This document shows, piece after piece, positions 1 to 64,000 of a stretch of 64,000 nucleotides of DNA (its first letter is position 1; every line of letters starts with the position of its first letter). The stretch is from Yuukianura sp. NJ FZ-2021 (taxonomy: Eukaryota). Where the stretch lies: positions 8,804,001 through 8,868,000 of the forward strand of contig CM102290.1 in assembly GCA_046563655.1 (NCBI GenBank), in the 5' to 3' direction. The notes beneath the pieces are model-generated. The model searched no databases and had not been told where the DNA came from. It saw only the letters and a list, made by a program, of their open reading frames with translations. A program made the position numbers and the translations under genes.

Positions 1-3000
1 AGAAAGTTCACTTCTTCAAAAAACAGTTTCTTTTTTTCGAACCGGCGAAACTGTTCGGTCGAACAATCGTGAAACGCTTACAAGCAGAAAAAATACCAAA
101 AAACAATTTTTAGCGTTTTTTTTATTGTCCCTACCTACTTGAGTTGCCATTTGACAAATTTGGAATTTTGATTTACTGTAAAAATTATGTTACCAAAAAA
201 AAATTGATTAATGCAACCTACAAACATTTCTACAATTACGTCTTCCTATTTTCAAAAAATTTGACAAGGCCAAGACTCTCCAAAAATGATAATTTCTTCA
301 ACAAATCGCAGTGTATATTTTTGGTTCCTGCATCGAGTGAGCAAATTCCAGATTTAATGTTTCACTTTACACTAAACTTAAATTCTTCAGCAGAAGATCA
401 ATTACTGACGATTACTAAGTTGGCGTTTAATTAGGAACGAGACAGATTTATTTTTTCTTAGTGACCTCTGACCTCGCTCCCTCGTCTCCACCCACAAAGA
501 AAGTTCTAAGAAAAGGCCGCCCGCCTCCGGATCATTTCTAGCGAGAAATTCTTAGAAAATTAACTTCTGTTGAACAGAGGGCCTTAAATGGTGCTAAGTT
601 ATTCAATAGCACGTAGCAACACTTGCGACCTCCTCTTCACAAAATCCGCCTGGCCTTAAACCAAATCATTTTCAAATTACTTAACTGTCTTCCACTTCAG
701 TTAATGTTTTCATCTTCTTCTGTTTGACATTGCTACTGAAACACCTTTGTCTTCCTTCACCTCCATTCATTTCTCCAACAACAGAACTTTTAAACATCTT
801 TATGGTCCATCATAAACTTGTTTTTTCTCTTTAACATTAAATCTGATTGTTTTGATTTCTAATCAAAAACTGAAAAAAATACCCGTAAAACACGAACCGG
901 TTCGAATGTGCTTTTAGTCAACTCTTGCTTCACATCAACCAGCGTTTACGTTTTTTTTTTGACGAGGTTACAACTCTTCTAATTTCGTCTAAATAATTTA
1001 GTCTTCAAAAATTTTAAGCGATTAAAGGTGTTTTAAATCACAACGCACATTTTATTAATTTGTGTTGTCTTTCGGCATAGTACGTTTGAATAATTATCAT
1101 TTATAATCACACAAGCAGCAGTGAAAACATTTCCAGTTTATTAAAGTTTACAAGCTGAGAAAATACGTGGCTGAAACGTTGTTTATTTGAAAAAATGAAC
1201 AAAATCCGATCATTTTGTTTTAAATTCCATTTTTTTTAGAATCGAAGTTTGAACTACGGGGAACAAGTGAGACTATTGGAAGGAAGCCTTTGTTTTGGTT
1301 GTTCCACTTAACCTTATTCCCTTATCGATTACAATGGGATGTTTTTGTCGCCAAATCCATTTTGTCCTTTTAGCCAAACGGCGTCACAACTTTTCTTTCT
1401 TAATGCAACCTTCTTTGCCCATTAGACAAAATTTAAATATTCAAAAAATTTGAAAACGAAAAAGAAAATTTTCACCCAAAATACTTTTCCGTTTCCAATA
1501 CCAAATGAAGAAGAAACTTCATCGAAAAGCTCCTACAAATTTATTAAAAAATAATTTTTTTTCAAAAGGAGTTAAAATGTTTCGTGTTTTCATTTTGTGA
1601 ATTATTTCCAGAGGCTTTGGGAAAGAATTATGGGCAAAGCCTCTGACATTGCTAAATTGACTTTTCCTATTACTAAAAGGGTCCATTTTCAAATGAGCCG
1701 ACAAATTCGGCAGAGATTTGGAGGGACTTCGTTAAAGCCCTTAAGTGACCCTGTTCCTGGTCACTTCTTGTAAAACTTGTTTGAAACAATGAGAGTGCGG
1801 TTAAACTGGGCAATTGCCCTTCCGAGAAAACTAAACACTTTTTGAAAACTAACATTTCAGACTTTCTTCGCCTACTCTTGCGTCCCTTAGCGTTAGTGGC
1901 AAAGGGAGGGTCAAGGGTCCACAGATACCCCCTATCATCCATCCTCTGCTAGACGCGACGACAAAGGACAATTGTTTTCCAACCAATAAAATGAAATATG
2001 AGTTGAGGCAATTAGGCAGGAGGACAAACTAGCCGGAGTCCAAACTTTTGTTTCCAAAGGCCTCTTCTAAGGGCTAGTCCGCAGTGGCGCCCAGACGCAA
2101 ATGGATTCAAAGTTAAGCTTAAGCTAAAAGACGAAGTGGACCAGAAATCTAATTCCCACTTGTATGTGAAACGCCGGCAATTTGTAAACGGAAACTAACA
2201 AAACTTAAAGAAAAAGTATATTTATAAAAAGTTTAAATACGAATATGATTTGTTTCCTCAAAGTCCAGCTTCGGGTAGGTCCATGCAGAACAGAATCGGA
2301 ATTCTTAAGGGATGTATGTACTTCCCCTGGCGCTGGAGCACTTAGGACCCTGGAACTGCCATTATTTTAGGAGTACTTGACATCTCCTTAAAGTGTTGAC
2401 AGTTTTAGTGTCCATTACGATGATGTGGTCCAGTCTTTAAAGAGATAAGGGGTCTTCCCTTCAAGTGACCCTAAAATCTCACTTGAGTAACTCCAGAAGC
2501 CTTTTGTTTTCCCCCTAATACCCCTTTCTCGGTTGCAATTAGGAAGCTTAAACTGTTGTGCCAAAACAGTTGGTAGGCGGCAACAATTAAAGAGTCTTCA
2601 AATTAAACTTTCAAGGTACAATGGCGTCACTCAACATTTTGCCTCTAGTACAAAAAAAAAATTTCAAAACTACCTAATAAAGTTGTTGTATTTTGTGTAT
2701 TTTTTAAAAAACGAAATTATTTCAAAATGAAAACAATAATGAATTTTGTAACTACAAGAAAATTTTGTAGATGCAAAGTTGACCCCAATGGACAACATGC
2801 TGGAGGCATGGAGTGACGCTGCTGCAGCAGAATTAAGACAAGCCCAACTAGTAGTGATTTATAAAAACGTGGGAGACTTGAAGGGACGCAGGGTCAGTTA
2901 GAAGACCGTGACGCATTAATATGACTGGGGTCACCCAATGACCCGTAGAACAGAGATTTGACTTTGGTGTAGGGAAGTGTGCAGTGGTTGGTTTAAGGGC

Positions 3001-6000
3001 CCTGGGAACTCAGTTGCAGGGGAGATGATAAATGTCATTGACACTAATGGTTTAATATTTTTATGATGAAGGCCCCCTCTCCCCCACATGTGTCAAGTCC
3101 TCCCTCCCCTCCCTATGTTCCGGTATGGAAATGAGAATTTAGTCATCATAAATGTCGCAGTCAAAGTGACTTTGATTCTGTAGAGGGGTGATCAGCGATT
3201 AGACGTGCGCTGTGATGGGATTGTGTCTTTCCGGAAAGCCCAAAAAACCGATTCGGAGTTATGCTAGGGTGGTGCAGATCCAATCCCTGGTTTAACCGAA
3301 GTTCGGTTGTTGTGAAGTTCTGGAAGGGAAGGGTTTCGCTTAAGCGTCTCCACCCTTAATCTTCCCTCTAGATCTGTTAGCCTAATAATGAAAGGAAGAG
3401 CTGAGCGCGTAATTCCAAATGTGTGATTTCCAGAAGTGATAAACAAGTGAGTAAGTAGTGGCATTGTTTTCCAAAAAAGGATTTCTCCAGCCCTTTCACA
3501 ACTTTCCAAGTGGGAATGAATCCTCCCTTGTAATCAATTCCCAGCATCATCACCCATGCGCACTTATCTTATTTACCATCTCACTCTGATGTCTTCATGT
3601 GCTCAGGACTCGGAAACACACGGGATTTTGGCACAAAAATTTCCAAATTCAAAATATGGCAATCCCTCGCTAGCATACAATTTATTTCTCAGAATCAATT
3701 TATTAAAAATTGGCCCAAAGTTCCGTTTCGATGAAAACAATTTTTGCAATTTTTTTTCGTTTCTATTGAAAAGATTAATTATAACGCTTCATAATTGGTT
3801 TTGTAGGTGCGTTGACATTACTTTTTCGGTATAAAAACGTTAAATCTGATACTTTTTTCTTGGAATTCGAAGGAAGAAATCAGCGTAAAGCGTGACAAGT
3901 GAAAGGCTCGAACGCTGGAACCATTGCCGTTGAAGGAACGAAGACTTACAGGGTAGGATCCCTTGCTTATGTTCCCTTTGTGTGTCGAGTGGCAGTGTTT
4001 GGTTGATGATGCCTATAAATCCATCCAAGGGAGACAAGATTTACGACCGCCAAGCGATTCAAATGGAAAGAGATGCTTAGGAGGGAGATGATTTCAGGGA
4101 ATGAGACAGGCGCAGGGCTGGTGACAATGTCTTCCTAAACAAATAAACTTCCACCATGATTATTACTCGATTACACAAAATCAACGTATGGCCCACGCTA
4201 TGCTCTTGCGGCTGTTTTCGGATTAAGGGATTCACATATAAATATCAGGCTTTAGACAACAACAACGGTTGGGGTAAGAGAAAATGAAATGAAAAAGTAA
4301 ACGCCAACTCTGAAATTGAAAAACCAACTGTAATTCATCAACGACTAACGCGCTCGTGTCAAAATTTTTACTGATTTTTTAATAGAAAATTGATTGAAAA
4401 TTTACTATTCCTTTGTACAATATTTTATACACGAGCACAACCAAGTAGAGCTTGGACTTTTTTTTTCAGCACCAACTTTTTTTAGGAAATGCCGAAGAAA
4501 AATTGCTTTTTCAATTTTTCTGAAAAGAAAATTGGAGTTGAATTGAGGTGTGATTTATTTCTCTACTTTCTGCACCTCTTTAGCTAGCTTTCCCATTGTG
4601 TTTAGACACTCCTTTAAATTTCAAGGCGCCGAAGAACCCCTTTACGGAAGATCATTAATAATGCCATCGACACACGTTCGAGTTGAAAACCTTGTAAACA
4701 CGTTTCTCATCAAAACGGAGGCCTAGAACTAACAACAAGTTACAGAAAAACCATACAAGAGTGTTAAAATTTAGCAAAAAATGGAAATTTTACAATTTCT
4801 ATATCTTAAACTCAGAGTTTCATGGCGCAATTGAACTCAAAGGCTGAGACGAAAGTTGAAAACAGACTTTTCAAAATTTTGAAAACTTGGAAAGACTACA
4901 TTTATGAAGTGACTTTCGTTTCGCTTGACCTGCGTCCCTTGCTGTGAGGTCCATGTTTGAAAGATTTTGGAAGAATGTCAATATCCAGCCAAAATCCGCC
5001 CATTTTGACAAATCCTTTCAATCTCAGTAATGAGATTAAGGGACATGGAGAGGAGGCCTTGTCACCTTATGCCGAGTACAAACGTTTTAAAAGGGCCCGC
5101 CACCACCACCAAGGGCCCCCCTATTCCCCCGCCCGCAAGTAAAAGTATAATTTTGATAGACTCTCTTGACAAGCATGTCTCTCCTCCTCCGATCCCATTG
5201 TTCCTCGGAGGGACAAGGCAGAAGAAGACAATCCCTTGGCTGTCAGTACCCTCTTCAACCATGTCACTTTTCAAATTCTACCGCCCACAAGAAACGGAAA
5301 AGTCAGTTACAATGTTGTGGTTTGAGCTTAATCTTCTAGGTTCATCCACCTCTTCATACCTTGAGGGAATTATACTCCTAATTGTTCTCTACTCAAATAT
5401 TCACTCAAAATCCTGTAATCCGGTTACAAACTGACACCAAAGTCTCACCGCACAAAATAACCAACTTTTCAAAATTTCAAAAACCCAATTTCAGAGTTCA
5501 AATTTTCAAAAAAAAAAAAAAATGACTTGAGATATGCGGACCTTGGCCACAGGAATGATTCTACCTGAAATTAGGTTTCGAAATGTAATCTTTGTCTCGT
5601 TTTCATTAGATTTCACCGCTGCATTAAATTTTTTAACGAGATCACTGTTTTCTTCAATTTGGAAAAAAGTATCACTCAAAAGTGTACGACTAACAAAAAA
5701 TTGTGGATATAAAACTGATCCTACAAGAAAACGTCGAATTAGTGGCATGGCAGTAATACTTTAATGGTTTTCAAACCAGGTTTTTTCGTGTGTTCAAAAA
5801 AATTGTGATTTTGAAGCAAAGAATAAATGACGAGTCGAGAATTCCTGGAAAATGGTTTGTCTCACATGACTTGAGCCAAAGCCTATTTGCTTTTTCGGAG
5901 AGAAGTATTAGCACGTACCAACTGATTATACTCCCTGATTCGCTTTTTTCAAAATACAGATTGGAAATAGCATTTTGTTCGGAAATGTGTGAAGAACAAA

Positions 6001-6474
6001 ATGAGGATTTTTTAAGTTTTGGCGTAGATCCAGACTGGATGTGGGCACTTATGCTGGAAGTGCTCTGCTGAAAAGCAAGTTTGTTGCCAAAGTACTTTCT
6101 AAGATCCAAGGGGTGCAGAACTGTATAATTCTTGAGACGATCTTGAGCCAAGCATCTGTCAAGTCATTACTGCAACACGATCATTGTCACAACCAGAAAA
6201 AATGGACCAAAAGGTGGGATCAAAATTATACATGCCTTTCCACGAAGATTGTGAAAAGGCTACACGCGCCTTTGCAAGACTCCTGGTCCAGAAAAACACT
6301 TTTGAAAGAAAGTGAGAGAAAAGCTGAAAGCGTAGCAGTGGACAATGAAATTATGAACTGACTTTGCAATTTCCAAGGGACTGAATAAGGCAAGGGACTC
6401 CAAGTCCTCCCTGTCACATTCATCAGTGTGACCTGAGTCCTTGGTTTCTTAAGGTAAACAATTAAAGTTGAACT

Positions 6475-6492
6475 GGGAGTCAATTGACTCCC
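6475..6492. repeat. perfect 18-bp palindrome GGGAGTCAATTGACTCCC
   Basis: Sequence equals its own reverse complement; partial copies follow at 6497-6505 and 6517-6528. Confidence 0.9.
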
Positions 6493-9400
6493 TTCTAGTC
6501 AATTGCTCAATGGAATTCAATTGACTCCGAAGTTCCATTCTTCAACTTTTAGAAGTTTTACCTGAAGTTTGACTAAACAGAGACTACAATACAACGGCAA
6601 TTGAAGAACCATTTGTACAACTTGTGGGGTAGCGTAGCACATCGCACCCAGTCACTCCATTTTCTCAAACGTTCCTCCATGGAAAAAAAAGTTTGTGGAG
6701 AATGAGTTTTTCTAAGGACAGATTCAACGGTTCATTAAATTTTGTAGAAAAGATCCCTTCTTTTTTCGTAATTTGAATTTTTGTATTCTAAAATTTCGGA
6801 TAGGTACTGAAAATTGAGAAAATGTGATTAAATATCGCGTTAATTGAAAATAAGAAAATAATTGAAAAAGACAGTAGCTGTAAAAATTTTTTGGTTCTTC
6901 AAATAAAAAAAAACAGCAAGAATTGAAATTTTTAAAAATTAAAAATTTGAAAGTTAGGTGCCCTTTTCCGATTTTTTTTGGAATGCTTGAAGTTTGTTTT
7001 TGAGCGTTTTTACCTAAAAGTTGTTCAAACTTTAAACCGTTCAAAGGAAAACTCAGTTCATAAGTCGCTTTCTTCCTTCTGAGAAAATTTAATTGAGCGA
7101 GAGAACCGTGCCATTTTGGGTTATTGTGCACTTCAGGTAACCTTCAGTCAATTTTCTGTATTGACTCACCTTTTGACCCATTGTGCAGAGTCAATTGTCG
7201 TTGCAGTTCCCTCTGTTCCAAGTGCAATGGTATGGGAGGAACTAAACACTAAGCTCCAAAGACATTTTCAAAGGACCACTTTTTAAAAAGAAAATCACAA
7301 AATTTCAATTGGAAAACTATAGTCAAGCGCAGCATGATGGCCACCTTTGGAGGACCCTTGAGCATCATCCCAAGGGACTCTTGAGTTCATCAACAAATGA
7401 TCACTCTCTAGGAATTCGCTCCGGAGTCATTCACAAGACCGAAGCATCTGTCACCAAGGGTACTGGCAACCTTTGACCTGTGAATCTTTAAAGCTAACTT
7501 TGAAAAAAGTTTGGAAACACTGCTGGTTAGGTGAACAATAATTACAGACGGAGTTTAACAAAGTTTGCTCTCTGTTTAAGATCAAAATTTGTTAACCTGG
7601 ACTTAACTTTCTCCAATTTGGAGTTTGTTTATTCAAATCCTGGAAGCGTGAATCTGATTTTTTTGTTACTTTGAATGCGTCCGAGTTCAGAAAAATACAA
7701 ATTTGTTGCCGTCAAATTGTAAACCGATTTTGAAAGAAACTCAAACTTTGGTTACGCCATGATTGAAGAGGTAACCTCAAAAGCGTTTTGTCCAGAAAAA
7801 CCCGTAGCATTCTCCTCCTAAGTTTTGTTTACTCAAAAACCTGGCAAATCAATCTTGCGACATTGTGCGAGCTGGGGCGCATGTGCACAAATGGACAATG
7901 GTGGTTTTTTGACAATGAAGGACGAGTCTTCCTTGGAACTGACTTTGATTCTTCGCTAGCATTTGACACTGAATGGCAAAAGGAGGACTTGTACAATTGA
8001 AATCTAGGGCTCGAGCCTTGTTCCTGAATAAGAATAATACACTCAAGAGGTCCTCGACAAGACTTTCATTATTGCCACGAAGGACCACCGGGGTACTTAC
8101 ATTGATTGACGACCTAGCCAAGATTCATAGGCACCCAAGGGTCCCTGCTTCCAGGAACCTCTGGACACCTTTCCCTGAGCCTAATGAATTCTAATATATG
8201 GGAAATTAATGAATGGAGTTGGTCGGGCCGAAAAAACTTTCATTGTGAAACACGTTTGTGGTTCTGATGCTCCAGATTTGTGATGTTAAATAATCTTGAA
8301 GTACCTTCTGTTTTATAGTGTTTCCCATATCCTAATCCACTCAATCAGATCCCTTAAATGTGTGGAACAACAGTCTTTTCCCATTGTTGAACCACTTCCA
8401 TAACAATCAGAGAGTGAGGAAGGGCTCTCTCAAGGGCCTCAACCAGAAGGGCTTCTTTTCCAGTGTAGTTTCACATACATAAGTTGAAATCGGGTCCCTT
8501 TGAATTCCCTTTGTGGCTCTTGAGAAAACAACTTGAGCTCATCAAGGAATTAAACAAACAATGGTGTCAATGAGGATAGGCAACTTCAAGGGAATTACTA
8601 TCAAGGGCCCACTGAAAGACTGGGTTCAATGAATACAGTTTAACGGATTCACATCATTTATCATTGTAAAAAAATCAGTTAAAAAATCACTCTGATTTTT
8701 TTAGTACTGTAAACTGATTTTATTAGTAAAAAAAACTAAAACGGGATGATATATTGAACAAAATCGATGCGAATAATCTACAAGTATACTCCGTGAATTG
8801 TTCAGCAAAATGTGAAATTTTTTGCAGGCGTCAGTCATTGCTGAAAAACTGCAACAGTAAAATGTGGAATAAAATACAAAAATTTTGTAGAAAATCAAGA
8901 GAAGTTGTAAGTGAACAAGAAGATGTTGTTAAAGCTAAACTGAAAATGTTCTGAACGTGCGTTGAAAGGTGTTTCTTCCGCTTGAAACAGTTGGTTGAAA
9001 TGGTTCGTGGTAAAACAGGATGTTTGAATTAGTGGATTTTGAAGAGACCACATACGAATAAATTGATGGAGGGAGGGGACTGGGCTAATTTTGAATTGAA
9101 TTAAATGAGTCCCAGGAGAGAGGCCTCTGTGCCTTCAAGTGTCCTTGGACAATGGGCCACAGTAATTCAGGGATCCTCCCCATGGTTGGTCCTCTTCCAA
9201 AGGGCCACTTAAGGCTCCAAGTGGTCTCTCAAGGGCCTTCTTCCTAATATCTCCTAATGCAACTATTACCATGTTTTATTCTTAGTTACGCCATTCCCTT
9301 CCCATCAACCTCAGTTCCATTATGGCCAAAGCCAAGGCCTGTCAGACCCAATTATCACCATATTCACCCGGATTCCTCATCGATTTCACGCTATCCACCC

Positions 9401-12400
9401 ATGCACTTTATCATCTTCCAAGGGCTTCGTTGGGGGAAATGCAGGGGCCCTTGGACAGCCAGCCCTTAATCACTTCCTTAAGCGTTGGAAATTTGTCCAG
9501 TTAGTTTACCTTTGGCATAAGCAGGATGCTTTTGCCCGTAGAGGCCAAGTCAGTCTTCCCTGACATTTTAAAAAATTGATGAAGTTTGGCTCGTATCCAA
9601 AATGGATAACTGACAATTGGGTCCAATCAGTAGGAAACATGGAGATTGTGTACTAAATTTTAGGACACAAATTGCTACTGCATTTTAAATGACCTTTGGC
9701 TTTTTGAGTAATTTTGGTTTTTGAAAACCCTCCTTACTCCCAATCGTTTCCAATTTTTTGTTGTCCAAATTATACCTCATTATGCTCAAGTTATTTTTTT
9801 GGGAAAATACTCAAAAAAGTCTGAGGCACAACATAAATTGGCCATTTAAGTTTATTGGAACCAGTAATAATAGTTTACCATTTGTTAAATTTCATAAACA
9901 AACACGGAAGCCATTTTAGCTACAAGCAGTAAAGCCAAAATGAAAAACCAATTTCCCGAATTCAAAAAAAAACTGGGCTTTTCCTAGCGTATTTAACTCT
10001 CCGTATTTGCAGCAGCCGAAATTGGAGTCCAATTAATCTGAATTATACAGAGACGAACAAGCTACTGGAAAACATAAATTAGGCCCAATTGAATTTAAAG
10101 ATACATAAATTGTCTTAGTTTTTCAAAATGAGCTGAATGTCTGAAATTAGTAAACGAGTTACTGGGAAATTCACTTGTCAAAGCGCTTCCAGCGATGCAT
10201 GAAATAAGATCCAGGAAGGATCCTACGTATGTTTAATAAATGACACATGTAAGCTTGGTTGAAGGAACGTTTCAACAAGAGTCCTTCACCCGACAAGCAT
10301 ATCCTGGACTTAGTAAGAACTACGGCCTTTTTGAAAGATTAGCGTTAAGCAACTTCTAACTAACCATATAAGTCTTCAAAGGTCAAAGGACTAATTGGAC
10401 TCAGCACTCATCTTCATCCTGTCAAATCAACACAAATCACAACGTCCATAAAGTACCTAATCTGCTTTTCAACTTTGATCCACTCCAAGTTTCAACTCAT
10501 TAGTTTTCAAAAACTTTATAAAAAAAATTAGGTTTAAAAATTTCAAAAACTTGAAAAAAAAAACAAGTTTCTTTTTGTGTAGTCTTCTTGATGGGAGGGC
10601 CATATGCGAGGATTTACGGTAACCCATAAATGCCTTCGAGTAAAAAAGTGAAAAGTGAAAAGCTTATGCCTCGAGTGCGGATGGATTGAGATTGTAATTG
10701 GCCAAAAGTCCACGGAAGAAATTAGAAGGCACCTAATTGTGAGGTGCGTGAGAATTTGTGAATTTTCCTGGAAGGATCCCTTATACCCCTAGAAAGTATG
10801 TATTGAGATATTAAGTTCATATGACATGACTTGAGGTATGTAGACACTCTTTGGACTTACGAGTTCCGACTTAAGGTCTCTCTCCACTTGCACGGAACAC
10901 AAAAATTACTTTGTTCTGGAAGAGAGCAGCTTGTCAAAATTTGAACAGCCTTCTCCGCTCCCAGTTCCTTGCATGCGATCCGATCCAATCTCCTCTGCTA
11001 CACACGGACTTACTCTTTTTTTCAAAAAAGTTTCTTAGAACAACTTGCAGTTTGCCATAGCATTTGGTAGGCACACAATCCAGGAAAGACCTTAACCCTC
11101 AGCCTCTGTAATCAACTTAATAAAATTGTTAACGTTAAAGTCAATTTTGGAAAAGGTGCGAGCAACACCACAAAATGCGTTTGACGTTATGGCGGTCCGT
11201 AACATGAACATTCCGAGAAGGTTAGGTTTTTTTTTTAAATTTTGACGGTTAGGTTGGACAAGCTTTCAGAACCAACCTGACTAATGACAGGTTATATAAA
11301 AATGGAGTTAGTCAATTTCAGAGGCGTGTAATTGCTTAATTAGGATTTTAAAACAAAACAGAATATGTTTTTAAAGAATTTATGTTCTACTTGATGTTGA
11401 TGCCTTTTGAAATGTAAATAGTGGAACACAGTTTTTAAATTGGTTTCCCAAGTTAACAAATTAGTGGCAATTACAGTTCTAGTTCAACCATGTCATGTCG
11501 CTTCAATGAATGTGCAAAACGGCGTTAAACCAGTTTTGAAGAAAAAAGCAGCAAAGAAAAAAGTTTAAAAAAAAGTTTTCAGAATTTTCAGAATAAAAGG
11601 ATAAAGCAGTTGCAGACTTAACACTTTTTTGAAAATATCATGTTAAGGATCGCCTTTCGTGCTGGAGAAAATTAGTGATTAAAATTAAAAGTGGAGTTTT
11701 GGAGGGAGAGTAATTGCAGAAAGTTTTTGAATATTTGCCCCATAATTTGTAAGTTACGTTTTCTCATGTGCTCTCATTTCAAAACGTGTCAGAACAATTA
11801 AGGTCTTTTTCCGATTATTAAACGGAACTCGGAGTTCTACTAAGGAGTGGAGGTAGAAATGACTTCATTTGCCTTCCCAAGACTTCCGTGGTCAAATGGA
11901 ACTATTCCTTTGCGTGCTTTCTCCTCAGACGTTCGTCTACTAAAAGTCACAATTAATTTTCAAAAACTGGAGCGCGGGACCTGGAGGGTTCTAAACGTAT
12001 CACTGCGGGGGTACGAAGGAGAGGTAGACTGTAGACTCAGAGCGCGGAATTTGAAACGATCATGTTTAGAAAACAAGTCATGGAGTCCTGAAGGTTCCTG
12101 TTGTTTCTCCTCGTCACAATTGAAAGGTACTAATTACATTTCACGCAATGGCTAATTCCACTCCCCTTCATTTCATTATTCCAAGATTTCTAGAAGGAGC
12201 CTTTACATTTCAAAAAAAACAGTTCTTAGGTTCCGCAGGTTTAGAAAAGGAGCACGGGAAAACTAAAGCCTCAAATTGAGATATTCACCTAACGATAGCT
12301 CTTGGTAATTTTTTTTAAATGTTCAAATTAATTTTTACAATTACAGTTCAAATTACAGTTATACATAGTAACGAGAAAAAAATGAAACTTTGAGTTTGCG

Positions 12401-15400
12401 TAACTCAAGACGTAATATGGTATGATTGGATCCTGAATAGAAAAATATTTTGAATTGTAGTAAAGTTATCATTTAGCTAACAGATTTCTAGATCTCCAGT
12501 ACGACAGTAATTCTTATTATTTCTGCTGTATACGCTTTTGATTTTTACAATTATTGTAAAGCTTTTTGTTTTTATTCACTCTTTTTATTTAGTTTAATTT
12601 CCTCAAAACTCCTCCTAGGCAAAACAACCCAATGACTTTATTTTGATTTGAGCTATAAATCTTACACACAATGGATTGGAGTGGAAGAGGCTTTGGAGTA
12701 GAATTTGGCTTTCACTACGCGTCAAAAAGGGTTGACATTCGACTACTGTCTGGGAATAACAGATTCAAAAATTCCCTCGACAGTCCATAGCTTAGACTAG
12801 CGAGCTGGGTAGAATTGTATGATGTTGTTGCTCTCAGTTTGATTGACAAAATGACACCTTTAGAAATGAGAAATCAAGGCATCATAATAATAATAATTTT
12901 TCAAAAGTTTACTCCTGCTCAGCCGAACAATGAAGACGGAGAGCCCTTATGGTTAGGTTAGTCGTAGTCGAGCAAATAGTCGTAATTTGACCAACTTAGG
13001 CTGAACCCATTCCCTGATTGATAGGCACAGACTGACTGAACAGTGTCATTGTCCCCTTTCACAACTGCGGAACAACAGATCACAAAGTCTTCCCGTTTAA
13101 GAAAAATAAGGCAATCTCCACGCCACGCTTCACAAATATAATTGCCTTCATTTGGAATCTGTCCTAGGCAACGCAGTCTGTCTCATTTCTTTCCATCTGC
13201 ATACAACGGACACGTAGAAATTGGGATTTGATTCCAAAAACGAACAATGCCCACCATCACCGTCAGCCAAAGTGGTCAACTTGAGGTCAAATCTAGCTTT
13301 GACATCTCTTCAATGAAGGGGTTGGATGGCGTTTAAATGACTTTTGTCTCTATTGACGACTTTTGACATTTTGTCCGATCCGTCACAATTTCGAATTCCA
13401 AAATCTGAAACTTCCTTCCCCTTTTTGAGTTCCGAGTGGAACTCGAAAGCAAAACCTAAAATTCTAAAACATTGTGGCTGGAATGAATTTGCGTTGTAGT
13501 TATTGCTGGGAGTTTTGGTTCCAATTACTTTCAAGACAGCAATGAGCCTTAATTCCACGCTTGGAAGAAGAAAGTGAAGGAAAGGAACTGTTTGGAGAAT
13601 GGCTAAATGCCTTGAATTGAGTGTAGGTTTAGGAAGGAAGGAAAGCATCTCTGCCACCACTTTGTCTCCAAATGAATTTTAGCGGAAAAGAGTTTTGTTG
13701 TTCAAAAGAAAGTAACTGTTGAAAGTGAAGGGTTGCCTATCAAAGGGCGCCATCGCCCTCATTAAAGGCTACCGTGAATGAGAAGTTAATTCTTGAGATT
13801 TGGACGGCACTTGAAAGCACTGCTGTCTCCGTCCTTTGTTTTAAAAATTGGTTTCTGCTCGGCACCCAAAGATCTTCTTTGTCTTGGAAGCTGGGATCTG
13901 TTGCAGAGATAGGAATAGCATGGGAGGCAGAACAAGGCCAAGGACCGACAACGTCGTCGTTTGCTTGACAAACCAGAAGTTGAGCAGGAAGCTGTTCCGT
14001 AGAAAGCCCACCATGGAAGCTCCTCCTGTATAAATTGTATAAGCATAATTGAACGCAATGCTGAGCATGACTCTTTTACATGAGTCAAGAGCCACAATGG
14101 CAAGCAGATCTACGTGGTTGGTTCAGCCGAAATTAAAACGGAAGAACTGTTGTGGGTGGCCGATGTGTCGAGTGTAAGCGGAACTGATGGCAGATGCTAA
14201 TGCAATGGGAGAAAGTCAACTCGAGCGCAGCAACTTTCACGCCATTTGGACTCGTCAAAATCCAACTACAACGTTTTGCTTGATCGCTGTCAATTACGCC
14301 AAAGGTGGGCACTTTACCTGTACAAATTTATAGCAGCAAAACAAAATTCGGAAGTACTAGTTCAATTTGTTTGATGATCAAATTTGAATACAAAATGGAC
14401 AGAGTTCCAAAAAAAATGAAGAGTTTTTGTCTGAGAAATTGCCTGCGAGAGAAACTGAACGATGCTTTCACTTTATTCAAGCTAACCACTGAACTGAAGT
14501 AGCTACTACAGTACTACTCTAGTGCTACTGAACTACAGCTATTACATGCACTTTGACTTTCTCCAACAGTTCAGTTTCATTTCACATCCTTATACAAAAA
14601 CATAGCCACAGTTTGTGTTGTGATGTAGTGTGGTGACCTTTGACCTCGATTGCCAGAGGCTCCATTGCTTCGAGCAATTCTTCTAAAAAACATAGCCAGT
14701 ATAGCTTCATTGTAATTTATGGAATTTTGCATCCCTGTGGTACCGAACAGAGTAAAGATATGTTGGATAGATTTAGAATCTTCCAGTTGAACAGAGTTAA
14801 GTTATGTCCAGTAAAAGTCATTTCTGCCGCCAATTCATCCATACATTTTCCAGAAATTTAAAAGTGGGACAGTTTGGGGAGAACAAAGGAGCGGGAGAGG
14901 AACCATAATTTAAAATTCCATTTCTATAGATAATGGACTTGATTTCCGCTTCTGTGTCCATGGCTTTGGAAATAAATGGGGAAATTGGTTTGGCGAGTCC
15001 ACGAACGTGTCCCTGCCATTCCGAGTGCCTTGGACGTAGGAAAAAGTTTAATTAGAGATGGAAACGTTATTAAAGTCCACGCTTTGGTAAATTACAGGAT
15101 TAGTTGCCACCGTTTATCTGAGCACTTTAAAATTATTGTCCCGCCTTCTGAGTCTTAATTAAAGAGATAGTTACTTAATTACGCTAAAGCTCATTATACT
15201 TATTAGGTTCTCAGTTTGCAACACGAACAGCCCCGAATTGCGAATATTTCATGTGCGAAACACATGAGTCAGGCATTGTAAGGACACCCATTAATCTCAT
15301 TATGCCAAATACTGATGAGGCAATAAAACAGCAACTTCAAACTACTTTTCCTGGTTCCGGCAACTCAGCCCACACAATTCCAAGTCCTTCATCAAAATGA

Positions 15401-18400
15401 AATTAAAAATGGCGGAAACTTCAAAGAAATGGCAATCATTGGGAAACAATAACATTTTAGTTAACGTACTCGAGCTCAAAATTAACTTAAAATATTCATA
15501 ACGTCGCAAACTTTCAATTTTTATTTGAAGCGTATTTCGTCTTAAATGTATGGAATAGCCTCTGTTTGTGGTACACAGGTTGTCACTTACAAATTGGGGC
15601 TGTAAAATAACAACAAAGTGAAAACATTTGTTAAGTACAAAAACCAGTAATATTGTTACTCATTTGCAAAATTGTTGTTAGATTAAAGAGAGATTTGCCA
15701 ACTCGCATTAATTCTTGTTTGCTCGCAAAAATTTGCAAGTTTGCATGATTTTACAACTTTGCAACTACTCAATCGAGCCTTCAGTTTGTCCAAAAAAAAA
15801 TTGAAATGTTGAAGGAATCCTTTTTCTTGGCATATTAATTGTGATGCGTCGCTTGAGAAGATTTTTGTGATCAAGATGAAGTTAAGAAATGTACAAAAAG
15901 TACTTGACAAGTTGGAAACTGTACAAGAATCTCTCAATCTTTCATCGCTCAAATGAAACACAAATTTTCCTGAAAGGGCAACAAATGGTTTCCACTCCAA
16001 TAAAGGTTATGCACATTTGCAAATTTTTAAAGGTTCCTGTCATTATCCTTAATTGTTAGGCTAGGCCACAAGGCTGTCAATCATAACTTTTCATAACAGA
16101 GGACATAGAGTCACTTTTGCAACGGCATAAAGTAGCCAAACTATCATAACTTTGTTCCCTTTGCAAAAAACAAAAAAAAAACAGAAGTGGCAAATCGGAG
16201 TTTAGCAGTTGATTTACTTCTTGAGGTCAAAGCGTGTTCACGGAGCACTAGAATTAGAGTCACTCGCAGTTTACAGAAGTTTTGAGCCATGACTCCATCA
16301 GTTCGACTTACTTAAGTTGGTTTTTAGCCTTCCGAGTTAGTAATTTGGGCCATTCGTCCTCATACTGTCATATGAATTAGTTTGAAATCTCCGCCAAAAT
16401 GCTCTCTCCGATTCTTTTGCACATGATAAGGACTTGGCGTGTTTGGCGGCTTTACTAAAGACTGTTATTTACATGACTTGCCTTGATACATAGTTCTCAC
16501 AGGGGTTGTTTGGTTGCATGCAATTCGCCTCTGGTGACTTTTTAGTGCACTTTGACCAAATGAATTGTTCGGTTGGAGGTCGCGACGATTATGGACTCTG
16601 AGAATTCTAGCAAACAAAGGAAAATTGATTGAGGATTTGGAAATAGGCAGAGAGTAAGTGGGCATTAGCGAGGTTTAATTAAGACAAAGTGGAAATAATT
16701 GTGTTTACCTAGAGGGTTTGAAGTGGAGGAGAAAATTCAATTGAGCAAACAAACCTATTGGGCGAAACCTCAATTTCAATTAATGCTGTGGAGCACAGAA
16801 TTAATTTACTTTCCGCCGTTTTTTTCCGAATTCCAACAAAATCGGCTCAACCTAAAACGATTTGATAATTTCTATAATTTAAAACTTCCAAAAATAATGA
16901 CTTTCCTACCCGAAACCATTCAATACTGAGGTAGCGTAACCCACGGAAGTGAAAGTTCAAAACTAAAACTGGAAGCTTTGCTCCAGGGACTTTAGGATGG
17001 AAAAAAAATATGGGTTCCATTTTGAAATCTCAATTAGCAGTCCTTATACATAGTTGGGCGGTAGCAAATGGAGGATGCGTGCATGACCTCTTTTAATGCC
17101 CCAACTAAATTCGGTGGTGGGAACTTTGAAAAAGCTGGAGTTCGTAATTTTGAGACATTTTGAGTGGGGTTCAGAGGGAGCAATTTCCTACTGCTCGTCG
17201 TCTCCCGGGCCACGTAATGCTCTGGACACGAAACGTAAGGAGGAGGGGCAAGTCTAGGTCATGAAGGGCTCCACTCCGCAGTACAATTGGAGAACTAAAT
17301 AAGAAATCTGGAGGTGACCAATTCATTTCCCAACATTTTGATTACAGCCTACAAGTAACATATCCATCACTCAATTTCTTATTATTTCTAATTGGAAACC
17401 AAGAGGGGTCCAGGAAAAAACGAAACTTTGGATCTGAAATTTTCCTTTCATGTTTCACGGCACTTTTGGTTGAACGAGTCCTAATGTTGTTGCCACTGCA
17501 CCTCACATGCAGAGTTTTAATAAAAACAATTTTAGTAAAAATGGAATTCGTTGTTGCTACTGCTCAATTTTTTGAAAACACTAATTTCTTAATTCCACTT
17601 CAAATTGGAACTTTACAAATTTTAAAATTTGGAGAAATTCGGCTATAATTTTGGTTGGAGCAATAAATTTTGAGCAGGAGGTTGAAAATATTTTGTAATA
17701 GGGTAATGTTTTGTTCGTGAATTATGGGCATAAGTCCCCCTCATTTGTGCAGATTGGAAGGAGCTGATGCGTGGACAAGATTTGGCGATCGGTTGTTCGG
17801 AGGACTCAAAGGGTCCCCCTTGGCCCTAGAGATGACTGATCCTAAGGAATGATAGGTTTTAGATTTGGTTGGCTAGCGATTGATACAGGAGAAGAAAAGC
17901 AGGGCCGTCCCCCTTCGTTGAGCCTAACAATACGAAGGGATCGTGAAGAATAGAAATAAATTCATTAGAGATTTGGTTCAAAATGACTTTCATTGTGCCC
18001 TGGGTCCCTCCATGTTCAAAAACTCAAAGAGCGTCATGCACTGGAGGGAGAAATACTCAACGAATTGAGAATTGATAAACGATTCGGTTGGGTGACTTAA
18101 GGACTTTGAAGTGTGATTATGTGACTCCGTTTTGTATCCCATAACAATGCCACCAAGTCATCATCCTCACACGCACCAGGAACTAGGGGATACCTCGGAT
18201 TAGACCCTCAAAACTCCGAATTCGGATCTCCGACATCCAGCACCTTCTCCCCGGTAAGCTTCGACTTTTAAAAGTCAAATCCTGTGTCGGTCTCACTGGA
18301 GCCTTCAATGGACAAGTTCATATGGACAACCCAACGTAAAGTTCATAGCACAGGAATAATGCGGTGTTGCTCCCCATTCAAGAGGGGGAATCACCGACAC

Positions 18401-21400
18401 CAAATAAAACGACCCGTCCCCTTCAATTGATATTTTTGGACTAGATCCAACTGTCGTCGACGTCGTGGAAGTCAACTGTGCCTTCCAAGACTCTGTCACC
18501 ACTTTCATCAAGTGAATTTTAAGGCCTAAGTGAATTTTGACTGTGACTTCAAAATAAACAGAAATCAATTTTAAAAGTTTCCAGTCGGACGTTGCTGTCA
18601 AAAATTCTGAGTTTGTTTTTGAAGCAAACCGGGTTAATTTGAAAATTCATTTGGCACTACGACAGAGTGGCGAGCTTAAAGCGCTACCAAAAGCCCGGTG
18701 TTATAATGTTAGAAAAATTTAGACAAAAAAATAATGTCACCTACCTTTTATTTTTTTTTTTTTTAGAAAAGAAGTCTTTGAGAAAAGGAGAGGCAGTGAG
18801 CGGAACGATGAAGTCAGGGAGTCAATGGGAAAGTGTTTCCAAAAGCTTTATGAGAGAGTCAAGGAGGGGACTTATTCCCTTGTAAGTCTCTTCGAAGGGT
18901 ACATCAAATTCATCGGTGTAAATTTCAGACAGCATACAACAAACCTCCTCATATTCATCTTCTATTGTCACAGATTCAAGGACTCAAATCACATTAATTC
19001 CATTTGGCAATCAGAAACTGAATCTTAATTTGTTTTGCAATCCACCAAATTTTCTGCCTCGTCATTTTTCAACATCAGAAACAAATTCAATTTTGTTAAA
19101 AATTTGAAACATTTTAATTATCCTTTCAAATTGACACCCAATTCATCTTCCTTAATAAAAATGTAATGGCTAAAAAATTGTTTGTGGACAACGGGTAGAG
19201 AAACCATACCGTTTGGTTTGCCGGTTACACTTGAAGGCAATTCCAGCAACACTTTGTCAGCCAACTCACTCTTATATGAAAAACGTGGTTTTAATTATGA
19301 AAAGTTAAGTTTTGGTCAAAAACCGACAAGTTGCGATAAAAATTTGATTATTCGATTGGACATGGGTGTGGGAACTCGAAATAAAAATTTACAAGTGAGG
19401 AAGCCAGTTTTTCTCTCCAAAGTAGAGTAAGAAAAGTTATTATTAATTGCAATGTCAGAGGAAAGCTGAGAGTTTGAATGTAATAACTCTGAATTCAATG
19501 AAATGAGACACAAAAAGTGAAGTTGGAAGTGGATTTGGGTTGTAAAGTGAATGAAAACGACTATATACTTTTAGCACTAGATTAGATTATACTCCAGAAA
19601 CTAATCTTAATATCATCTTCACATCTCTCATCTCCTTCAAAAGTAAATTATTGTTGAAATTAATTCTCTCCTATTGTTTTTCTCTCAAAACCAAACCTGC
19701 ACTACTCACCTGCTCCATCTTACAATGAATGACTCTGGCTCTTAATATCCCCATTATTATGATAATTAAACCAAATTTATTTATGTACTTGGCCCATCCA
19801 AAAAAGTTCTCATATCAAAGGTGGGCAGTTGCCCTTCACCATCAACTTGAGGCGGAAACATTTGAACTCAAAGTGGATGGAGGAGTAATTGCCATTTTAA
19901 GGCAAGTGAGCAGCCAGATTAGCACGCTGGAAACAGTGATGCAGATATGGCACGACGACGCTAGCCGAGTGACAATCCGGGACTTTGAGTGACGAGGACT
20001 TGACAAACGGCGTCGGATTGAACAAAAGGGGTGGAGCCATGAAGGAAGCAATGGAGCGAAGTTACAAATTAAGTTTCGCAATGGGTTTTGGGTTGATGAT
20101 GTTAGTTTGATACTCATCCTATTATTCTAGGCCATTACCTCCTCCTTCCTTCTGTTTGAATCTTCTACTTCTGCTTTGGTTGCCTATATTAGAGAACTGG
20201 AAGAGGAAATTGAATGATCCCGCTTGTTCCTGAAGCCTTGAGGAGACGGTGGCTGGCTCCTCTGAGCCATTAGTCGTTGCCACATTAAATGGAAGAAAGG
20301 GCTTCCATTTTGCCATTCCCATAATTTGGTATCTATTCATCATGTTGGTAGTAGCAGAATAGGCGGAAGAGCCAACTTACAACTCCCGCCCAAATTTGAA
20401 TCTCCTCTCCCATTTTCCTTGACTTCTGTGACAAAGGATTTAGACCATTTCCAAAATTTGTTGCTTTGAAACGACTGTAATTGTGGTGATTTGGCAGAGG
20501 GCCAGAGAATGGTAATTAGCACCTACTACTCGTTTCCTCCCTGCCTCATCACTTCCATGCAACTGAACAATGGCAATTAAGATAGGAAGGACTGTGGCAG
20601 AGGGCGCTGATTGGTTCATTACAGCAAAACAATGAAAATGTTGTTCTAAATATCTTTTGTTTTCCTTTCCAGACTCTGTTTACTTTTATTGTTAGTGATC
20701 TGGCGGAGTGATATTCTTCTGTCGTCGCCCTGTCCTCGTCTGTGAGAGAAATGGGCTCAGGCCAAAAGTTTGGCAAGTGCTGGAGGTTCATGTAGGAACA
20801 TTATGATTTGTCCAAGGCCCTTTTGTCTACCAAAGTTTCGAAAACATGTTGAAAAAATGAGTGCCAAAAGGCGGAAGTTTTCTTAAAGAGAAGTCCAAGG
20901 AGTCTGCGCACTCGCCTCTGACCTGGGTTTCCTTCAATTTTGCTCAAACGAAATCCGTTTGTTCCTGAAAAGACTTTCTCCAACTTTCTCCTTGCCACCT
21001 TCGTCCTTGGCAGCACCACGAAGGAAGCGAATCAGGTTGGCTCGATTCAAGCACAATCCTAGCAAGTGACTGTTTTTGTTCTAAATTTTAAAAAATAAGT
21101 GCACATTTCAAATCTCTCAGCTTCGATTTTGCGTCTTTCGCTGTTTAATTTGACCCATTAAATTTAATGAGAATATTCTTAAAACTGTTTTGAGAAACTT
21201 TAAAGTTGTTTGTTAATATTAGTACGCATTAATTTTTTTTTTTTTTTTTGAAAATCTTCATGCACTTAAAAAAAGTACAAAAACGTTGGGCTCCTACGAA
21301 GCTAAAGTTACCGGAGAAGAGTGAAAGGAGGCCTGTGCAAGGCCTTTCTTCATAAAGCCCGCTCCCTCGAAATTTCAAAACAAAATGTGATGCTGTTCAA

Positions 21401-23731
21401 ACTGGAATCATTTCATATAGTATTACCGTTTGTACATTGTTATGTGAGTATTTTTTTTCTAAATTTTTTTAACTACACTTGCGTGAATCAGAACGAAAAA
21501 TTAAGTTTAATTGGGAAGAGGGTTTTAGGAAAATTGGCATTTATTGTTCGTTAGAGTGAGCAACCATTAAAATTACCTTGTCTCTGTCTCCCTTGTGCAT
21601 GAATATGAATTTGAAGGATGTGTGAAGCGTTTTTCAGCACGCAATCTGTTCTTTTGTAAACTGACTAACTGTGACTACTAAGTCCACAAGGCTCCTATGA
21701 GACAATGGGGCGGAGTTTTGCACACAAAATCCTTTTTAAATGTGCAAAAAAGCAGAGCATTTATTAAAAAAAGTTGTTGTTCTCCCCTGTGCTCTCCTTT
21801 ATCTATTTGCGGTTTACGGAATTATAAAGTAGTAAACGGTCATTAAAGTCACAATAATAATTGCCACGCATGCTATCCCAAAAAACCTTCATTCAATTCC
21901 ACCATTGTTCTGTCTCAACCCCATGCAACCCCATGCAAATTTCAGTCAAATTGTAACACTTGCTCATACACTTTGCAAAAAATGCAAAAGATTTGCAAAT
22001 TTTTAATGAAACTTTCCAATAAATCCTTGCAAAAAAAGTAGTGAGCCAGCTCAATACATTTCGACTTAATTCTCCTTTCGATTCCCAATGTCAATTATGC
22101 TGTAAATCCAGTTTCCTTAACTCATCGCGTGGGAATTGGGAAGATTCAGAGATGCAAATTTGCAAAACTTTTAATAACAGGGCTTTGCAATTTTTTTGCA
22201 AATGGTCTTTGACCACTCTAACTGGTCAAGATTTGAGAAAACTACTTTTCACTTTTGGAATAATTTATCATAACGGTGTATTTGTTTCTTAAAGTGTTAA
22301 CTGATTGATGATTTTGGTCAGGTCAAACATTTAGTGAAAATGTTCAGATTAGGTTAAGATATGAACATAACCAAAACCTTAGTTTTAGACATTAGGTAAG
22401 ATTGCATCTGACATTAAGGTAAACTGCATGTCACTATTCAGGTTACATACAAAGATTGAGTAAGCATTGGACTCTCGGCGTCAAGTTAGGTTAAATTTTG
22501 CATTCAAAATGTTGATGAAAATGTTAGCTTATGTTTCGACTTTTTGGGGTGGTTGAGAATTAGTTGAATTAAGAGAAAGCTAATTAGGTTGTTCCCTTGT
22601 ATTTGTGGATTGCACAAGTTTAGGTTGTCGTTTACGTTAGAGTGATCCAAAGTTCCTGGACAGATCTAAGGTTATGTTTTTTCATTTGAAGAAGCATAGG
22701 AGGCCAAAGTAAGCTTTTAGAAAGCCTAAGGACTCTAGTTGGAATTCTCCTGTGTGGAACTTTCATTGGAGGCAGTGGGGCTCAATACGGGCGGAGAACC
22801 CGAGTTTCAGGCGGAGCTCAAGGAAATCTTCGAAAGCCTGCACAAAACCAGGGACTCGCAGTCACCGCGCTCACTTTCAAACTTTTGTGGAGCGCCGTCA
22901 AAGCTCTCGTAAGTTCGGGCACCAACAAAAAAAAACCGTTGGTGAGGGTTTAGTAAAGGAAAGGCTTATTACCGTCTAAAAAGTGAGATGAGAAGCAGTT
23001 TGTTGCCAACATTTCAACATTTTGTGCACTCACCCACTTTGTTCAACAAAAACAAAGAAATCACTTCATAAGTTTAGGCAGAATCAAGGGGAATTCACAG
23101 TTAATTTCAGTCGTTCATCGTCAGTATTAATCAGCAACGTCTGTGGAGAGAGGTAGTACGTGGTGGTCATGTTGTCAAACGTCTGAAATCAGTTTCAAAT
23201 TTGGTGGCACAAAACGACGCTCCTCAACTTCTTAAAAAGAAACACTTTTTAAACCTAACAATTTTATAATTTCAATTTTCACTTCAATCTGGAACTCATT
23301 CGTTTTGGACAAGCACAATTTTTGAGTGGCTTTTTGACATTGTTGGTGGTGAGAAATTGGTGGCCTTGAAAGGTGACGTCTGTAAGTGAGGAACAATTAG
23401 GAAACAGGCAACTAGCTAACTGGTGATTAGATTTACTTTAAAATCTTGAAGCATAACTTGCTCAGTGAGTCAAGGAGTCAATCAACAACAAAAACTCGTT
23501 CATCTTATTAACTTTTATTAATTTGCTTCTTATTCACTCAGATCCAAACAATCGAGTTCTCTTGTCATTCCAGTTAGTTTGTTTCCTACCGCCGCTTGGG
23601 TCAGTCCTAAATCCTCAATTTCTTTCCCTTCTTTTTGCGGAAGTTCAACAAACCAGAATTACTCCAGCGAGCAGTGCTTTCTACAAAGTGAAGTGAAGTG
23701 TTATTTTTTGGGTAGAGCTAATTTGAGCAAC

Positions 23732-23758
23732 ATGGAAAGTAGACTACTGTCAACTTAA
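23732..23758 (+). other. upstream ORF (MESRLLST*) in the Msx leader, in frame with the main CDS
   Basis: aacATGG start context, 8 codons, then TAA at 23756-23758; same frame as ATG 23804. Assumes transcription starts upstream of it. Confidence 0.5.
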
Positions 23759-23803
23759 CTTTTGCCAACTCTCAAAGTCAACGGAATCTCACGACCCGGC
23801 GTA

Positions 23804-26800
23804 ATGAAAATGTCTGAACCTCGGAAACTGATACCGAGTCTTCCGACTAATGGCATGAGAAGTCACAATGGGACCCTTAGCCCCCCAGCCCATCTCTCAG
23901 GCCCATGTCCAGAAAGTGACCTCAAGGACGAAGAGGACTCGGATATAATGATGGAGTATGAAGAAGATGACGAAGGACAAGCCTACGTTGGTGACACATC
24001 TGAAGACGGCGGAGAAGATGAAGATGAGGCAGGGCTCATGGAGGAAGAGGAATTGCTTGAAGATGAAGATGAGGACTTGGTCCACTCGAAGGGCGAAGAG
24101 GGCGCATTCAAAAATAAGGGGCTGAGGTCAAAGTTCAGCAATCGGCATTCGTTGTTACTTGGTGGCGGGCGGAGTGGAGGGAGTGGGGACAGACTGCATG
24201 ACCTCCGTCAAAATGCCCTGCTCCACCGCCACCACCTCCACCACCATGCTCAGAGTCTGTTTAACAGTGCGAACATCAGTAGTAAGCAGTGCAATGGTGA
24301 CCCCAGTGACAGTCCCCTCCAGGATAAAAAGACTGAAAAGAAACTGTCCTTTAGTGTAGCCTCACTCCTGGGCAAAGATAATGACAAGGACAAGGACAGC
24401 AGTGACGAGAGTACTGGCGAAGGAACCTGCTACAGGTACAAACAGCTTTTCAAACTTTGTAAAACAGTTTTGAAATTTAGAATTTACGTCTTACTTTTTC
24501 AAATTTTAGTGCAGGTTTTTTAGTAGCGATAGGTGGTGAACATTTTATATCAAACAATTGCACTCTAATTTTCCAAAAAAAAAATAGAACTATAAAAATT
24601 AAAGCCAAGAATTTTGCTGTCCGATTCCAAATTCAAAGTTAATATTGATCAAAACATGTTCGGGTAGTGATTAGGGTGCGGATTTTCAAAATTATTTCAT
24701 AAGCGTTCATGATCCGACACTTTTAGTTCGGTTCGTTAAGTCGCCATTGCGGTTCATTTCAAATCTAGATCATTGAAAAGAATTTTTTGAAAACCTCAGA
24801 AACAGGATTTAGTTGAAATGAACTGAAAAAGTGACTTTGACATGTCCCTTGGCGGGTATTTTTCTCTGTCCGTGTCCCTCTGACTGAAGTGTTATGTTGA
24901 TTCGTATCCAATTTCTGAAACCCTTTGAATAAAGAAAAGGGGGGACTTGGGATCTTTGGTCGGTGGACTTGGATTTCTGAACACAAGATTGTATTCCGAG
25001 ATCAGTCAAAAAGTCGGTTGTGGACGCTGTGTCCCCTCAAAGTGACACTTAAGGACCTAATCGCATTTGAAGTGACACTCTCATACCCATGTCCTTCACT
25101 GAATAATTATATTGTTACACCACCTTCAAATCCTAGTGTCCATGTTCGGGAGTCCCTGCAGGGTATTGTTGCTGCTCAAACTATTTTTAGACGTTATAAA
25201 TTGATTCCGCTTTTTCAGAATTTATTTTAAGAAATTTTAAGAGTCATGAGTAATTTATTGGATTCTATTATTTGGTAACTCCATTCATGATTCTGACACT
25301 CTACATGACATTTCGGCTCCTTTAAATAGAAAAAGATTTCATTTGAACAGAAAACGAAAGTGGATTTTCAAAAAGAGCCCGGTTTTCAATATTATGTAAT
25401 CCATAAGAATAACAAGAATTGATAGGGAAGTCTCTCCAGTTCTTTGAACTTAAGTTTGACATTGTCACCAAATTCAATTGAGACGCCGTCCCATGTTTTC
25501 TTAACACAAATAATAAAGTGTCCAAAAGGGCCCTTCAAGGGACATGATCTTCTCCTACACTTTGGCTACCAAAAGACCCTTGCCTTATTGTTGCCCTCTG
25601 AATAAGGCCCTGACCCTGACAAGCCGCCTCGTAAACAAAAAAAAAACACATTTTTAGCATGCTGCTTTGGCTCTTTGAAGAAATTGGAAAGTTTTGTTTC
25701 AAATAAAACTGGAGCAAATCGATATGTGAAACGAAATTAACAAATGGCAGCTCAAATAAATAAATTGTACTAATTAACGTTAGCTGGAGATTGACACCTT
25801 TATTAATCAGAAATGGGCAACAAATCAGTCAAAGGCTAGACAAGGGAAAGCATTTCCCCAATTCGTCATAGTGGTTTTTCTAATCCGACAGCCTGCTACC
25901 CGTCTCACCAATTTCTATATCAACGTGACAATTTTATTAGCATGTAGTTGACATCTTTGTGAAGTTTGGCAATGGACCTCAAACATGTCCTGGAAATTGC
26001 ATACAAATCCAAAGAAAACCGCGGACTCTGGCTCATGAAGAAACCATTCCCACCAATAAAAAAACTTTTTTTTGAAGAAAACGATTGGAGGTGGCTTAAA
26101 ACGTCGTAAAGCTGTAAGAAAAAAAAATCGAAAAATTTGACCAAAAAAAAATTCTTTTTTTTCTTGATCCGAAAACTTGTGGGTCCAGCTTCAAACTCTT
26201 GGAATATTTTTTTTGGCTCATTCCAAATTCAAAAATTGGTCAAAATTTGAAGGAAAAAATTCAGTTGTTCCGTTCAATTGTGATTTAGAAATGTATTGAA
26301 ACAAGAAAAGTTTTTCTGCCAATAGCCAATCAGCATTCGGAATCACACAAACGTTAGTTTGTATAACCCTGTTTCATTTGTTCCTGTCTGTCCGTGGAAA
26401 TAATTGACCACTTTGCCACGCCATGCCATGGTTTAAATGGGACTGAAGAGGGAACAAAGTTAAGTTTTTTAGTGGGCTGATTGATATGCTTAGACTCAGA
26501 ATAGTTGAGTTTGTCTAGTACATTTGGACTTTGTATGAAAAATCGATTTCGGACATACGAGAGTTCTATTACCAACGAGGTTCCCCTTCCTAAAACCTTA
26601 AACGAAAGTTCATGTTCTCCCACAAGGTTACTGGGCAATGCCTCTTAGTTTTGCTAAATTCTGAGGTACTTCTAAGAATACGGAAGAGAATGTTAGCTTT
26701 GTAAGGAACCGCTGAATTTCAAAATTGAAATGATTAGGAACGTGCAGGACTAAATTGTAAGGTCCATAATTCTGGGTGGTTGTGTCTTTCAAGTGGATCT

Positions 26801-29800
26801 TCCCACTCAAATTGATTGTTCTCAAATGACTTGTGGAAAGGATTTCCGAAACGTTTATTTATTACCCGCTAGACTTTAATTTGCATCATCCCTCCCTTCC
26901 TAATGAATTAAACCAACCTCTCATGATTTATGGGTCATGCTCGTTTGGTTCCCTGAGCCCTTCAAGGGCTCCGGTCACGGCAGATGCCGGGCTTCGACCC
27001 AGCCAAACCTAGAATCCACCATCCACGTTCCGCTGACTTTGAACTTTGACCTTAACCTTCCGTTTTGTTTTTGTTTTCAGCAAAGAGGAGAAGATCCTGG
27101 AAGCTGTGCGCAGAGCCAATTCTGCCCTAAGTTCCATGTCCGGAACACCGGAGCACAGCCCCACTTCGTCAAGGTCCTACTCCTCACCCATCTCACCCAT
27201 GGCCCCATCTTGGGCATTCCCGCTCCTCGGATGGGGCTACTCATCTTCACCTCAAAGTAAGTACCCCTGAGCCCTTCGTGGCTTTCAGTTCTACTCGGGC
27301 TAAGGTCATCGGTAGGGCCTCAGGTTAAGAATTTGAAAAAACCAGTTCTTTAAGTCTAGTCCATGATCACTACTAGTAGTAAGACTGTAGTAAATAGAGA
27401 CTTCGGAAGAGGAACGTAACCTGTCAGGGCCCTTGATGATTTGATTACTTGGGAATTGGATTCAAAGTGCCCACCAGATGGGGAGCAGAGGGACTCAGGA
27501 GAGCCCTTGCCCTGCGCACAGCAGGATCTGTCATTTCTGTACTTTTCCTAGTACACGCATGATCATAGCCAACACAGTCAAAGTTTTACATACAAACAAA
27601 CAAGATGCATCGATTGAATCAAACAATTCAAAAAACAGCTTTCACTCAAAAATCATTGTGAAATTTTGATTTTAGAAAAGTTTCGGTTCATGCTAAAACT
27701 TTCTCCAGATGGATACTGGCAGGGGAGTATTAAAAGCCTAATAGATTAAATTATACAACATAAAATTGGACCTAGTGTGACACGAAGGGACAATTGCTCA
27801 TTTCCGGGGGCCCTTTTTTCATTCGAGGAAATCCAAAAGTTGTGAAATCAGGGGCCTCTGTAATGGATGACAGTTTGAAAAGTTTAGTTGTAGCCGCCAT
27901 TTTGTTTACACATGAGAACAGAAGACTAAGGGCAAATGGGTACAGTAGAGGGGACTCGTGGATGTTACGGCAGGCTGGAACTGAATTGCGTGTCATAATT
28001 GAGTTGGTACTTAGGGCTAAAACGATGTTTTAAAAAATCTTTATACTTGACTCTGCTCCCGGGACAATTCAAATCGAGAGAGAGGGGAGAGCTTTAAGCG
28101 TCTGTCTCATTTCGACGCAACCGTTTTCAAAACTGGGGGCGGGGAGTTTCCAAAATACTTTTTTATTTCGAACAGGAAACGGAGTGCATGTCTTTGGTGA
28201 ACGTTTTCGGTGGCATGTCATCCCATCATCATAGTCCACTTGGATCCCACCATGGCCCCACTTTTTCCCTCCGCTCTTCATCATATCACAGCTTTAACTT
28301 GTAAACACCATAAATGCTCATTTCAACCCAAGTTTTAAGTAAATTATAATCCACACACAAAAACTGACACGTTCAACAGAAGGATTGCATAATTTTGAGT
28401 TAAAAAACAAAAGGTTGAATTGAAATTTCACGTCAACAGGATCTCACACTTTGGATAACTCAAGTCTCCACTCCCCTCGCTGCAATTAAACTCCTTTTAA
28501 TTAGAACTCGTATAAAACCATTTGAATTTATCTGCCAAACAGTTTTCCTGTAATTAAACCGCGAATTATTTCCATTGTGTCCTCTACAATTAATAACACA
28601 GTTCTAAAAGCTCCTCAAATTTGAAGTTGCGTGACGACACTTAAAAAGTCTTTACTGCCACAATCGAGCTGTTGCTCAGCCCTTCAGAAATTACTTTTTG
28701 ATCAATTTTTTGCGCCTTTTTTAGTAAAAAAAAACCTTCAAATATTAAATGCATGGTCGAGACGCGAAATATTGTAAAAACGAAATTTCTACATGTAGGC
28801 TACCGGACAAAATTTTACAAAAGAAATTTTCAGCGTAAATTTTGAAATTATGCAGTTTCCAATTGTTTAATTTCTTGAGGCTTTTCTAATTTTAGCAATT
28901 TTTAACATAGTTTTCGAAACTTTTGAATTTATGTTCAAATTGAAAATGTTTTCATAGAATTTATTTTTACGTACGGTTAATTTTTGGTTTAGTTGAAAGA
29001 AAAAATATTGAAAAAAGCAAAGGTCAAATTTATGTCTTTTATAATTGAAAAATGACAAGTTTTGGTTTTCTCTTTTCAGTTTAATCACATCCAATGATCA
29101 TGAAGTAGAAATTTACTTTTACCATTGCATTATCTCCCAAAAAAGTCCCCTGCCGTCACGCAATGGAAGTGAAGTGATGATGATCGCTGCATGAATAACT
29201 TCCCTGTCGCTCAATTTTCAACAAAAATCTGCAGCAGTCGAAGCTAATCTGCTGATATGTACTATGAGGGGGTTTCAATTCCATTTACAAACTAGGGAAT
29301 GAATGTTAGGGGATATGAGCATGGGGGGAATTATAATTACAAGTAAACACAATTATTCCCAATTGGAAATAATTGCTGCAGGAGTGGTTCCTTGTCAAAA
29401 ACAGCAGAAAAAACGAAAAACAAAAAACATCCTAGATCTGATAATTGCTTCCCTTTTAACTAACATGTAGCTTGCATTTGTTCAACTAAAAAATACTTGG
29501 CAAAATGGATGATCAAGGACAAAGAGAGGCGGAGTGGGAGATGTCCAAAAATTTTGCAAGAATCTAACGATCACTTCCAATAAAATGTTATTTGGTGGCT
29601 TTTAAATTTCCTTTTAGTCAAAACATACAAAGTGTTTCAAAAGAAAAGAAAATAAGCGCTTTAATATTTAATTGGAAAACTACTTTTGCCTACTCAATCT
29701 GTTTTAGGTTGACATCAGTTTGTAAGTGGCAAATGGAAGAGGGAGTCGTTGTAGTTAGAGTGGAACTAAATAATTAACAAATTGTGAATTTTCTTTATTT

Positions 29801-32394
29801 TTAAACAGAAAAGAAGGTTTTTGCTTTTTTCTACTAAATTATTTTTATGACACTGTCCGTGACGTGGTTTAAACTGGTTGGAGTTTGAGCAAAGGAGCCT
29901 AATTAATGTTTACAATTTGTTAGGTTTATGTTATTAAATTATTTGAAAGTGGGGTGTGTAAAATGTGAAATTTTAAACAAAATGTTGATTTCCAAATTGC
30001 TTTCAGAAGGAATCCTAACGCCCAGGATGCCCGGTCCTCCCGTTCGGTGTCAACTGCGGAAGCACAAACCGAATCGAAAACCGCGGACTCCGTTTACAAC
30101 TCAACAGTTACTAGCACTAGAGAAAAAGTTCAGAGAAAAACAGTATTTATCCATTGCGGAACGAGCCGAATTTTCATCCTCATTGAATCTCACCGAAACG
30201 CAGGTAAGATCACACTTGTTAATGAATTTGAATTATAATTAAATTTAGAATTACTAACAATAGTGTATTACTAAAAATTAAAAAGTGTCTGTTAGGAGTA
30301 GCGAAATGAAAATACGCCTGTCTCCAGGTAAGAATCTTTTGGAGAAACGTAAGGGTCCCCCAAAATTGAAAAATTGCTTCAACTTCCCTCCTTTATTAAG
30401 TGTTCACTGTTGAAGTTTTTGGTTATAAGGCTACCTGCATGTTTAAATTTTCCAAACCTAGGCTATGCACCCTGTCTCTCTGTCAGTAGGGCCTGTAGAG
30501 CACGAAAACTTGTTTTTGTTTTGGATCCGATTGATTGTTGAGCGTCGACTTTTGACTTTGGAAGAGAACGGAGGGAAGATTAGAATGAAAAGTGGAGTTG
30601 GTTGATAAATGACCTCTGTCCAGACCCAACACCAACACAGACCAAAGGTCAAGGAAGCACTTTAAATTAATGGGATCCCTTCATCACAAACCATCTTCAG
30701 CTCCTCAATGTAAATTTACATTTGGACTTGAGGAACCTATTGCATCTTGGAACGTCTGAACCCTGCTAGAGACATGCGCATGACACCTTCAACTTTTTCG
30801 AAATCAGAAGACGTGAGAGGTCAATTATGTTGACAGATTTGTTAATAAGAGGATTCAGTTACTCCCATCACACAAGACGTGTTTAGAAACTTAAATCCTG
30901 CCACTGTGTCAGTGACAAGCAAATTGACTTTTTTTTAAACTAAAGTTGTCAAACCAAAAAAAGTGAGACGCTTCTCCAAGAATGAGAATACGTTGACATT
31001 TTGACGTTTTTAAACCTTGTATGTCTACAAGAGCCCTTAGAAAGCTAATGGAGGGTCCCTTGAATAATTAAGGCCTCTTTGGTATGAAGACAGAAGTTGG
31101 TTGTTGACGTTGGAGAAAGTCCAAAGAAAGTTTAGGAGGCGTCGGTCTACGTTGTTGGCCAATGCACAAAACAAGAAATATGTCACCGTCGAGTATTTGG
31201 ACAGCTAATAATTCCATCAGTATTCATAATCGATTCCACTACAAAAGTCCAATTCCTTAGCACAACAATTACATGATAGTTCTTTTCTAGCAACCTTTCA
31301 CTGTAAAAGACCAGTTCGCAAAGACATTCCTTCCGATCGATACACTCTACCGGCCATTCCTGTACACAATTGATATCGCCCAAGCCTCAACCATTGTCTA
31401 TTCCTTTGAAATATTTTAAAAAGCTCCTTTCGGTTAATTTATCTTCACATTATTGGAAATCGGCTTTAAGTTAAATCTTAATTGAAATTGAAAAGTTTGC
31501 TGGAATAAGAAAGTATGATGGTAGTCCTGATGAGAAGTTGAAATAAGAGATCACTTCTACAGCAGCAGAGAAATAAAAATCGAACAGTGTTACTACTTTT
31601 ACTAAGATTTGAACAGATTTACGATTTCTTAGGAATGGTAGTAGGAGAAGGCCAACTTAAAAGTTACAGCTATTAATTCACCTTTCATCTTGGCTTCCTT
31701 GGTGTCCTTGTCATTCGCTGTTTTTTGTACGACGTGACGCTGCTGACACGTAGGGACCTGGAGACGCAGCGCAGAAGAAAGATCATCAGGCTCTGCATTC
31801 TTCTGCTGAGGTTTACTTATCTTCATCTCGCTTCCCTAGACTGGTCTTTTGTAATTTTGTATAGAAGACTCTTCTATAGAAATCCCACTTTTTAGGCAGT
31901 AAAAACATTCCTGATTGAATCCAAAGTGAATCGAAGTGAATTAAAAAGGAATCGAAACTGGTGAAATTTTTTTTATTATTTGAAAAATAAAACCAGGGAT
32001 TTATTAAATATTTGACTTGATATGAGAATATTACTCAAAATTTTTAAGAGAAAGAAGACGCTTTTGTTTTAAAATTGGTTGATGAACATGTATAATTTAT
32101 TTCAAAATTTTAAATCAAACATTGTTTGGGTTTCTTTTGCAAAGTTTTGTTTTTATTTTTTAGGTAAAAATTTGGTTCCAAAATCGTCGAGCCAAAGCCA
32201 AAAGACTTCAGGAAGCGGAAATTGAGAAGCTACGGCTTGCAGCAGCTCGTCCATTACTTCCGCCCTCACTCGGTGGGCTTCTTCCGCCGGTGGGTCCAGG
32301 AACCCTCATGAACCACCACCACTCACTCCTCGCTCGATCGGCCCACCTCAATGCAGCATTCAGCCTCAACAACCTCCTCAATCCCAAGATGTAG
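23804..32394 (+). CDS. Msx: Msx (msh/Drop) NK-class homeobox transcription factor, 411 aa; exons 23804-24435, 27081-27256, 30007-30203, 32164-32394
   Basis: Exons 3+4 give [75 protein letters not shown], the diagnostic Msx homeodomain and flanks. Exon 1 carries the eh1 motif FSVASLL. All introns are GT-AG with matching phases (2,1,0); total 1236 nt ending in TAG. The start could be ATG 23804 or 23810. Confidence 0.95.
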
Positions 32395-32423
32395 GTCAGA
32401 GAGGTCACGGAGGTCACTGACCT
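32393..32423. promoter_or_regulatory. cluster of four perfect nuclear-receptor half-sites (DR3-DR3-IR1)
   Basis: AGGTCA gag AGGTCA cgg AGGTCA c TGACCT read directly; function inferred. Confidence 0.5.
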
Positions 32424-32650
32424 CGTGGAGGATGACTGGTAACAACTGAATCCAAGTATTACACTACACTACCAGAAGAACCATGTAATTTATATCCAAA
32501 CTCAGGATCTAACTACTTTTAGTATAATTACAAACTACTTAATTATTACGTGAGACATGCTTTATTTCCCAACTTATCAAATCAACCATAGTATCATTTT
32601 GAAGTATTCAACTAATGACAACTGGATCGAAACGATCAATTCAGTTCTTC

Positions 32651-32656
32651 AATAAA
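32651..32656 (+). terminator. candidate polyadenylation signal of Msx
   Basis: AATAAA about 260 nt after the Msx stop codon. Confidence 0.4.
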
Positions 32657-35600
32657 TTCAAAATCAACCGGATCACCACTCGGAGCCTTTTTGAATATTC
32701 ATTTTGAAACTACAAGATTGTTTCTAGATTCAGTCAAAACAAAAATAAGTTCAACCAAAACAAAACCAAACAGTGCAGGTCATGGGTCAACCGAATAAGT
32801 TACGTTTACAGGAATTGCCAGTCCATAAAAATCCGTTTTTTGTTCCGTTACAGTCCAAATCAATAAGAAAACAGGAAGATGCTTTGATTGTACCAAATTC
32901 TGTGCAGCCTCGTTTGAATGCTTCTCGGCTTAATGACATGGCACGTTCTGTTTACACTTTTGAATTCAACATGGCGCTCATTACGAACTTAATTGTAGGA
33001 AACACAAATTAATTTCCCCGGGAAGGGGAGAGATCCTATCAAGCAGAATTTAAGTCCAAAATAGAACACTTTAGCATAAGAGGTTACAGAGGAAAAGGCG
33101 CTAATTGCACACAATTAAACTGTTTTCCCAAAATTGTAAACTGTTTTACCACTCCCCCTCTCCTTCTTACATTTCCTCTCCAATTCTAAATTTTTAGAAC
33201 ACAATTATCCTAATTTCTGTCAATGCGAAATACTTTTGGAAACAACTTCAATCTCAAGGCGTGACACCAAAAAAAAAACGCTCACGACGTTGAAAAGTTG
33301 TTGAACAGTTTTTCAAATCAAGTTGTCACAAAAATACGCTTGTCTTAAATTATGTATCTCACGTCTCACTTAAACCTAAAAGGGTGAGCAAGCGCGTACG
33401 TTTGAAATGGAATTGAGGGAACATAGGGTTGATGGAGACCTTAGCGCCGCTGCAATCATTTTGTTAATTGATTTAAACCTGTTTTTAGTAAAAGACTTTC
33501 TAACGTACACCAATACGCGGTCCATTTTTGACTCCACGCGTAGAGATACAGAAGTCTGGGCAGAAACTAAAATTATTTTGTCCATAAAATGCAAATTTTG
33601 AAATTTCAAGTTTCTATTTCTAATTAAGTGTCAACCATAACCCTATGCCTAGTTGGGACAAAACGATTTAATCCATGAAACGCTACTACGCAAACCCAAC
33701 AAAATGAGAAGCGCCGTGTGCGATCAAAATTTTGTGACTTTAATGGGCTACAGGTTTCCTTGGAAGGAAAAGGAATGACGCGACTGTTCATTTGCAAATT
33801 CGCATTAATTTGCAATTGTTTGCCAAAAAGACTGATGGGAAGAGTGTGTGATAGTAATTAGTTTTTGGTTGATTTGATTCTGAATAGGACTGGGTATAAT
33901 TTATGTGTCCAAAAGTTGATGATAAGTTCTGTGAGAACTCTGCGGTGAAACCAACTGCTCAAGAAATTCATTATAGGTGGCAAGAGAATGCAGATTTTTG
34001 GGCAGTTGCTATAGGAAACAAAGTGATCCAACCAGTTTTTGATTCATTTCATTACTCCCTCTTAAGGACTCCTCCAAGCTATCCACTACTGCTACTCAGG
34101 ATTTGGAATTGGAATTAATGACACCAAAAATCATGGGAAAACTATTTCACTTCTAAGCCACATTCAACAAAAAAAGTCACATGGAATGAATCAAATTCCA
34201 ATTTGCAAAATAATGGACAAATCAACACTAACATTTTCAGCAGGAACTGAAAATTGATCAAAACGAAACGTTTCTTAAGTTTTTTTAGCTTGAAAGAAGT
34301 TTGTGTTTTGCAAACCTCCAAAAACCTTCGTGGAATTGTTCTCAAACTAAAAAACTTGTTTACCGAAATTTCGTTTTGAGAATCTGTTTTTCCTTTTAGC
34401 ACAATTTCCAAAATCCTTCAAACTACTAATTTGTTTGTTGTTTTGACCTGGAGCAGAGACCTGTCAAGTGTAGATTAATCAACAAATAAATGGAAAACAA
34501 GTTAAGACAAATAGGAGCAGAGTCTTTGTTCAATTGATGATGAAGTGGTCTGCCCAAAGTGGACTTCGTGGACGTCCTTAAACCTGATCAAAGTCAGAAA
34601 CTAGCCTTGGGAACGACTTAAGACGGGATTTGCCGAGTGACCTTCGGCACTCTGCTGCTCCTTCTTTGCTAATTGCCCTCCATGTAGTTCAGAAGATTCA
34701 TGGTTCAATTCATTTAAACTTTAACTACCCGCCCTATTAAACCGGCTCAATTAAACTCAAGTCAATTGCAATTCCAATTAGTTAACGACAGCTACTACTC
34801 CCTTTCCTACTTTCAACTTTTCCAAGACCAGGAGCAATGGGATCATTGGTCTAAATTGCTCAAACTAAACCTTGTTTAAATCAATCCAATTAAACAATTC
34901 CAGATGCACCAAAATGTCAAAACACAAAGTGGACACTTGAAACTCACATTGCCCAATGTCAACGGTTTCTCACGTCCAATGCCATTCTCACAGTAGAGAT
35001 GAGACTATTAATCGCATCTCGGAATCGACCTAATGTATGACATCGTTTCGATTCAAATTTTACGGAGCATAGTAGTTCAAACCAATTCCAAAATATGGAA
35101 CATGATCGAAGTCCGATTCCGAATGTTTTGTAATTAACAAATTACATCAAAACAAAAACTTTCAGAGAAAAGGACTTACCCACGCATAAAATTTACGCAA
35201 ACCAATTTATTTTTATACTTTCATCAAAATTTTCTTGAATTTTTTTTTTATTTCTAAAGTTTGACGACGCCTTGCAAGTAATGCTTTTGAGTTTGTTCAA
35301 ATTGTATTCTCCTTATGTCCCAATGGTAAAACTAACCAACATTTTCGGAAGTTATGTTAAAAGGTACGTTGAAAAGTGTTCTGAAGTTGGTGTGTTGTAG
35401 AAATTCGTGTTGAAAAGTGCTACTGGAATTTACTTTGTGTGTAGGTTCCTCATTAAATTTTACTGCCTTCATTTTATGTGTCTGCAAGTCCAGTTTCCAT
35501 TAAAGCCCCACCTTCAAGCGTTTGGTGTCACCGAAGAGCGGGAGGTTTAGTTGCCTAATTGGAAGATTTAAGGACTGCTGAGGTGGTTGCTACGATAAGT

Positions 35601-38600
35601 CCAGATAAGCACTACAACTACGGCGCTAAAAAACCACGCAACAAAGCAGCCAAATACAATAAAATTCAAAATTTATATTCTAGCGCCATTCTTGCTACGT
35701 CCATTCACAGCTTACCATATCGGGGAAAAACGAACGAAGTACTTCAAAAATATCCTGTCACACTTTCAAAATTCCACAAAAGTATAGTTTTTTAAGCATT
35801 CTCATTTCCCTGATTGGGGGAGTGGGGTGGATAACAGTATCTGGAGTTTAGGGTGGCAATTGACCTCGTTTGACCTTGGGTCATCTTAGGACTTGGCTTA
35901 ACTTTTAGCAGCAAAGCCAATAGCCATCATAAACTTTATGTTCATTTTTTTAAAGGAAACATTAAAGTTTAGTAAATAATTAAACCAAAACAATGAAAAA
36001 TTATCTTTGAATTGTTTTGTGCCACTTAATATTTACCTTCTCAACTACTTTTTAACTACTTCCAACCAGAGAAGCATGCAGAGTCAATCACATGTTTAAA
36101 TTTGAGAGCTTCCTGTCATGCACACCTTTTCGAATGCAATATTTTTTAAATACGTACACGTCAACGAAAAGGTGAAGGCTAACCCTGTGTATTGCGTTTT
36201 GAGCTGAAATTTGGAGAAGGTTATAATTATTTCATATTCTGTTTTAAATTAAGGTAGGTTGGAAGTGAGTGACACGAAATTCAAACAAAATTAAGAACAA
36301 TTCACCTGAGACATGTTTTGTGTTGGTTCAAAATTTAAAGAAAATGAGCTTGGGGAGTATAAACGTTGAACCTTTCTCAACCTGTTTCTCCGTGTGTTGG
36401 ACTCCCATAAATTATACATTACGACAAACGAGTTAATTTTGCAATAAGTACTTTTGCAAAACACACCATTAATCTCAAGCCTTCATCGGAAGCTAACTAC
36501 TTTAGTACAGCTCTCAATCCAATGCCAATTTCGATTGGTTTTTATATATGGTATGCATGGTAAGTCTTGCCAAAAAAAAGCAGATGAAGAAGTGTGAGTT
36601 AAGAGAGAATCCTACGAAAAATCCACACGTTCCATTGCTCTCTTTATCACTTCCAACCATCACCCTCTTTATGAAAATCTAGAGTTCAAATGTTGGCACC
36701 TATTTTTAGGAAAACTTCCGTTTTTCACTCTTTTTTTGAATAGGAAGTGTCGGATGTAGTGGCGCGAAGAATTAAAGAAATCGCAGGGATTTCAGCTCTG
36801 AACTTTTACCGAGCTAGTGTGACTCTTCTACCGAAAGATATGGATGCTGATGACATCTTCAGTTGTGGGGTAGGACAGAATTCTCTTGGAGATTCAAAAG
36901 CCTCCCCGGAAATCATATGAAAGTGAATTGAGGCGTAAAGTGGCACTGGTCCTAATCATTGGATCGCCTTCTACCGCCTATTTTTCGGTCGGTTTCAAAT
37001 CCGCCCGGTTTCCTATGAGGGAGTTTGCTTAACAGGGAGAGGGAAGCAAAGAAAGCGGAAAAAGCAAAGACGCTGCTAAAGAGAAGCAAGGCACAGCCTC
37101 TGCTGAACTTCCTCATCTGACATGACCGTGATTCGGAGGGGAGACGAGCTTCTAAACGATTTCCGATGATGAGGCGTTTCCATGAAGTCTTGTTAAAGTG
37201 TCCTCCATCAGTCTTACACTTCCAATTCAAAGCAAAATGGAGTTTTACTCATCTTCCGATTTCAAACAACGCATCTTTCACAACAAGACTTCCACGGCAT
37301 CACATACTACAAAACGCTTTTAGATCTTGTCCTGGGAGCAAATTACACACATTCTGCAAGACAAATAGCTGAAAGTACAAAAATACTAATCCGATGATGC
37401 AAGAATTTTATAAAACTTAAGATTTTGTCAAATTTTGATAAAATTGTGAAATTTAGCAAATTAAGGGGCGTGGTAGGTCGTTTCCTGAGTAGATGCGTAG
37501 TGTTGAAGGGGAAAGCCCTTGGAGAATTGCCACAATGAAATTAGGTCCAGAAGTAAATGAGAATAGGGGAGAAAGTGAGAATAATTTCCGAAAGTGCTCA
37601 ACGTGCAGAGCAGTGCTGCCTGGGGAAAGGACATAGTAGGAAGAAGTGTTTTTATTTGGAAAGTAAGTACAAAGGATTGGCTAAGGAGGATTTCTGGAGG
37701 ATCCCGTCGTCCTGGAGACTGGTCGTCGGAGCTTAAGGTCGTCTGGTTGCAGTCGTCGGTGGGATGGGGAGTGAAAGTGAGTGAAAGTGGAGGTCTCCTT
37801 CCCATCTATAAATTGGATATCAAAGCTCGTGACAAGGAGGAAATTGGACTTTTTCCCTTGAACAGACCCAACGCCCGGGAAAAGACAGGAAATGAGCCCC
37901 AAACGCCTTTTTAAACAAATTCTTATCTGGACGTGTTCCCCCTTCATTCTTTGGAATAAGGTTAAGGATAGTACAGATCAACTCAGAGTCTAAACACCAA
38001 TTCAGCCCTTGTGCACTCCACCAAACCACCCACTAAACACTACTTCACCTCCCAATTCCTAATTCAAACTTTGCTGCCACTTTCCCCAGCAAGTGAAAGC
38101 AATAACTTTGCAACGAAACAGTCTCAAATGTTGGGTCAAACGACGTAGCCTTAAATCTGGAAATGTTGCTTTTCATCAAATTAGATCACTCATTTCTTTG
38201 ACACCGATGATTTTCAAATACTACTCTAATTTCTCTAATCTTTAGCAATTTTTTTTGTAATAAAGATAAATTGTTGTTAAAAATTTACGAAGTCTTTAGT
38301 CGACTATGAGCGTAGTTTTGTTGAATTCTTAAATACTTAACCTAAATGTAATTAGTTTCAAGGTCTAAAAGGATTTAACCTGGTTTTTATTTTGTAAAAG
38401 GAATTCAGCTTGCTGAAATGAGCGACTTACAAATAAACGAAGTAATTTTGTGAGAAAATTATTTAATTATTAAGCTGAATTATAACCAATTGAGATTGGT
38501 CTGATTACGACCGTCCCAAAAACTGTCTTTCTTACAATAAACATCTCTGGTTTGCAGTCGAAATTTGCCCTTTGTCGGCCATTGTTGAATTGACCAAGAA

Positions 38601-38663
38601 GAAATGTCAAAGACGCAGGAGTAGACGAACCGTTGCGTCGTATATCTCATGGACTCGTGAGCA

Positions 38664-38691
38664 CTTGATGGCGATAATTACTGCCATCAAG
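38664..38691. repeat. 28-bp dyad CTTGATGGC-GA-TAATTA-CT-GCCATCAAG
   Basis: 9-bp perfect inverted arms around a centred TAATTA; 24 of 28 positions are symmetric. Confidence 0.85.
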
Positions 38692-41600
38692 GAGGCACAG
38701 AGCAGAGAAGTCATGTCGTCACGGACGACGGGATTTGAAGGCGGAGGTGGGCCAACGGTTCCTGTGCTCCAATTCCGTGATTTAGCGTCTAGCGTTTAGT
38801 TTCCATTTAAAAGTGTTTATTAATGGTTAAGTTACAATGGGAGATGGGGGCGGGGGACTTGAGTCCTTTGACATCTGAATCTCAAATGGACGTGCAGATA
38901 GTCATCAGAGAGTTGCGTGGCACTTTATGACTCTTTTGGTTCAAGAGATGAAGAAGGGAGCGTGACAAAGAGTTTTTTGGAAGAGTAGAGCACTTATTAG
39001 GACCACCATTTGCCTCCCTTATTCAGACACAATGGGAAACAATACAATTATTTTAACCACCCATGTCAACCACCATGTCTTCATTTCAAACCCAATCACG
39101 AGACACGGTCACTTGACACTTTCTCCAAACACGCTCCTCTCCATTTCCGCTTTCCCACTCTTTCAATCATGACTTGAACATTTCAAAAAAAAAATCCAAA
39201 CAAGGAGGTTCATGTCGTTCACCCGACTAAACCCATTTATGCGTTTTTCAAACAAAATTGACACCCAGGCTTAATTTTTCAGTATTATGCAATTATTTAA
39301 AAAAAATAGTTAGGTAAAGTCTAACAATACACTACATACGTTAGTAAGGTTTCTGTTGTATCGAAAATTTACAAAAATTCTACATTAGTTTTCATAAACC
39401 CTATGAGATTCATATAGGAAACTGATTCATGGTAATTCATGGTAAGCGTTAACAATACCCTAAGTATATGGAGACTGATGAAGATGTTTTGGCTGTTGGA
39501 TTCCACTTTGGTGGGCCAACATCATGCCAAGGCTCCACCATCCAGACTTCCTGGGTCCTTTATTTCCACTGAGAGACCTTAACTATAAATTTCATTAGAC
39601 TCTTTGGTGGGGATACTGTGATGATGATGATGTGGATCAAATGGGGATGAAATTGAGGCCCCCATCTCCCCATGGGGATCCCATTATTCCCCAATCAGTC
39701 TAACCCCCCGCTGACCACACCCAGCCACTCTCCAGCCCTACCCTCTAATACACTTCAACTTCAACTCATAAACACCACCAAATACTTCCAAATGGACCAT
39801 AACTGATTTCAAACCTAGCATTCAATATTTACTCACATTTTAATCAACTTCTCACAATTTTAACCAAGATTATGAAAACAAACTTTGTCAAAATTGTTCT
39901 AGTCAAGAATAATATTATACTTTGATTTCAACTGATTTGTGTTTGTGACGAGCATAATGAAGATGAAGGCACACCGGGAGGTCATTTTATTCCTTAGCAC
40001 GTCAAATACAAAGTGTTACACAGGATTGAGGCATCATCTTCGCACAAGTCAGATAATGATCTTCCAAGGAACTATAAGATCCCTGAATCAACTTCCTAAA
40101 CTTTAATCATTTTCAATTGTGAAATCATGGCTATTAACCCTCTTTATCCCGTTAAACACTAGGCAACTTCCACAACTACCATCCCTGTCCAAATCAATAT
40201 GGAAGTTACAACAAGATGATTCCTCAATTAATATCAATTCATTCACCTGTCAATTCCATCTAATCCATCTAACACTATTCAGAGTCTCTTCAAAGCTTAT
40301 AGCTGGCATATTGAACCTTGTTTGTAAAGTTCTTTGAAATTATCCAAATTCTGTAAATACATTTTGTTTTGCTTTTTCAACAAAAAAAACACCGTTCAAT
40401 TGAGTTTTGCATATAGCAGTTTTGAATAATTAATGCTTTACGTAAGTTCAATTTGAAGTCATTGCTAACCCAAAAAGTGGAAAAGTGTTTTCTAAGCTTT
40501 AAATTGACTTTTTGTCAAACTTAGTGGGAGTCTAATGGAGTTTAAATTTTAAATTGTTTAAAAACTTATGTCTTAAACCCAACTTAAGTAGAGGCGTATG
40601 TCACCGATCCCCAAATCAATTGAAATATAAAACTATTTCCGAAGGTCAAACTCCGTTTAAATTGACCAGGGGTGAGCAAGAGATGAAGTGATCTCGTTGG
40701 AGGCTGGAGGAGAAGATAGGCGGGAATGCGGGAGATATGAATCGTTAATTAGCGACATTTTGAATTCCTGGCTGAAGAGAAGCTAATCATGGAGTTGGAT
40801 TAAGTGTCACCTGGGAAATGGACTTGGAACACAGGAGGACTTAAGGGGGTGGGACTGATTAAGGACTGACACACAGGGATCAAAGGTATTTTGAAATGGA
40901 GATGATCTTTCAAAGTGAACCGCCCTGCTGAACGAAGTGGATGTTTGGACTGAGCAGTGAATTTAACGAGGTTCGGAGGCTGCAGAGGGATTTGTAGTCG
41001 AAGTTTCAGACGTTTTCAGACACTTTTGGACGGTGACGTTTGGATATTTCTAGGTCCTGTGTGTCCGCATGAATACTGAGCCTTTTGTAAGCGTCCACGA
41101 GAGTCAGGGAATGAAGTGAGAGGGGCTAAGGGTCACTGGGGCCCTTTGAGTCTCTTGCAGGGCTCAATCTGGTCCAGAGATCTTGAGAGGTTCCTTGGTC
41201 AGGTGTTAAGACCCAATTAGTAGTGAAATATTGCTCTGGATCAAGTGGCGACAAAATCTAAAAATGCTACCGGTTTTACCAAGTCTACTCCTCCTGTTCT
41301 TGTTCAAATACAAATTCCACAACGGAGACATTTCTCCAGAAGCTTTTTCTAGTTACGATCAGGGAGACTTACATTGAAGAAGTTTGTTGAATTGATTAGG
41401 GTGGATAACCACTTTTAGAACGGGAATACAATAAATCCTGGATGTGCTCCAGTAAAAGACCTCCGAGCTTCTACGGTCTTGGCTCTGAATTTAAATTGCT
41501 CCATTATAGAAATTACGTGTGGCCTTTTCATCTCCAAATAAGTCTCTTTGCCATTTCAAACTCTGGACAATTTTTAATTAAACCGCATTGCTACACCGCA

Positions 41601-44600
41601 GTTGTGCAGTTCTCGCGCTACAAAGAAAAAATGTAGTAATTTGGAACACTGAAGTTTTTCAGTTTTGTAAAATTTAAAAAAAAAATTCAAATAAAATTCT
41701 TTTAAGTTGTAAAAATTTTAGCACGCTTAGAACATGTCAAAAGGCGTGCAGCTAGCGTCGGAATTTCTTCCGCACCTAGAAATTCCAGCTAAACCACGTA
41801 AAAAAAAACAAGAAGCTTGGACTTGACAAAGAGTCATGTGAGGAATTAATAGATTGTGACATTTGAAGCGGTCAGGTCCAAACTAATGTCCAACTCCAAG
41901 TAGGTTATTATGAGGGAGCTAATGTTTTGACAGTTTGGTCTCCATGATGATTATTAGGCCGAGGTCATTAGTCAGGTTCATCTTGAAAGCACACAGGGGG
42001 ACATGTGGACATGGAAGTGGAGTCTGATGTCATCATGTCGTGAGTGGGACTTGACGGAACTGCCACCGACTGAGACAATCCCTTCAGACATTTATAAATT
42101 CATTCATTTCAACTTTTCCCAAGTACTCACTTATTATTGCATGGACGGGGACAAAAGACCGTACAATCAAGTCCTTTACAACCGAAAAAAGGCTAAACGA
42201 CTCCATCTCCTTGTCTGTGGCTTCGTGGACACGGGCACGGTGGGCCAAGGAAACAACTGCTGGTCGTCGGCATGGATGGAGGGAGACTCAAATGTGACAC
42301 ATCTCTCTTCAGGATTAAACGACTCTCTTTTTTGAATTACTTGAGGCACATCCTTGCCTTTAGACTAAGGACGAATGGATAACTCTGTGTAAGAATTATT
42401 ACATAAATTTAGTCAAGTCGAGGTCGGCTGTTGACAAGGCCACCTTCACGATAGCAGCATGACTTCGGCCGTTTCAACAAAGGGCCAACGAAGCTCAAGA
42501 ACGATGAGAAATTGAGCAACGGCAAGTCGTGATATCCCGAATATTACAATCTTCCAGCTCAGCACACGCTCTCTGCCCTGCCCACTTCGGCTTTTTCAGA
42601 CTTTCGCTGCACTCCCTAGGGTAAAAGGCACCTCCAGGAATTTACAACAACTACGCTCAAAACCCATCTTCAAATTGTTTTATAATTGTTTGATTCTTAA
42701 ATTTCTAAAGGAAAAGAGCGCAAGTACATAAACTTTTGTCCGCGCGTTGGGTGCGTTATGGGTGAACTTTCTCTTCCAATTTCTCTACACTGGTGGAAAC
42801 TTTTCGTTCGGCAGTTGGTACAAGTTCCGGTGCATATTGGAGAAAACAACTACGGAATTCTTAGCCAATTTCAACAAAATTTCCCGCCAAAAATTTTCTG
42901 GCTGTGAGTCGGGCAGCTGAAAGTTAGAAAGTGTTTCCAGCGAAAGCTACACTATGGCTGAAATTCTCCTGACTGAAAGATGCGTAATTCTCCAACAGTA
43001 CTGAAAGGATCCTCCCTCCTGGTTCGCTAATTCCCCAAGAACGAGGGGGGAAAATTCAAAAGTGTCCATTTCCCAAAACTAACGCGGGAGAAAGTGACAC
43101 TACCCCGCCTCCTTTGTCTCTTACTTCTTTTATTAACTTTTACTATTTTTGTATCGCTTTTTCTGCTCCACTGCCTCTCCTTTTCATTGACAAAGCAGCA
43201 CTCAATTTCTTGATTGTAATCATTTAATTTTTGTTTCATTCAGAAGCTGCTGCATAAGGGACGACAGAGGGCCCTTATCTCCTCACTTCCCTAGTTCCTC
43301 CCCCTCCCCAAACACAATGAAGCCACACTCCCTTCAAAATGAAATTTGTTTAGAAAGTGACAACTTTCTCTTTAGTTCTTGACTATGTAACTTTATTAGG
43401 CTCATTTCCCAGGCATAAACAACTTTCTCCATTCAACCGTAATATGTTTCACGAAAAATGACTTCTTTCTCTCACCAAAATCTTGTCACTAATTTTCAAA
43501 TTGTGGCTCCATGTGTGAAAATTGCTGATAGCAAAACGACATTCACGACTCTGAACGCAGTATTTCTCACATTAACTATTTTACGAGACAATTTTTATTC
43601 TTTTTATATTTTTTTTTTACTTACACAGTTACGCACGCTTGGGGCCCAATGTAGAACCCCCAACAGATTTTTTTTTGAAACAGCGCTGTTGTTAAAACAA
43701 AGTATAATTTTTGATTTTTTTCCGACCTTGGATTAGTCAAGTTTGTTCGTCGAATTGAAAAAGGAAACGCTTGCTTGGGAAAATTTTTTAGTTTGAATAT
43801 ATTTCAAAACAGAAAAAGTAAATAAAATACCGGCCCGTTAAAGATGTTCAAAAAACTGCGCATATGAATATGATAGATGACGGTTTGCATTTAATTACTG
43901 CCATTACCATAGTTCACACTTTGATCAAATCAGGGTGTGGCAAATACCTGTTAAATGTAAAACATGATTTCAAGTTGTTTGGGTTCATTAGTCACTACAA
44001 AATGCAGTTTTAAAGAACATTTTGCACTTTGGATTTTTGGTTAAACACATTAAGCTTGCTACACCATGTTTAGACGTTGAAGTCGGAAAATTACGTCAAT
44101 AAATCTATCTTTTTTGAAATGTTTGACAAAATGTAAGATATGACCAATGCCACGCCCTTCCTTACCCAAACGATTACACTCCAGTAATTGTAGTAATAAA
44201 AAGTGATAATAGGCCTATGCCCCACCACGTCCCACGCCCACCAAATCATCACTTTTCCTATTTTCACACGCGGTGGCTGTGGTACTGAATTTAAAAAATG
44301 TCAGTATAGTCCCACCATTTTCGAAGTTTTTGTCCACAAAGCGACGACGACTCACTGCCGCCAACGCCGCTGCCTTCTGGAGGAATCATCATCGTCTTCA
44401 TCGCTGGCTGACAAGTTGTTTATTCCTTTGGACGGTTTGATGTATGACATGACGCGCGGGACTTCAAGTTTGAAAAATCCTTGGGTTGAATGATGATTCT
44501 GACCTCAGTAGTTGACCTCCACAGAGGAACCAGACAACATGCTGCAATTTAAAAGTGAATTAAAAATTCGAACCAGAAAGTTCTAAATGGCTGTCTTCTC

Positions 44601-47600
44601 ATAAAAAGTTTCATTTTCTTAAATAGTAATAATGCACGCCTTAAATTAAAATTAAATTTCCAATTAACTCAACAGTGTAACAAAAAAAAACTAATTCAGG
44701 CGTCTTATAGCTTTGTGTCAAAAACGGCTAACGAGTCTTTCTTGTTAACTTTTGAATCGTGAAATTTTCAAAAACCTAATTTAAAAACCACTATAAACCG
44801 AAAAGGCTCCGCTCCTAGGCCACGATTCTGGACTATACAAAGGAGAGGGAAGACTCAAATCAAAATGAAAACAACAATTCGGACATTTTGAAATCTTGTG
44901 TCGGCGTTCCACCGGCGGAGAGACATGAAGATGATGGTTGCGGCTGGAGTACCATTAACAATCATAATGATATACAAAGTATCCACACCACTGCGATCTC
45001 AATCAAGTTGATTTGATGGCTCATCGTAGTACATATTACTACCACTGGGGGTCCAGGGTTAATATACCCCTTTGGCCACTCTGCTTTCTTCCTGGAGGAA
45101 ACGCGGCCTCTTTGGCCAGAATAATTATGACTTGGAGTTTGGACTTTTATTGTTCAATTTCTTGTCTCAACTTTGGACCACTTCCAGTTCAACTTCAAAT
45201 TGACCATTTGCGCATGACTTAAAACCCTCGGAGGTATATCTAGGAGCTTATTGAATCGTAACACTTAAACCAGATTTACCCCCTCCCGACCCCCTGTTGT
45301 TTCTAATGACTCAGACCCCCAAATCTCCAGTATCCAAACTCAGCCAAATCTCACTTATCCTATTAATTAACAACACAATTTCGGCTTTATGTTTTTTCAT
45401 TCTCAGAGAGTGAAAAACGAACCAGACGGCCAATCAGGAGGGTTCGTAAAATGATGCATTCAAAGTATATACAACAAGGCTTTGCTCAGTTAAGTTAAGA
45501 TTTGGGATTAAATAGTTTACAGTCAAGTCAGATTGCCACAGGCGTGAAATTCTGTGCCAACTCATGTTACTATTTTAAAAAGAATTGTATAAAAAGAAAG
45601 TTTGCAAACTTCCAACATTTTGGGAATGACGGTTCGTGTGCTTTCTCTGCTTTCTTTTGCGAGGTTGAGGAGGTGGAGAGGAGGAAATGAGAAATTGAGC
45701 CTATTCAAAAATTCCATTGTCTCCCTGGTCTCAGTTGGAGTTTCCAAAGTGGTCTTAATAATTTGAAAATTCCCGCCTTCTTCAAAGTTTTGACTTTGAA
45801 GAACAAGTTGAAACCATTAGACAAGCAGCGTCCTCGCGTTAATATTTTAGAAGAGAAACTAATTGACGGCCTAGCAGTTCCTAATGACTTCTGCTGAGAC
45901 AGAGGAGCTCTCTCGCTTGTCTCACGTTTCAAAACGACAATGTTTGTCTTACTAAAGTTGGCATTTGTCTTTCCTCCGAATGAAAAATCACTTTTTGGAC
46001 GAAGGGAGCCTTCAAAAACTCCACCACCACAGAAATTCAAAACTTCGTTCCAAAATTCTCACTTGGCTCAATGACTTTCCTCATTGGATGATATGTTATG
46101 CTCCGCATGATGACGCTTTGGTGCTGGAAAACGAAGAGCTTCTAATTGCTCTCTTGTCAAATGAAGTCCCGACCCACAATTCCGACTAAATTCCCAATCT
46201 GCTTCCCAAAATGTCATTAGGATCCCAACCATAACTTCCAAGGCATCCTACATTTCCGACTCTTCGACACTATTAAAATGTTACACTCAAAACGCGCTCC
46301 AAAATGCAGTTCCCCTACGGTCTCAAGTCACACTTAGAATTTCGAGTTAGACGTACAGCGTTTTGGAAATTTACGACCTCGACTTTTTTGAACGCCTCCA
46401 CTTAAGGAAGCCACTTTCTGCTCAATAAGCTAAACATTCCAAGCGCCTTATAACATTCCTACTGGTTCTGTTCATTCAAATAAAATACTTTAAAAATTCG
46501 CTTTTAAAATAGTTACAAATCCCCGTTTGAGACTGAAAATGGAAAACCGGCTAACGTGGGACTGAACGGAGGAGAATTTTTAAAAAGTGGCTGAAAATAA
46601 GTTGTGAAAACGGGAAATGAGGCTGAAAGTGTCCTAGCCCACCTTATTATTAAGGCCCCTTCCCCGTATTTACCACATTATTGAAACAATTTAATGTTGT
46701 GGGAGAGTAAATGAGGTAATTAGCGCCGGCCCTTTATAAACTCCGGGCAGAGGAAGCAGAAGCGGATATTCGAAACCAGGGATTTGGACCCCTTGAGGGT
46801 CACAGGGGAAAATTAATGATTTGTTTTCATGACCCATTTCACTAAACAATCAAGAAGAAAAACAGCCAAAATGTATTTAAAAACTCCAAAAAATAATTAT
46901 TTCGAGTTTTCCTCTTTCAAATTGTTGTAATTTGAGAGGATTTAACAAACTTTGTTTATTATCTCACATCGAATTTAAAATTGAAAACACAGTTTTTGTC
47001 TTTCTTGTTAAAGATGTTGATTTTTATCTCGGTTCAGTGCTAGGAAAAGTTCAAAAGTGTAAGTGGCACGAAACGAAGGATCGTTAGACAAAACTGTCCT
47101 AAAATTTTGTAAATTTGTGGATTCTTTAATTTAGTAAGCTCGTTAAGAAATTCGGAAGAAGTTGAGGATGTTTCCGTTGGTTAAGTGGCTGACAGGAAGA
47201 AATATGCTTAGCTCTTAACGCCTTGATTGATGGGCGAAGCGTCACTTTCAAGCTGTCGATGTCTCCGTCTTAGACTTCGTCTGGGATAAGCCAAACCTAA
47301 ACATTCTGCTCAAGCGGAACCTTAAAAACTATACTATTTAACAAAAAACTAATTAGAGGATTTAACATATTTATATTACTAACATCTTAAATGTTACAAT
47401 TACGAAAAATGTTCGCTAATGGTTTCTAATTCTGAAATTTTTAAATAATTTTCAGCCCTTGAATTTTGAAAGCAATCATGAACTACCGAGAGATGTTGGT
47501 TTTGGTTCATTTATTTTCTCCTCCACACTGATTTATCACCAACGTTGATACAGCAGTAATATTAAGTGTCAAAATTTGAATAATTGTGATTTGTGAGATC

Positions 47601-50263
47601 ATGTTGTTTGATTTGATTGACCGACGATGTTGTTTTTGTTACGCGTGTTTGGCTAGAGTCAAACAATCAAGGGCTCCCTTCGGTTCAAGTCACCCTCCCT
47701 TCCAGAGATCTAGATGTCATTGAAAGTGAATCTGGCAGTACGAATAGGATTATTGCTCAAATCAATCACTGGCAACAGTCTAAAGTAAAATGTGAAAAAA
47801 CATCGCTTAAACTCCGCTTACAAAAGAAACAGTCAAATAGAAACAATATGCTTAGGCAATAAAAGTCAGATTGAAGCCTACGAGCGTCTGCTACGCACGC
47901 GTGGAGGTGCTAACTTCTTAATCCCTTGCCAAAGTCCATACTTTGCATAATTCTATTGTTGGTTTTAATATGTTAGGGGACCGTGGTTGGTAAATATTTG
48001 CAAAAGTCTATTAATACAACAATTTGGCGGTGGAAAGTATGAATTTCATTATAGTTTAAGTGTATAAAAATATTATAAAGTAGATGTGTTTGAAATTTTG
48101 TGATGTCCGTTGATTTTGGTTCCATACAAAACTTTACACGCGGAATTAATTTTTGTAGTGAAAGTAAACCAAAATAGCGACACTTTCATTTGAAGAAAAA
48201 TGAAAGCCATGATTCGTTTTTTAGGTGTAAGGAGATCCAATGGCGTCTTGGAATGGATACCAAAATGGCAGTTTGGAAATGACAACCTTAAATATTTGTA
48301 GATCGGAAGTAGTAAAGTGTGGAAATATTTTTAAAAGTGGAAGTGAAACGGGAGAGAGTGCCAAAGTTAGGTTCATCGCCGACACTTAGATGACATCTCC
48401 AAAGCCAAACAGAGTCTAATAACCTCCGACCTCTTCCGTTGCATCTCCTCCCATCTGGATTTTGACACCATTCGTTCTGTCTAAACCAACAAGAATTTAC
48501 GCCTAATTAGCCCTCTGCTGCTCCTGCACAGACTCAAAGAACTGCCAATAACTTCTAAAGTCACGAAAATACAATGAACACACTTCCCGGTTGCTTTCAC
48601 TGTCAACAATTTTAAAATTTAGTCCAGATCCAACATAAATAAAACCGAAAATCATATTTAAAATGAATTTAAAAAAAATACCATTTGTAACATTTTGGTA
48701 ATACAGAATATTAACACTCACCTCACCAGCATTGAAAAACTGTACATCTAAAGTAACAAATTCCTTAAATTTTCATGCGATGATACTACATCCAACGTTT
48801 TAAAACAAACTTGAAGGGATCAGCTACGTATGATTTTGTCAATTTGAAATTGTGTAGCCCTTGACAGATCGGTTACAAGATGATTGGTGTGTCAACTTCC
48901 TGGATCACACATGACCCCTTGTATTTTGGCAACCCTTCTAGTAGCCCCTTCATTTCCGATACCCACTCATGCTAAACAAATGAGGTTTTAACAGTAAAAA
49001 AGGCGAATCTGAGGACCAGGAATCGTAATGGTTCAAGGGCCATTGAATCCTCGCCCATTTTGATTTCGGAAATGAAGACGACACAGCCATAAGGGTATCT
49101 CCGACCCGATTTACTGTTCAAATAAATGTTTCTTTTTAAAAAGCTACTGCAACGCTTTTCTAATCACAGCAGGACCATTGGAAGGCACTATATATGCCTC
49201 TCTCTCCAAAATCCTAATCGATTTAATGGAAAAACGTTTTCAGAGACTCTGGCTATGCAAATTTCCTCTGCAAAGTTCATCTGAAACAAAGTAGCAATTT
49301 TCGACACAGAAATACCCGAAAAACCTGCGCACTTAGTAGGAGAATAAATTGAATTGAATTGAATTGAAATATCCAAAACTTCCAAGTTTCTAAGGAACTT
49401 GTTAGATAATAATTTTGGAAAAGGAAAAGCGAACGACATATTATACAAAACGAACCGAAAAGTTAGGACATCATCGGATTATGAATGCTAAGATGCTTAC
49501 ATTTTCCCAACATAAGTTGTAGTAAAGTAGTAGCCTTGTTTAAATTTCATACAGTAGAGGACTTAGAGCACATCCCTTTGATCATTTCATTTCAGTTTTT
49601 AAACCGAAGTTGGTTTACAAAATGAAACAAGTTATAGCGTCCTTAATTTCTATTCCGCCTTTTGAAAATGAGTCAACTGTTTGAAAAGAAAAGTTCTTGT
49701 TTGATAATTAATCAAACTCGACGAATTTTATACATTCAAATTACTTTCGCAACAAAATAAATACTTGAGTACTTGAAAATTAACTAAACGCTTAAAGAAT
49801 CTTGTTCAATTTAGACAATGCAATTCGAAAAACTGGAATAGAACTTGGTAGAAGCGAGGAATATGACAATGGTTTTTTTTTAAAGCAATTTTAAAATCAT
49901 TTTTCAAACCGACACGACAGCCATCTACAAAGGATGAATCGAATTTGAACAATCCCTGGCACGAAAACGCTACGCTACATTACTCCAAGCAGCGAATGGT
50001 GGCTCTCTCGACTTGGAAAAATTTTTGAACCACGCTTAAGCCTGGGTGAAAGCTCAAAGCATAATTAAACTGTGCCTACAATTTCAAAATCTATTCCAAT
50101 TTGATACCTGTAATTTGTACTACTGATTCATTGAATTTAGAGTGTTGGTTTGAAGACAAAATGTAACTGAAACTTAAATAAAGGCATTAATTTAGTTTCA
50201 AATTAAAACAATATTGAAACAAAAATAAACGAGGAAGCCAACTCCTGTTCAATACATCAAAGA

Positions 50264-50507
50264 TTTCAATAACCTCCACCAACGCATTCCGTGTAAGCTG
50301 TCTGACTCGAAATTATGGCTCATGGTGTACATTTTATAGTAAAAGCAGCGTACAATTTATGAAACCTTAGTTTGTAAGGACACAAGTGTCTAATCTGTCT
50401 GCCAAAGTAAGATTGCATCTTATTTATTGAATTGAATTATTTCTCATATTTCATCCACTTCTGCTTTTCTTCTACCGTTGCTCTTTGCCATACAAAACTT
50501 TCTCTTT
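50264..50507. repeat. diverged ~240-bp direct repeat, copy 1 (partner at 54225-54462)
   Basis: Colinear shared blocks: tttcaataa, caacgcat, tgtaagctgt, aaattatgg, gtacattttatag, gcatcttatttattgaatt, tgcttttcttct, tacaaaactttc. Confidence 0.85.
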
Positions 50508-51996
50508 CTGTTTTTAACAATCTTACACAGAAATCTGGTAGTTTTCTTCAAATCATGGTCAACTTCGATTAGTATGAGCCTAGTTTGTTTTCAGAAAAAG
50601 AGCTCCAGAAAAATGAATTATGTTTGTTTTTCCAAAAAATTCATCTTCTTCATCATCACCATGAATGGACTTCCATGCGTTCTTTTCTTTTACAAAGTGA
50701 ACTTGAGTTTACCTAAACTGGATATCCCTTATTCCTACGGTGTTTCCGCCTCAACACTTTTCCGCAATCCGAATTTTGCAAGGTTAAGTTTAGCCTCATA
50801 CCGAATTCCACATACGCAATGTGCTAGTCGAATACAGATCTGATAGTTTTTGACCATTGAGGTAGCGGAAAGCCTTCATAATTAAAGAATTGAGGAGACC
50901 ATTTTCACCTGGGAATTACAGGGTGCATCCGTCAAAAGGAGAACGCCGACAGGGAATGTTTTGAATTCTAAACGCTTGCCGCCAGAACTTATGCACTGAC
51001 AAGATCTGTGTTACCTTTGAGAACGTTGGAGGAGGAACACTCAATCTGTGCCAGCCAAACTCCAAATCGGTAAGAACTCTTACTGGAAAAGGCCTTCATT
51101 TTAAAGTCAGGAAACGTCGAGTTCAGAATTTATGTTAGTTAGGTGTAAATAGACTAGAGCCAAACATTATTCAGGGCAAAAACATAATTTAAACAATAAA
51201 AAATATACTAATTTCAAATAAAACAAAGTACAAAGTCTCACAATGTTGGTCACTCTGCTTCCCACTAAAACAAGGAGTTTATAATATTATGCCTCAGCTT
51301 TCCAATTTAAAATAGTAGCCAATGATTTTAATTGATAATTGTTATTATAATCGGCAACGACGTCACGTGATGGTTGTGTTTACTTCAAAGATAGCTAAGC
51401 CGTCAAGTTCAAACCAAAACTTAAAAATAAAAAAAAATCTACAAAATTGCTGGTACACTACACTACACTATTTGTACCTCAATCTACTTACCCAAATTCC
51501 AACTATAAAATATAGCCGTACGTCTTTCGCTCATTTAACAGTAGTGAAAGTATTTAAGTACTACAATAATTGAAATAATAAATTAAAGAAAAGATGAACG
51601 TTGAATGAAATCTCAATGTAGAGCATGCTAGTACTAAGTATTTAATTAATTGTAACTTTATCACGTAACAATTTGATAATTATATAATTTGTATGTATTC
51701 GATGTCATGTGGCAATACTTAAATATTTCAACACAACTTATTCCTTTGTAGACCTTAGCTTGAAAACTGCCAAAGCGTAATTGGGGAAAGTGTTGTTAAA
51801 GAAAATATCAATTGAAAATCTTGATTTAAGTTCAAAATTCGTAATACATTACAACTTACAAATACAGAAGTCAAGTGATATTTGGTTTTATTTTGCTATA
51901 ATTAAAAGTTAATTAGTAGTGATTAAGACACATTGAGGTAGTTTTGGCACACATGCGCTTTTCTATGACTTGAGCACTTTTGCTGGAAAATATGCA

Positions 51997-54900
51997 TTAT
52001 ACTGTTGATTCATAAATTGTAATTTGAATTAATCTAGGTTCATCCGACTCTACCACATCCATGTCAAATCCATCTTGATTCTCCCAAAATTTCTTCCAAA
52101 TGCTCCCCTCTCGTTTCGTTTTCCCGGAATTCATAGAGGCGAGTGCTTTCTTCAAAACTCGTAAGTCCTGCAGCACGTTTACATCCAAGTTAATGTTGTC
52201 ACCATACCTTTCGTTTTAAAAAATACAATAGAGATTAGTGAAAGTCTTAGTCTGAAGTACTATTTTGTAGCGATAAAAGTTATAAGTACTTTCGTAGCGT
52301 GTCTGCCAGCGGTCCCGACAAGCCCTGCAACCGCATCGAAAGTTCTCGCATCTTCTTCCACGAATCAGCGTATTGGATTCGAACCAGTTCAATCGCTGTT
52401 GACATCACAGCCAGCCCAATCATTATGTACAGAATTACAACAACTATGGTGATCCTATGTTCGCCGTCTAAAATTTAACGAATGTTATCAATTTTCATGT
52501 TCTTCGTCATGTTCCGGACACATAAGACTGCCCGAGCTTCAAAATGAATGTGATTACGTTTAGGAAATCTTACTTGGAACTAAGTCACCGAATCCAATTG
52601 TTGTGATTGTTATGAAAGAAAAGTAAAGCGCCTCAAAGAACTCCCAATTTTCAAGGGAAACAAACAGTGCACCACCAAGGACGATGTACAGTAGCATAAT
52701 CACAATTGTTCCACCAACAGTAACGCACTTTCCTACAAAAAAAAATCATAGGGAAAATTGAAATTTTTTAATTTCGCTTCACCAGAATTAATTAATTCAC
52801 TACTTAGAATTGATTAAACCCTTGAAAAATTTGTTACATCCAGAACCAGAAATTACATGTGGTAAATACCAAAGTACAAAATATTTTTCAAATTAGTTGC
52901 AAAAAACACCAATTTTTCAATTTTGCAATCTCTGTTTATGTTTGACAGAACTTATTTTCCTACTGCCCGTGATTGTTTTTACAGAAATTTTTATTGCTTA
53001 GCATATTTCCATTGGAATCTGGAAGAGGCAAATGAAATTTGGCAGTTGACACTTGTTTACAACCGTAAAATGCCGCTGAGAGCCGCACTCAAAAGTTCTT
53101 TGTAAACGATATGCCTCACACCGTGAAGTTCATTTTATAACCCCCCTACGTCGAATCACGTCAACTACAACCTTTGCTTTTACATTGATTTGAAAACAAC
53201 CGAATTTTCATCAAAATCAAACCAGAAAGTTCTTTCAAAATTAAATGCAATGTTATCCATACCATATTTTTTGCTGATTTTGGAAAAGACTGATTTCCGG
53301 GGAAAGTGCGTTTTAATTTTCTTGTACGAGTAGCTTAGAAGGGCTGCCATCATTTTCCCCAGGTCTGCTATCACAGTCAGTGTAAGTGGGATCCCAATCA
53401 AGGCGAAGAAAATACAAAAGACTCTGCCTTCCACCGTTTGCGGAGCCATATTACCATAACCTGTTGAATTCAAAATTAAAACCACCATTCAGTTCATATG
53501 TTGGATAATGCTTCGCTAGGGGGCCTCCTTATAAGTAGTGGATATGATCTAGTGAACTTTGACCTCCGGAAATGAACAATGAAAGTGCCAAGACTAAAAT
53601 GGTCTTGGTCTTCCGAGTATTATTGGCGGAATTTTTAAAAAGATCAAAGGTCAAAGCATGTCAAAATACTTGACTCAAGCCGCCACTCATGTCTTTTAGA
53701 ACTGACAGACAGTTCACAGAGACGCTTCACTGAAAACGAAATATTTTCAGGGAAACGACAACTTAAAAAGAACACTTTTTTGCAGGACTGTAAAATCTTC
53801 AGTGTAAATTCAATTCATACCACTGCAAAAGCAACAAGACAACCCTATACTAGTGATAAAAATAGTCTTCTCAAAATTTAGTAAGATTTAGGACCCTTGA
53901 TGTTTCTAGTGGATTTACGGTAATGAAATCTCACCTATTGTAGTGAGCACCGTGGATGCGAAGAAAGCAGATTGGTGGTAGTTCCATCTGAGAGTTTGAA
54001 TTTCTTCAACATTTGTTGCGTTGAGAAACAGCATCAAGTCATTGTTAAATAGATCGTCAATTACATTCTCGTAGTTTCGGAGGTATCCTTCCAGAGTTCG
54101 ATCGAGACCATTAACCTAAAAACGAACATTCAACATAACATTCGGTTTCTCGTTTCATATTTACACTTTTATTAATCATAGGAGGAAAGAGAGTCTAGGC
54201 AATGCGCTCAGCCAAGCGGCTCTGTTTCAATAATCTCCGCCAACGCATCTAATGTAAGCTGTTCAAACCAAAATTATGGGTCATGGGGTACATTTTATAG
54301 CATCTAAAATTTATGTAACTTTACTTTTTTAAAGACAGAATGGTCTAAGCTATATGTCAAAGGAAGATCGCATCTTATTTATTGAATTAAATTACTTTTC
54401 ATACTTTATCTGATTTTGCTTTTCTTCTCCATTGCTATTTGCCCTACAAAACTTTCCCTTTTAGATTTTTTGTATTTTTCAGCAAAAACCAAACAGTTTC
54501 ATTGAAAGCAATTTTTAGACGTAGGAAAATATCTCACTGAATAATAGCTGAAGAATGAGTAGATAAAATTATTTTTTGTTAATTAGTTATTGTTTAGACT
54601 ATAAAGTTTAAAATATTTGTTTGAATTTTACTGACGCCACTTATAATTGCAGTTTTGAATTCGGTTCTTGCATGATGCAGTTCGTCGAACGTCAATTTCT
54701 TCTGCTTCGTTTCCTCTCCTGATTCAAGAGCCATGAAAGCCTAGAACACACAAATTTGAATTGATTTAATAAAGTTGGATGGCTCATTTACTAATTAAAA
54801 GTCATCTCATCATTAATTCTACTTTAAAGTTTTACGCTCCACCTACTACTCCAGTCTTCAATTCCAAACTAATTTTGTTACGGCACGGAAGTTAGGAAAA

Positions 54901-57328
54901 ATATGAAAGAAAAAAGTTTGATGGTTTTTTGATGATGATTTGGATGGGAGGAGGACTTTGAAAACGAAACGAAGGGCGTTGACTCCGTCCTTATTCATTT
55001 TCAAATTAAACTTAATCTAAGATCTCTTTTTGTAATCAAATCATTTTGTTTCAATCAGAAGATGAGCAAATTCCAAGAGAAGAAGCCAAAAAGGAGTTCA
55101 ACTTTTTCAAAACTTTACCTAAGGTAAAGCATTCCGAACTTTCCCAAAATTCTACAAATAACCGAAAGTAAATGGAAAAAGAAGCCAACTTTTGGCAACC
55201 ACTTAACAACCCAAGGAGGAATTGAATCATCTTCAAAGCACATCTTCCCAAACCCTACATTTTTTGCACATTAACTTTGCTGTGTGGTTTTCTTTATACT
55301 TTGAGTACCGCCTGTTCGTCAACTTAAAGTTCAATTTCATTTCTTTCCTTGGACCATTACGTAATGAAATTGCAAAAAGAAATCCGAAAGGAACCAGGGC
55401 ATGTTATCTTGTTCTTTGCAGTTCGTGATCTATAAATAACAGGATTCCACACTGTTACTGTTATTTCTTTATTAGTCTTATATTCCATTTATTAGAGTCA
55501 CAAGACCAAGTCCAGAGTACGCCCTGGATTAAACATAGCACAAATAAAGACGATTCAAGAGTTATAGTTTCATATAGCAGAAGTAGGAAGAAAGTGAAAA
55601 GCTTTACTGTTATTTTGACGCGTTTTGACACAACTAACTTAATCTTAGCGACTATGACTTCATACTTGCAATACCCAACTTTGTCCTAGTTTTCTAAACC
55701 AAATTGGCTAAATTTGGATAAATTCATTTTCCGCGTTTGCTTTTTGGTCTAGACTTCGCTTCAAACTTAAAAAAAAAACAGAACCTTTTTTTTTCAAGTT
55801 TGAACTTTTACCGTGTATTCCACAAACACAAAACGATGCTAAAATTACAACATTTTTTCTGCAAACAAATGGATTGGATGAATGCCCAACTTTATTTCTG
55901 CAAACATGATCATCTAACCCCTCGCTCTCTAGAGTCAATTAAGACCATAACACCTTCACGTTCTAAAAACTTGTACGCTGTTAGGGTTGCCTAAACCTAA
56001 CTTGAATTTCGACTAGACAGCACTTTAGACCTTGATCAACGAAGGTACAAAGGCGCTTAGAAATGGCGGAGTTGTAAAGTGTTAGGAGCGTCACTCCGTC
56101 ATCAAATCGCTTTAGCTGTACTCACGTCTTTTCCTTCCTGTCCCTAACCATAAGCATCGTAAAGAATTCGAAGCTGTAAAGTTGGTTTTTTTGAAAGTGA
56201 CGGTGTGAAGAGACTGTTGACATTTCTTAATCGTAGTCACTGCAGCGCAAATTTTATTTATAGAACAGCGCTGAATAAGACAACAACGTTGGACGTAGAC
56301 AAATTCTAAGACGCTTACTTCGTCTGTAGTTTGCAAAGTGACTCATATGCTGCTTACTGGGCGTGCACTCAAACTGAAAAGTATCTCAAAGTGACAATTG
56401 TCTTCTTGAAAGTACAAAACAGGCTTTTGTCTTCCATTGAATTCTCTACGGGGTACTTTTGGCCTGACTACCAGAATGAGGAAATCACAAATCAACTGCT
56501 TTTTCCATCCGCTTTATGCTTTTGTGACTTTCAAAAACAAATTGTTGGCCAAGTTCGTTACATTTCTGACTAAGAGTAATACCCTACATGTTGTAGCATA
56601 ACTGGAAAAACTACCCAACTAATCAAAGCTAACATGTTTTAAAATTTTAAACCAGAAGTAACTCTGATGACAAATGATGACTTCTGTTTGAAAAAGTTCC
56701 GAGGGAACTCTCCAACGTATCATATGTCCTCTTACGTCGCGACAAAAATGCTGGGGAAAATTGGTTAAAGGGAAAGCGTGATCGCAAATTTCTTTTTGCA
56801 TGGACATGCATTATTTGTCCGATTGTGCATTTGCAAAAAAGTAGCGCATTAAGGACTAAAAAGACGCCATACGAAGCAGTCATTTATCATACAAGTTTTA
56901 AGACGACACCATTCACTCCCACTCTAAGATTTATGAAAGCCCTCTAAGACTTTCAGCAAGTCCCCTTAGTTTTGATTGACTGCAAATGGAGCGCTGCGTG
57001 TTCAAATTGCACCAATTTTCTAAATTTCCACTACCACTCTGTTTTATTTTCTCATTTTGTGAAAAAGTGTTCTGGTTCCAGGAAATGATTAGACTTCCGG
57101 GACTTAAGGTTGAATTTAAGATCTACTTTTTAGAAAAACAAAAACAGGGAAGCAAAGCCTTACCCAAGCTCCAAGCCCAGTATAAACGATGAGGCCAATA
57201 AACAGCCCGACATGCCCAAAGTATTTTTTGGCATTAGCAAATCTAGATGCCTTTCCTGATGGAGTAGCATCAGTATCCCAGGCAACAGCCTTCCTGGATC
57301 CAGATTCACCTTCTTCTCCTGTGCCCAT
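51997..57328 (-). CDS. two-pore-domain (K2P/KCNK/TWiK family) potassium channel, 398 aa; exons 57328-57164, 54740-54636, 54115-53935, 53460-53263, 52732-52574, 52467-52290, 52207-51997
   Basis: M1 HVGLFIGLIVYTGLGAWAFMALE; P1 WNYHQSAFFASTVLTTIGYGNMAP; M2 GRVFCIFFALIGIPLTLTVIADLG; M3 IMLLYIVLGGALF; P2 WEFFEALYFSFITITTIGFGDLVP; M4 LYIMIGLAVMSTAIELV; ends IQITIYESTV*. GT-AG introns with consistent phases, 1197 nt. The N-terminus is less certain. Confidence 0.93.
54225..54462. repeat. diverged ~240-bp direct repeat, copy 2 (within K2P intron 2)
   Basis: Same colinear blocks as 50264-50507, same orientation. Confidence 0.85.
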
Positions 57329-59327
57329 TGTCTTAAACAATGGTGGCCACTTTGAACCAAAAGTTGGAACACTGATTGGCAGGTCAAAAAAACTCCTACT
57401 TCAATGCTTTTTTGTGGTCTGGGTCAAAAGCACTTTATTAAATTTTGGTTAATGTAAACCTGACACAATGTAACCGTTTGATACAATAAGAAGGGAAAGT
57501 TAGTGCTCAATAAGCAGCGGACGCTTTTTCTCTTGTATCTCGTAACACGTTGAAACTGAAAATGAAAATTTCGGGTTTCCTCTTAAACCGGCGCCTCTGT
57601 TCTGGATGAAAAAGTTCGGATAGCCGAATCTTCCCTTTATCTTTCTCGCTTCCTCCGCATCTTTCACCCACGTCTTTTTTCGCGGAAAATCCCTCGTTTT
57701 GCCAAATTTCATATCCACTTTCACATCTTCCACATCAAAAGACAGTAGCTTTTTTGTATTCAGTTTCATATTCATCTGCATTACAATTAGGGGGTGAATT
57801 TAGAAAAGTAATCCATTTGTTTGAAGACATTTTAAAAGTGAAAAGAATACGAAACAAAAGAGACGAGAGAGAAGCAGGAATTATGCTCTAGATAAGATCT
57901 TTGAAAAATCTTTGATATGAAAGTGAAAGTTTAACATTTTATGCTTTCATTCGTATAAATAAAACAAAAGGCATTTTTGTGCTTGCATTCCACCTTATAG
58001 TCAGATTTAGAAACTTTTCCACTTTTTTTCTTCTTGAAGCTTTGCATTTGTTTCCAGATTTAAATCTTTAAATCAGCACTGTCTAACTCCCAGCAGCCTC
58101 TAGAAGAAGAAACTTTTCGATTTAAAAAATGTAGGAAGCTTAGAGAGTAGATTGGCAAGCTAAAGGTAGTAGACACCTTATAGCCTTGAACTAAGCAAGT
58201 TTGCAAATTACATGGGAAATTCTCATGTAAGGTTAGTTTATGTTGGTTGGGATATGAGACGCGATGGATGCGAATAACGACTTTATAGGGGACTTTATGT
58301 TGCTGGGGACCATGTTTGTGGTAAGAAGACAATAATGGTTTTCAGAGGAGTTATTCACAATAGAATGTGGGAAATAAAGGCCCCTTAAGTCCCTAGAGGA
58401 ACAATTACAAGATTTTTAGATTGTCCAAGGGACTCACTTTTCCACTTCCCGCCAAATATATCTTTCTTAACAATAGAAACGTCGTTCTGGACAATGCGGC
58501 CACAGGATTTTATTATGTCAATTCCTCCAATGCCACATATGCCTTATATGGTTATCATATTGAGCAGTTGAATGTAAATAGTTATGCTTAAGTCCAATTC
58601 TAGATCATAGAACCTCAAGTTCACTTTGACCTCGCCATAGCCTTTTACGTTAACGCAAAGTGCTGAAAACTACGATGAGGTGCAGAGAGCCAATCACGCA
58701 ACGCAATCGAATATTATCAATGTCTTAATTAGAATGTTTGTTATGTGCAGCAAAAATGTATTCTTATCCTTGTCGTATTAATCATATATGAAGTTAGAAA
58801 CTTTAATTTAGTAGTTGCGATCATTTGAAGTATATGGCAATTGTTCACACACAACGTTCCAGCTTCCAGCTTGTTTTTTTTTTCTATAGCGTTATTTCTA
58901 AATTATTTTCCTATATTCATCTATATTCATGTTTTTGAGAAATTGTTTCAAAAACAAATGAAGATTCCCCTCGCATAATGTTTGAAACCAGTTTTAAATG
59001 CCACAGTATTTTTCGTGGAGCTTCCTTTACTAGGTATGTAAAATTTAACGCCAGCGGTTGTGGTGTTGTTTTACATAAACCCACCAAAAACCACTTTATT
59101 ACAGCAGTTGTGATAGGGACAGATTAACGACCTTGGCCTTGACCACTCTTTGATTATGCTGCTGAACGGCCTAATAACTACAAAAATTGTGTGCAGTTTA
59201 AACAACAAACTTCAATCCAGAAACTGAATTTGGTAGGAAACTACAGCAGGTTGAGTCTGTCAATAGTCAGTGAAATTCCTGGTTTGTACAAACTAGTTTC
59301 GGACAAGCAGAACAAGAGTTTTCCAAA

Positions 59328-60910
59328 ATGGCGCCTACCGTGGACACTTACCATTTAAAACTTACGTTTTTTCTGAGCCTGACAAGCATCCCCAGCATTT
59401 ACCTTCTAAATTTTGTATTTGAAGCCATAGATGAACAAGTGAGTGACGTTGCAGCATAATTTAATTATTTAATACTACAGGGATAGTTTCAAATAGTGGT
59501 AGATCATGAAACGCTTTAAAACAGGTCCGTGTATTTTGGATGATGGTCGCAGGCTTTGTTGTTCTTGGTGGAATTGGAGCAACGTCGTACTTTGCCAGCA
59601 AAGTCAGAGACGCGCTATACTGTGGTTAGTTACTACAAATCAGAAATTTTGAAAGTTGTACAGTATTTGTGATTTAAGAAGATGCTTATTCTTAGGATGG
59701 ACTGTGTTTGCGTTTACGTGTGTCATTGACGGCGTCATTCCGTTGGAATACTACGGTATCGCCTCAAGTTTTATGTCGGAGTACTTGAAACTCGGAGAGC
59801 CTTATCTGTTCTCCCCTTGGGGTTCAGCCATTTGCGTTGTCGACATAATAATTTACTATGCGCTGTACCTCTCCCTTGTCTACTTGTACTCAAACAAGTA
59901 ATTACAAAGCAATATCAAGCATTGCAAGTTTTAAAAAATTGGTTTTCACAGTAATTGCTTCCTAAATTTAATTTTTTTTTAATTTAGAAAAAGTTGGAGA
60001 TCTGTTGGGCTCTATTGGGCCAGTACCCTAATTAGCACTATGTTTTGCTACATAAGTGCGATTTTAGCTGGAAGACATTCCGCAACATCTTGTACGTTAC
60101 TAAATATCCCCCACATTTTGTTCCCCATATACGTCGTATACCGGTAAGCCGCATTATCTGTCGAAGACACTGATAATATTTTTCACCTTGATGAAATCAA
60201 ATAAATTACTTTAAAAAAAATGAATCCTGTTACAGAATTTTCAAAACTCAGAAACGGTGCGGATGGAACATCAGAATTGAACACGGCGTGTTGCTAGCTC
60301 TAGCTGACGTCGTCCTTGGAATCGGATTCTTGGCATCCATTTGGATAATTTCGGCCAAAACTTATGTGAGACGACCTTTGACATGACCTTGGATAGATTT
60401 AATGTTGAATCAGTGTTTTCATGCTTCAGGTTCTGCTTGGCACTGAAAAGCAATTGATGCTGGACACTGTGAAATACGAGCTAGCTCTTGGCTACAACGA
60501 TCCAGCCCCGTTCTACTCCTTTGCCGTTTTTAGTTTTTACTTTTACGTCGTACCCTTGCAAATACTGAGTCTCTACTTTCTAGTTCGTCAAGACAAACCT
60601 GAATTTCTCTGGGATGTCGCCGTTGTTCAAGCAGCCGTCATGTTGATCGTAAGCACTCGAACTGGCCTAGCTGCTATGACTAAAGAACAATGTTCTTAAC
60701 TAATTACTTTATAATAATGTTCGCTAGCCGCAAGTCAGCTATATCATTTCGTCGTTGGACATACTGGCACCGGCAGCACATCGCGTGGATTGGTCAAGCG
60801 TACAATTTTGGATCACAAATGTATTGATTCTGCTTGTTCCGCACTTGTTCCTGGCTCGTATGTATCTTCACAGGGTATCCACTGTGACCAAATCCAGGAA
60901 GATCAACTGA
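59328..60910 (+). CDS. TM6SF1: TM6SF1/2-like multi-pass membrane protein (EXPERA domains), 366 aa; exons 59328-59438, 59525-59624, 59696-59897, 59988-60143, 60236-60365, 60430-60648, 60728-60910
   Basis: Family-like motifs DALYCGWTVFAFTCVIDGVIPLE, FMSEYLKLGEPYLFSPWG, SWRSVGLYW, LLNIP, DPAPF, FWITNVLILLVPHL; basic C-terminus KSRKIN*. GT-AG introns, phases consistent, 1101 nt; AATAAA at 60957-60962. The symbol denotes family membership, not proven one-to-one orthology. Confidence 0.88.
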
Positions 60911-62101
60911 CATTTCATCGTCATGTTTAAAATATACCATACGAAACAGTATGAGTAATAAAGTACGCTTACATATAAACTGTTGATAACATAGGTAATC
61001 CGATATAGAAGGAAACAAAACGCCACGTTGTTTAAAGAAAAACCAAGCATTGGCCTCCATTCGCTCCGACTTGCGATAGGCATTCCTTGTAAACGTGAGG
61101 CCCACGTCATGCATTTCTTTATCAGAAAGTAGCCGAAACCAATTCATTTAATTTCATTTAATCACAATCATAATTTTTAAATCATTGTATTACAACACCT
61201 TCTAGTAGTAGAAGTAGAAGGCTCAAGTTAGAACAAGTCAGTGACCTAAGACTTGTTCAATCCGTCTTTTTGGATAAGAATTTCATGGACAGATAGCGGG
61301 AGAGGTCAACGAACGCTTTGGTATGTACACTCCCGAACACAAGAGCACTGTTATTCTCGACTCCAAGTGAAGTATACTGAATACAACACAAGTACATGTT
61401 TGCAAAAAATCCTTGTTGTAAAAGTCTAAACTCCTGTTAGCAGTGGAAAGGAGAGTCTGGCCTCCGTTATCGGGTTTTTAGCAGAAGAATTTCCAGGGCA
61501 GGCGGCGAGACAGGTCATCGCCCGCTTTGGAATGCACGCTTCCACCTACAGCACCGAGAGAAGAATGCTCAATGCTGTAAAGGAATTTGACCTCAGTTGA
61601 CCCTGCCAACTCACCCAAAGAGGTGGAGAAGTTTCAGCGGGGGCGAGGGAGCGATGGGTGGTTTTGGACGCTGGTTTTCTTTGTTTGGCAAGCGAGGAGG
61701 AGGGGCGTAGAGGGCGGAGACCAATGGTATGCTGCCATGCAAGGAACCCGGAGCGGAGCAAAATCCGAAAAACTAGAAAAGGAAGACAAGAAACTGAAAT
61801 CCTTTGTTGCCTCATCTGAATCAGCAGTTGAATGATCTACGAGCAGCTTGTCCTCAGTGAACTACTACATAATTTCTCACATCATCTTTTGTTGATCGTT
61901 GTAGTTTTTGTAAGTCTCAATTCAATCACTATTCACTAATCAATTTCGTGTGAACCACGGTAATCTTTATTTGAGATTGAAAGACGTACACCTTCGTTCA
62001 GCTTACGTAATCTGGAAAGTACAAACCGATTTGTTTTTGAACAGGTCTCGCAGATCTCCTTGTCGTGACTTGGAAGATTGACAGTCAGTCTCAGCGGAAA
62101 T

Positions 62102-62931
62102 ATGGCAGCAGCAGCGGCTGAGAACATTCCAAAATTCAAGGTGGTTCTTGTTGGCGACGGAGGAACGGGAAAAACTACGTTTGTAAAGCGGCACTTGACT
62201 GGAGAGTTCGAGAAAAAGTACGTGGCGACACTTGGAGTAGAAGTTCATCCGCTAATTTTCAACACCACTCGCGGAGCCATTCGATTTGAAGTCTGGGATA
62301 CTGCAGGGCAGGAGAGAACTGGCGCCCTTCGGGATTCCCATTACGTTGATGTAAGACTACGCGATCAGCTGAATTTGAATATTCCCGCTGAAGAGAATAA
62401 TGTTTTAGTAATGTTCTTTTCTTTTCATTGTTGCATTCAGGGGAAATGTGCGATCATCATGTTTGATGTCACTAGCCGGGTAACATACAAAAACGTAGCC
62501 AACTGGTATCGTGATTTGGTGCGTGTATGTGAGGACATCCCGGTAGTTCTTTGCGGCAACAAGGTTGATATCAAGGATCGGAAGGTTAAAGCCAAGAGTA
62601 TTCTGTTCCACCGGAAGAAGAATATCCAGTACTACGACATCTCCGCCAAGAGTAACTATAACTTTGAGAAGCCATTCCTGTGGTTGGCTAGGAAGTTGCT
62701 GGGTGATCCCCAATTAGAATTGACCGCCATGCCCGTTTTAGCACCACCGGAAGTTTCCATCGCTCCCGAGTTACAGAATGAAATGCAAAATCAACTTAAG
62801 GTAAGCATGCGCTGTTCTTTTCCTTTGTTGTACTAAATTAAGCACTCAATTTTTGAAACACCCACTCTACCTCTTTTTTACAGGAAGCTGAGGCGATCCC
62901 GCTTCCGGATGATGTCGACGACGACCTTTGA
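62102..62931 (+). CDS. Ran: Ran GTPase with divergent switch II, 218 aa; exons 62102-62350, 62441-62800, 62884-62931
   Basis: [71 protein letters not shown] and acidic tail LPDDVDDDL*. Introns 62351-62440 and 62801-62883 are GT-AG, phase 0. Probable 5'UTR intron at 61910-62044; AATAAA at 63163. Confidence 0.96.
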
Positions 62932-63581
62932 ATTCCACCACCACAACAACAACACAAAATCAATTCTTCGCTCATTCGTGATGAAATCCTTAGGGAAGCT
63001 AAATATTAGCATTTGAAACGAATTTCAACTTTTGGAGGGGATTTAGAACTACTTAATTTGTCTAAGCATTGTCCAAAATCTTGTTACATACTGTCACGGT
63101 TTCATTTCTGTGGCGCCAAAATTTTTTTGGGATACATAGTTCCATTTGCTAGGTGTAACCTTAATAAATCCAGATTAACTCATACCTAATAAATCTGTAT
63201 TGAATTTGGAGTTTGAAGAGTATAACTGGAACCTATTATTCCAGTAGTCCTTCGTTTGCATTTGGTTGAGTTAACTTTACTTAATTTACAAAAATTAGAC
63301 AGCTTGACTTTCTGGCAATTACTTTATTTCAATTATAAAACTTCCTTCTAATTACTGTTCGTGTAATTAGTAGTATCTTCATGAGACAATTTACTCGAAT
63401 TTATGTGACAAACAATGACTTGATTTACATTCGAATATTGAAAATTGGCAAAGTAAGACCAATTTCGGACCAAATTGTTTGTAAAACGTTTAAACAGTCT
63501 AAAGTATTTTGTACTTCTTCACATTGCGCGTTTGGAAGGTTCTTTGAAATCATGAGTTTAAAGTTAACCGGCGAATATTCT

Positions 63582-64000
63582 TCAATCATTCGAGTGGTTA
63601 CGTTCACCAAAAATCGTTGAGCCAACTCGAACGTTGGAACTGCCCAATCGAATCTGGTAGAAAATGAAAAGTCATTTAAAACCTTATTCCAAATTGATTA
63701 TCATGATAAATAGAACCGAAGCGTGTTGAAACTTACTGCTTCCTCGAAATCGCCAGACATTCCCATTGACAGCTCAACATCTTTAGCCTCCCATTTAAAA
63801 ATTCTGCACAACGATTCACGTATTTTGACTAGCAACTAGAATAAGTAACACAGGGTTAAATGGAGACATCAAATCTTAGTATTGAGTTAAACAATCATTA
63901 GCATAAACCGCCCCGAACACTTACCACAAAATCGGGATTTGGTGTAGTTGGAGTTTCGTAGTCTCGCCCGATTGTCATGAGTCCACGAAATCGAATAAAC
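63582..64000 (-). CDS. PLPBP: pyridoxal phosphate homeostasis protein (PLPBP/PROSC, YggS family), 3' part only; exons 64000-63925, 63835-63737, 63653-63582
   Basis: FIRFRGLMTIGRDYETPTTPNPDFV|LLVKIRESLCRIFKWEAKDVELSMGMSGDFEEA|IRLGSSNVRVGSTIFGERNHSND* contains the YggS signatures GLMTIG, LSMGMSGD and VRVGSTIFG; phase-0 GT-AG introns. Confidence 0.94.

What the first reader, a model, noticed from the sequence alone, without database searches (positions are those of the whole stretch)
400..49200. Recurring ~1 kb compositional-palindrome architecture of non-coding DNA (sawtooth GC skew between A/T-tract spacers)
Seen: non-coding DNA is divided every ~0.5-1.3 kb by 100-400 bp A/T-tract spacers (e.g. 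near 34.3, 35.2, 36.0, 37.4, 38.3, 39.3, 39.9, 40.4, 41.7, 42.7, 43.7, 44.7, 45.5, 46.5 kb). Between spacers the + strand repeatedly starts G-rich and flips to C-rich: 8960-9100 vs 9240-9420; 19450-19560 vs 19590-19730; 28075-28210 vs 28220-28380; 37460-37795 vs 37990-38090; 38700-39000 vs 39000-39180; 39600-39657 vs 39660-39850; 48300-48370 vs 48390-48600; again at 58120-58380 vs 58380-58470. I could not align arms to each other, so the symmetry looks compositional rather than a repeat family, and its polarity is the same upstream of, inside and downstream of Msx, so it does not simply follow transcription direction. Established: a C-rich to G-rich jump is the skew signature of bidirectional replication origins, and poly(dA:dT) tracts exclude nucleosomes. 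Inference: each spacer may be a fixed chromatin barrier or initiation site from which a strand-asymmetric mutation or repair process acts both ways over a few nucleosomes. I cannot tell whether this has been described for this organism.
Basis: partly seen in the sequence, partly recalled or inferred. Interest (0 to 1): 0.7.

Follow-up and report, generated by a model that had tools for sequence, protein, structure and literature searches.

The report
Mirror-symmetric G/C skew around A/T tracts
In the non-coding DNA around an animal Msx gene, runs of A or T tend to have C-rich DNA on their left and G-rich DNA on their right whichever strand is read, a real but modest pattern that resembles the footprints left where DNA copying or reading starts.

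Summary
G-rich DNA precedes C-rich DNA at lags of 25-375 bp in 15 of 16 4-kb blocks. At 196 A/T tracts of 6 nt or more, the + strand switches from C-rich on the left to G-rich on the right. The switch is equal for A- and T-tracts, grows with tract length, and is about 11 SD above Markov-5 simulations.

GC content has a weak spectral peak near 1.07 kb (p=0.006). The skew itself is not periodic (p=0.89).

The units are not repeats. All 8 named arm pairs fail to align, the window holds 2 internal repeats, depth is single-copy, and no transposon domains were found. Fifteen other eukaryotic loci show no positive switch.

The cause is unresolved. My best reading (0.4) is a two-way, strand-asymmetric process anchored at nucleosome-free A/T linkers, as reported at yeast MCM sites. 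Against a deamination origin, there is no T/A co-skew and no sequence-context signature.

Everything rests on one 64-kb window. I rate it a new variant of a known kind, of moderate interest.

The parts
400..49200 (.). It is non-coding apart from the three Msx exons and carries the reverse-complement-symmetric G-then-C polarity.
   Evidence: Asymmetry positive in all six 8-kb blocks covering it. A/T-tract switch positive in 15 of 16 4-kb blocks of the whole window. No Pfam domain other than the homeodomain in ORFs >=62 aa here, apart from one below-cutoff match (Rapsyn_N, 18.4 bits against a cutoff of 23).
37460..37795 (+). G-rich arm (skew +0.47, GC 0.48).
   Evidence: profile; sequence
37990..38090 (+). 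C-rich arm (skew -0.75) paired with 37460-37795.
   Evidence: inverted alignment score 20 against a null of 18.6+/-2.6
38205..38355 (.). A/T-rich spacer (GC 0.24). 300-bp flanks: left -42, right +8.
38700..39000 (+). G-rich arm (skew +0.33). Sharp flip at about 38990.
39000..39180 (+). C-rich arm (skew -0.54).
39245..39395 (.). A/T-rich spacer (GC 0.25). Flanks: left -48, right +4.
39600..39657 (+). G-rich arm (skew +0.68). Flip at 39658.
39660..39850 (+). C-rich arm (skew -0.69). It contains one of the window's four long-loop G4-like motifs, on the minus strand at 39659-39722.
40305..40455 (.). A/T-rich spacer (GC 0.27). Flanks: left -41, right +22.
37305..37455 (.). A/T-rich spacer (GC 0.29). 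Flanks: left -8, right +57.
48300..48600 (+). G arm 48300-48370 (skew +0.70) and C arm 48390-48600 (skew -0.42). Flip at about 48371.
8960..9420 (+). G arm 8960-9100 (skew +0.50) and C arm 9240-9420 (skew -0.56).
19450..19730 (+). G arm 19450-19560 (skew +0.54) and C arm 19590-19730 (skew -0.65).
28075..28380 (+). G arm 28075-28210 (skew +0.25) and C arm 28220-28380 (skew -0.56), inside the first Msx intron.
58120..58470 (+).
23759..32470 (+). Msx gene (context). Exon ORFs at 23759-24523, 29907-30242 (homeodomain positions 1-45) and from 32173 (WFQNRR end of the homeodomain).

Best explanation
The non-coding DNA is built of GC-richer blocks separated by linkers rich in A/T tracts, with a weak preferred spacing near 1.05 kb. 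On whichever strand runs 5'->3' away from a linker, G exceeds C for about 300 bp, then the sign reverses towards the next linker.

I read the linkers as fixed nucleosome-free sites. From them a process that treats the two strands differently runs outward both ways over one or two nucleosomes. The candidates are replication licensing or initiation, and divergent transcription initiation. Over evolutionary time the process leaves G>C on the outward strand, by biased mutation or repair or by selection for that skew.

Shown: the polarity, its independence of tract orientation, its dependence on tract length, its decay with distance, the single-copy non-repeat nature of the DNA, and the absence of the effect in other eukaryotic loci.

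Inferred: nucleosome exclusion at the tracts (established for poly(dA:dT) in general, not measured here), which process it is, and whether mutation or selection maintains the skew.
For: - Switch at 196 A/T tracts >=6 nt: +10.3 G-C per 300 bp. It is the same for A-tracts (n=104) and T-tracts (n=92) and is positive in 15 of 16 blocks. It rises with tract length (+5.9, +10.3, +15.6, +17.1). Markov-5 null 0.06+/-0.93.
- The skew is largest next to the tract and fades by 300-350 bp.
- The folded profile at 62 GC minima gives G>C at 50-300 bp and C>G at 400-600 bp on the outward strand.
- The asymmetry is positive in 8 of 8 8-kb blocks, upstream of, inside and downstream of Msx.
- The statistic is not positive by construction. 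In 14 other eukaryotic loci with tracts the switch is negative in 10 and never exceeds +2.5.
- Published parallel: GC skew rises 5'->3' across about 5,500 MCM sites in intergenic nucleosome-free regions of yeast (PMC10680564, passages).
Against: - There is no co-directional T/A skew: r(G-C,T-A)=-0.07 at 100 bp. In the folded profile T-A reaches only z<=1.6 where G>C.
- C depletion in the arms is uniform across contexts, with no CpG or TpC signature. Cytosine deamination, the usual cause of replication or transcription skew, is therefore not visible.
- About one site per kb is far denser than known animal origins or promoters.
- TSS-proximal skew is reported as C-biased in invertebrates (PMC3315797, Background section read). 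That would give the opposite sign for transcription starting at the linkers.
- Tract length and AT-rich context could not be separated.
- All evidence comes from one 64-kb window, with no chromatin or RNA data.
Confidence: 0.4

Rival explanations
1. Centre-anchored reading. The GC-richer blocks are cis-regulatory modules or initiation sites of the Msx regulatory landscape. Each carries a G-rich half on the 5' side of its centre on both strands. This could be the geometry reported for metazoan replication initiation sites, or divergent transcription from the block centre with the C-biased transcripts reported for invertebrates. The A/T linkers are then merely what lies between blocks.
For: - G-to-C gaps are short (median 65-206 bp) and C-to-G gaps long (241-652 bp) in 4 of 4 scoring schemes (MWU p 0.002-0.03).
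- Flips at 38990, 39658, 48371 and 16745 are abrupt.
- The strongest dyads are G-to-C: 10 against 4 at z>3 with L=150, and 7 against 2 with L=250. They sit in GC-richer DNA (0.42-0.48 against 0.30-0.38).
- Mouse initiation sites have G-rich words upstream or C-rich words downstream. Class 3 sites lie less than 1.5 kb apart in Polycomb and bivalent domains (PMC4665008, passages).
- Invertebrate TSS skew is reported as C-biased (PMC3315797).
Against: - There are no canonical G4 motifs: 0 with loops <=7, and 4 with loops <=12 against 1.5+/-1.3 expected.
- GGG is enriched 2.5-fold in the arms, no more than composition predicts.
- At 31 GC maxima the skew is about 0 within +/-50 bp and peaks 100-250 bp away.
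- CpG o/e is not raised in GC-rich blocks (0.68-0.71).
- The dependence on tract length is not predicted by this reading.
Confidence: 0.2
2. Fossil mobile elements. The units are old MITE, foldback or retroposon copies inserted into A/T-rich targets and decayed beyond alignment. Any family with a G-rich first half gives the same polarity in both orientations.
For: The polarity statistic is invariant to insertion orientation (reasoning). A/T-rich flanks fit the target preference or A-tails of many elements (general knowledge). Families below about 70-80% identity would escape.
Against: - Self-BLAST (word size 9, E<=1e-3) finds only 2 repeat pairs in 64 kb, neither in 400-49200.
- Depth at >=80% likeness is flat in 29 of 30 bins in four runs.
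- 0 of 8 arm pairs align as inverted repeats above shuffles.
- 12 dyads fold no better than within-arm shuffles; z ran from -2.4 to +0.5, with 3 of 12 at <=-2.
- 0 transposase or RT domains in 226 ORFs.
- Tandem Repeats Finder gives only three short rows.
- A-tracts and T-tracts give equal switches, and there is no A..T versus T..A ordering. That argues against poly-A tails.
Confidence: 0.15
3. Locus-specific texture without a dedicated process. Patchy small-scale strand bias is general in animal DNA. In this one regulatory desert the particular order of patches and A/T tracts may reflect the chance or idiosyncratic layout of regulatory sequences rather than any genome-wide mechanism.
For: - The amplitude is small, with mean skew about +/-0.06-0.10.
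- Same-sign neighbours are common.
- The skew spectrum is not periodic (p=0.89), and the GC peak has only p=0.006.
- The effect is weak at 48-64 kb (0.007 and 0.047).
- Small-window strand bias is reported across animals (PMC2267173, abstract only).
- Only one window was available.
Against: - 15 of 16 blocks are positive in two independent statistics.
- The switch is about 11 SD above Markov-5.
- There is a monotonic rise with tract length.
- An echo of the asymmetry appears at 1100-1450 bp in 8 of 8 blocks.
Confidence: 0.2

Closest known systems
GC-skew rise across MCM-bound intergenic nucleosome-free regions in S. cerevisiae (Foss et al., PMC10680564; passages read)
   Same: Skew rises from C-rich to G-rich 5'->3' across an A/T-rich nucleosome-free site. 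The effect is small and seen by averaging, within a few hundred bp. Sites are dense (about 5,500 in a 12-Mb genome, by their count).
   Different: Here the host is an animal and the DNA is a gene-poor regulatory desert. The anchor is a homopolymer tract rather than a mapped MCM site. No replication data exist. The spacing of about 1 kb is denser still.
G-rich (OGRE/G4) element upstream of metazoan replication initiation sites (Cayrou et al. 2015, PMC4665008; passages read)
   Same: G-rich words on the left and C-rich words on the right of a central point within about 250 bp. Paired sites lie less than 1.5 kb apart in Polycomb-type developmental loci.
   Different: No canonical G4 motifs occur here. 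The skew is a base-composition shift rather than a G-run motif. In mouse only 12% of positive origins carried both halves, by their count.
TSS-proximal GC skew: G-biased R-loop-prone CpG-island promoters in mammals (PMC3787257, abstract in listing only); C-biased in plants, fungi and invertebrates (PMC555766 abstract; PMC3315797 abstract and Background)
   Same: A pure G/C skew without obligatory A/T skew, over a few hundred bp, that flips at a bidirectional site.
   Different: The blocks are not CpG islands. No transcripts are known. The sign fits initiation at the linkers only for the mammalian type, and initiation at block centres only for the invertebrate type.
MITE / foldback elements
   Same: Mirror-symmetric units of 0.3-1 kb flanked by A/T-rich DNA.
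   Different: There are no alignable arms, no copies and no hairpin excess.

Membership tests
Replication-origin type skew switch (bacterial / yeast MCM-site type) | GC skew rises from negative to positive 5'->3' across the site | tested here: met
   +10.3 per 300 bp at 196 tracts, positive in 15 of 16 blocks.
Replication-origin type skew switch (bacterial / yeast MCM-site type) | Co-directional T>A skew with G>C, as expected from cytosine deamination on the exposed strand | tested here: not met
   r(G-C,T-A)=-0.07. Folded T-A reaches only z<=1.6. No context signature.
Replication-origin type skew switch (bacterial / yeast MCM-site type) | Initiation, ORC or MCM binding at the site, and nucleosome depletion | not testable with these tools
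   No chromatin or replication data. No whole genome is held.
OGRE/G4 metazoan origin signature | G-rich element 5' of a centre on each strand (G left, C right) | tested here: met
OGRE/G4 metazoan origin signature | G4-forming repeated G-run motif | tested here: not met
   0 motifs with G>=3 and loops <=7. 4 with loops <=12 against 1.5+/-1.3 expected. GGG+CCC count 1082 against 1014+/-41.
CpG-island / R-loop promoter skew | GC-rich, CpG-rich island at the switch | tested here: not met
   The C-to-G switch lies in A/T-rich DNA. CpG o/e is 0.68-0.71 in GC-rich windows.
CpG-island / R-loop promoter skew | Transcription start sites at the switch | not testable with these tools
   No RNA holder is listed among the runs. 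This blank says nothing either way.
MITE / foldback transposon family | Alignable terminal inverted repeats or arms | tested here: not met
   0 of 8 arm pairs score above shuffles. No hairpin excess at 12 dyads.
MITE / foldback transposon family | Multiple copies in the genome | tested here: not met
   2 repeat pairs in the window, none in the arms. Flat depth at >=80% likeness in 29 of 30 bins. Families below about 70-80% identity are not excluded.
Degenerate tandem (satellite-derived) array of ~1 kb units | Head-to-tail similarity between successive units | tested here: not met
   TRF reports only three rows, all of period 22. Self-BLAST finds no direct repeats at about 1 kb offset.

The most novel reading that the evidence does not exclude
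The A/T-tract linkers form a sequence-encoded grid of two-way initiation sites, spaced about one per kilobase. They might be licensing or initiation sites used in the very fast S phases of germline-lineage embryonic cells, or sites of pervasive divergent transcription. Their use would have written a G>C footprint on each outward strand. If so, an animal genome would carry a readable, kilobase-scale map of where DNA synthesis or transcription has started over evolutionary time. The mechanism would not be cytosine deamination, because no T/A co-skew accompanies the G/C skew.
Probability: 0.12. Interest if true: 0.85.

Novelty: new variant of a known kind. Interest (0 to 1): 0.55.

Why it matters
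Skew switches are the classical sequence-only marker of where strand-asymmetric processes start. In animals they are known only at megabase domain borders and at CpG-island promoters.

A switch anchored on poly(dA:dT) tracts, scaling with tract length and recurring about every kilobase in single-copy non-coding DNA, would link nucleosome-excluding sequence to a two-way asymmetric process at nucleosome resolution.

If it proves genome-wide, initiation sites could be predicted from sequence alone in a poorly studied animal lineage. The absence of T/A co-skew would then call for a cause other than deamination.

If it is confined to this locus, it is a curiosity of one regulatory desert.

Tried and rejected
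- Whole genome: none is held, so no genome-wide test was possible.
- Earlier notes of this scan: nothing for this genome or for these words.
- Organism identity:
  - The Atlas search on Msx exon 1 gave only weak hits (best 0.85).
  - The protein search over longer lengths found none.
  - The search over near lengths found 1 protein at 56% identity, without a name.
  - Run organisms are coded.
- RNA evidence: no RNA holder is listed. This says nothing on expression.
- Constraint from variants: only 40 of 251 substitutions and 12 of 69 indels were listed. Those lie in slightly AT-richer DNA (GC 0.358 against 0.385, p=0.02; indels 0.328, p=0.01). After collapsing clusters (20 events) the difference goes (p=0.38). 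This is inconclusive, and the listed subset is biased.
- Random flipping of fixed blocks as a null: rejected. Its null mean stayed negative (-0.03 to -0.19), so it did not remove the polarity it was meant to test. The reason emerged with the segment-flip null: the statistic is reverse-complement invariant within a flipped piece. The segment-flip null kept a negative mean too, but still gave p<=0.007 in 12 of 12 settings.
- Hairpin or foldback idea: rejected.
- Strand-specific deamination signature (CpG, TpC): not seen.
- Ordered A-run then T-run spacers: not seen.
- Rfam gave 0 matches and tRNA scanning 0 genes.
- Known promoters in the window (Ran, Msx 5' ends): profiles were inspected. Without mapped start sites they do not settle which sign of skew follows a TSS in this organism.
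- Literature:
  - Two full-text searches listed nothing describing such a switch at A/T tracts in animal non-coding DNA: 'GC skew' + intergenic + nucleosome-depleted + bidirectional, and compositional/strand asymmetry + enhancers.
  - 'GC skew' + A-tracts + nucleosome gave 0 papers.
  - 'GC skew' / nucleosome-free / poly-A tracts listed the yeast MCM-site paper used above, but nothing for animals.
  - The term poly(dA:dT) cannot be searched by the tool.
  - Subscription journals are not covered.


Full report
WHAT THE WINDOW IS

The window is 38% G+C, with CpG o/e 0.74 and TpA o/e 0.61. It holds three recognisable genes.
- An Msx homeobox gene on the + strand. Its exon ORFs lie at 23759-24523, at 29907-30242 (homeodomain positions 1-45) and from 32173 (the WFQNRR end of the homeodomain).
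- One exon of a two-pore potassium channel at 53183-53488 on the - strand (Ion_trans_2, E=6.5e-12).
- A Ran-type GTPase at 62069-62836 on the + strand (Ras family, E=6e-41).

I scanned 226 stop-to-stop ORFs of 62 aa or more: all 76 of >=85 aa, and 150 of the 165 of 62-84 aa. No other ORF reached a Pfam family cutoff; the one other listed match was below it (Rapsyn_N, 18.4 bits against 23, at 13313-13678, E=0.0024). No transposase or reverse transcriptase was found. Rfam and tRNA scans were empty.

Local G/C skew is about twice as variable as in order-1 to order-5 Markov simulations. The variance of G-C per 100 bp is 91.5 against 44-48.

All 8 named arm pairs have the stated skews. Of the 14 named spacers, 11 are true GC minima and 13 have more G-C on their right than on their left. 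Those sites were chosen by eye, so I used statistics that do not depend on that choice.

First, one polarity measure survives reverse complementation: does G-richness at x predict C-richness at x+lag better than the reverse?
- At lags of 25-375 bp the difference is +0.05 to +0.14 at 14 of 15 lags, with a mean of +0.090.
- It is positive in 8 of 8 8-kb blocks and 15 of 16 4-kb blocks (Wilcoxon p=6e-5).
- It is unchanged with exons masked (+0.091).
- It turns negative at 650-1000 bp and positive again at 1100-1450 bp, each in 8 of 8 blocks.

Second, spacers were defined only by GC content (40 minima). The + strand is C-rich for about 250 bp to their left and G-rich for about 300 bp to their right. 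At 31 GC maxima the order is the reverse.

Third, spacers were defined only by homopolymer runs (196 A or T runs of 6 nt or more).
- The right flank exceeds the left by 10.3 G-C per 300 bp.
- The value is the same for A-runs (+10.2, n=104) and T-runs (+10.5, n=92).
- It is positive in 15 of 16 blocks (p=9e-5).
- It rises with run length: +5.9, +10.3, +15.6 and +17.1 for runs of >=5, 6, 7 and 8 nt.
- Markov-5 simulations give 0.06+/-0.93.

Fourth, I checked that the statistic is not positive by construction. I applied it to the 15 of 80 eukaryotic metagenome loci around Ran relatives that were at least 4.8 kb long; the 65 shorter ones were dropped.
- Of the 14 with tracts, 10 gave a negative switch and none exceeded +2.5.
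- The lag asymmetry was negative in 11 of 15 and never above +0.030.

REGULARITY

GC content has a spectral peak at 1067 bp, with a ratio of 2.9 over an AR(8) fit and p=0.006 for the maximum in the 300-4000 bp band. This is the top period in 5 of 7 overlapping 16-kb segments. The skew's own spectrum is unremarkable (p=0.89).

Distances between GC minima range from 414 to 5197 bp. Strongly skewed patches are followed by a patch of the same sign about as often as by one of the opposite sign. What does differ is the gap. G-to-C gaps have medians of 65-206 bp and C-to-G gaps 241-652 bp, in 4 of 4 scoring schemes (p=0.002-0.03).

The picture is a tendency to form compact G|C doublets in GC-richer DNA, separated by A/T-rich linkers with a weakly preferred pitch of about 1 kb. 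It is not a strict sawtooth.

WHAT IT IS NOT

It is not a repeat family.
- Self-BLAST with word size 9 finds 2 repeat pairs in 64 kb, both beyond 50 kb.
- Tandem Repeats Finder reports three short rows.
- Contigs of four public runs, laid at 80% likeness on 32500-49500, give flat single-copy depth in 29 of 30 bins. The exceptions are a short multi-copy piece near 49316-49368 and a repeat edge near 41669.
- Arms do not align as inverted repeats (0 of 8 above shuffles).
- Twelve flips fold no better than within-arm shuffles; z ran from -2.4 to +0.5.

Families older than about 70-80% identity cannot be excluded.

It is also not a motif effect.
- In 20.4 kb of skewed arms the composition is A .30, C .13, G .28, T .29.
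- C is depleted about 0.65-fold in every neighbour context.
- GGG is enriched no more than composition predicts.
- There are no canonical G4 motifs.
- CpG is not enriched in GC-rich blocks.
- A-runs and T-runs show no preferred order.

HOW IT MOST LIKELY WORKS

The polarity means that the strand running 5'->3' away from an A/T linker is G-rich. Equivalently, each strand is G-rich on the 5' side of a block centre. Processes with that symmetry are two-way initiation of replication or of transcription.

I favour anchoring at the linkers (0.4), for three reasons. The skew is largest next to the tracts, it scales with tract length, and it is indifferent to tract orientation. Poly(dA:dT) excludes nucleosomes; that is established knowledge, not tested here.

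The closest published case is yeast. There, GC skew rises 5'->3' across about 5,500 MCM-bound intergenic nucleosome-free regions, and this is read as a footprint of initiation (PMC10680564, passages).

Four points count against this reading.
- The usual deamination mechanism predicts T>A together with G>C, and none is seen (r=-0.07; weak z<=1.6).
- There is no context signature.
- One site per kb is very dense.
- Invertebrate start sites are reported to be C-biased (PMC3315797, Background), which would fit initiation at block centres rather than at linkers.

That centre-anchored rival (0.2) also matches the G-upstream, C-downstream layout of mouse initiation sites, which pair at less than 1.5 kb in Polycomb domains (PMC4665008, passages). 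But the G4 feature that defines those elements is absent here.

Fossil transposons (0.15) and locus-specific texture (0.2) remain possible.

NOVELTY AND VERDICT

Skew switches at initiation sites are a known kind. A switch anchored on A/T tracts, dependent on tract length and free of T/A co-skew, in single-copy animal non-coding DNA was not found in four full-text searches. Those searches do not cover subscription journals and could not use the term poly(dA:dT).

I rate it a new variant of a known kind, with interest 0.55. It is statistically solid in this window. Its mechanism is open, and its generality is untested because no further sequence of this genome could be reached.

Noticed in passing
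window 29907-30242 and 32173-32400: The Msx homeobox is split by an intron of about 1.9 kb inside helix 3, between ...LTETQ and VKIWFQNRR... (homeodomain positions 1-45 and 44-57 by Pfam).
   Followed up: partly
window 23807-24442: The acidic, His-rich first exon of Msx has a single relative (56% identity, unnamed, on an 8.6-kb contig) among 5.8 billion clustered proteins. The lineage seems poorly sampled.
   Followed up: partly
window 62069-62836: The Ran-type GTPase reads as one open frame of 255 codons across what looks like a short in-frame intron (between about ...SHYVDV and [10 protein letters not shown]...). The 61.5-64 kb stretch has CpG o/e 0.98, against 0.68-0.83 in the rest of the window.
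   Followed up: no
window 53183-53488 (-): An exon of a two-pore-domain potassium channel (Ion_trans_2, E=6.5e-12). The rest of the gene was not traced.
   Followed up: no
window 54225-54469 and 50264-50515: A direct repeat of about 250 bp at 78% identity. It is the only sizeable repeat in the window, and both copies lie within about 3 kb of the K2P channel exon at 53183-53488.
   Followed up: no
window 49316-49368 and about 41669-41715: Short multi-copy pieces. Summed contig depth reaches thousands at about 49347, and several contigs in all four runs run on into unlike sequence at 41669 and at 49316-49368.
   Followed up: no
window 32500-49345: One 24.8-kb contig from one of the three runs of the sample that holds the window best (X1-X3) differs from the window by 128 substitutions and 63 gaps over 16.8 kb (about 0.8%). 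This points to a second haplotype or strain. A run labelled as another organism shares 56% of the sampled words.
   Followed up: no
whole window: Two-tetrad G4-like motifs (four GG runs with loops <=7) number 100, against 52+/-9 in shuffles that keep local composition. Canonical three-tetrad motifs are absent.
   Followed up: no
L060, L037, L006, L034 (metagenome loci around Ran relatives): In gene-dense eukaryotic contigs the A/T-tract statistic is negative (for example -13.4+/-4.6 in L060). This is the opposite sign to the window. It fits the reported C-biased 5' ends and G-biased 3' ends of fungal genes.
   Followed up: partly

Follow-up and report, generated by a model that had tools for sequence, protein, structure and literature searches.

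The stretch of DNA analysed here, 64,000 nucleotides in length (hereafter the window), contains a gene for Ran in which eight of the 14 residues of the switch II loop differ from those of the canonical protein, four of them being replaced by amino acids that occur in none of 256 other Rans. Few eukaryotic proteins are as highly conserved as Ran, and in switch II it hardly varies at all. A second, canonical-like form of Ran is present in contigs of the same organism, and we consider it rather probable that the window gene is a functional, specialised paralog, in which the changes would impair the binding of NTF2 and alter the binding of regulators and karyopherins. The window locus would then be the specialised copy that has kept the ancestral intron-bearing structure, and a canonical Ran without intron 1, located elsewhere in the genome, would presumably run the housekeeping cycle.

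Gene structure and family assignment

The window gene was compared with public contigs, and with contigs only, from sequencing runs, of which X1, X2 and X5 represent one organism (organism A) and X4 represents another study and another organism (organism B). X1 was taken as DNA-like on account of its contigs of up to 275 kb, and X2 is DNA-like as well; the joints in the contigs of X5 suggest that this run is derived from RNA. The library types of these runs are not on record.

The gene lies on the plus strand and comprises three coding exons (62102-62350, 62441-62800 and 62884-62931; 218 codons in total) and three introns, namely one in the 5'UTR and two in the coding sequence, all with GT..AG boundaries. 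The 5'UTR exon extends upstream of position 61880 and is verified at its 3' end (61880..61909), where the 30-letter consensus of a loose end in X5, preceding 62045, has a single exact match in the window, followed by GT at 61910. The 5'UTR intron (61910..62044) is absent from an X5 contig, which joins 61909 to 62045. The start-codon exon (62045..62350) encodes residues 1-83 in its coding part (62102-62350) and carries the P-loop, switch I, the DTAGQ motif and most of switch II; in the translation, WDTAGQE (W65-E71) corresponds to 62294-62314, and the rewritten switch II codons R72-D83 follow at 62315..62350. Intron 1 (62351..62440; 90 nt, phase 0) preserves the reading frame and contains no stop codon; an X5 contig from a sister form of the gene has it excised precisely (joint 62349/50 to 62441). 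Coding exon 2 (62441..62800; residues 84-203) begins with G84-K85 (62441-62446), the end of the changed stretch, and continues with CAIIMF from 62447; it further encodes A103 and Y106 on helix alpha-3, NKVD, HRKK and SAK. At the ends of the codons A103-Y106 (62498..62509), P and H are found both in the consensus shared by at least 90% of Rans and in the second Ran form. Intron 2 (62801..62883) falls in the interval where the contigs of the second form link 62754 to 62887, and the last coding exon (62884..62931) ends in the stop codon TGA. The part of the 3'UTR that can be aligned with the second form (62932..63097) is about 90-93% identical to it, and AATAAA motifs occur downstream of the coding sequence at 63163 and 63188. 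The first-pass annotation had described an intact, intron-containing gene, and the canonical splice sites together with the full set of nucleotide-binding motifs bear this out. A search for a tandem copy of Ran by tblastn within the 64-kb window was negative, and a scan against Rfam gave 0 matches.

Reading through intron 1 results in a frame of 255 codons, in which the last two intron codons encode I-Q and are aligned by HMMER to the I-Q of the canonical protein. We take this I-Q, derived from the last six letters of the intron, as a chance resemblance. The idea that intron 1 is a degenerate duplicate of the adjacent exon was rejected: its local alignments were no better than those of 229 of 300 and 138 of 300 shuffles.

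By homology, the gene belongs to the Ran family, as indicated by a Ras-type G domain, full-length Ran relatives and the Ran-specific basic patch and acidic tail. The Pfam family Ras (PF00071) matches the window protein with an E-value of 4.5e-41, and the solved Ran chains are its best matches in the PDB (E 1.5e-101), where 45 of the 45 sequences with E <= 1e-40 are Ran or Gsp1. In the protein search, 7397 of the 8000 scored candidates had E <= 0.001, and among the 120 matches listed, nearly all those with a name from the source are Ran or GTP-binding nuclear protein. The spliced window protein is 76-79% identical to its 40 nearest Rans, and its C-terminal pattern is closest to those of an oribatid mite, a springtail and the JGI protein P0008. 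Together with the Atlas clusters near the homeobox and potassium-channel genes of the window (see below), in which Nematoda or Arthropoda are the commonest taxa, this pattern points weakly to an ecdysozoan, probably not Drosophila, as the source. The spliced translation contains G1 (GDGGTGKT), G3 (DTAGQ), G4 (NKVD) and G5 (SAK), as well as T43 and Q70 (human T42 and Q69), the Ran-specific basic patch HRKK at positions 140-143 and the acidic tail PDDVDDDL, and it has no CAAX box. The earlier statement that the P-loop, T42 of switch I, the catalytic Q69, NKVD, SAK, the basic patch and the acidic tail are intact thus agrees with the spliced translation. Judged by its sequence, the window protein keeps everything required for GTP binding and hydrolysis. 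It shares the fold family, the nucleotide-binding motifs, the basic patch and the acidic tail with canonical Ran and Gsp1 (1i2m_A, 3gj0_A and the yeast 3m1i_A). On the other hand, the near-invariant switch II of a housekeeping orthologue, KFGGLRDGYYIQ, with Phe72 for the NTF2 pocket, is not what the window Ran carries. Nor does the window Ran appear to be a single essential Ran, given the canonical-like second form in the contigs of the same organism.

The altered switch II loop

According to the HMMER alignment to the solved human Ran chains, residue n of the window protein corresponds to human residue n-1. In human numbering, the loop carries K71R, F72T, G74A, G78S, Y79H, I81V, Q82D and Q84K; these are the eight substitutions listed by the first-pass annotation for 62290-62450, and both the translation and the HMMER alignment reproduce them. 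A consensus was derived from 65 full-length Rans (210-226 aa) among the 184 proteins returned by the searches. The window protein departs from it at nine of the 121 columns in which at least 90% of these 65 sequences agree, and six of the nine departures fall within residues 72-82. The remaining three are A103, Y106 and I145, which in human numbering correspond to P102A, H105Y and L144I. Only three of 20000 shuffles reached six departures in any window of 11 residues, which indicates that the changes are clustered more than by chance. The earlier description of a "selectively rewritten" loop fits this clustering, but the contrast with the rest of the gene may partly reflect homogenisation of the latter by gene conversion (see below).

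To assess how unusual the individual replacements are, we compared the loop with 256 switch II segments, 178 from proteins and 78 from metagenome loci. Human-numbered T72, S78, H79 and D82 (T73, S79, H80 and D83 of the window protein) were found in 0 of the 256 segments each, whereas R71 occurs in five, A74 in three, V81 in four and K84 in six. Hence, among these segments, half of the listed changes occur naturally in Rans and half are without a match. The first-pass annotation had presented the whole segment as nearly invariant across eukaryotes; of the listed changes, F72T, G78S, Y79H and Q82D fall outside the variation sampled, and K71R, I81V and Q84K lie inside the natural variation of Ran. 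When residues 44-83 were searched against 5.8 billion proteins, 75 of the 76 candidates were significant, and none exceeded 77% identity. Likewise, a metagenome scan that included the pattern DTAGQERT revealed the RT...SH loop in none of the best 80 of 406 confirmed loci; searches of this kind reach only those sequences that share words or patterns with the query. A different natural variant of the loop, (K/R)L(A/S/G)(A/C/G)LRDGYYIG, with Leu in place of Phe72, was observed in the Ran genes at seven metagenome loci (L025, L050, L068, L071, L076, L078 and L079).

An error of assembly or sequencing in the switch II codons, which the first-pass annotation had named as a possible refutation, has a negligible probability, and nothing in its favour was found. 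An X1 contig shows 0 differences from the window over 62258-62476, although X1 is possibly the assembly's own sample and hence not an independent witness. Loops of this type, with differences of their own, are also found in contigs from X2, X4 and X5. In particular, X4 contains a 3006-nt contig that runs colinearly with the window gene, a diverged intron 1 included, and aligns through switch II, where the only listed differences are synonymous (A75 and H80; 16 of the 25 differences of this contig over 61900-62378 are unlisted). The X1 identity and the X4 alignment confirm that the altered loop is no slip of the assembly.

Two forms of Ran in the same organism

The second form of Ran was found in contigs of all three runs of organism A (X1, X2 and X5). 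It differs from the window at 14 positions in 191 nt of exon 2 and at 16 positions in 195 nt that cover the stop codon and the 3'UTR (62903-63097; X1 record 8 and X2 record 16), and it is about 92% identical to the window in the flanks and the 3'UTR. In the DNA-like runs X1 and X2 it joins 62315 to 62447 via exactly 41 letters. Because 41 equals the 35+6 exon letters that flank intron 1 in the window gene (the upstream 35 lying within 62315..62350), the second form is devoid of intron 1. The 41 letters themselves are unalignable, which implies that the switch II of the second form is too different from that of the window to align. Outside the loop, the second form possesses P103, H106, I118, V138 and L145, as opposed to A103, Y106, V118, L138 and I145 in the window, and it agrees with the consensus at five of these five positions. 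At two further positions that distinguish the two forms (E63D and D115G), the consensus is N and is found in neither of them. Since the second form matches the consensus at all five sites that can be polarised, the window gene is the derived copy and the second form is canonical-like. From this canonical state elsewhere we infer that its switch II is also of the canonical KFGGLRDGYYIQG type, as opposed to the RTGAL type of the window. These five residues, together with an alignment that breaks exactly over switch II, uphold the earlier proposal of a duplicated gene, as opposed to a sole Ran.

Could the window nevertheless harbour the only Ran locus, the second form being a divergent allele or haplotype, or else the gene of another organism in the sample? 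The depths of X1 contigs are similar for the second form and the window form (25-32 versus 28-36) and also for the flanking long contigs (25-36), as would be expected of two haplotypes of a very heterozygous genome. However, intron 1 is found in one form and is missing from the other, and the 5'UTR part has no listed contig of the second form. An unrelated organism as the source is at odds with the similarity of the 3'UTRs, and both forms recur in three runs of organism A, while a separate contig resembling the canonical-like form is also present in organism B (X4 record 18). We therefore regard a single locus as very improbable.

A third form of Ran, the sister form mentioned above, was detected in X2 and X5 (window 62224-62654). 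Relative to the window it carries R72T, D83E and A103V, and its loop may differ further, as five of its 12 differences in 62224-62349 are unlisted. It is near-identical to the window at 61900-62140, yet its exon 2 departs from that of the window at 24 positions in 202 nt, eight of which it has in common with the canonical-like form, so that window-like and canonical-like variants are combined in it as a mosaic. In X2 its sequence runs on into intron 1, and in X5 this intron has been removed precisely at 62350|62441. The third form may represent an allele or a further locus. At discriminating sites, X5 contains the sister form (R72T, D83E) and the canonical-like form, with contig depths of 31 and 753, respectively, although contig depth does not rank expression. 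The exact haplotype of the window was not seen at these sites in X5, which, consisting of contigs, cannot show absence. For the same run, the lack of cover over the introns, the upstream region and 62679-62800 was given no weight.

Evolutionary history of the two copies

The position of intron 1 suggests which of the two copies retains the older structure. Among the metagenome loci with a frame break in switch II, the canonical Rans of L020, L022 and L032 break in phase 0 directly after YYIQ, and in L020 and L032 the exon resumes after the intron at GQCAII, i.e. at the position of intron 1 in the window. Other Rans have introns elsewhere within switch II: L048 and L049 are interrupted directly after DTAGQE, and L045 after LRDG. 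Since the site of intron 1 is common to the canonical Rans of other eukaryotes, the window gene retains the ancestral structure, and the canonical-like copy has lost the old intron, either by retroposition or by intron loss. As to the status of the canonical-like form as a processed copy, intron 1 is absent from it in the DNA-like X1 and X2, and the letters between 62754 and 62887, where intron 2 would lie, are unread. Thus, on this comparison, the intron-bearing copy of ancestral structure is the one that diverged.

The mode of divergence was assessed from the substitutions. In 63 codons of exon 2, the comparison of the window gene and the second form yields dS of 0.23, dN of 0.041 and omega of 0.18, and the differences (6N:8S) include fewer nonsynonymous changes than expected under neutrality (P 0.004). 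The listed coding differences from the organism-B contig amount to 3N:7S (P 0.0013), the two inside switch II being synonymous; 46 differences remained unlisted in the contig comparison, and this ratio is therefore incomplete and perhaps biased. In switch II, by contrast, at least 11 nonsynonymous base changes are needed in 31.3 sites, where 1.26 would be expected at the nonsynonymous rate of exon 2 (P 1e-7), 3.1 at the synonymous rate of one lineage (P 4e-4) and 6.2 at that of two lineages (P 0.05). Provided that the 41 letters of the second form are canonical, the loop has changed far faster than the remaining protein and, on the same proviso, probably also faster than neutral. For the window lineage taken alone, about 5-6 nonsynonymous changes face roughly half of the eight synonymous ones in the 63 codons, and counts this small do not reject neutrality; five of the five polarisable replacements in exon 2 occurred on this lineage.

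These numbers bear on an alternative in which the window gene is a decaying parental copy: the intron-less, probably retroposed, canonical Ran would have taken over the essential role, and the changes in switch II would reflect loss of function under relaxed selection. The replacement of residues otherwise invariant, to states found in 0 of 256 other Rans, is expected of a decaying copy too and in this respect counts against a functional protein. The concentration of polarisable replacements on the window lineage, the failure to reject neutrality for this lineage and the lack of intron 1 in the canonical form in DNA-like runs are also compatible with decay. Moreover, pseudogenised Ran duplicates are common in Drosophila, numbering at least 13 in the available part of PMC8645118. 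However, the window gene has an uninterrupted reading frame, three intact intron boundaries and the full set of G motifs, omega in exon 2 is 0.18, and the changes are clustered instead of being spread over the protein. In addition, the colinear copy of the second organism keeps the altered loop with only synonymous changes listed there, and X5 contains a spliced version of the sister form, the loop of which is of the same type. Decay of the window gene thus seems unlikely to us.

Alternatively, the copies may be old and deeply diverged, with the exon interiors repeatedly homogenised by gene conversion from the intron-less copy and the stretches adjoining the introns, for which that copy lacks a homologous template, having escaped with their older divergence, a scenario that would fit a functional as well as a decaying gene. 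Both unalignable stretches do adjoin introns (62316-62350 and 62441-62446 at intron 1; 62755-62800 and 62884-62886 at intron 2), the third form is a mosaic, and the divergence of the 3'UTR (about 7-10%) is lower than the dS of 0.23 in exon 2. Yet only six and three letters are unalignable downstream of the introns, too few for a symmetric edge effect, and the C-terminal stretch is variable in all Rans. Furthermore, conversion leaves unexplained the eight replacements at otherwise invariant sites, unless selection or relaxation has also acted. We consider conversion a possible, albeit doubtful, explanation of the pattern. If the change of the loop turned out to be only decay or a conversion mosaic, the window gene would be an ordinary duplicate.

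Comparison with other Ran duplicates

Fast-evolving duplicates of Ran are best known from Drosophila, where, in the part of the study by Mirsalehi et al. (2021, PMC8645118) available to us, Ran-like evolves with omega of 0.47-0.52 as compared to 0.0001-0.015 for Ran. Retroposition accounts for 12 of the 13 Drosophila duplications described there, and it is the retrocopy that evolves fast. The same text reports Ran duplicates of more than 80% identity in only one of 29 non-Drosophila insects and, from a survey of 51 genomes, recurrent duplication and fast evolution of Ran-pathway genes almost confined to flies. The window Ran resembles Ran-like of Drosophila in being an extra copy beside a conserved Ran and in evolving faster, with all polarisable replacements of exon 2 on its own lineage. 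Unlike the typical Ran-like, it is not an intron-less retrocopy, having three introns with intron 1 at the ancestral position. The two cases, as far as the cited part of PMC8645118 allows them to be compared, are mirror images, with the intron-bearing copy diverged here and the intron-less copy there. The first-pass annotation had invoked the Drosophila duplicates as a frame for the window gene, and they serve well as an analogy, but no further, since the relation between the divergent copy and the canonical copy (without intron 1 in the DNA-like runs) is reversed. The window Ran is, then, another fast-evolving Ran duplicate, of a class already known, with an unusual direction of divergence.

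Changes in the loop of a Ran duplicate have a precedent, as switch II is altered in named Ran-like proteins of D. suzukii (G74C) and D. gunungcola (L75M). The switch II of a Glossina protein reads KYGGLRDCYYVQ. A Ran-like protein of Drosophila subpulchrella (P0181) displays, in the alignment, a heavily changed switch II of its own, QENC-LLGHDCYIQ.

The displacement of a parental gene by an intron-less copy is also on record: replacement of parental genes by retrogenes is described in the consulted part of PMC5803294, and in the Drosophila pair e(y)2/e(y)2b it is the retrogene that came to fill the general role (PMC8645118, as far as cited here). As in that pair, the intron-less copy appears to hold the general function here and the intron-bearing parental gene to change. 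The difference is that for the canonical Ran of organism A only the loss of intron 1 has been demonstrated, and retroposition is putative.

Predicted functional consequences

The interpretation of the window gene as a functional, specialised paralog starts from its sequence and gene structure, the canonical sister copy, the asymmetric divergence and the splicing of the sister form, and extends by prediction to all changes of binding, to localisation and to tissue. The remodelled surface comprises the switch II loop, with its eight changes, and the first part of helix alpha-3 (P to A and H to Y). Both elements are also turned towards RCC1 and RanGAP (structures 1i2m and 1k5d). In its GDP form, the window Ran would fail to dock properly on NTF2, given that Thr replaces the pocket-entering Phe and Arg the Lys next to it, and without such docking its active nuclear re-import would be lost. 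Exchange, hydrolysis and receptor binding would probably be shifted too, since the loop is directed towards RCC1 and RanGAP as well as towards the N-terminal HEAT repeats of importin-beta-type receptors. The outcome would be a GTPase-competent Ran that operates outside the NTF2-driven gradient, beside the canonical cycle and probably in a restricted tissue or stage.

These predictions are in line with studies of the canonical protein, cited here for the parts of the texts at hand. Phe72 is accommodated in a hydrophobic pocket of NTF2 (PMC4758718), and in human Ran the single change K71R suffices for a marked drop in NTF2 binding (Knyphausen et al. 2015, PMC4905271). Acetylation of the same residue (AcK71) abolishes NTF2 binding, makes Ran cytosolic and slows RCC1-catalysed exchange (PMC4905271). 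Transportin recognises residues 65-80 of switch II through its HEAT repeats H1-H3, and importin-beta does likewise (PMC7930572). The human K71 variants (AcK71, K71Q and K71R; PMC4905271) affect a residue that is also changed in the window Ran, but they are single engineered or post-translational changes in canonical Ran, whereas in the window K71R is combined with F72T and six further replacements, all fixed in the gene.

An intact natural copy with Phe72 replaced, present beside a normal copy, would amount to a ready-made separation-of-function allele, and the window Ran could show which activities of Ran need NTF2-driven import. It would also carry the pattern of repeatedly duplicated, rapidly evolving Ran-pathway genes outside Drosophila, with the twist that it is the gene of parental structure that has changed. 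It is tempting to go further and to suppose that the ancestral Ran, once released by the intron-less canonical copy, came under positive selection at the face that contacts NTF2, RCC1 and karyopherins (switch II and alpha-3), and that several deeply diverged versions (the window form, the R72T/D83E form and the organism-B form) are segregating or duplicated. Such a pattern would be the mark of an arms race outside Drosophila, such as meiotic drive or its suppression, along with a second Ran cycle independent of NTF2. We hold this extended scenario to be speculative and rather improbable; if true, the Ran-like story of Drosophila would have been replayed independently and in mirror image.

Other features of the window

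Just upstream of the 5'UTR exon of Ran, the plus strand contains a two-copy direct repeat of 75 nt (61260-61334 and 61469-61543; 72% identity, spacing 209). The copies lie in short open frames that encode similar peptides, and the frames scanned gave no match in Pfam. The peptides may resemble a helix-turn-helix of the transposase type.

A homeobox gene with long introns occupies 23759-24520, 29907-30239 and 32164-32391 on the plus strand. Its first exon, of 254 aa, has a single relative, 56% identical, in 5.8 billion proteins, which suggests a poorly sampled lineage. The homeodomain is split between two exons after position 44/45, and its neighbours in the Atlas are clusters of homeodomains, one of them named TLX3-like. 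On the minus strand, a gene for a two-pore-domain potassium channel is represented by one exon at 53183-53488 (E 6.5e-12 for Pfam Ion_trans_2), the nearest Atlas clusters of which are commonest in Nematoda and Arthropoda.
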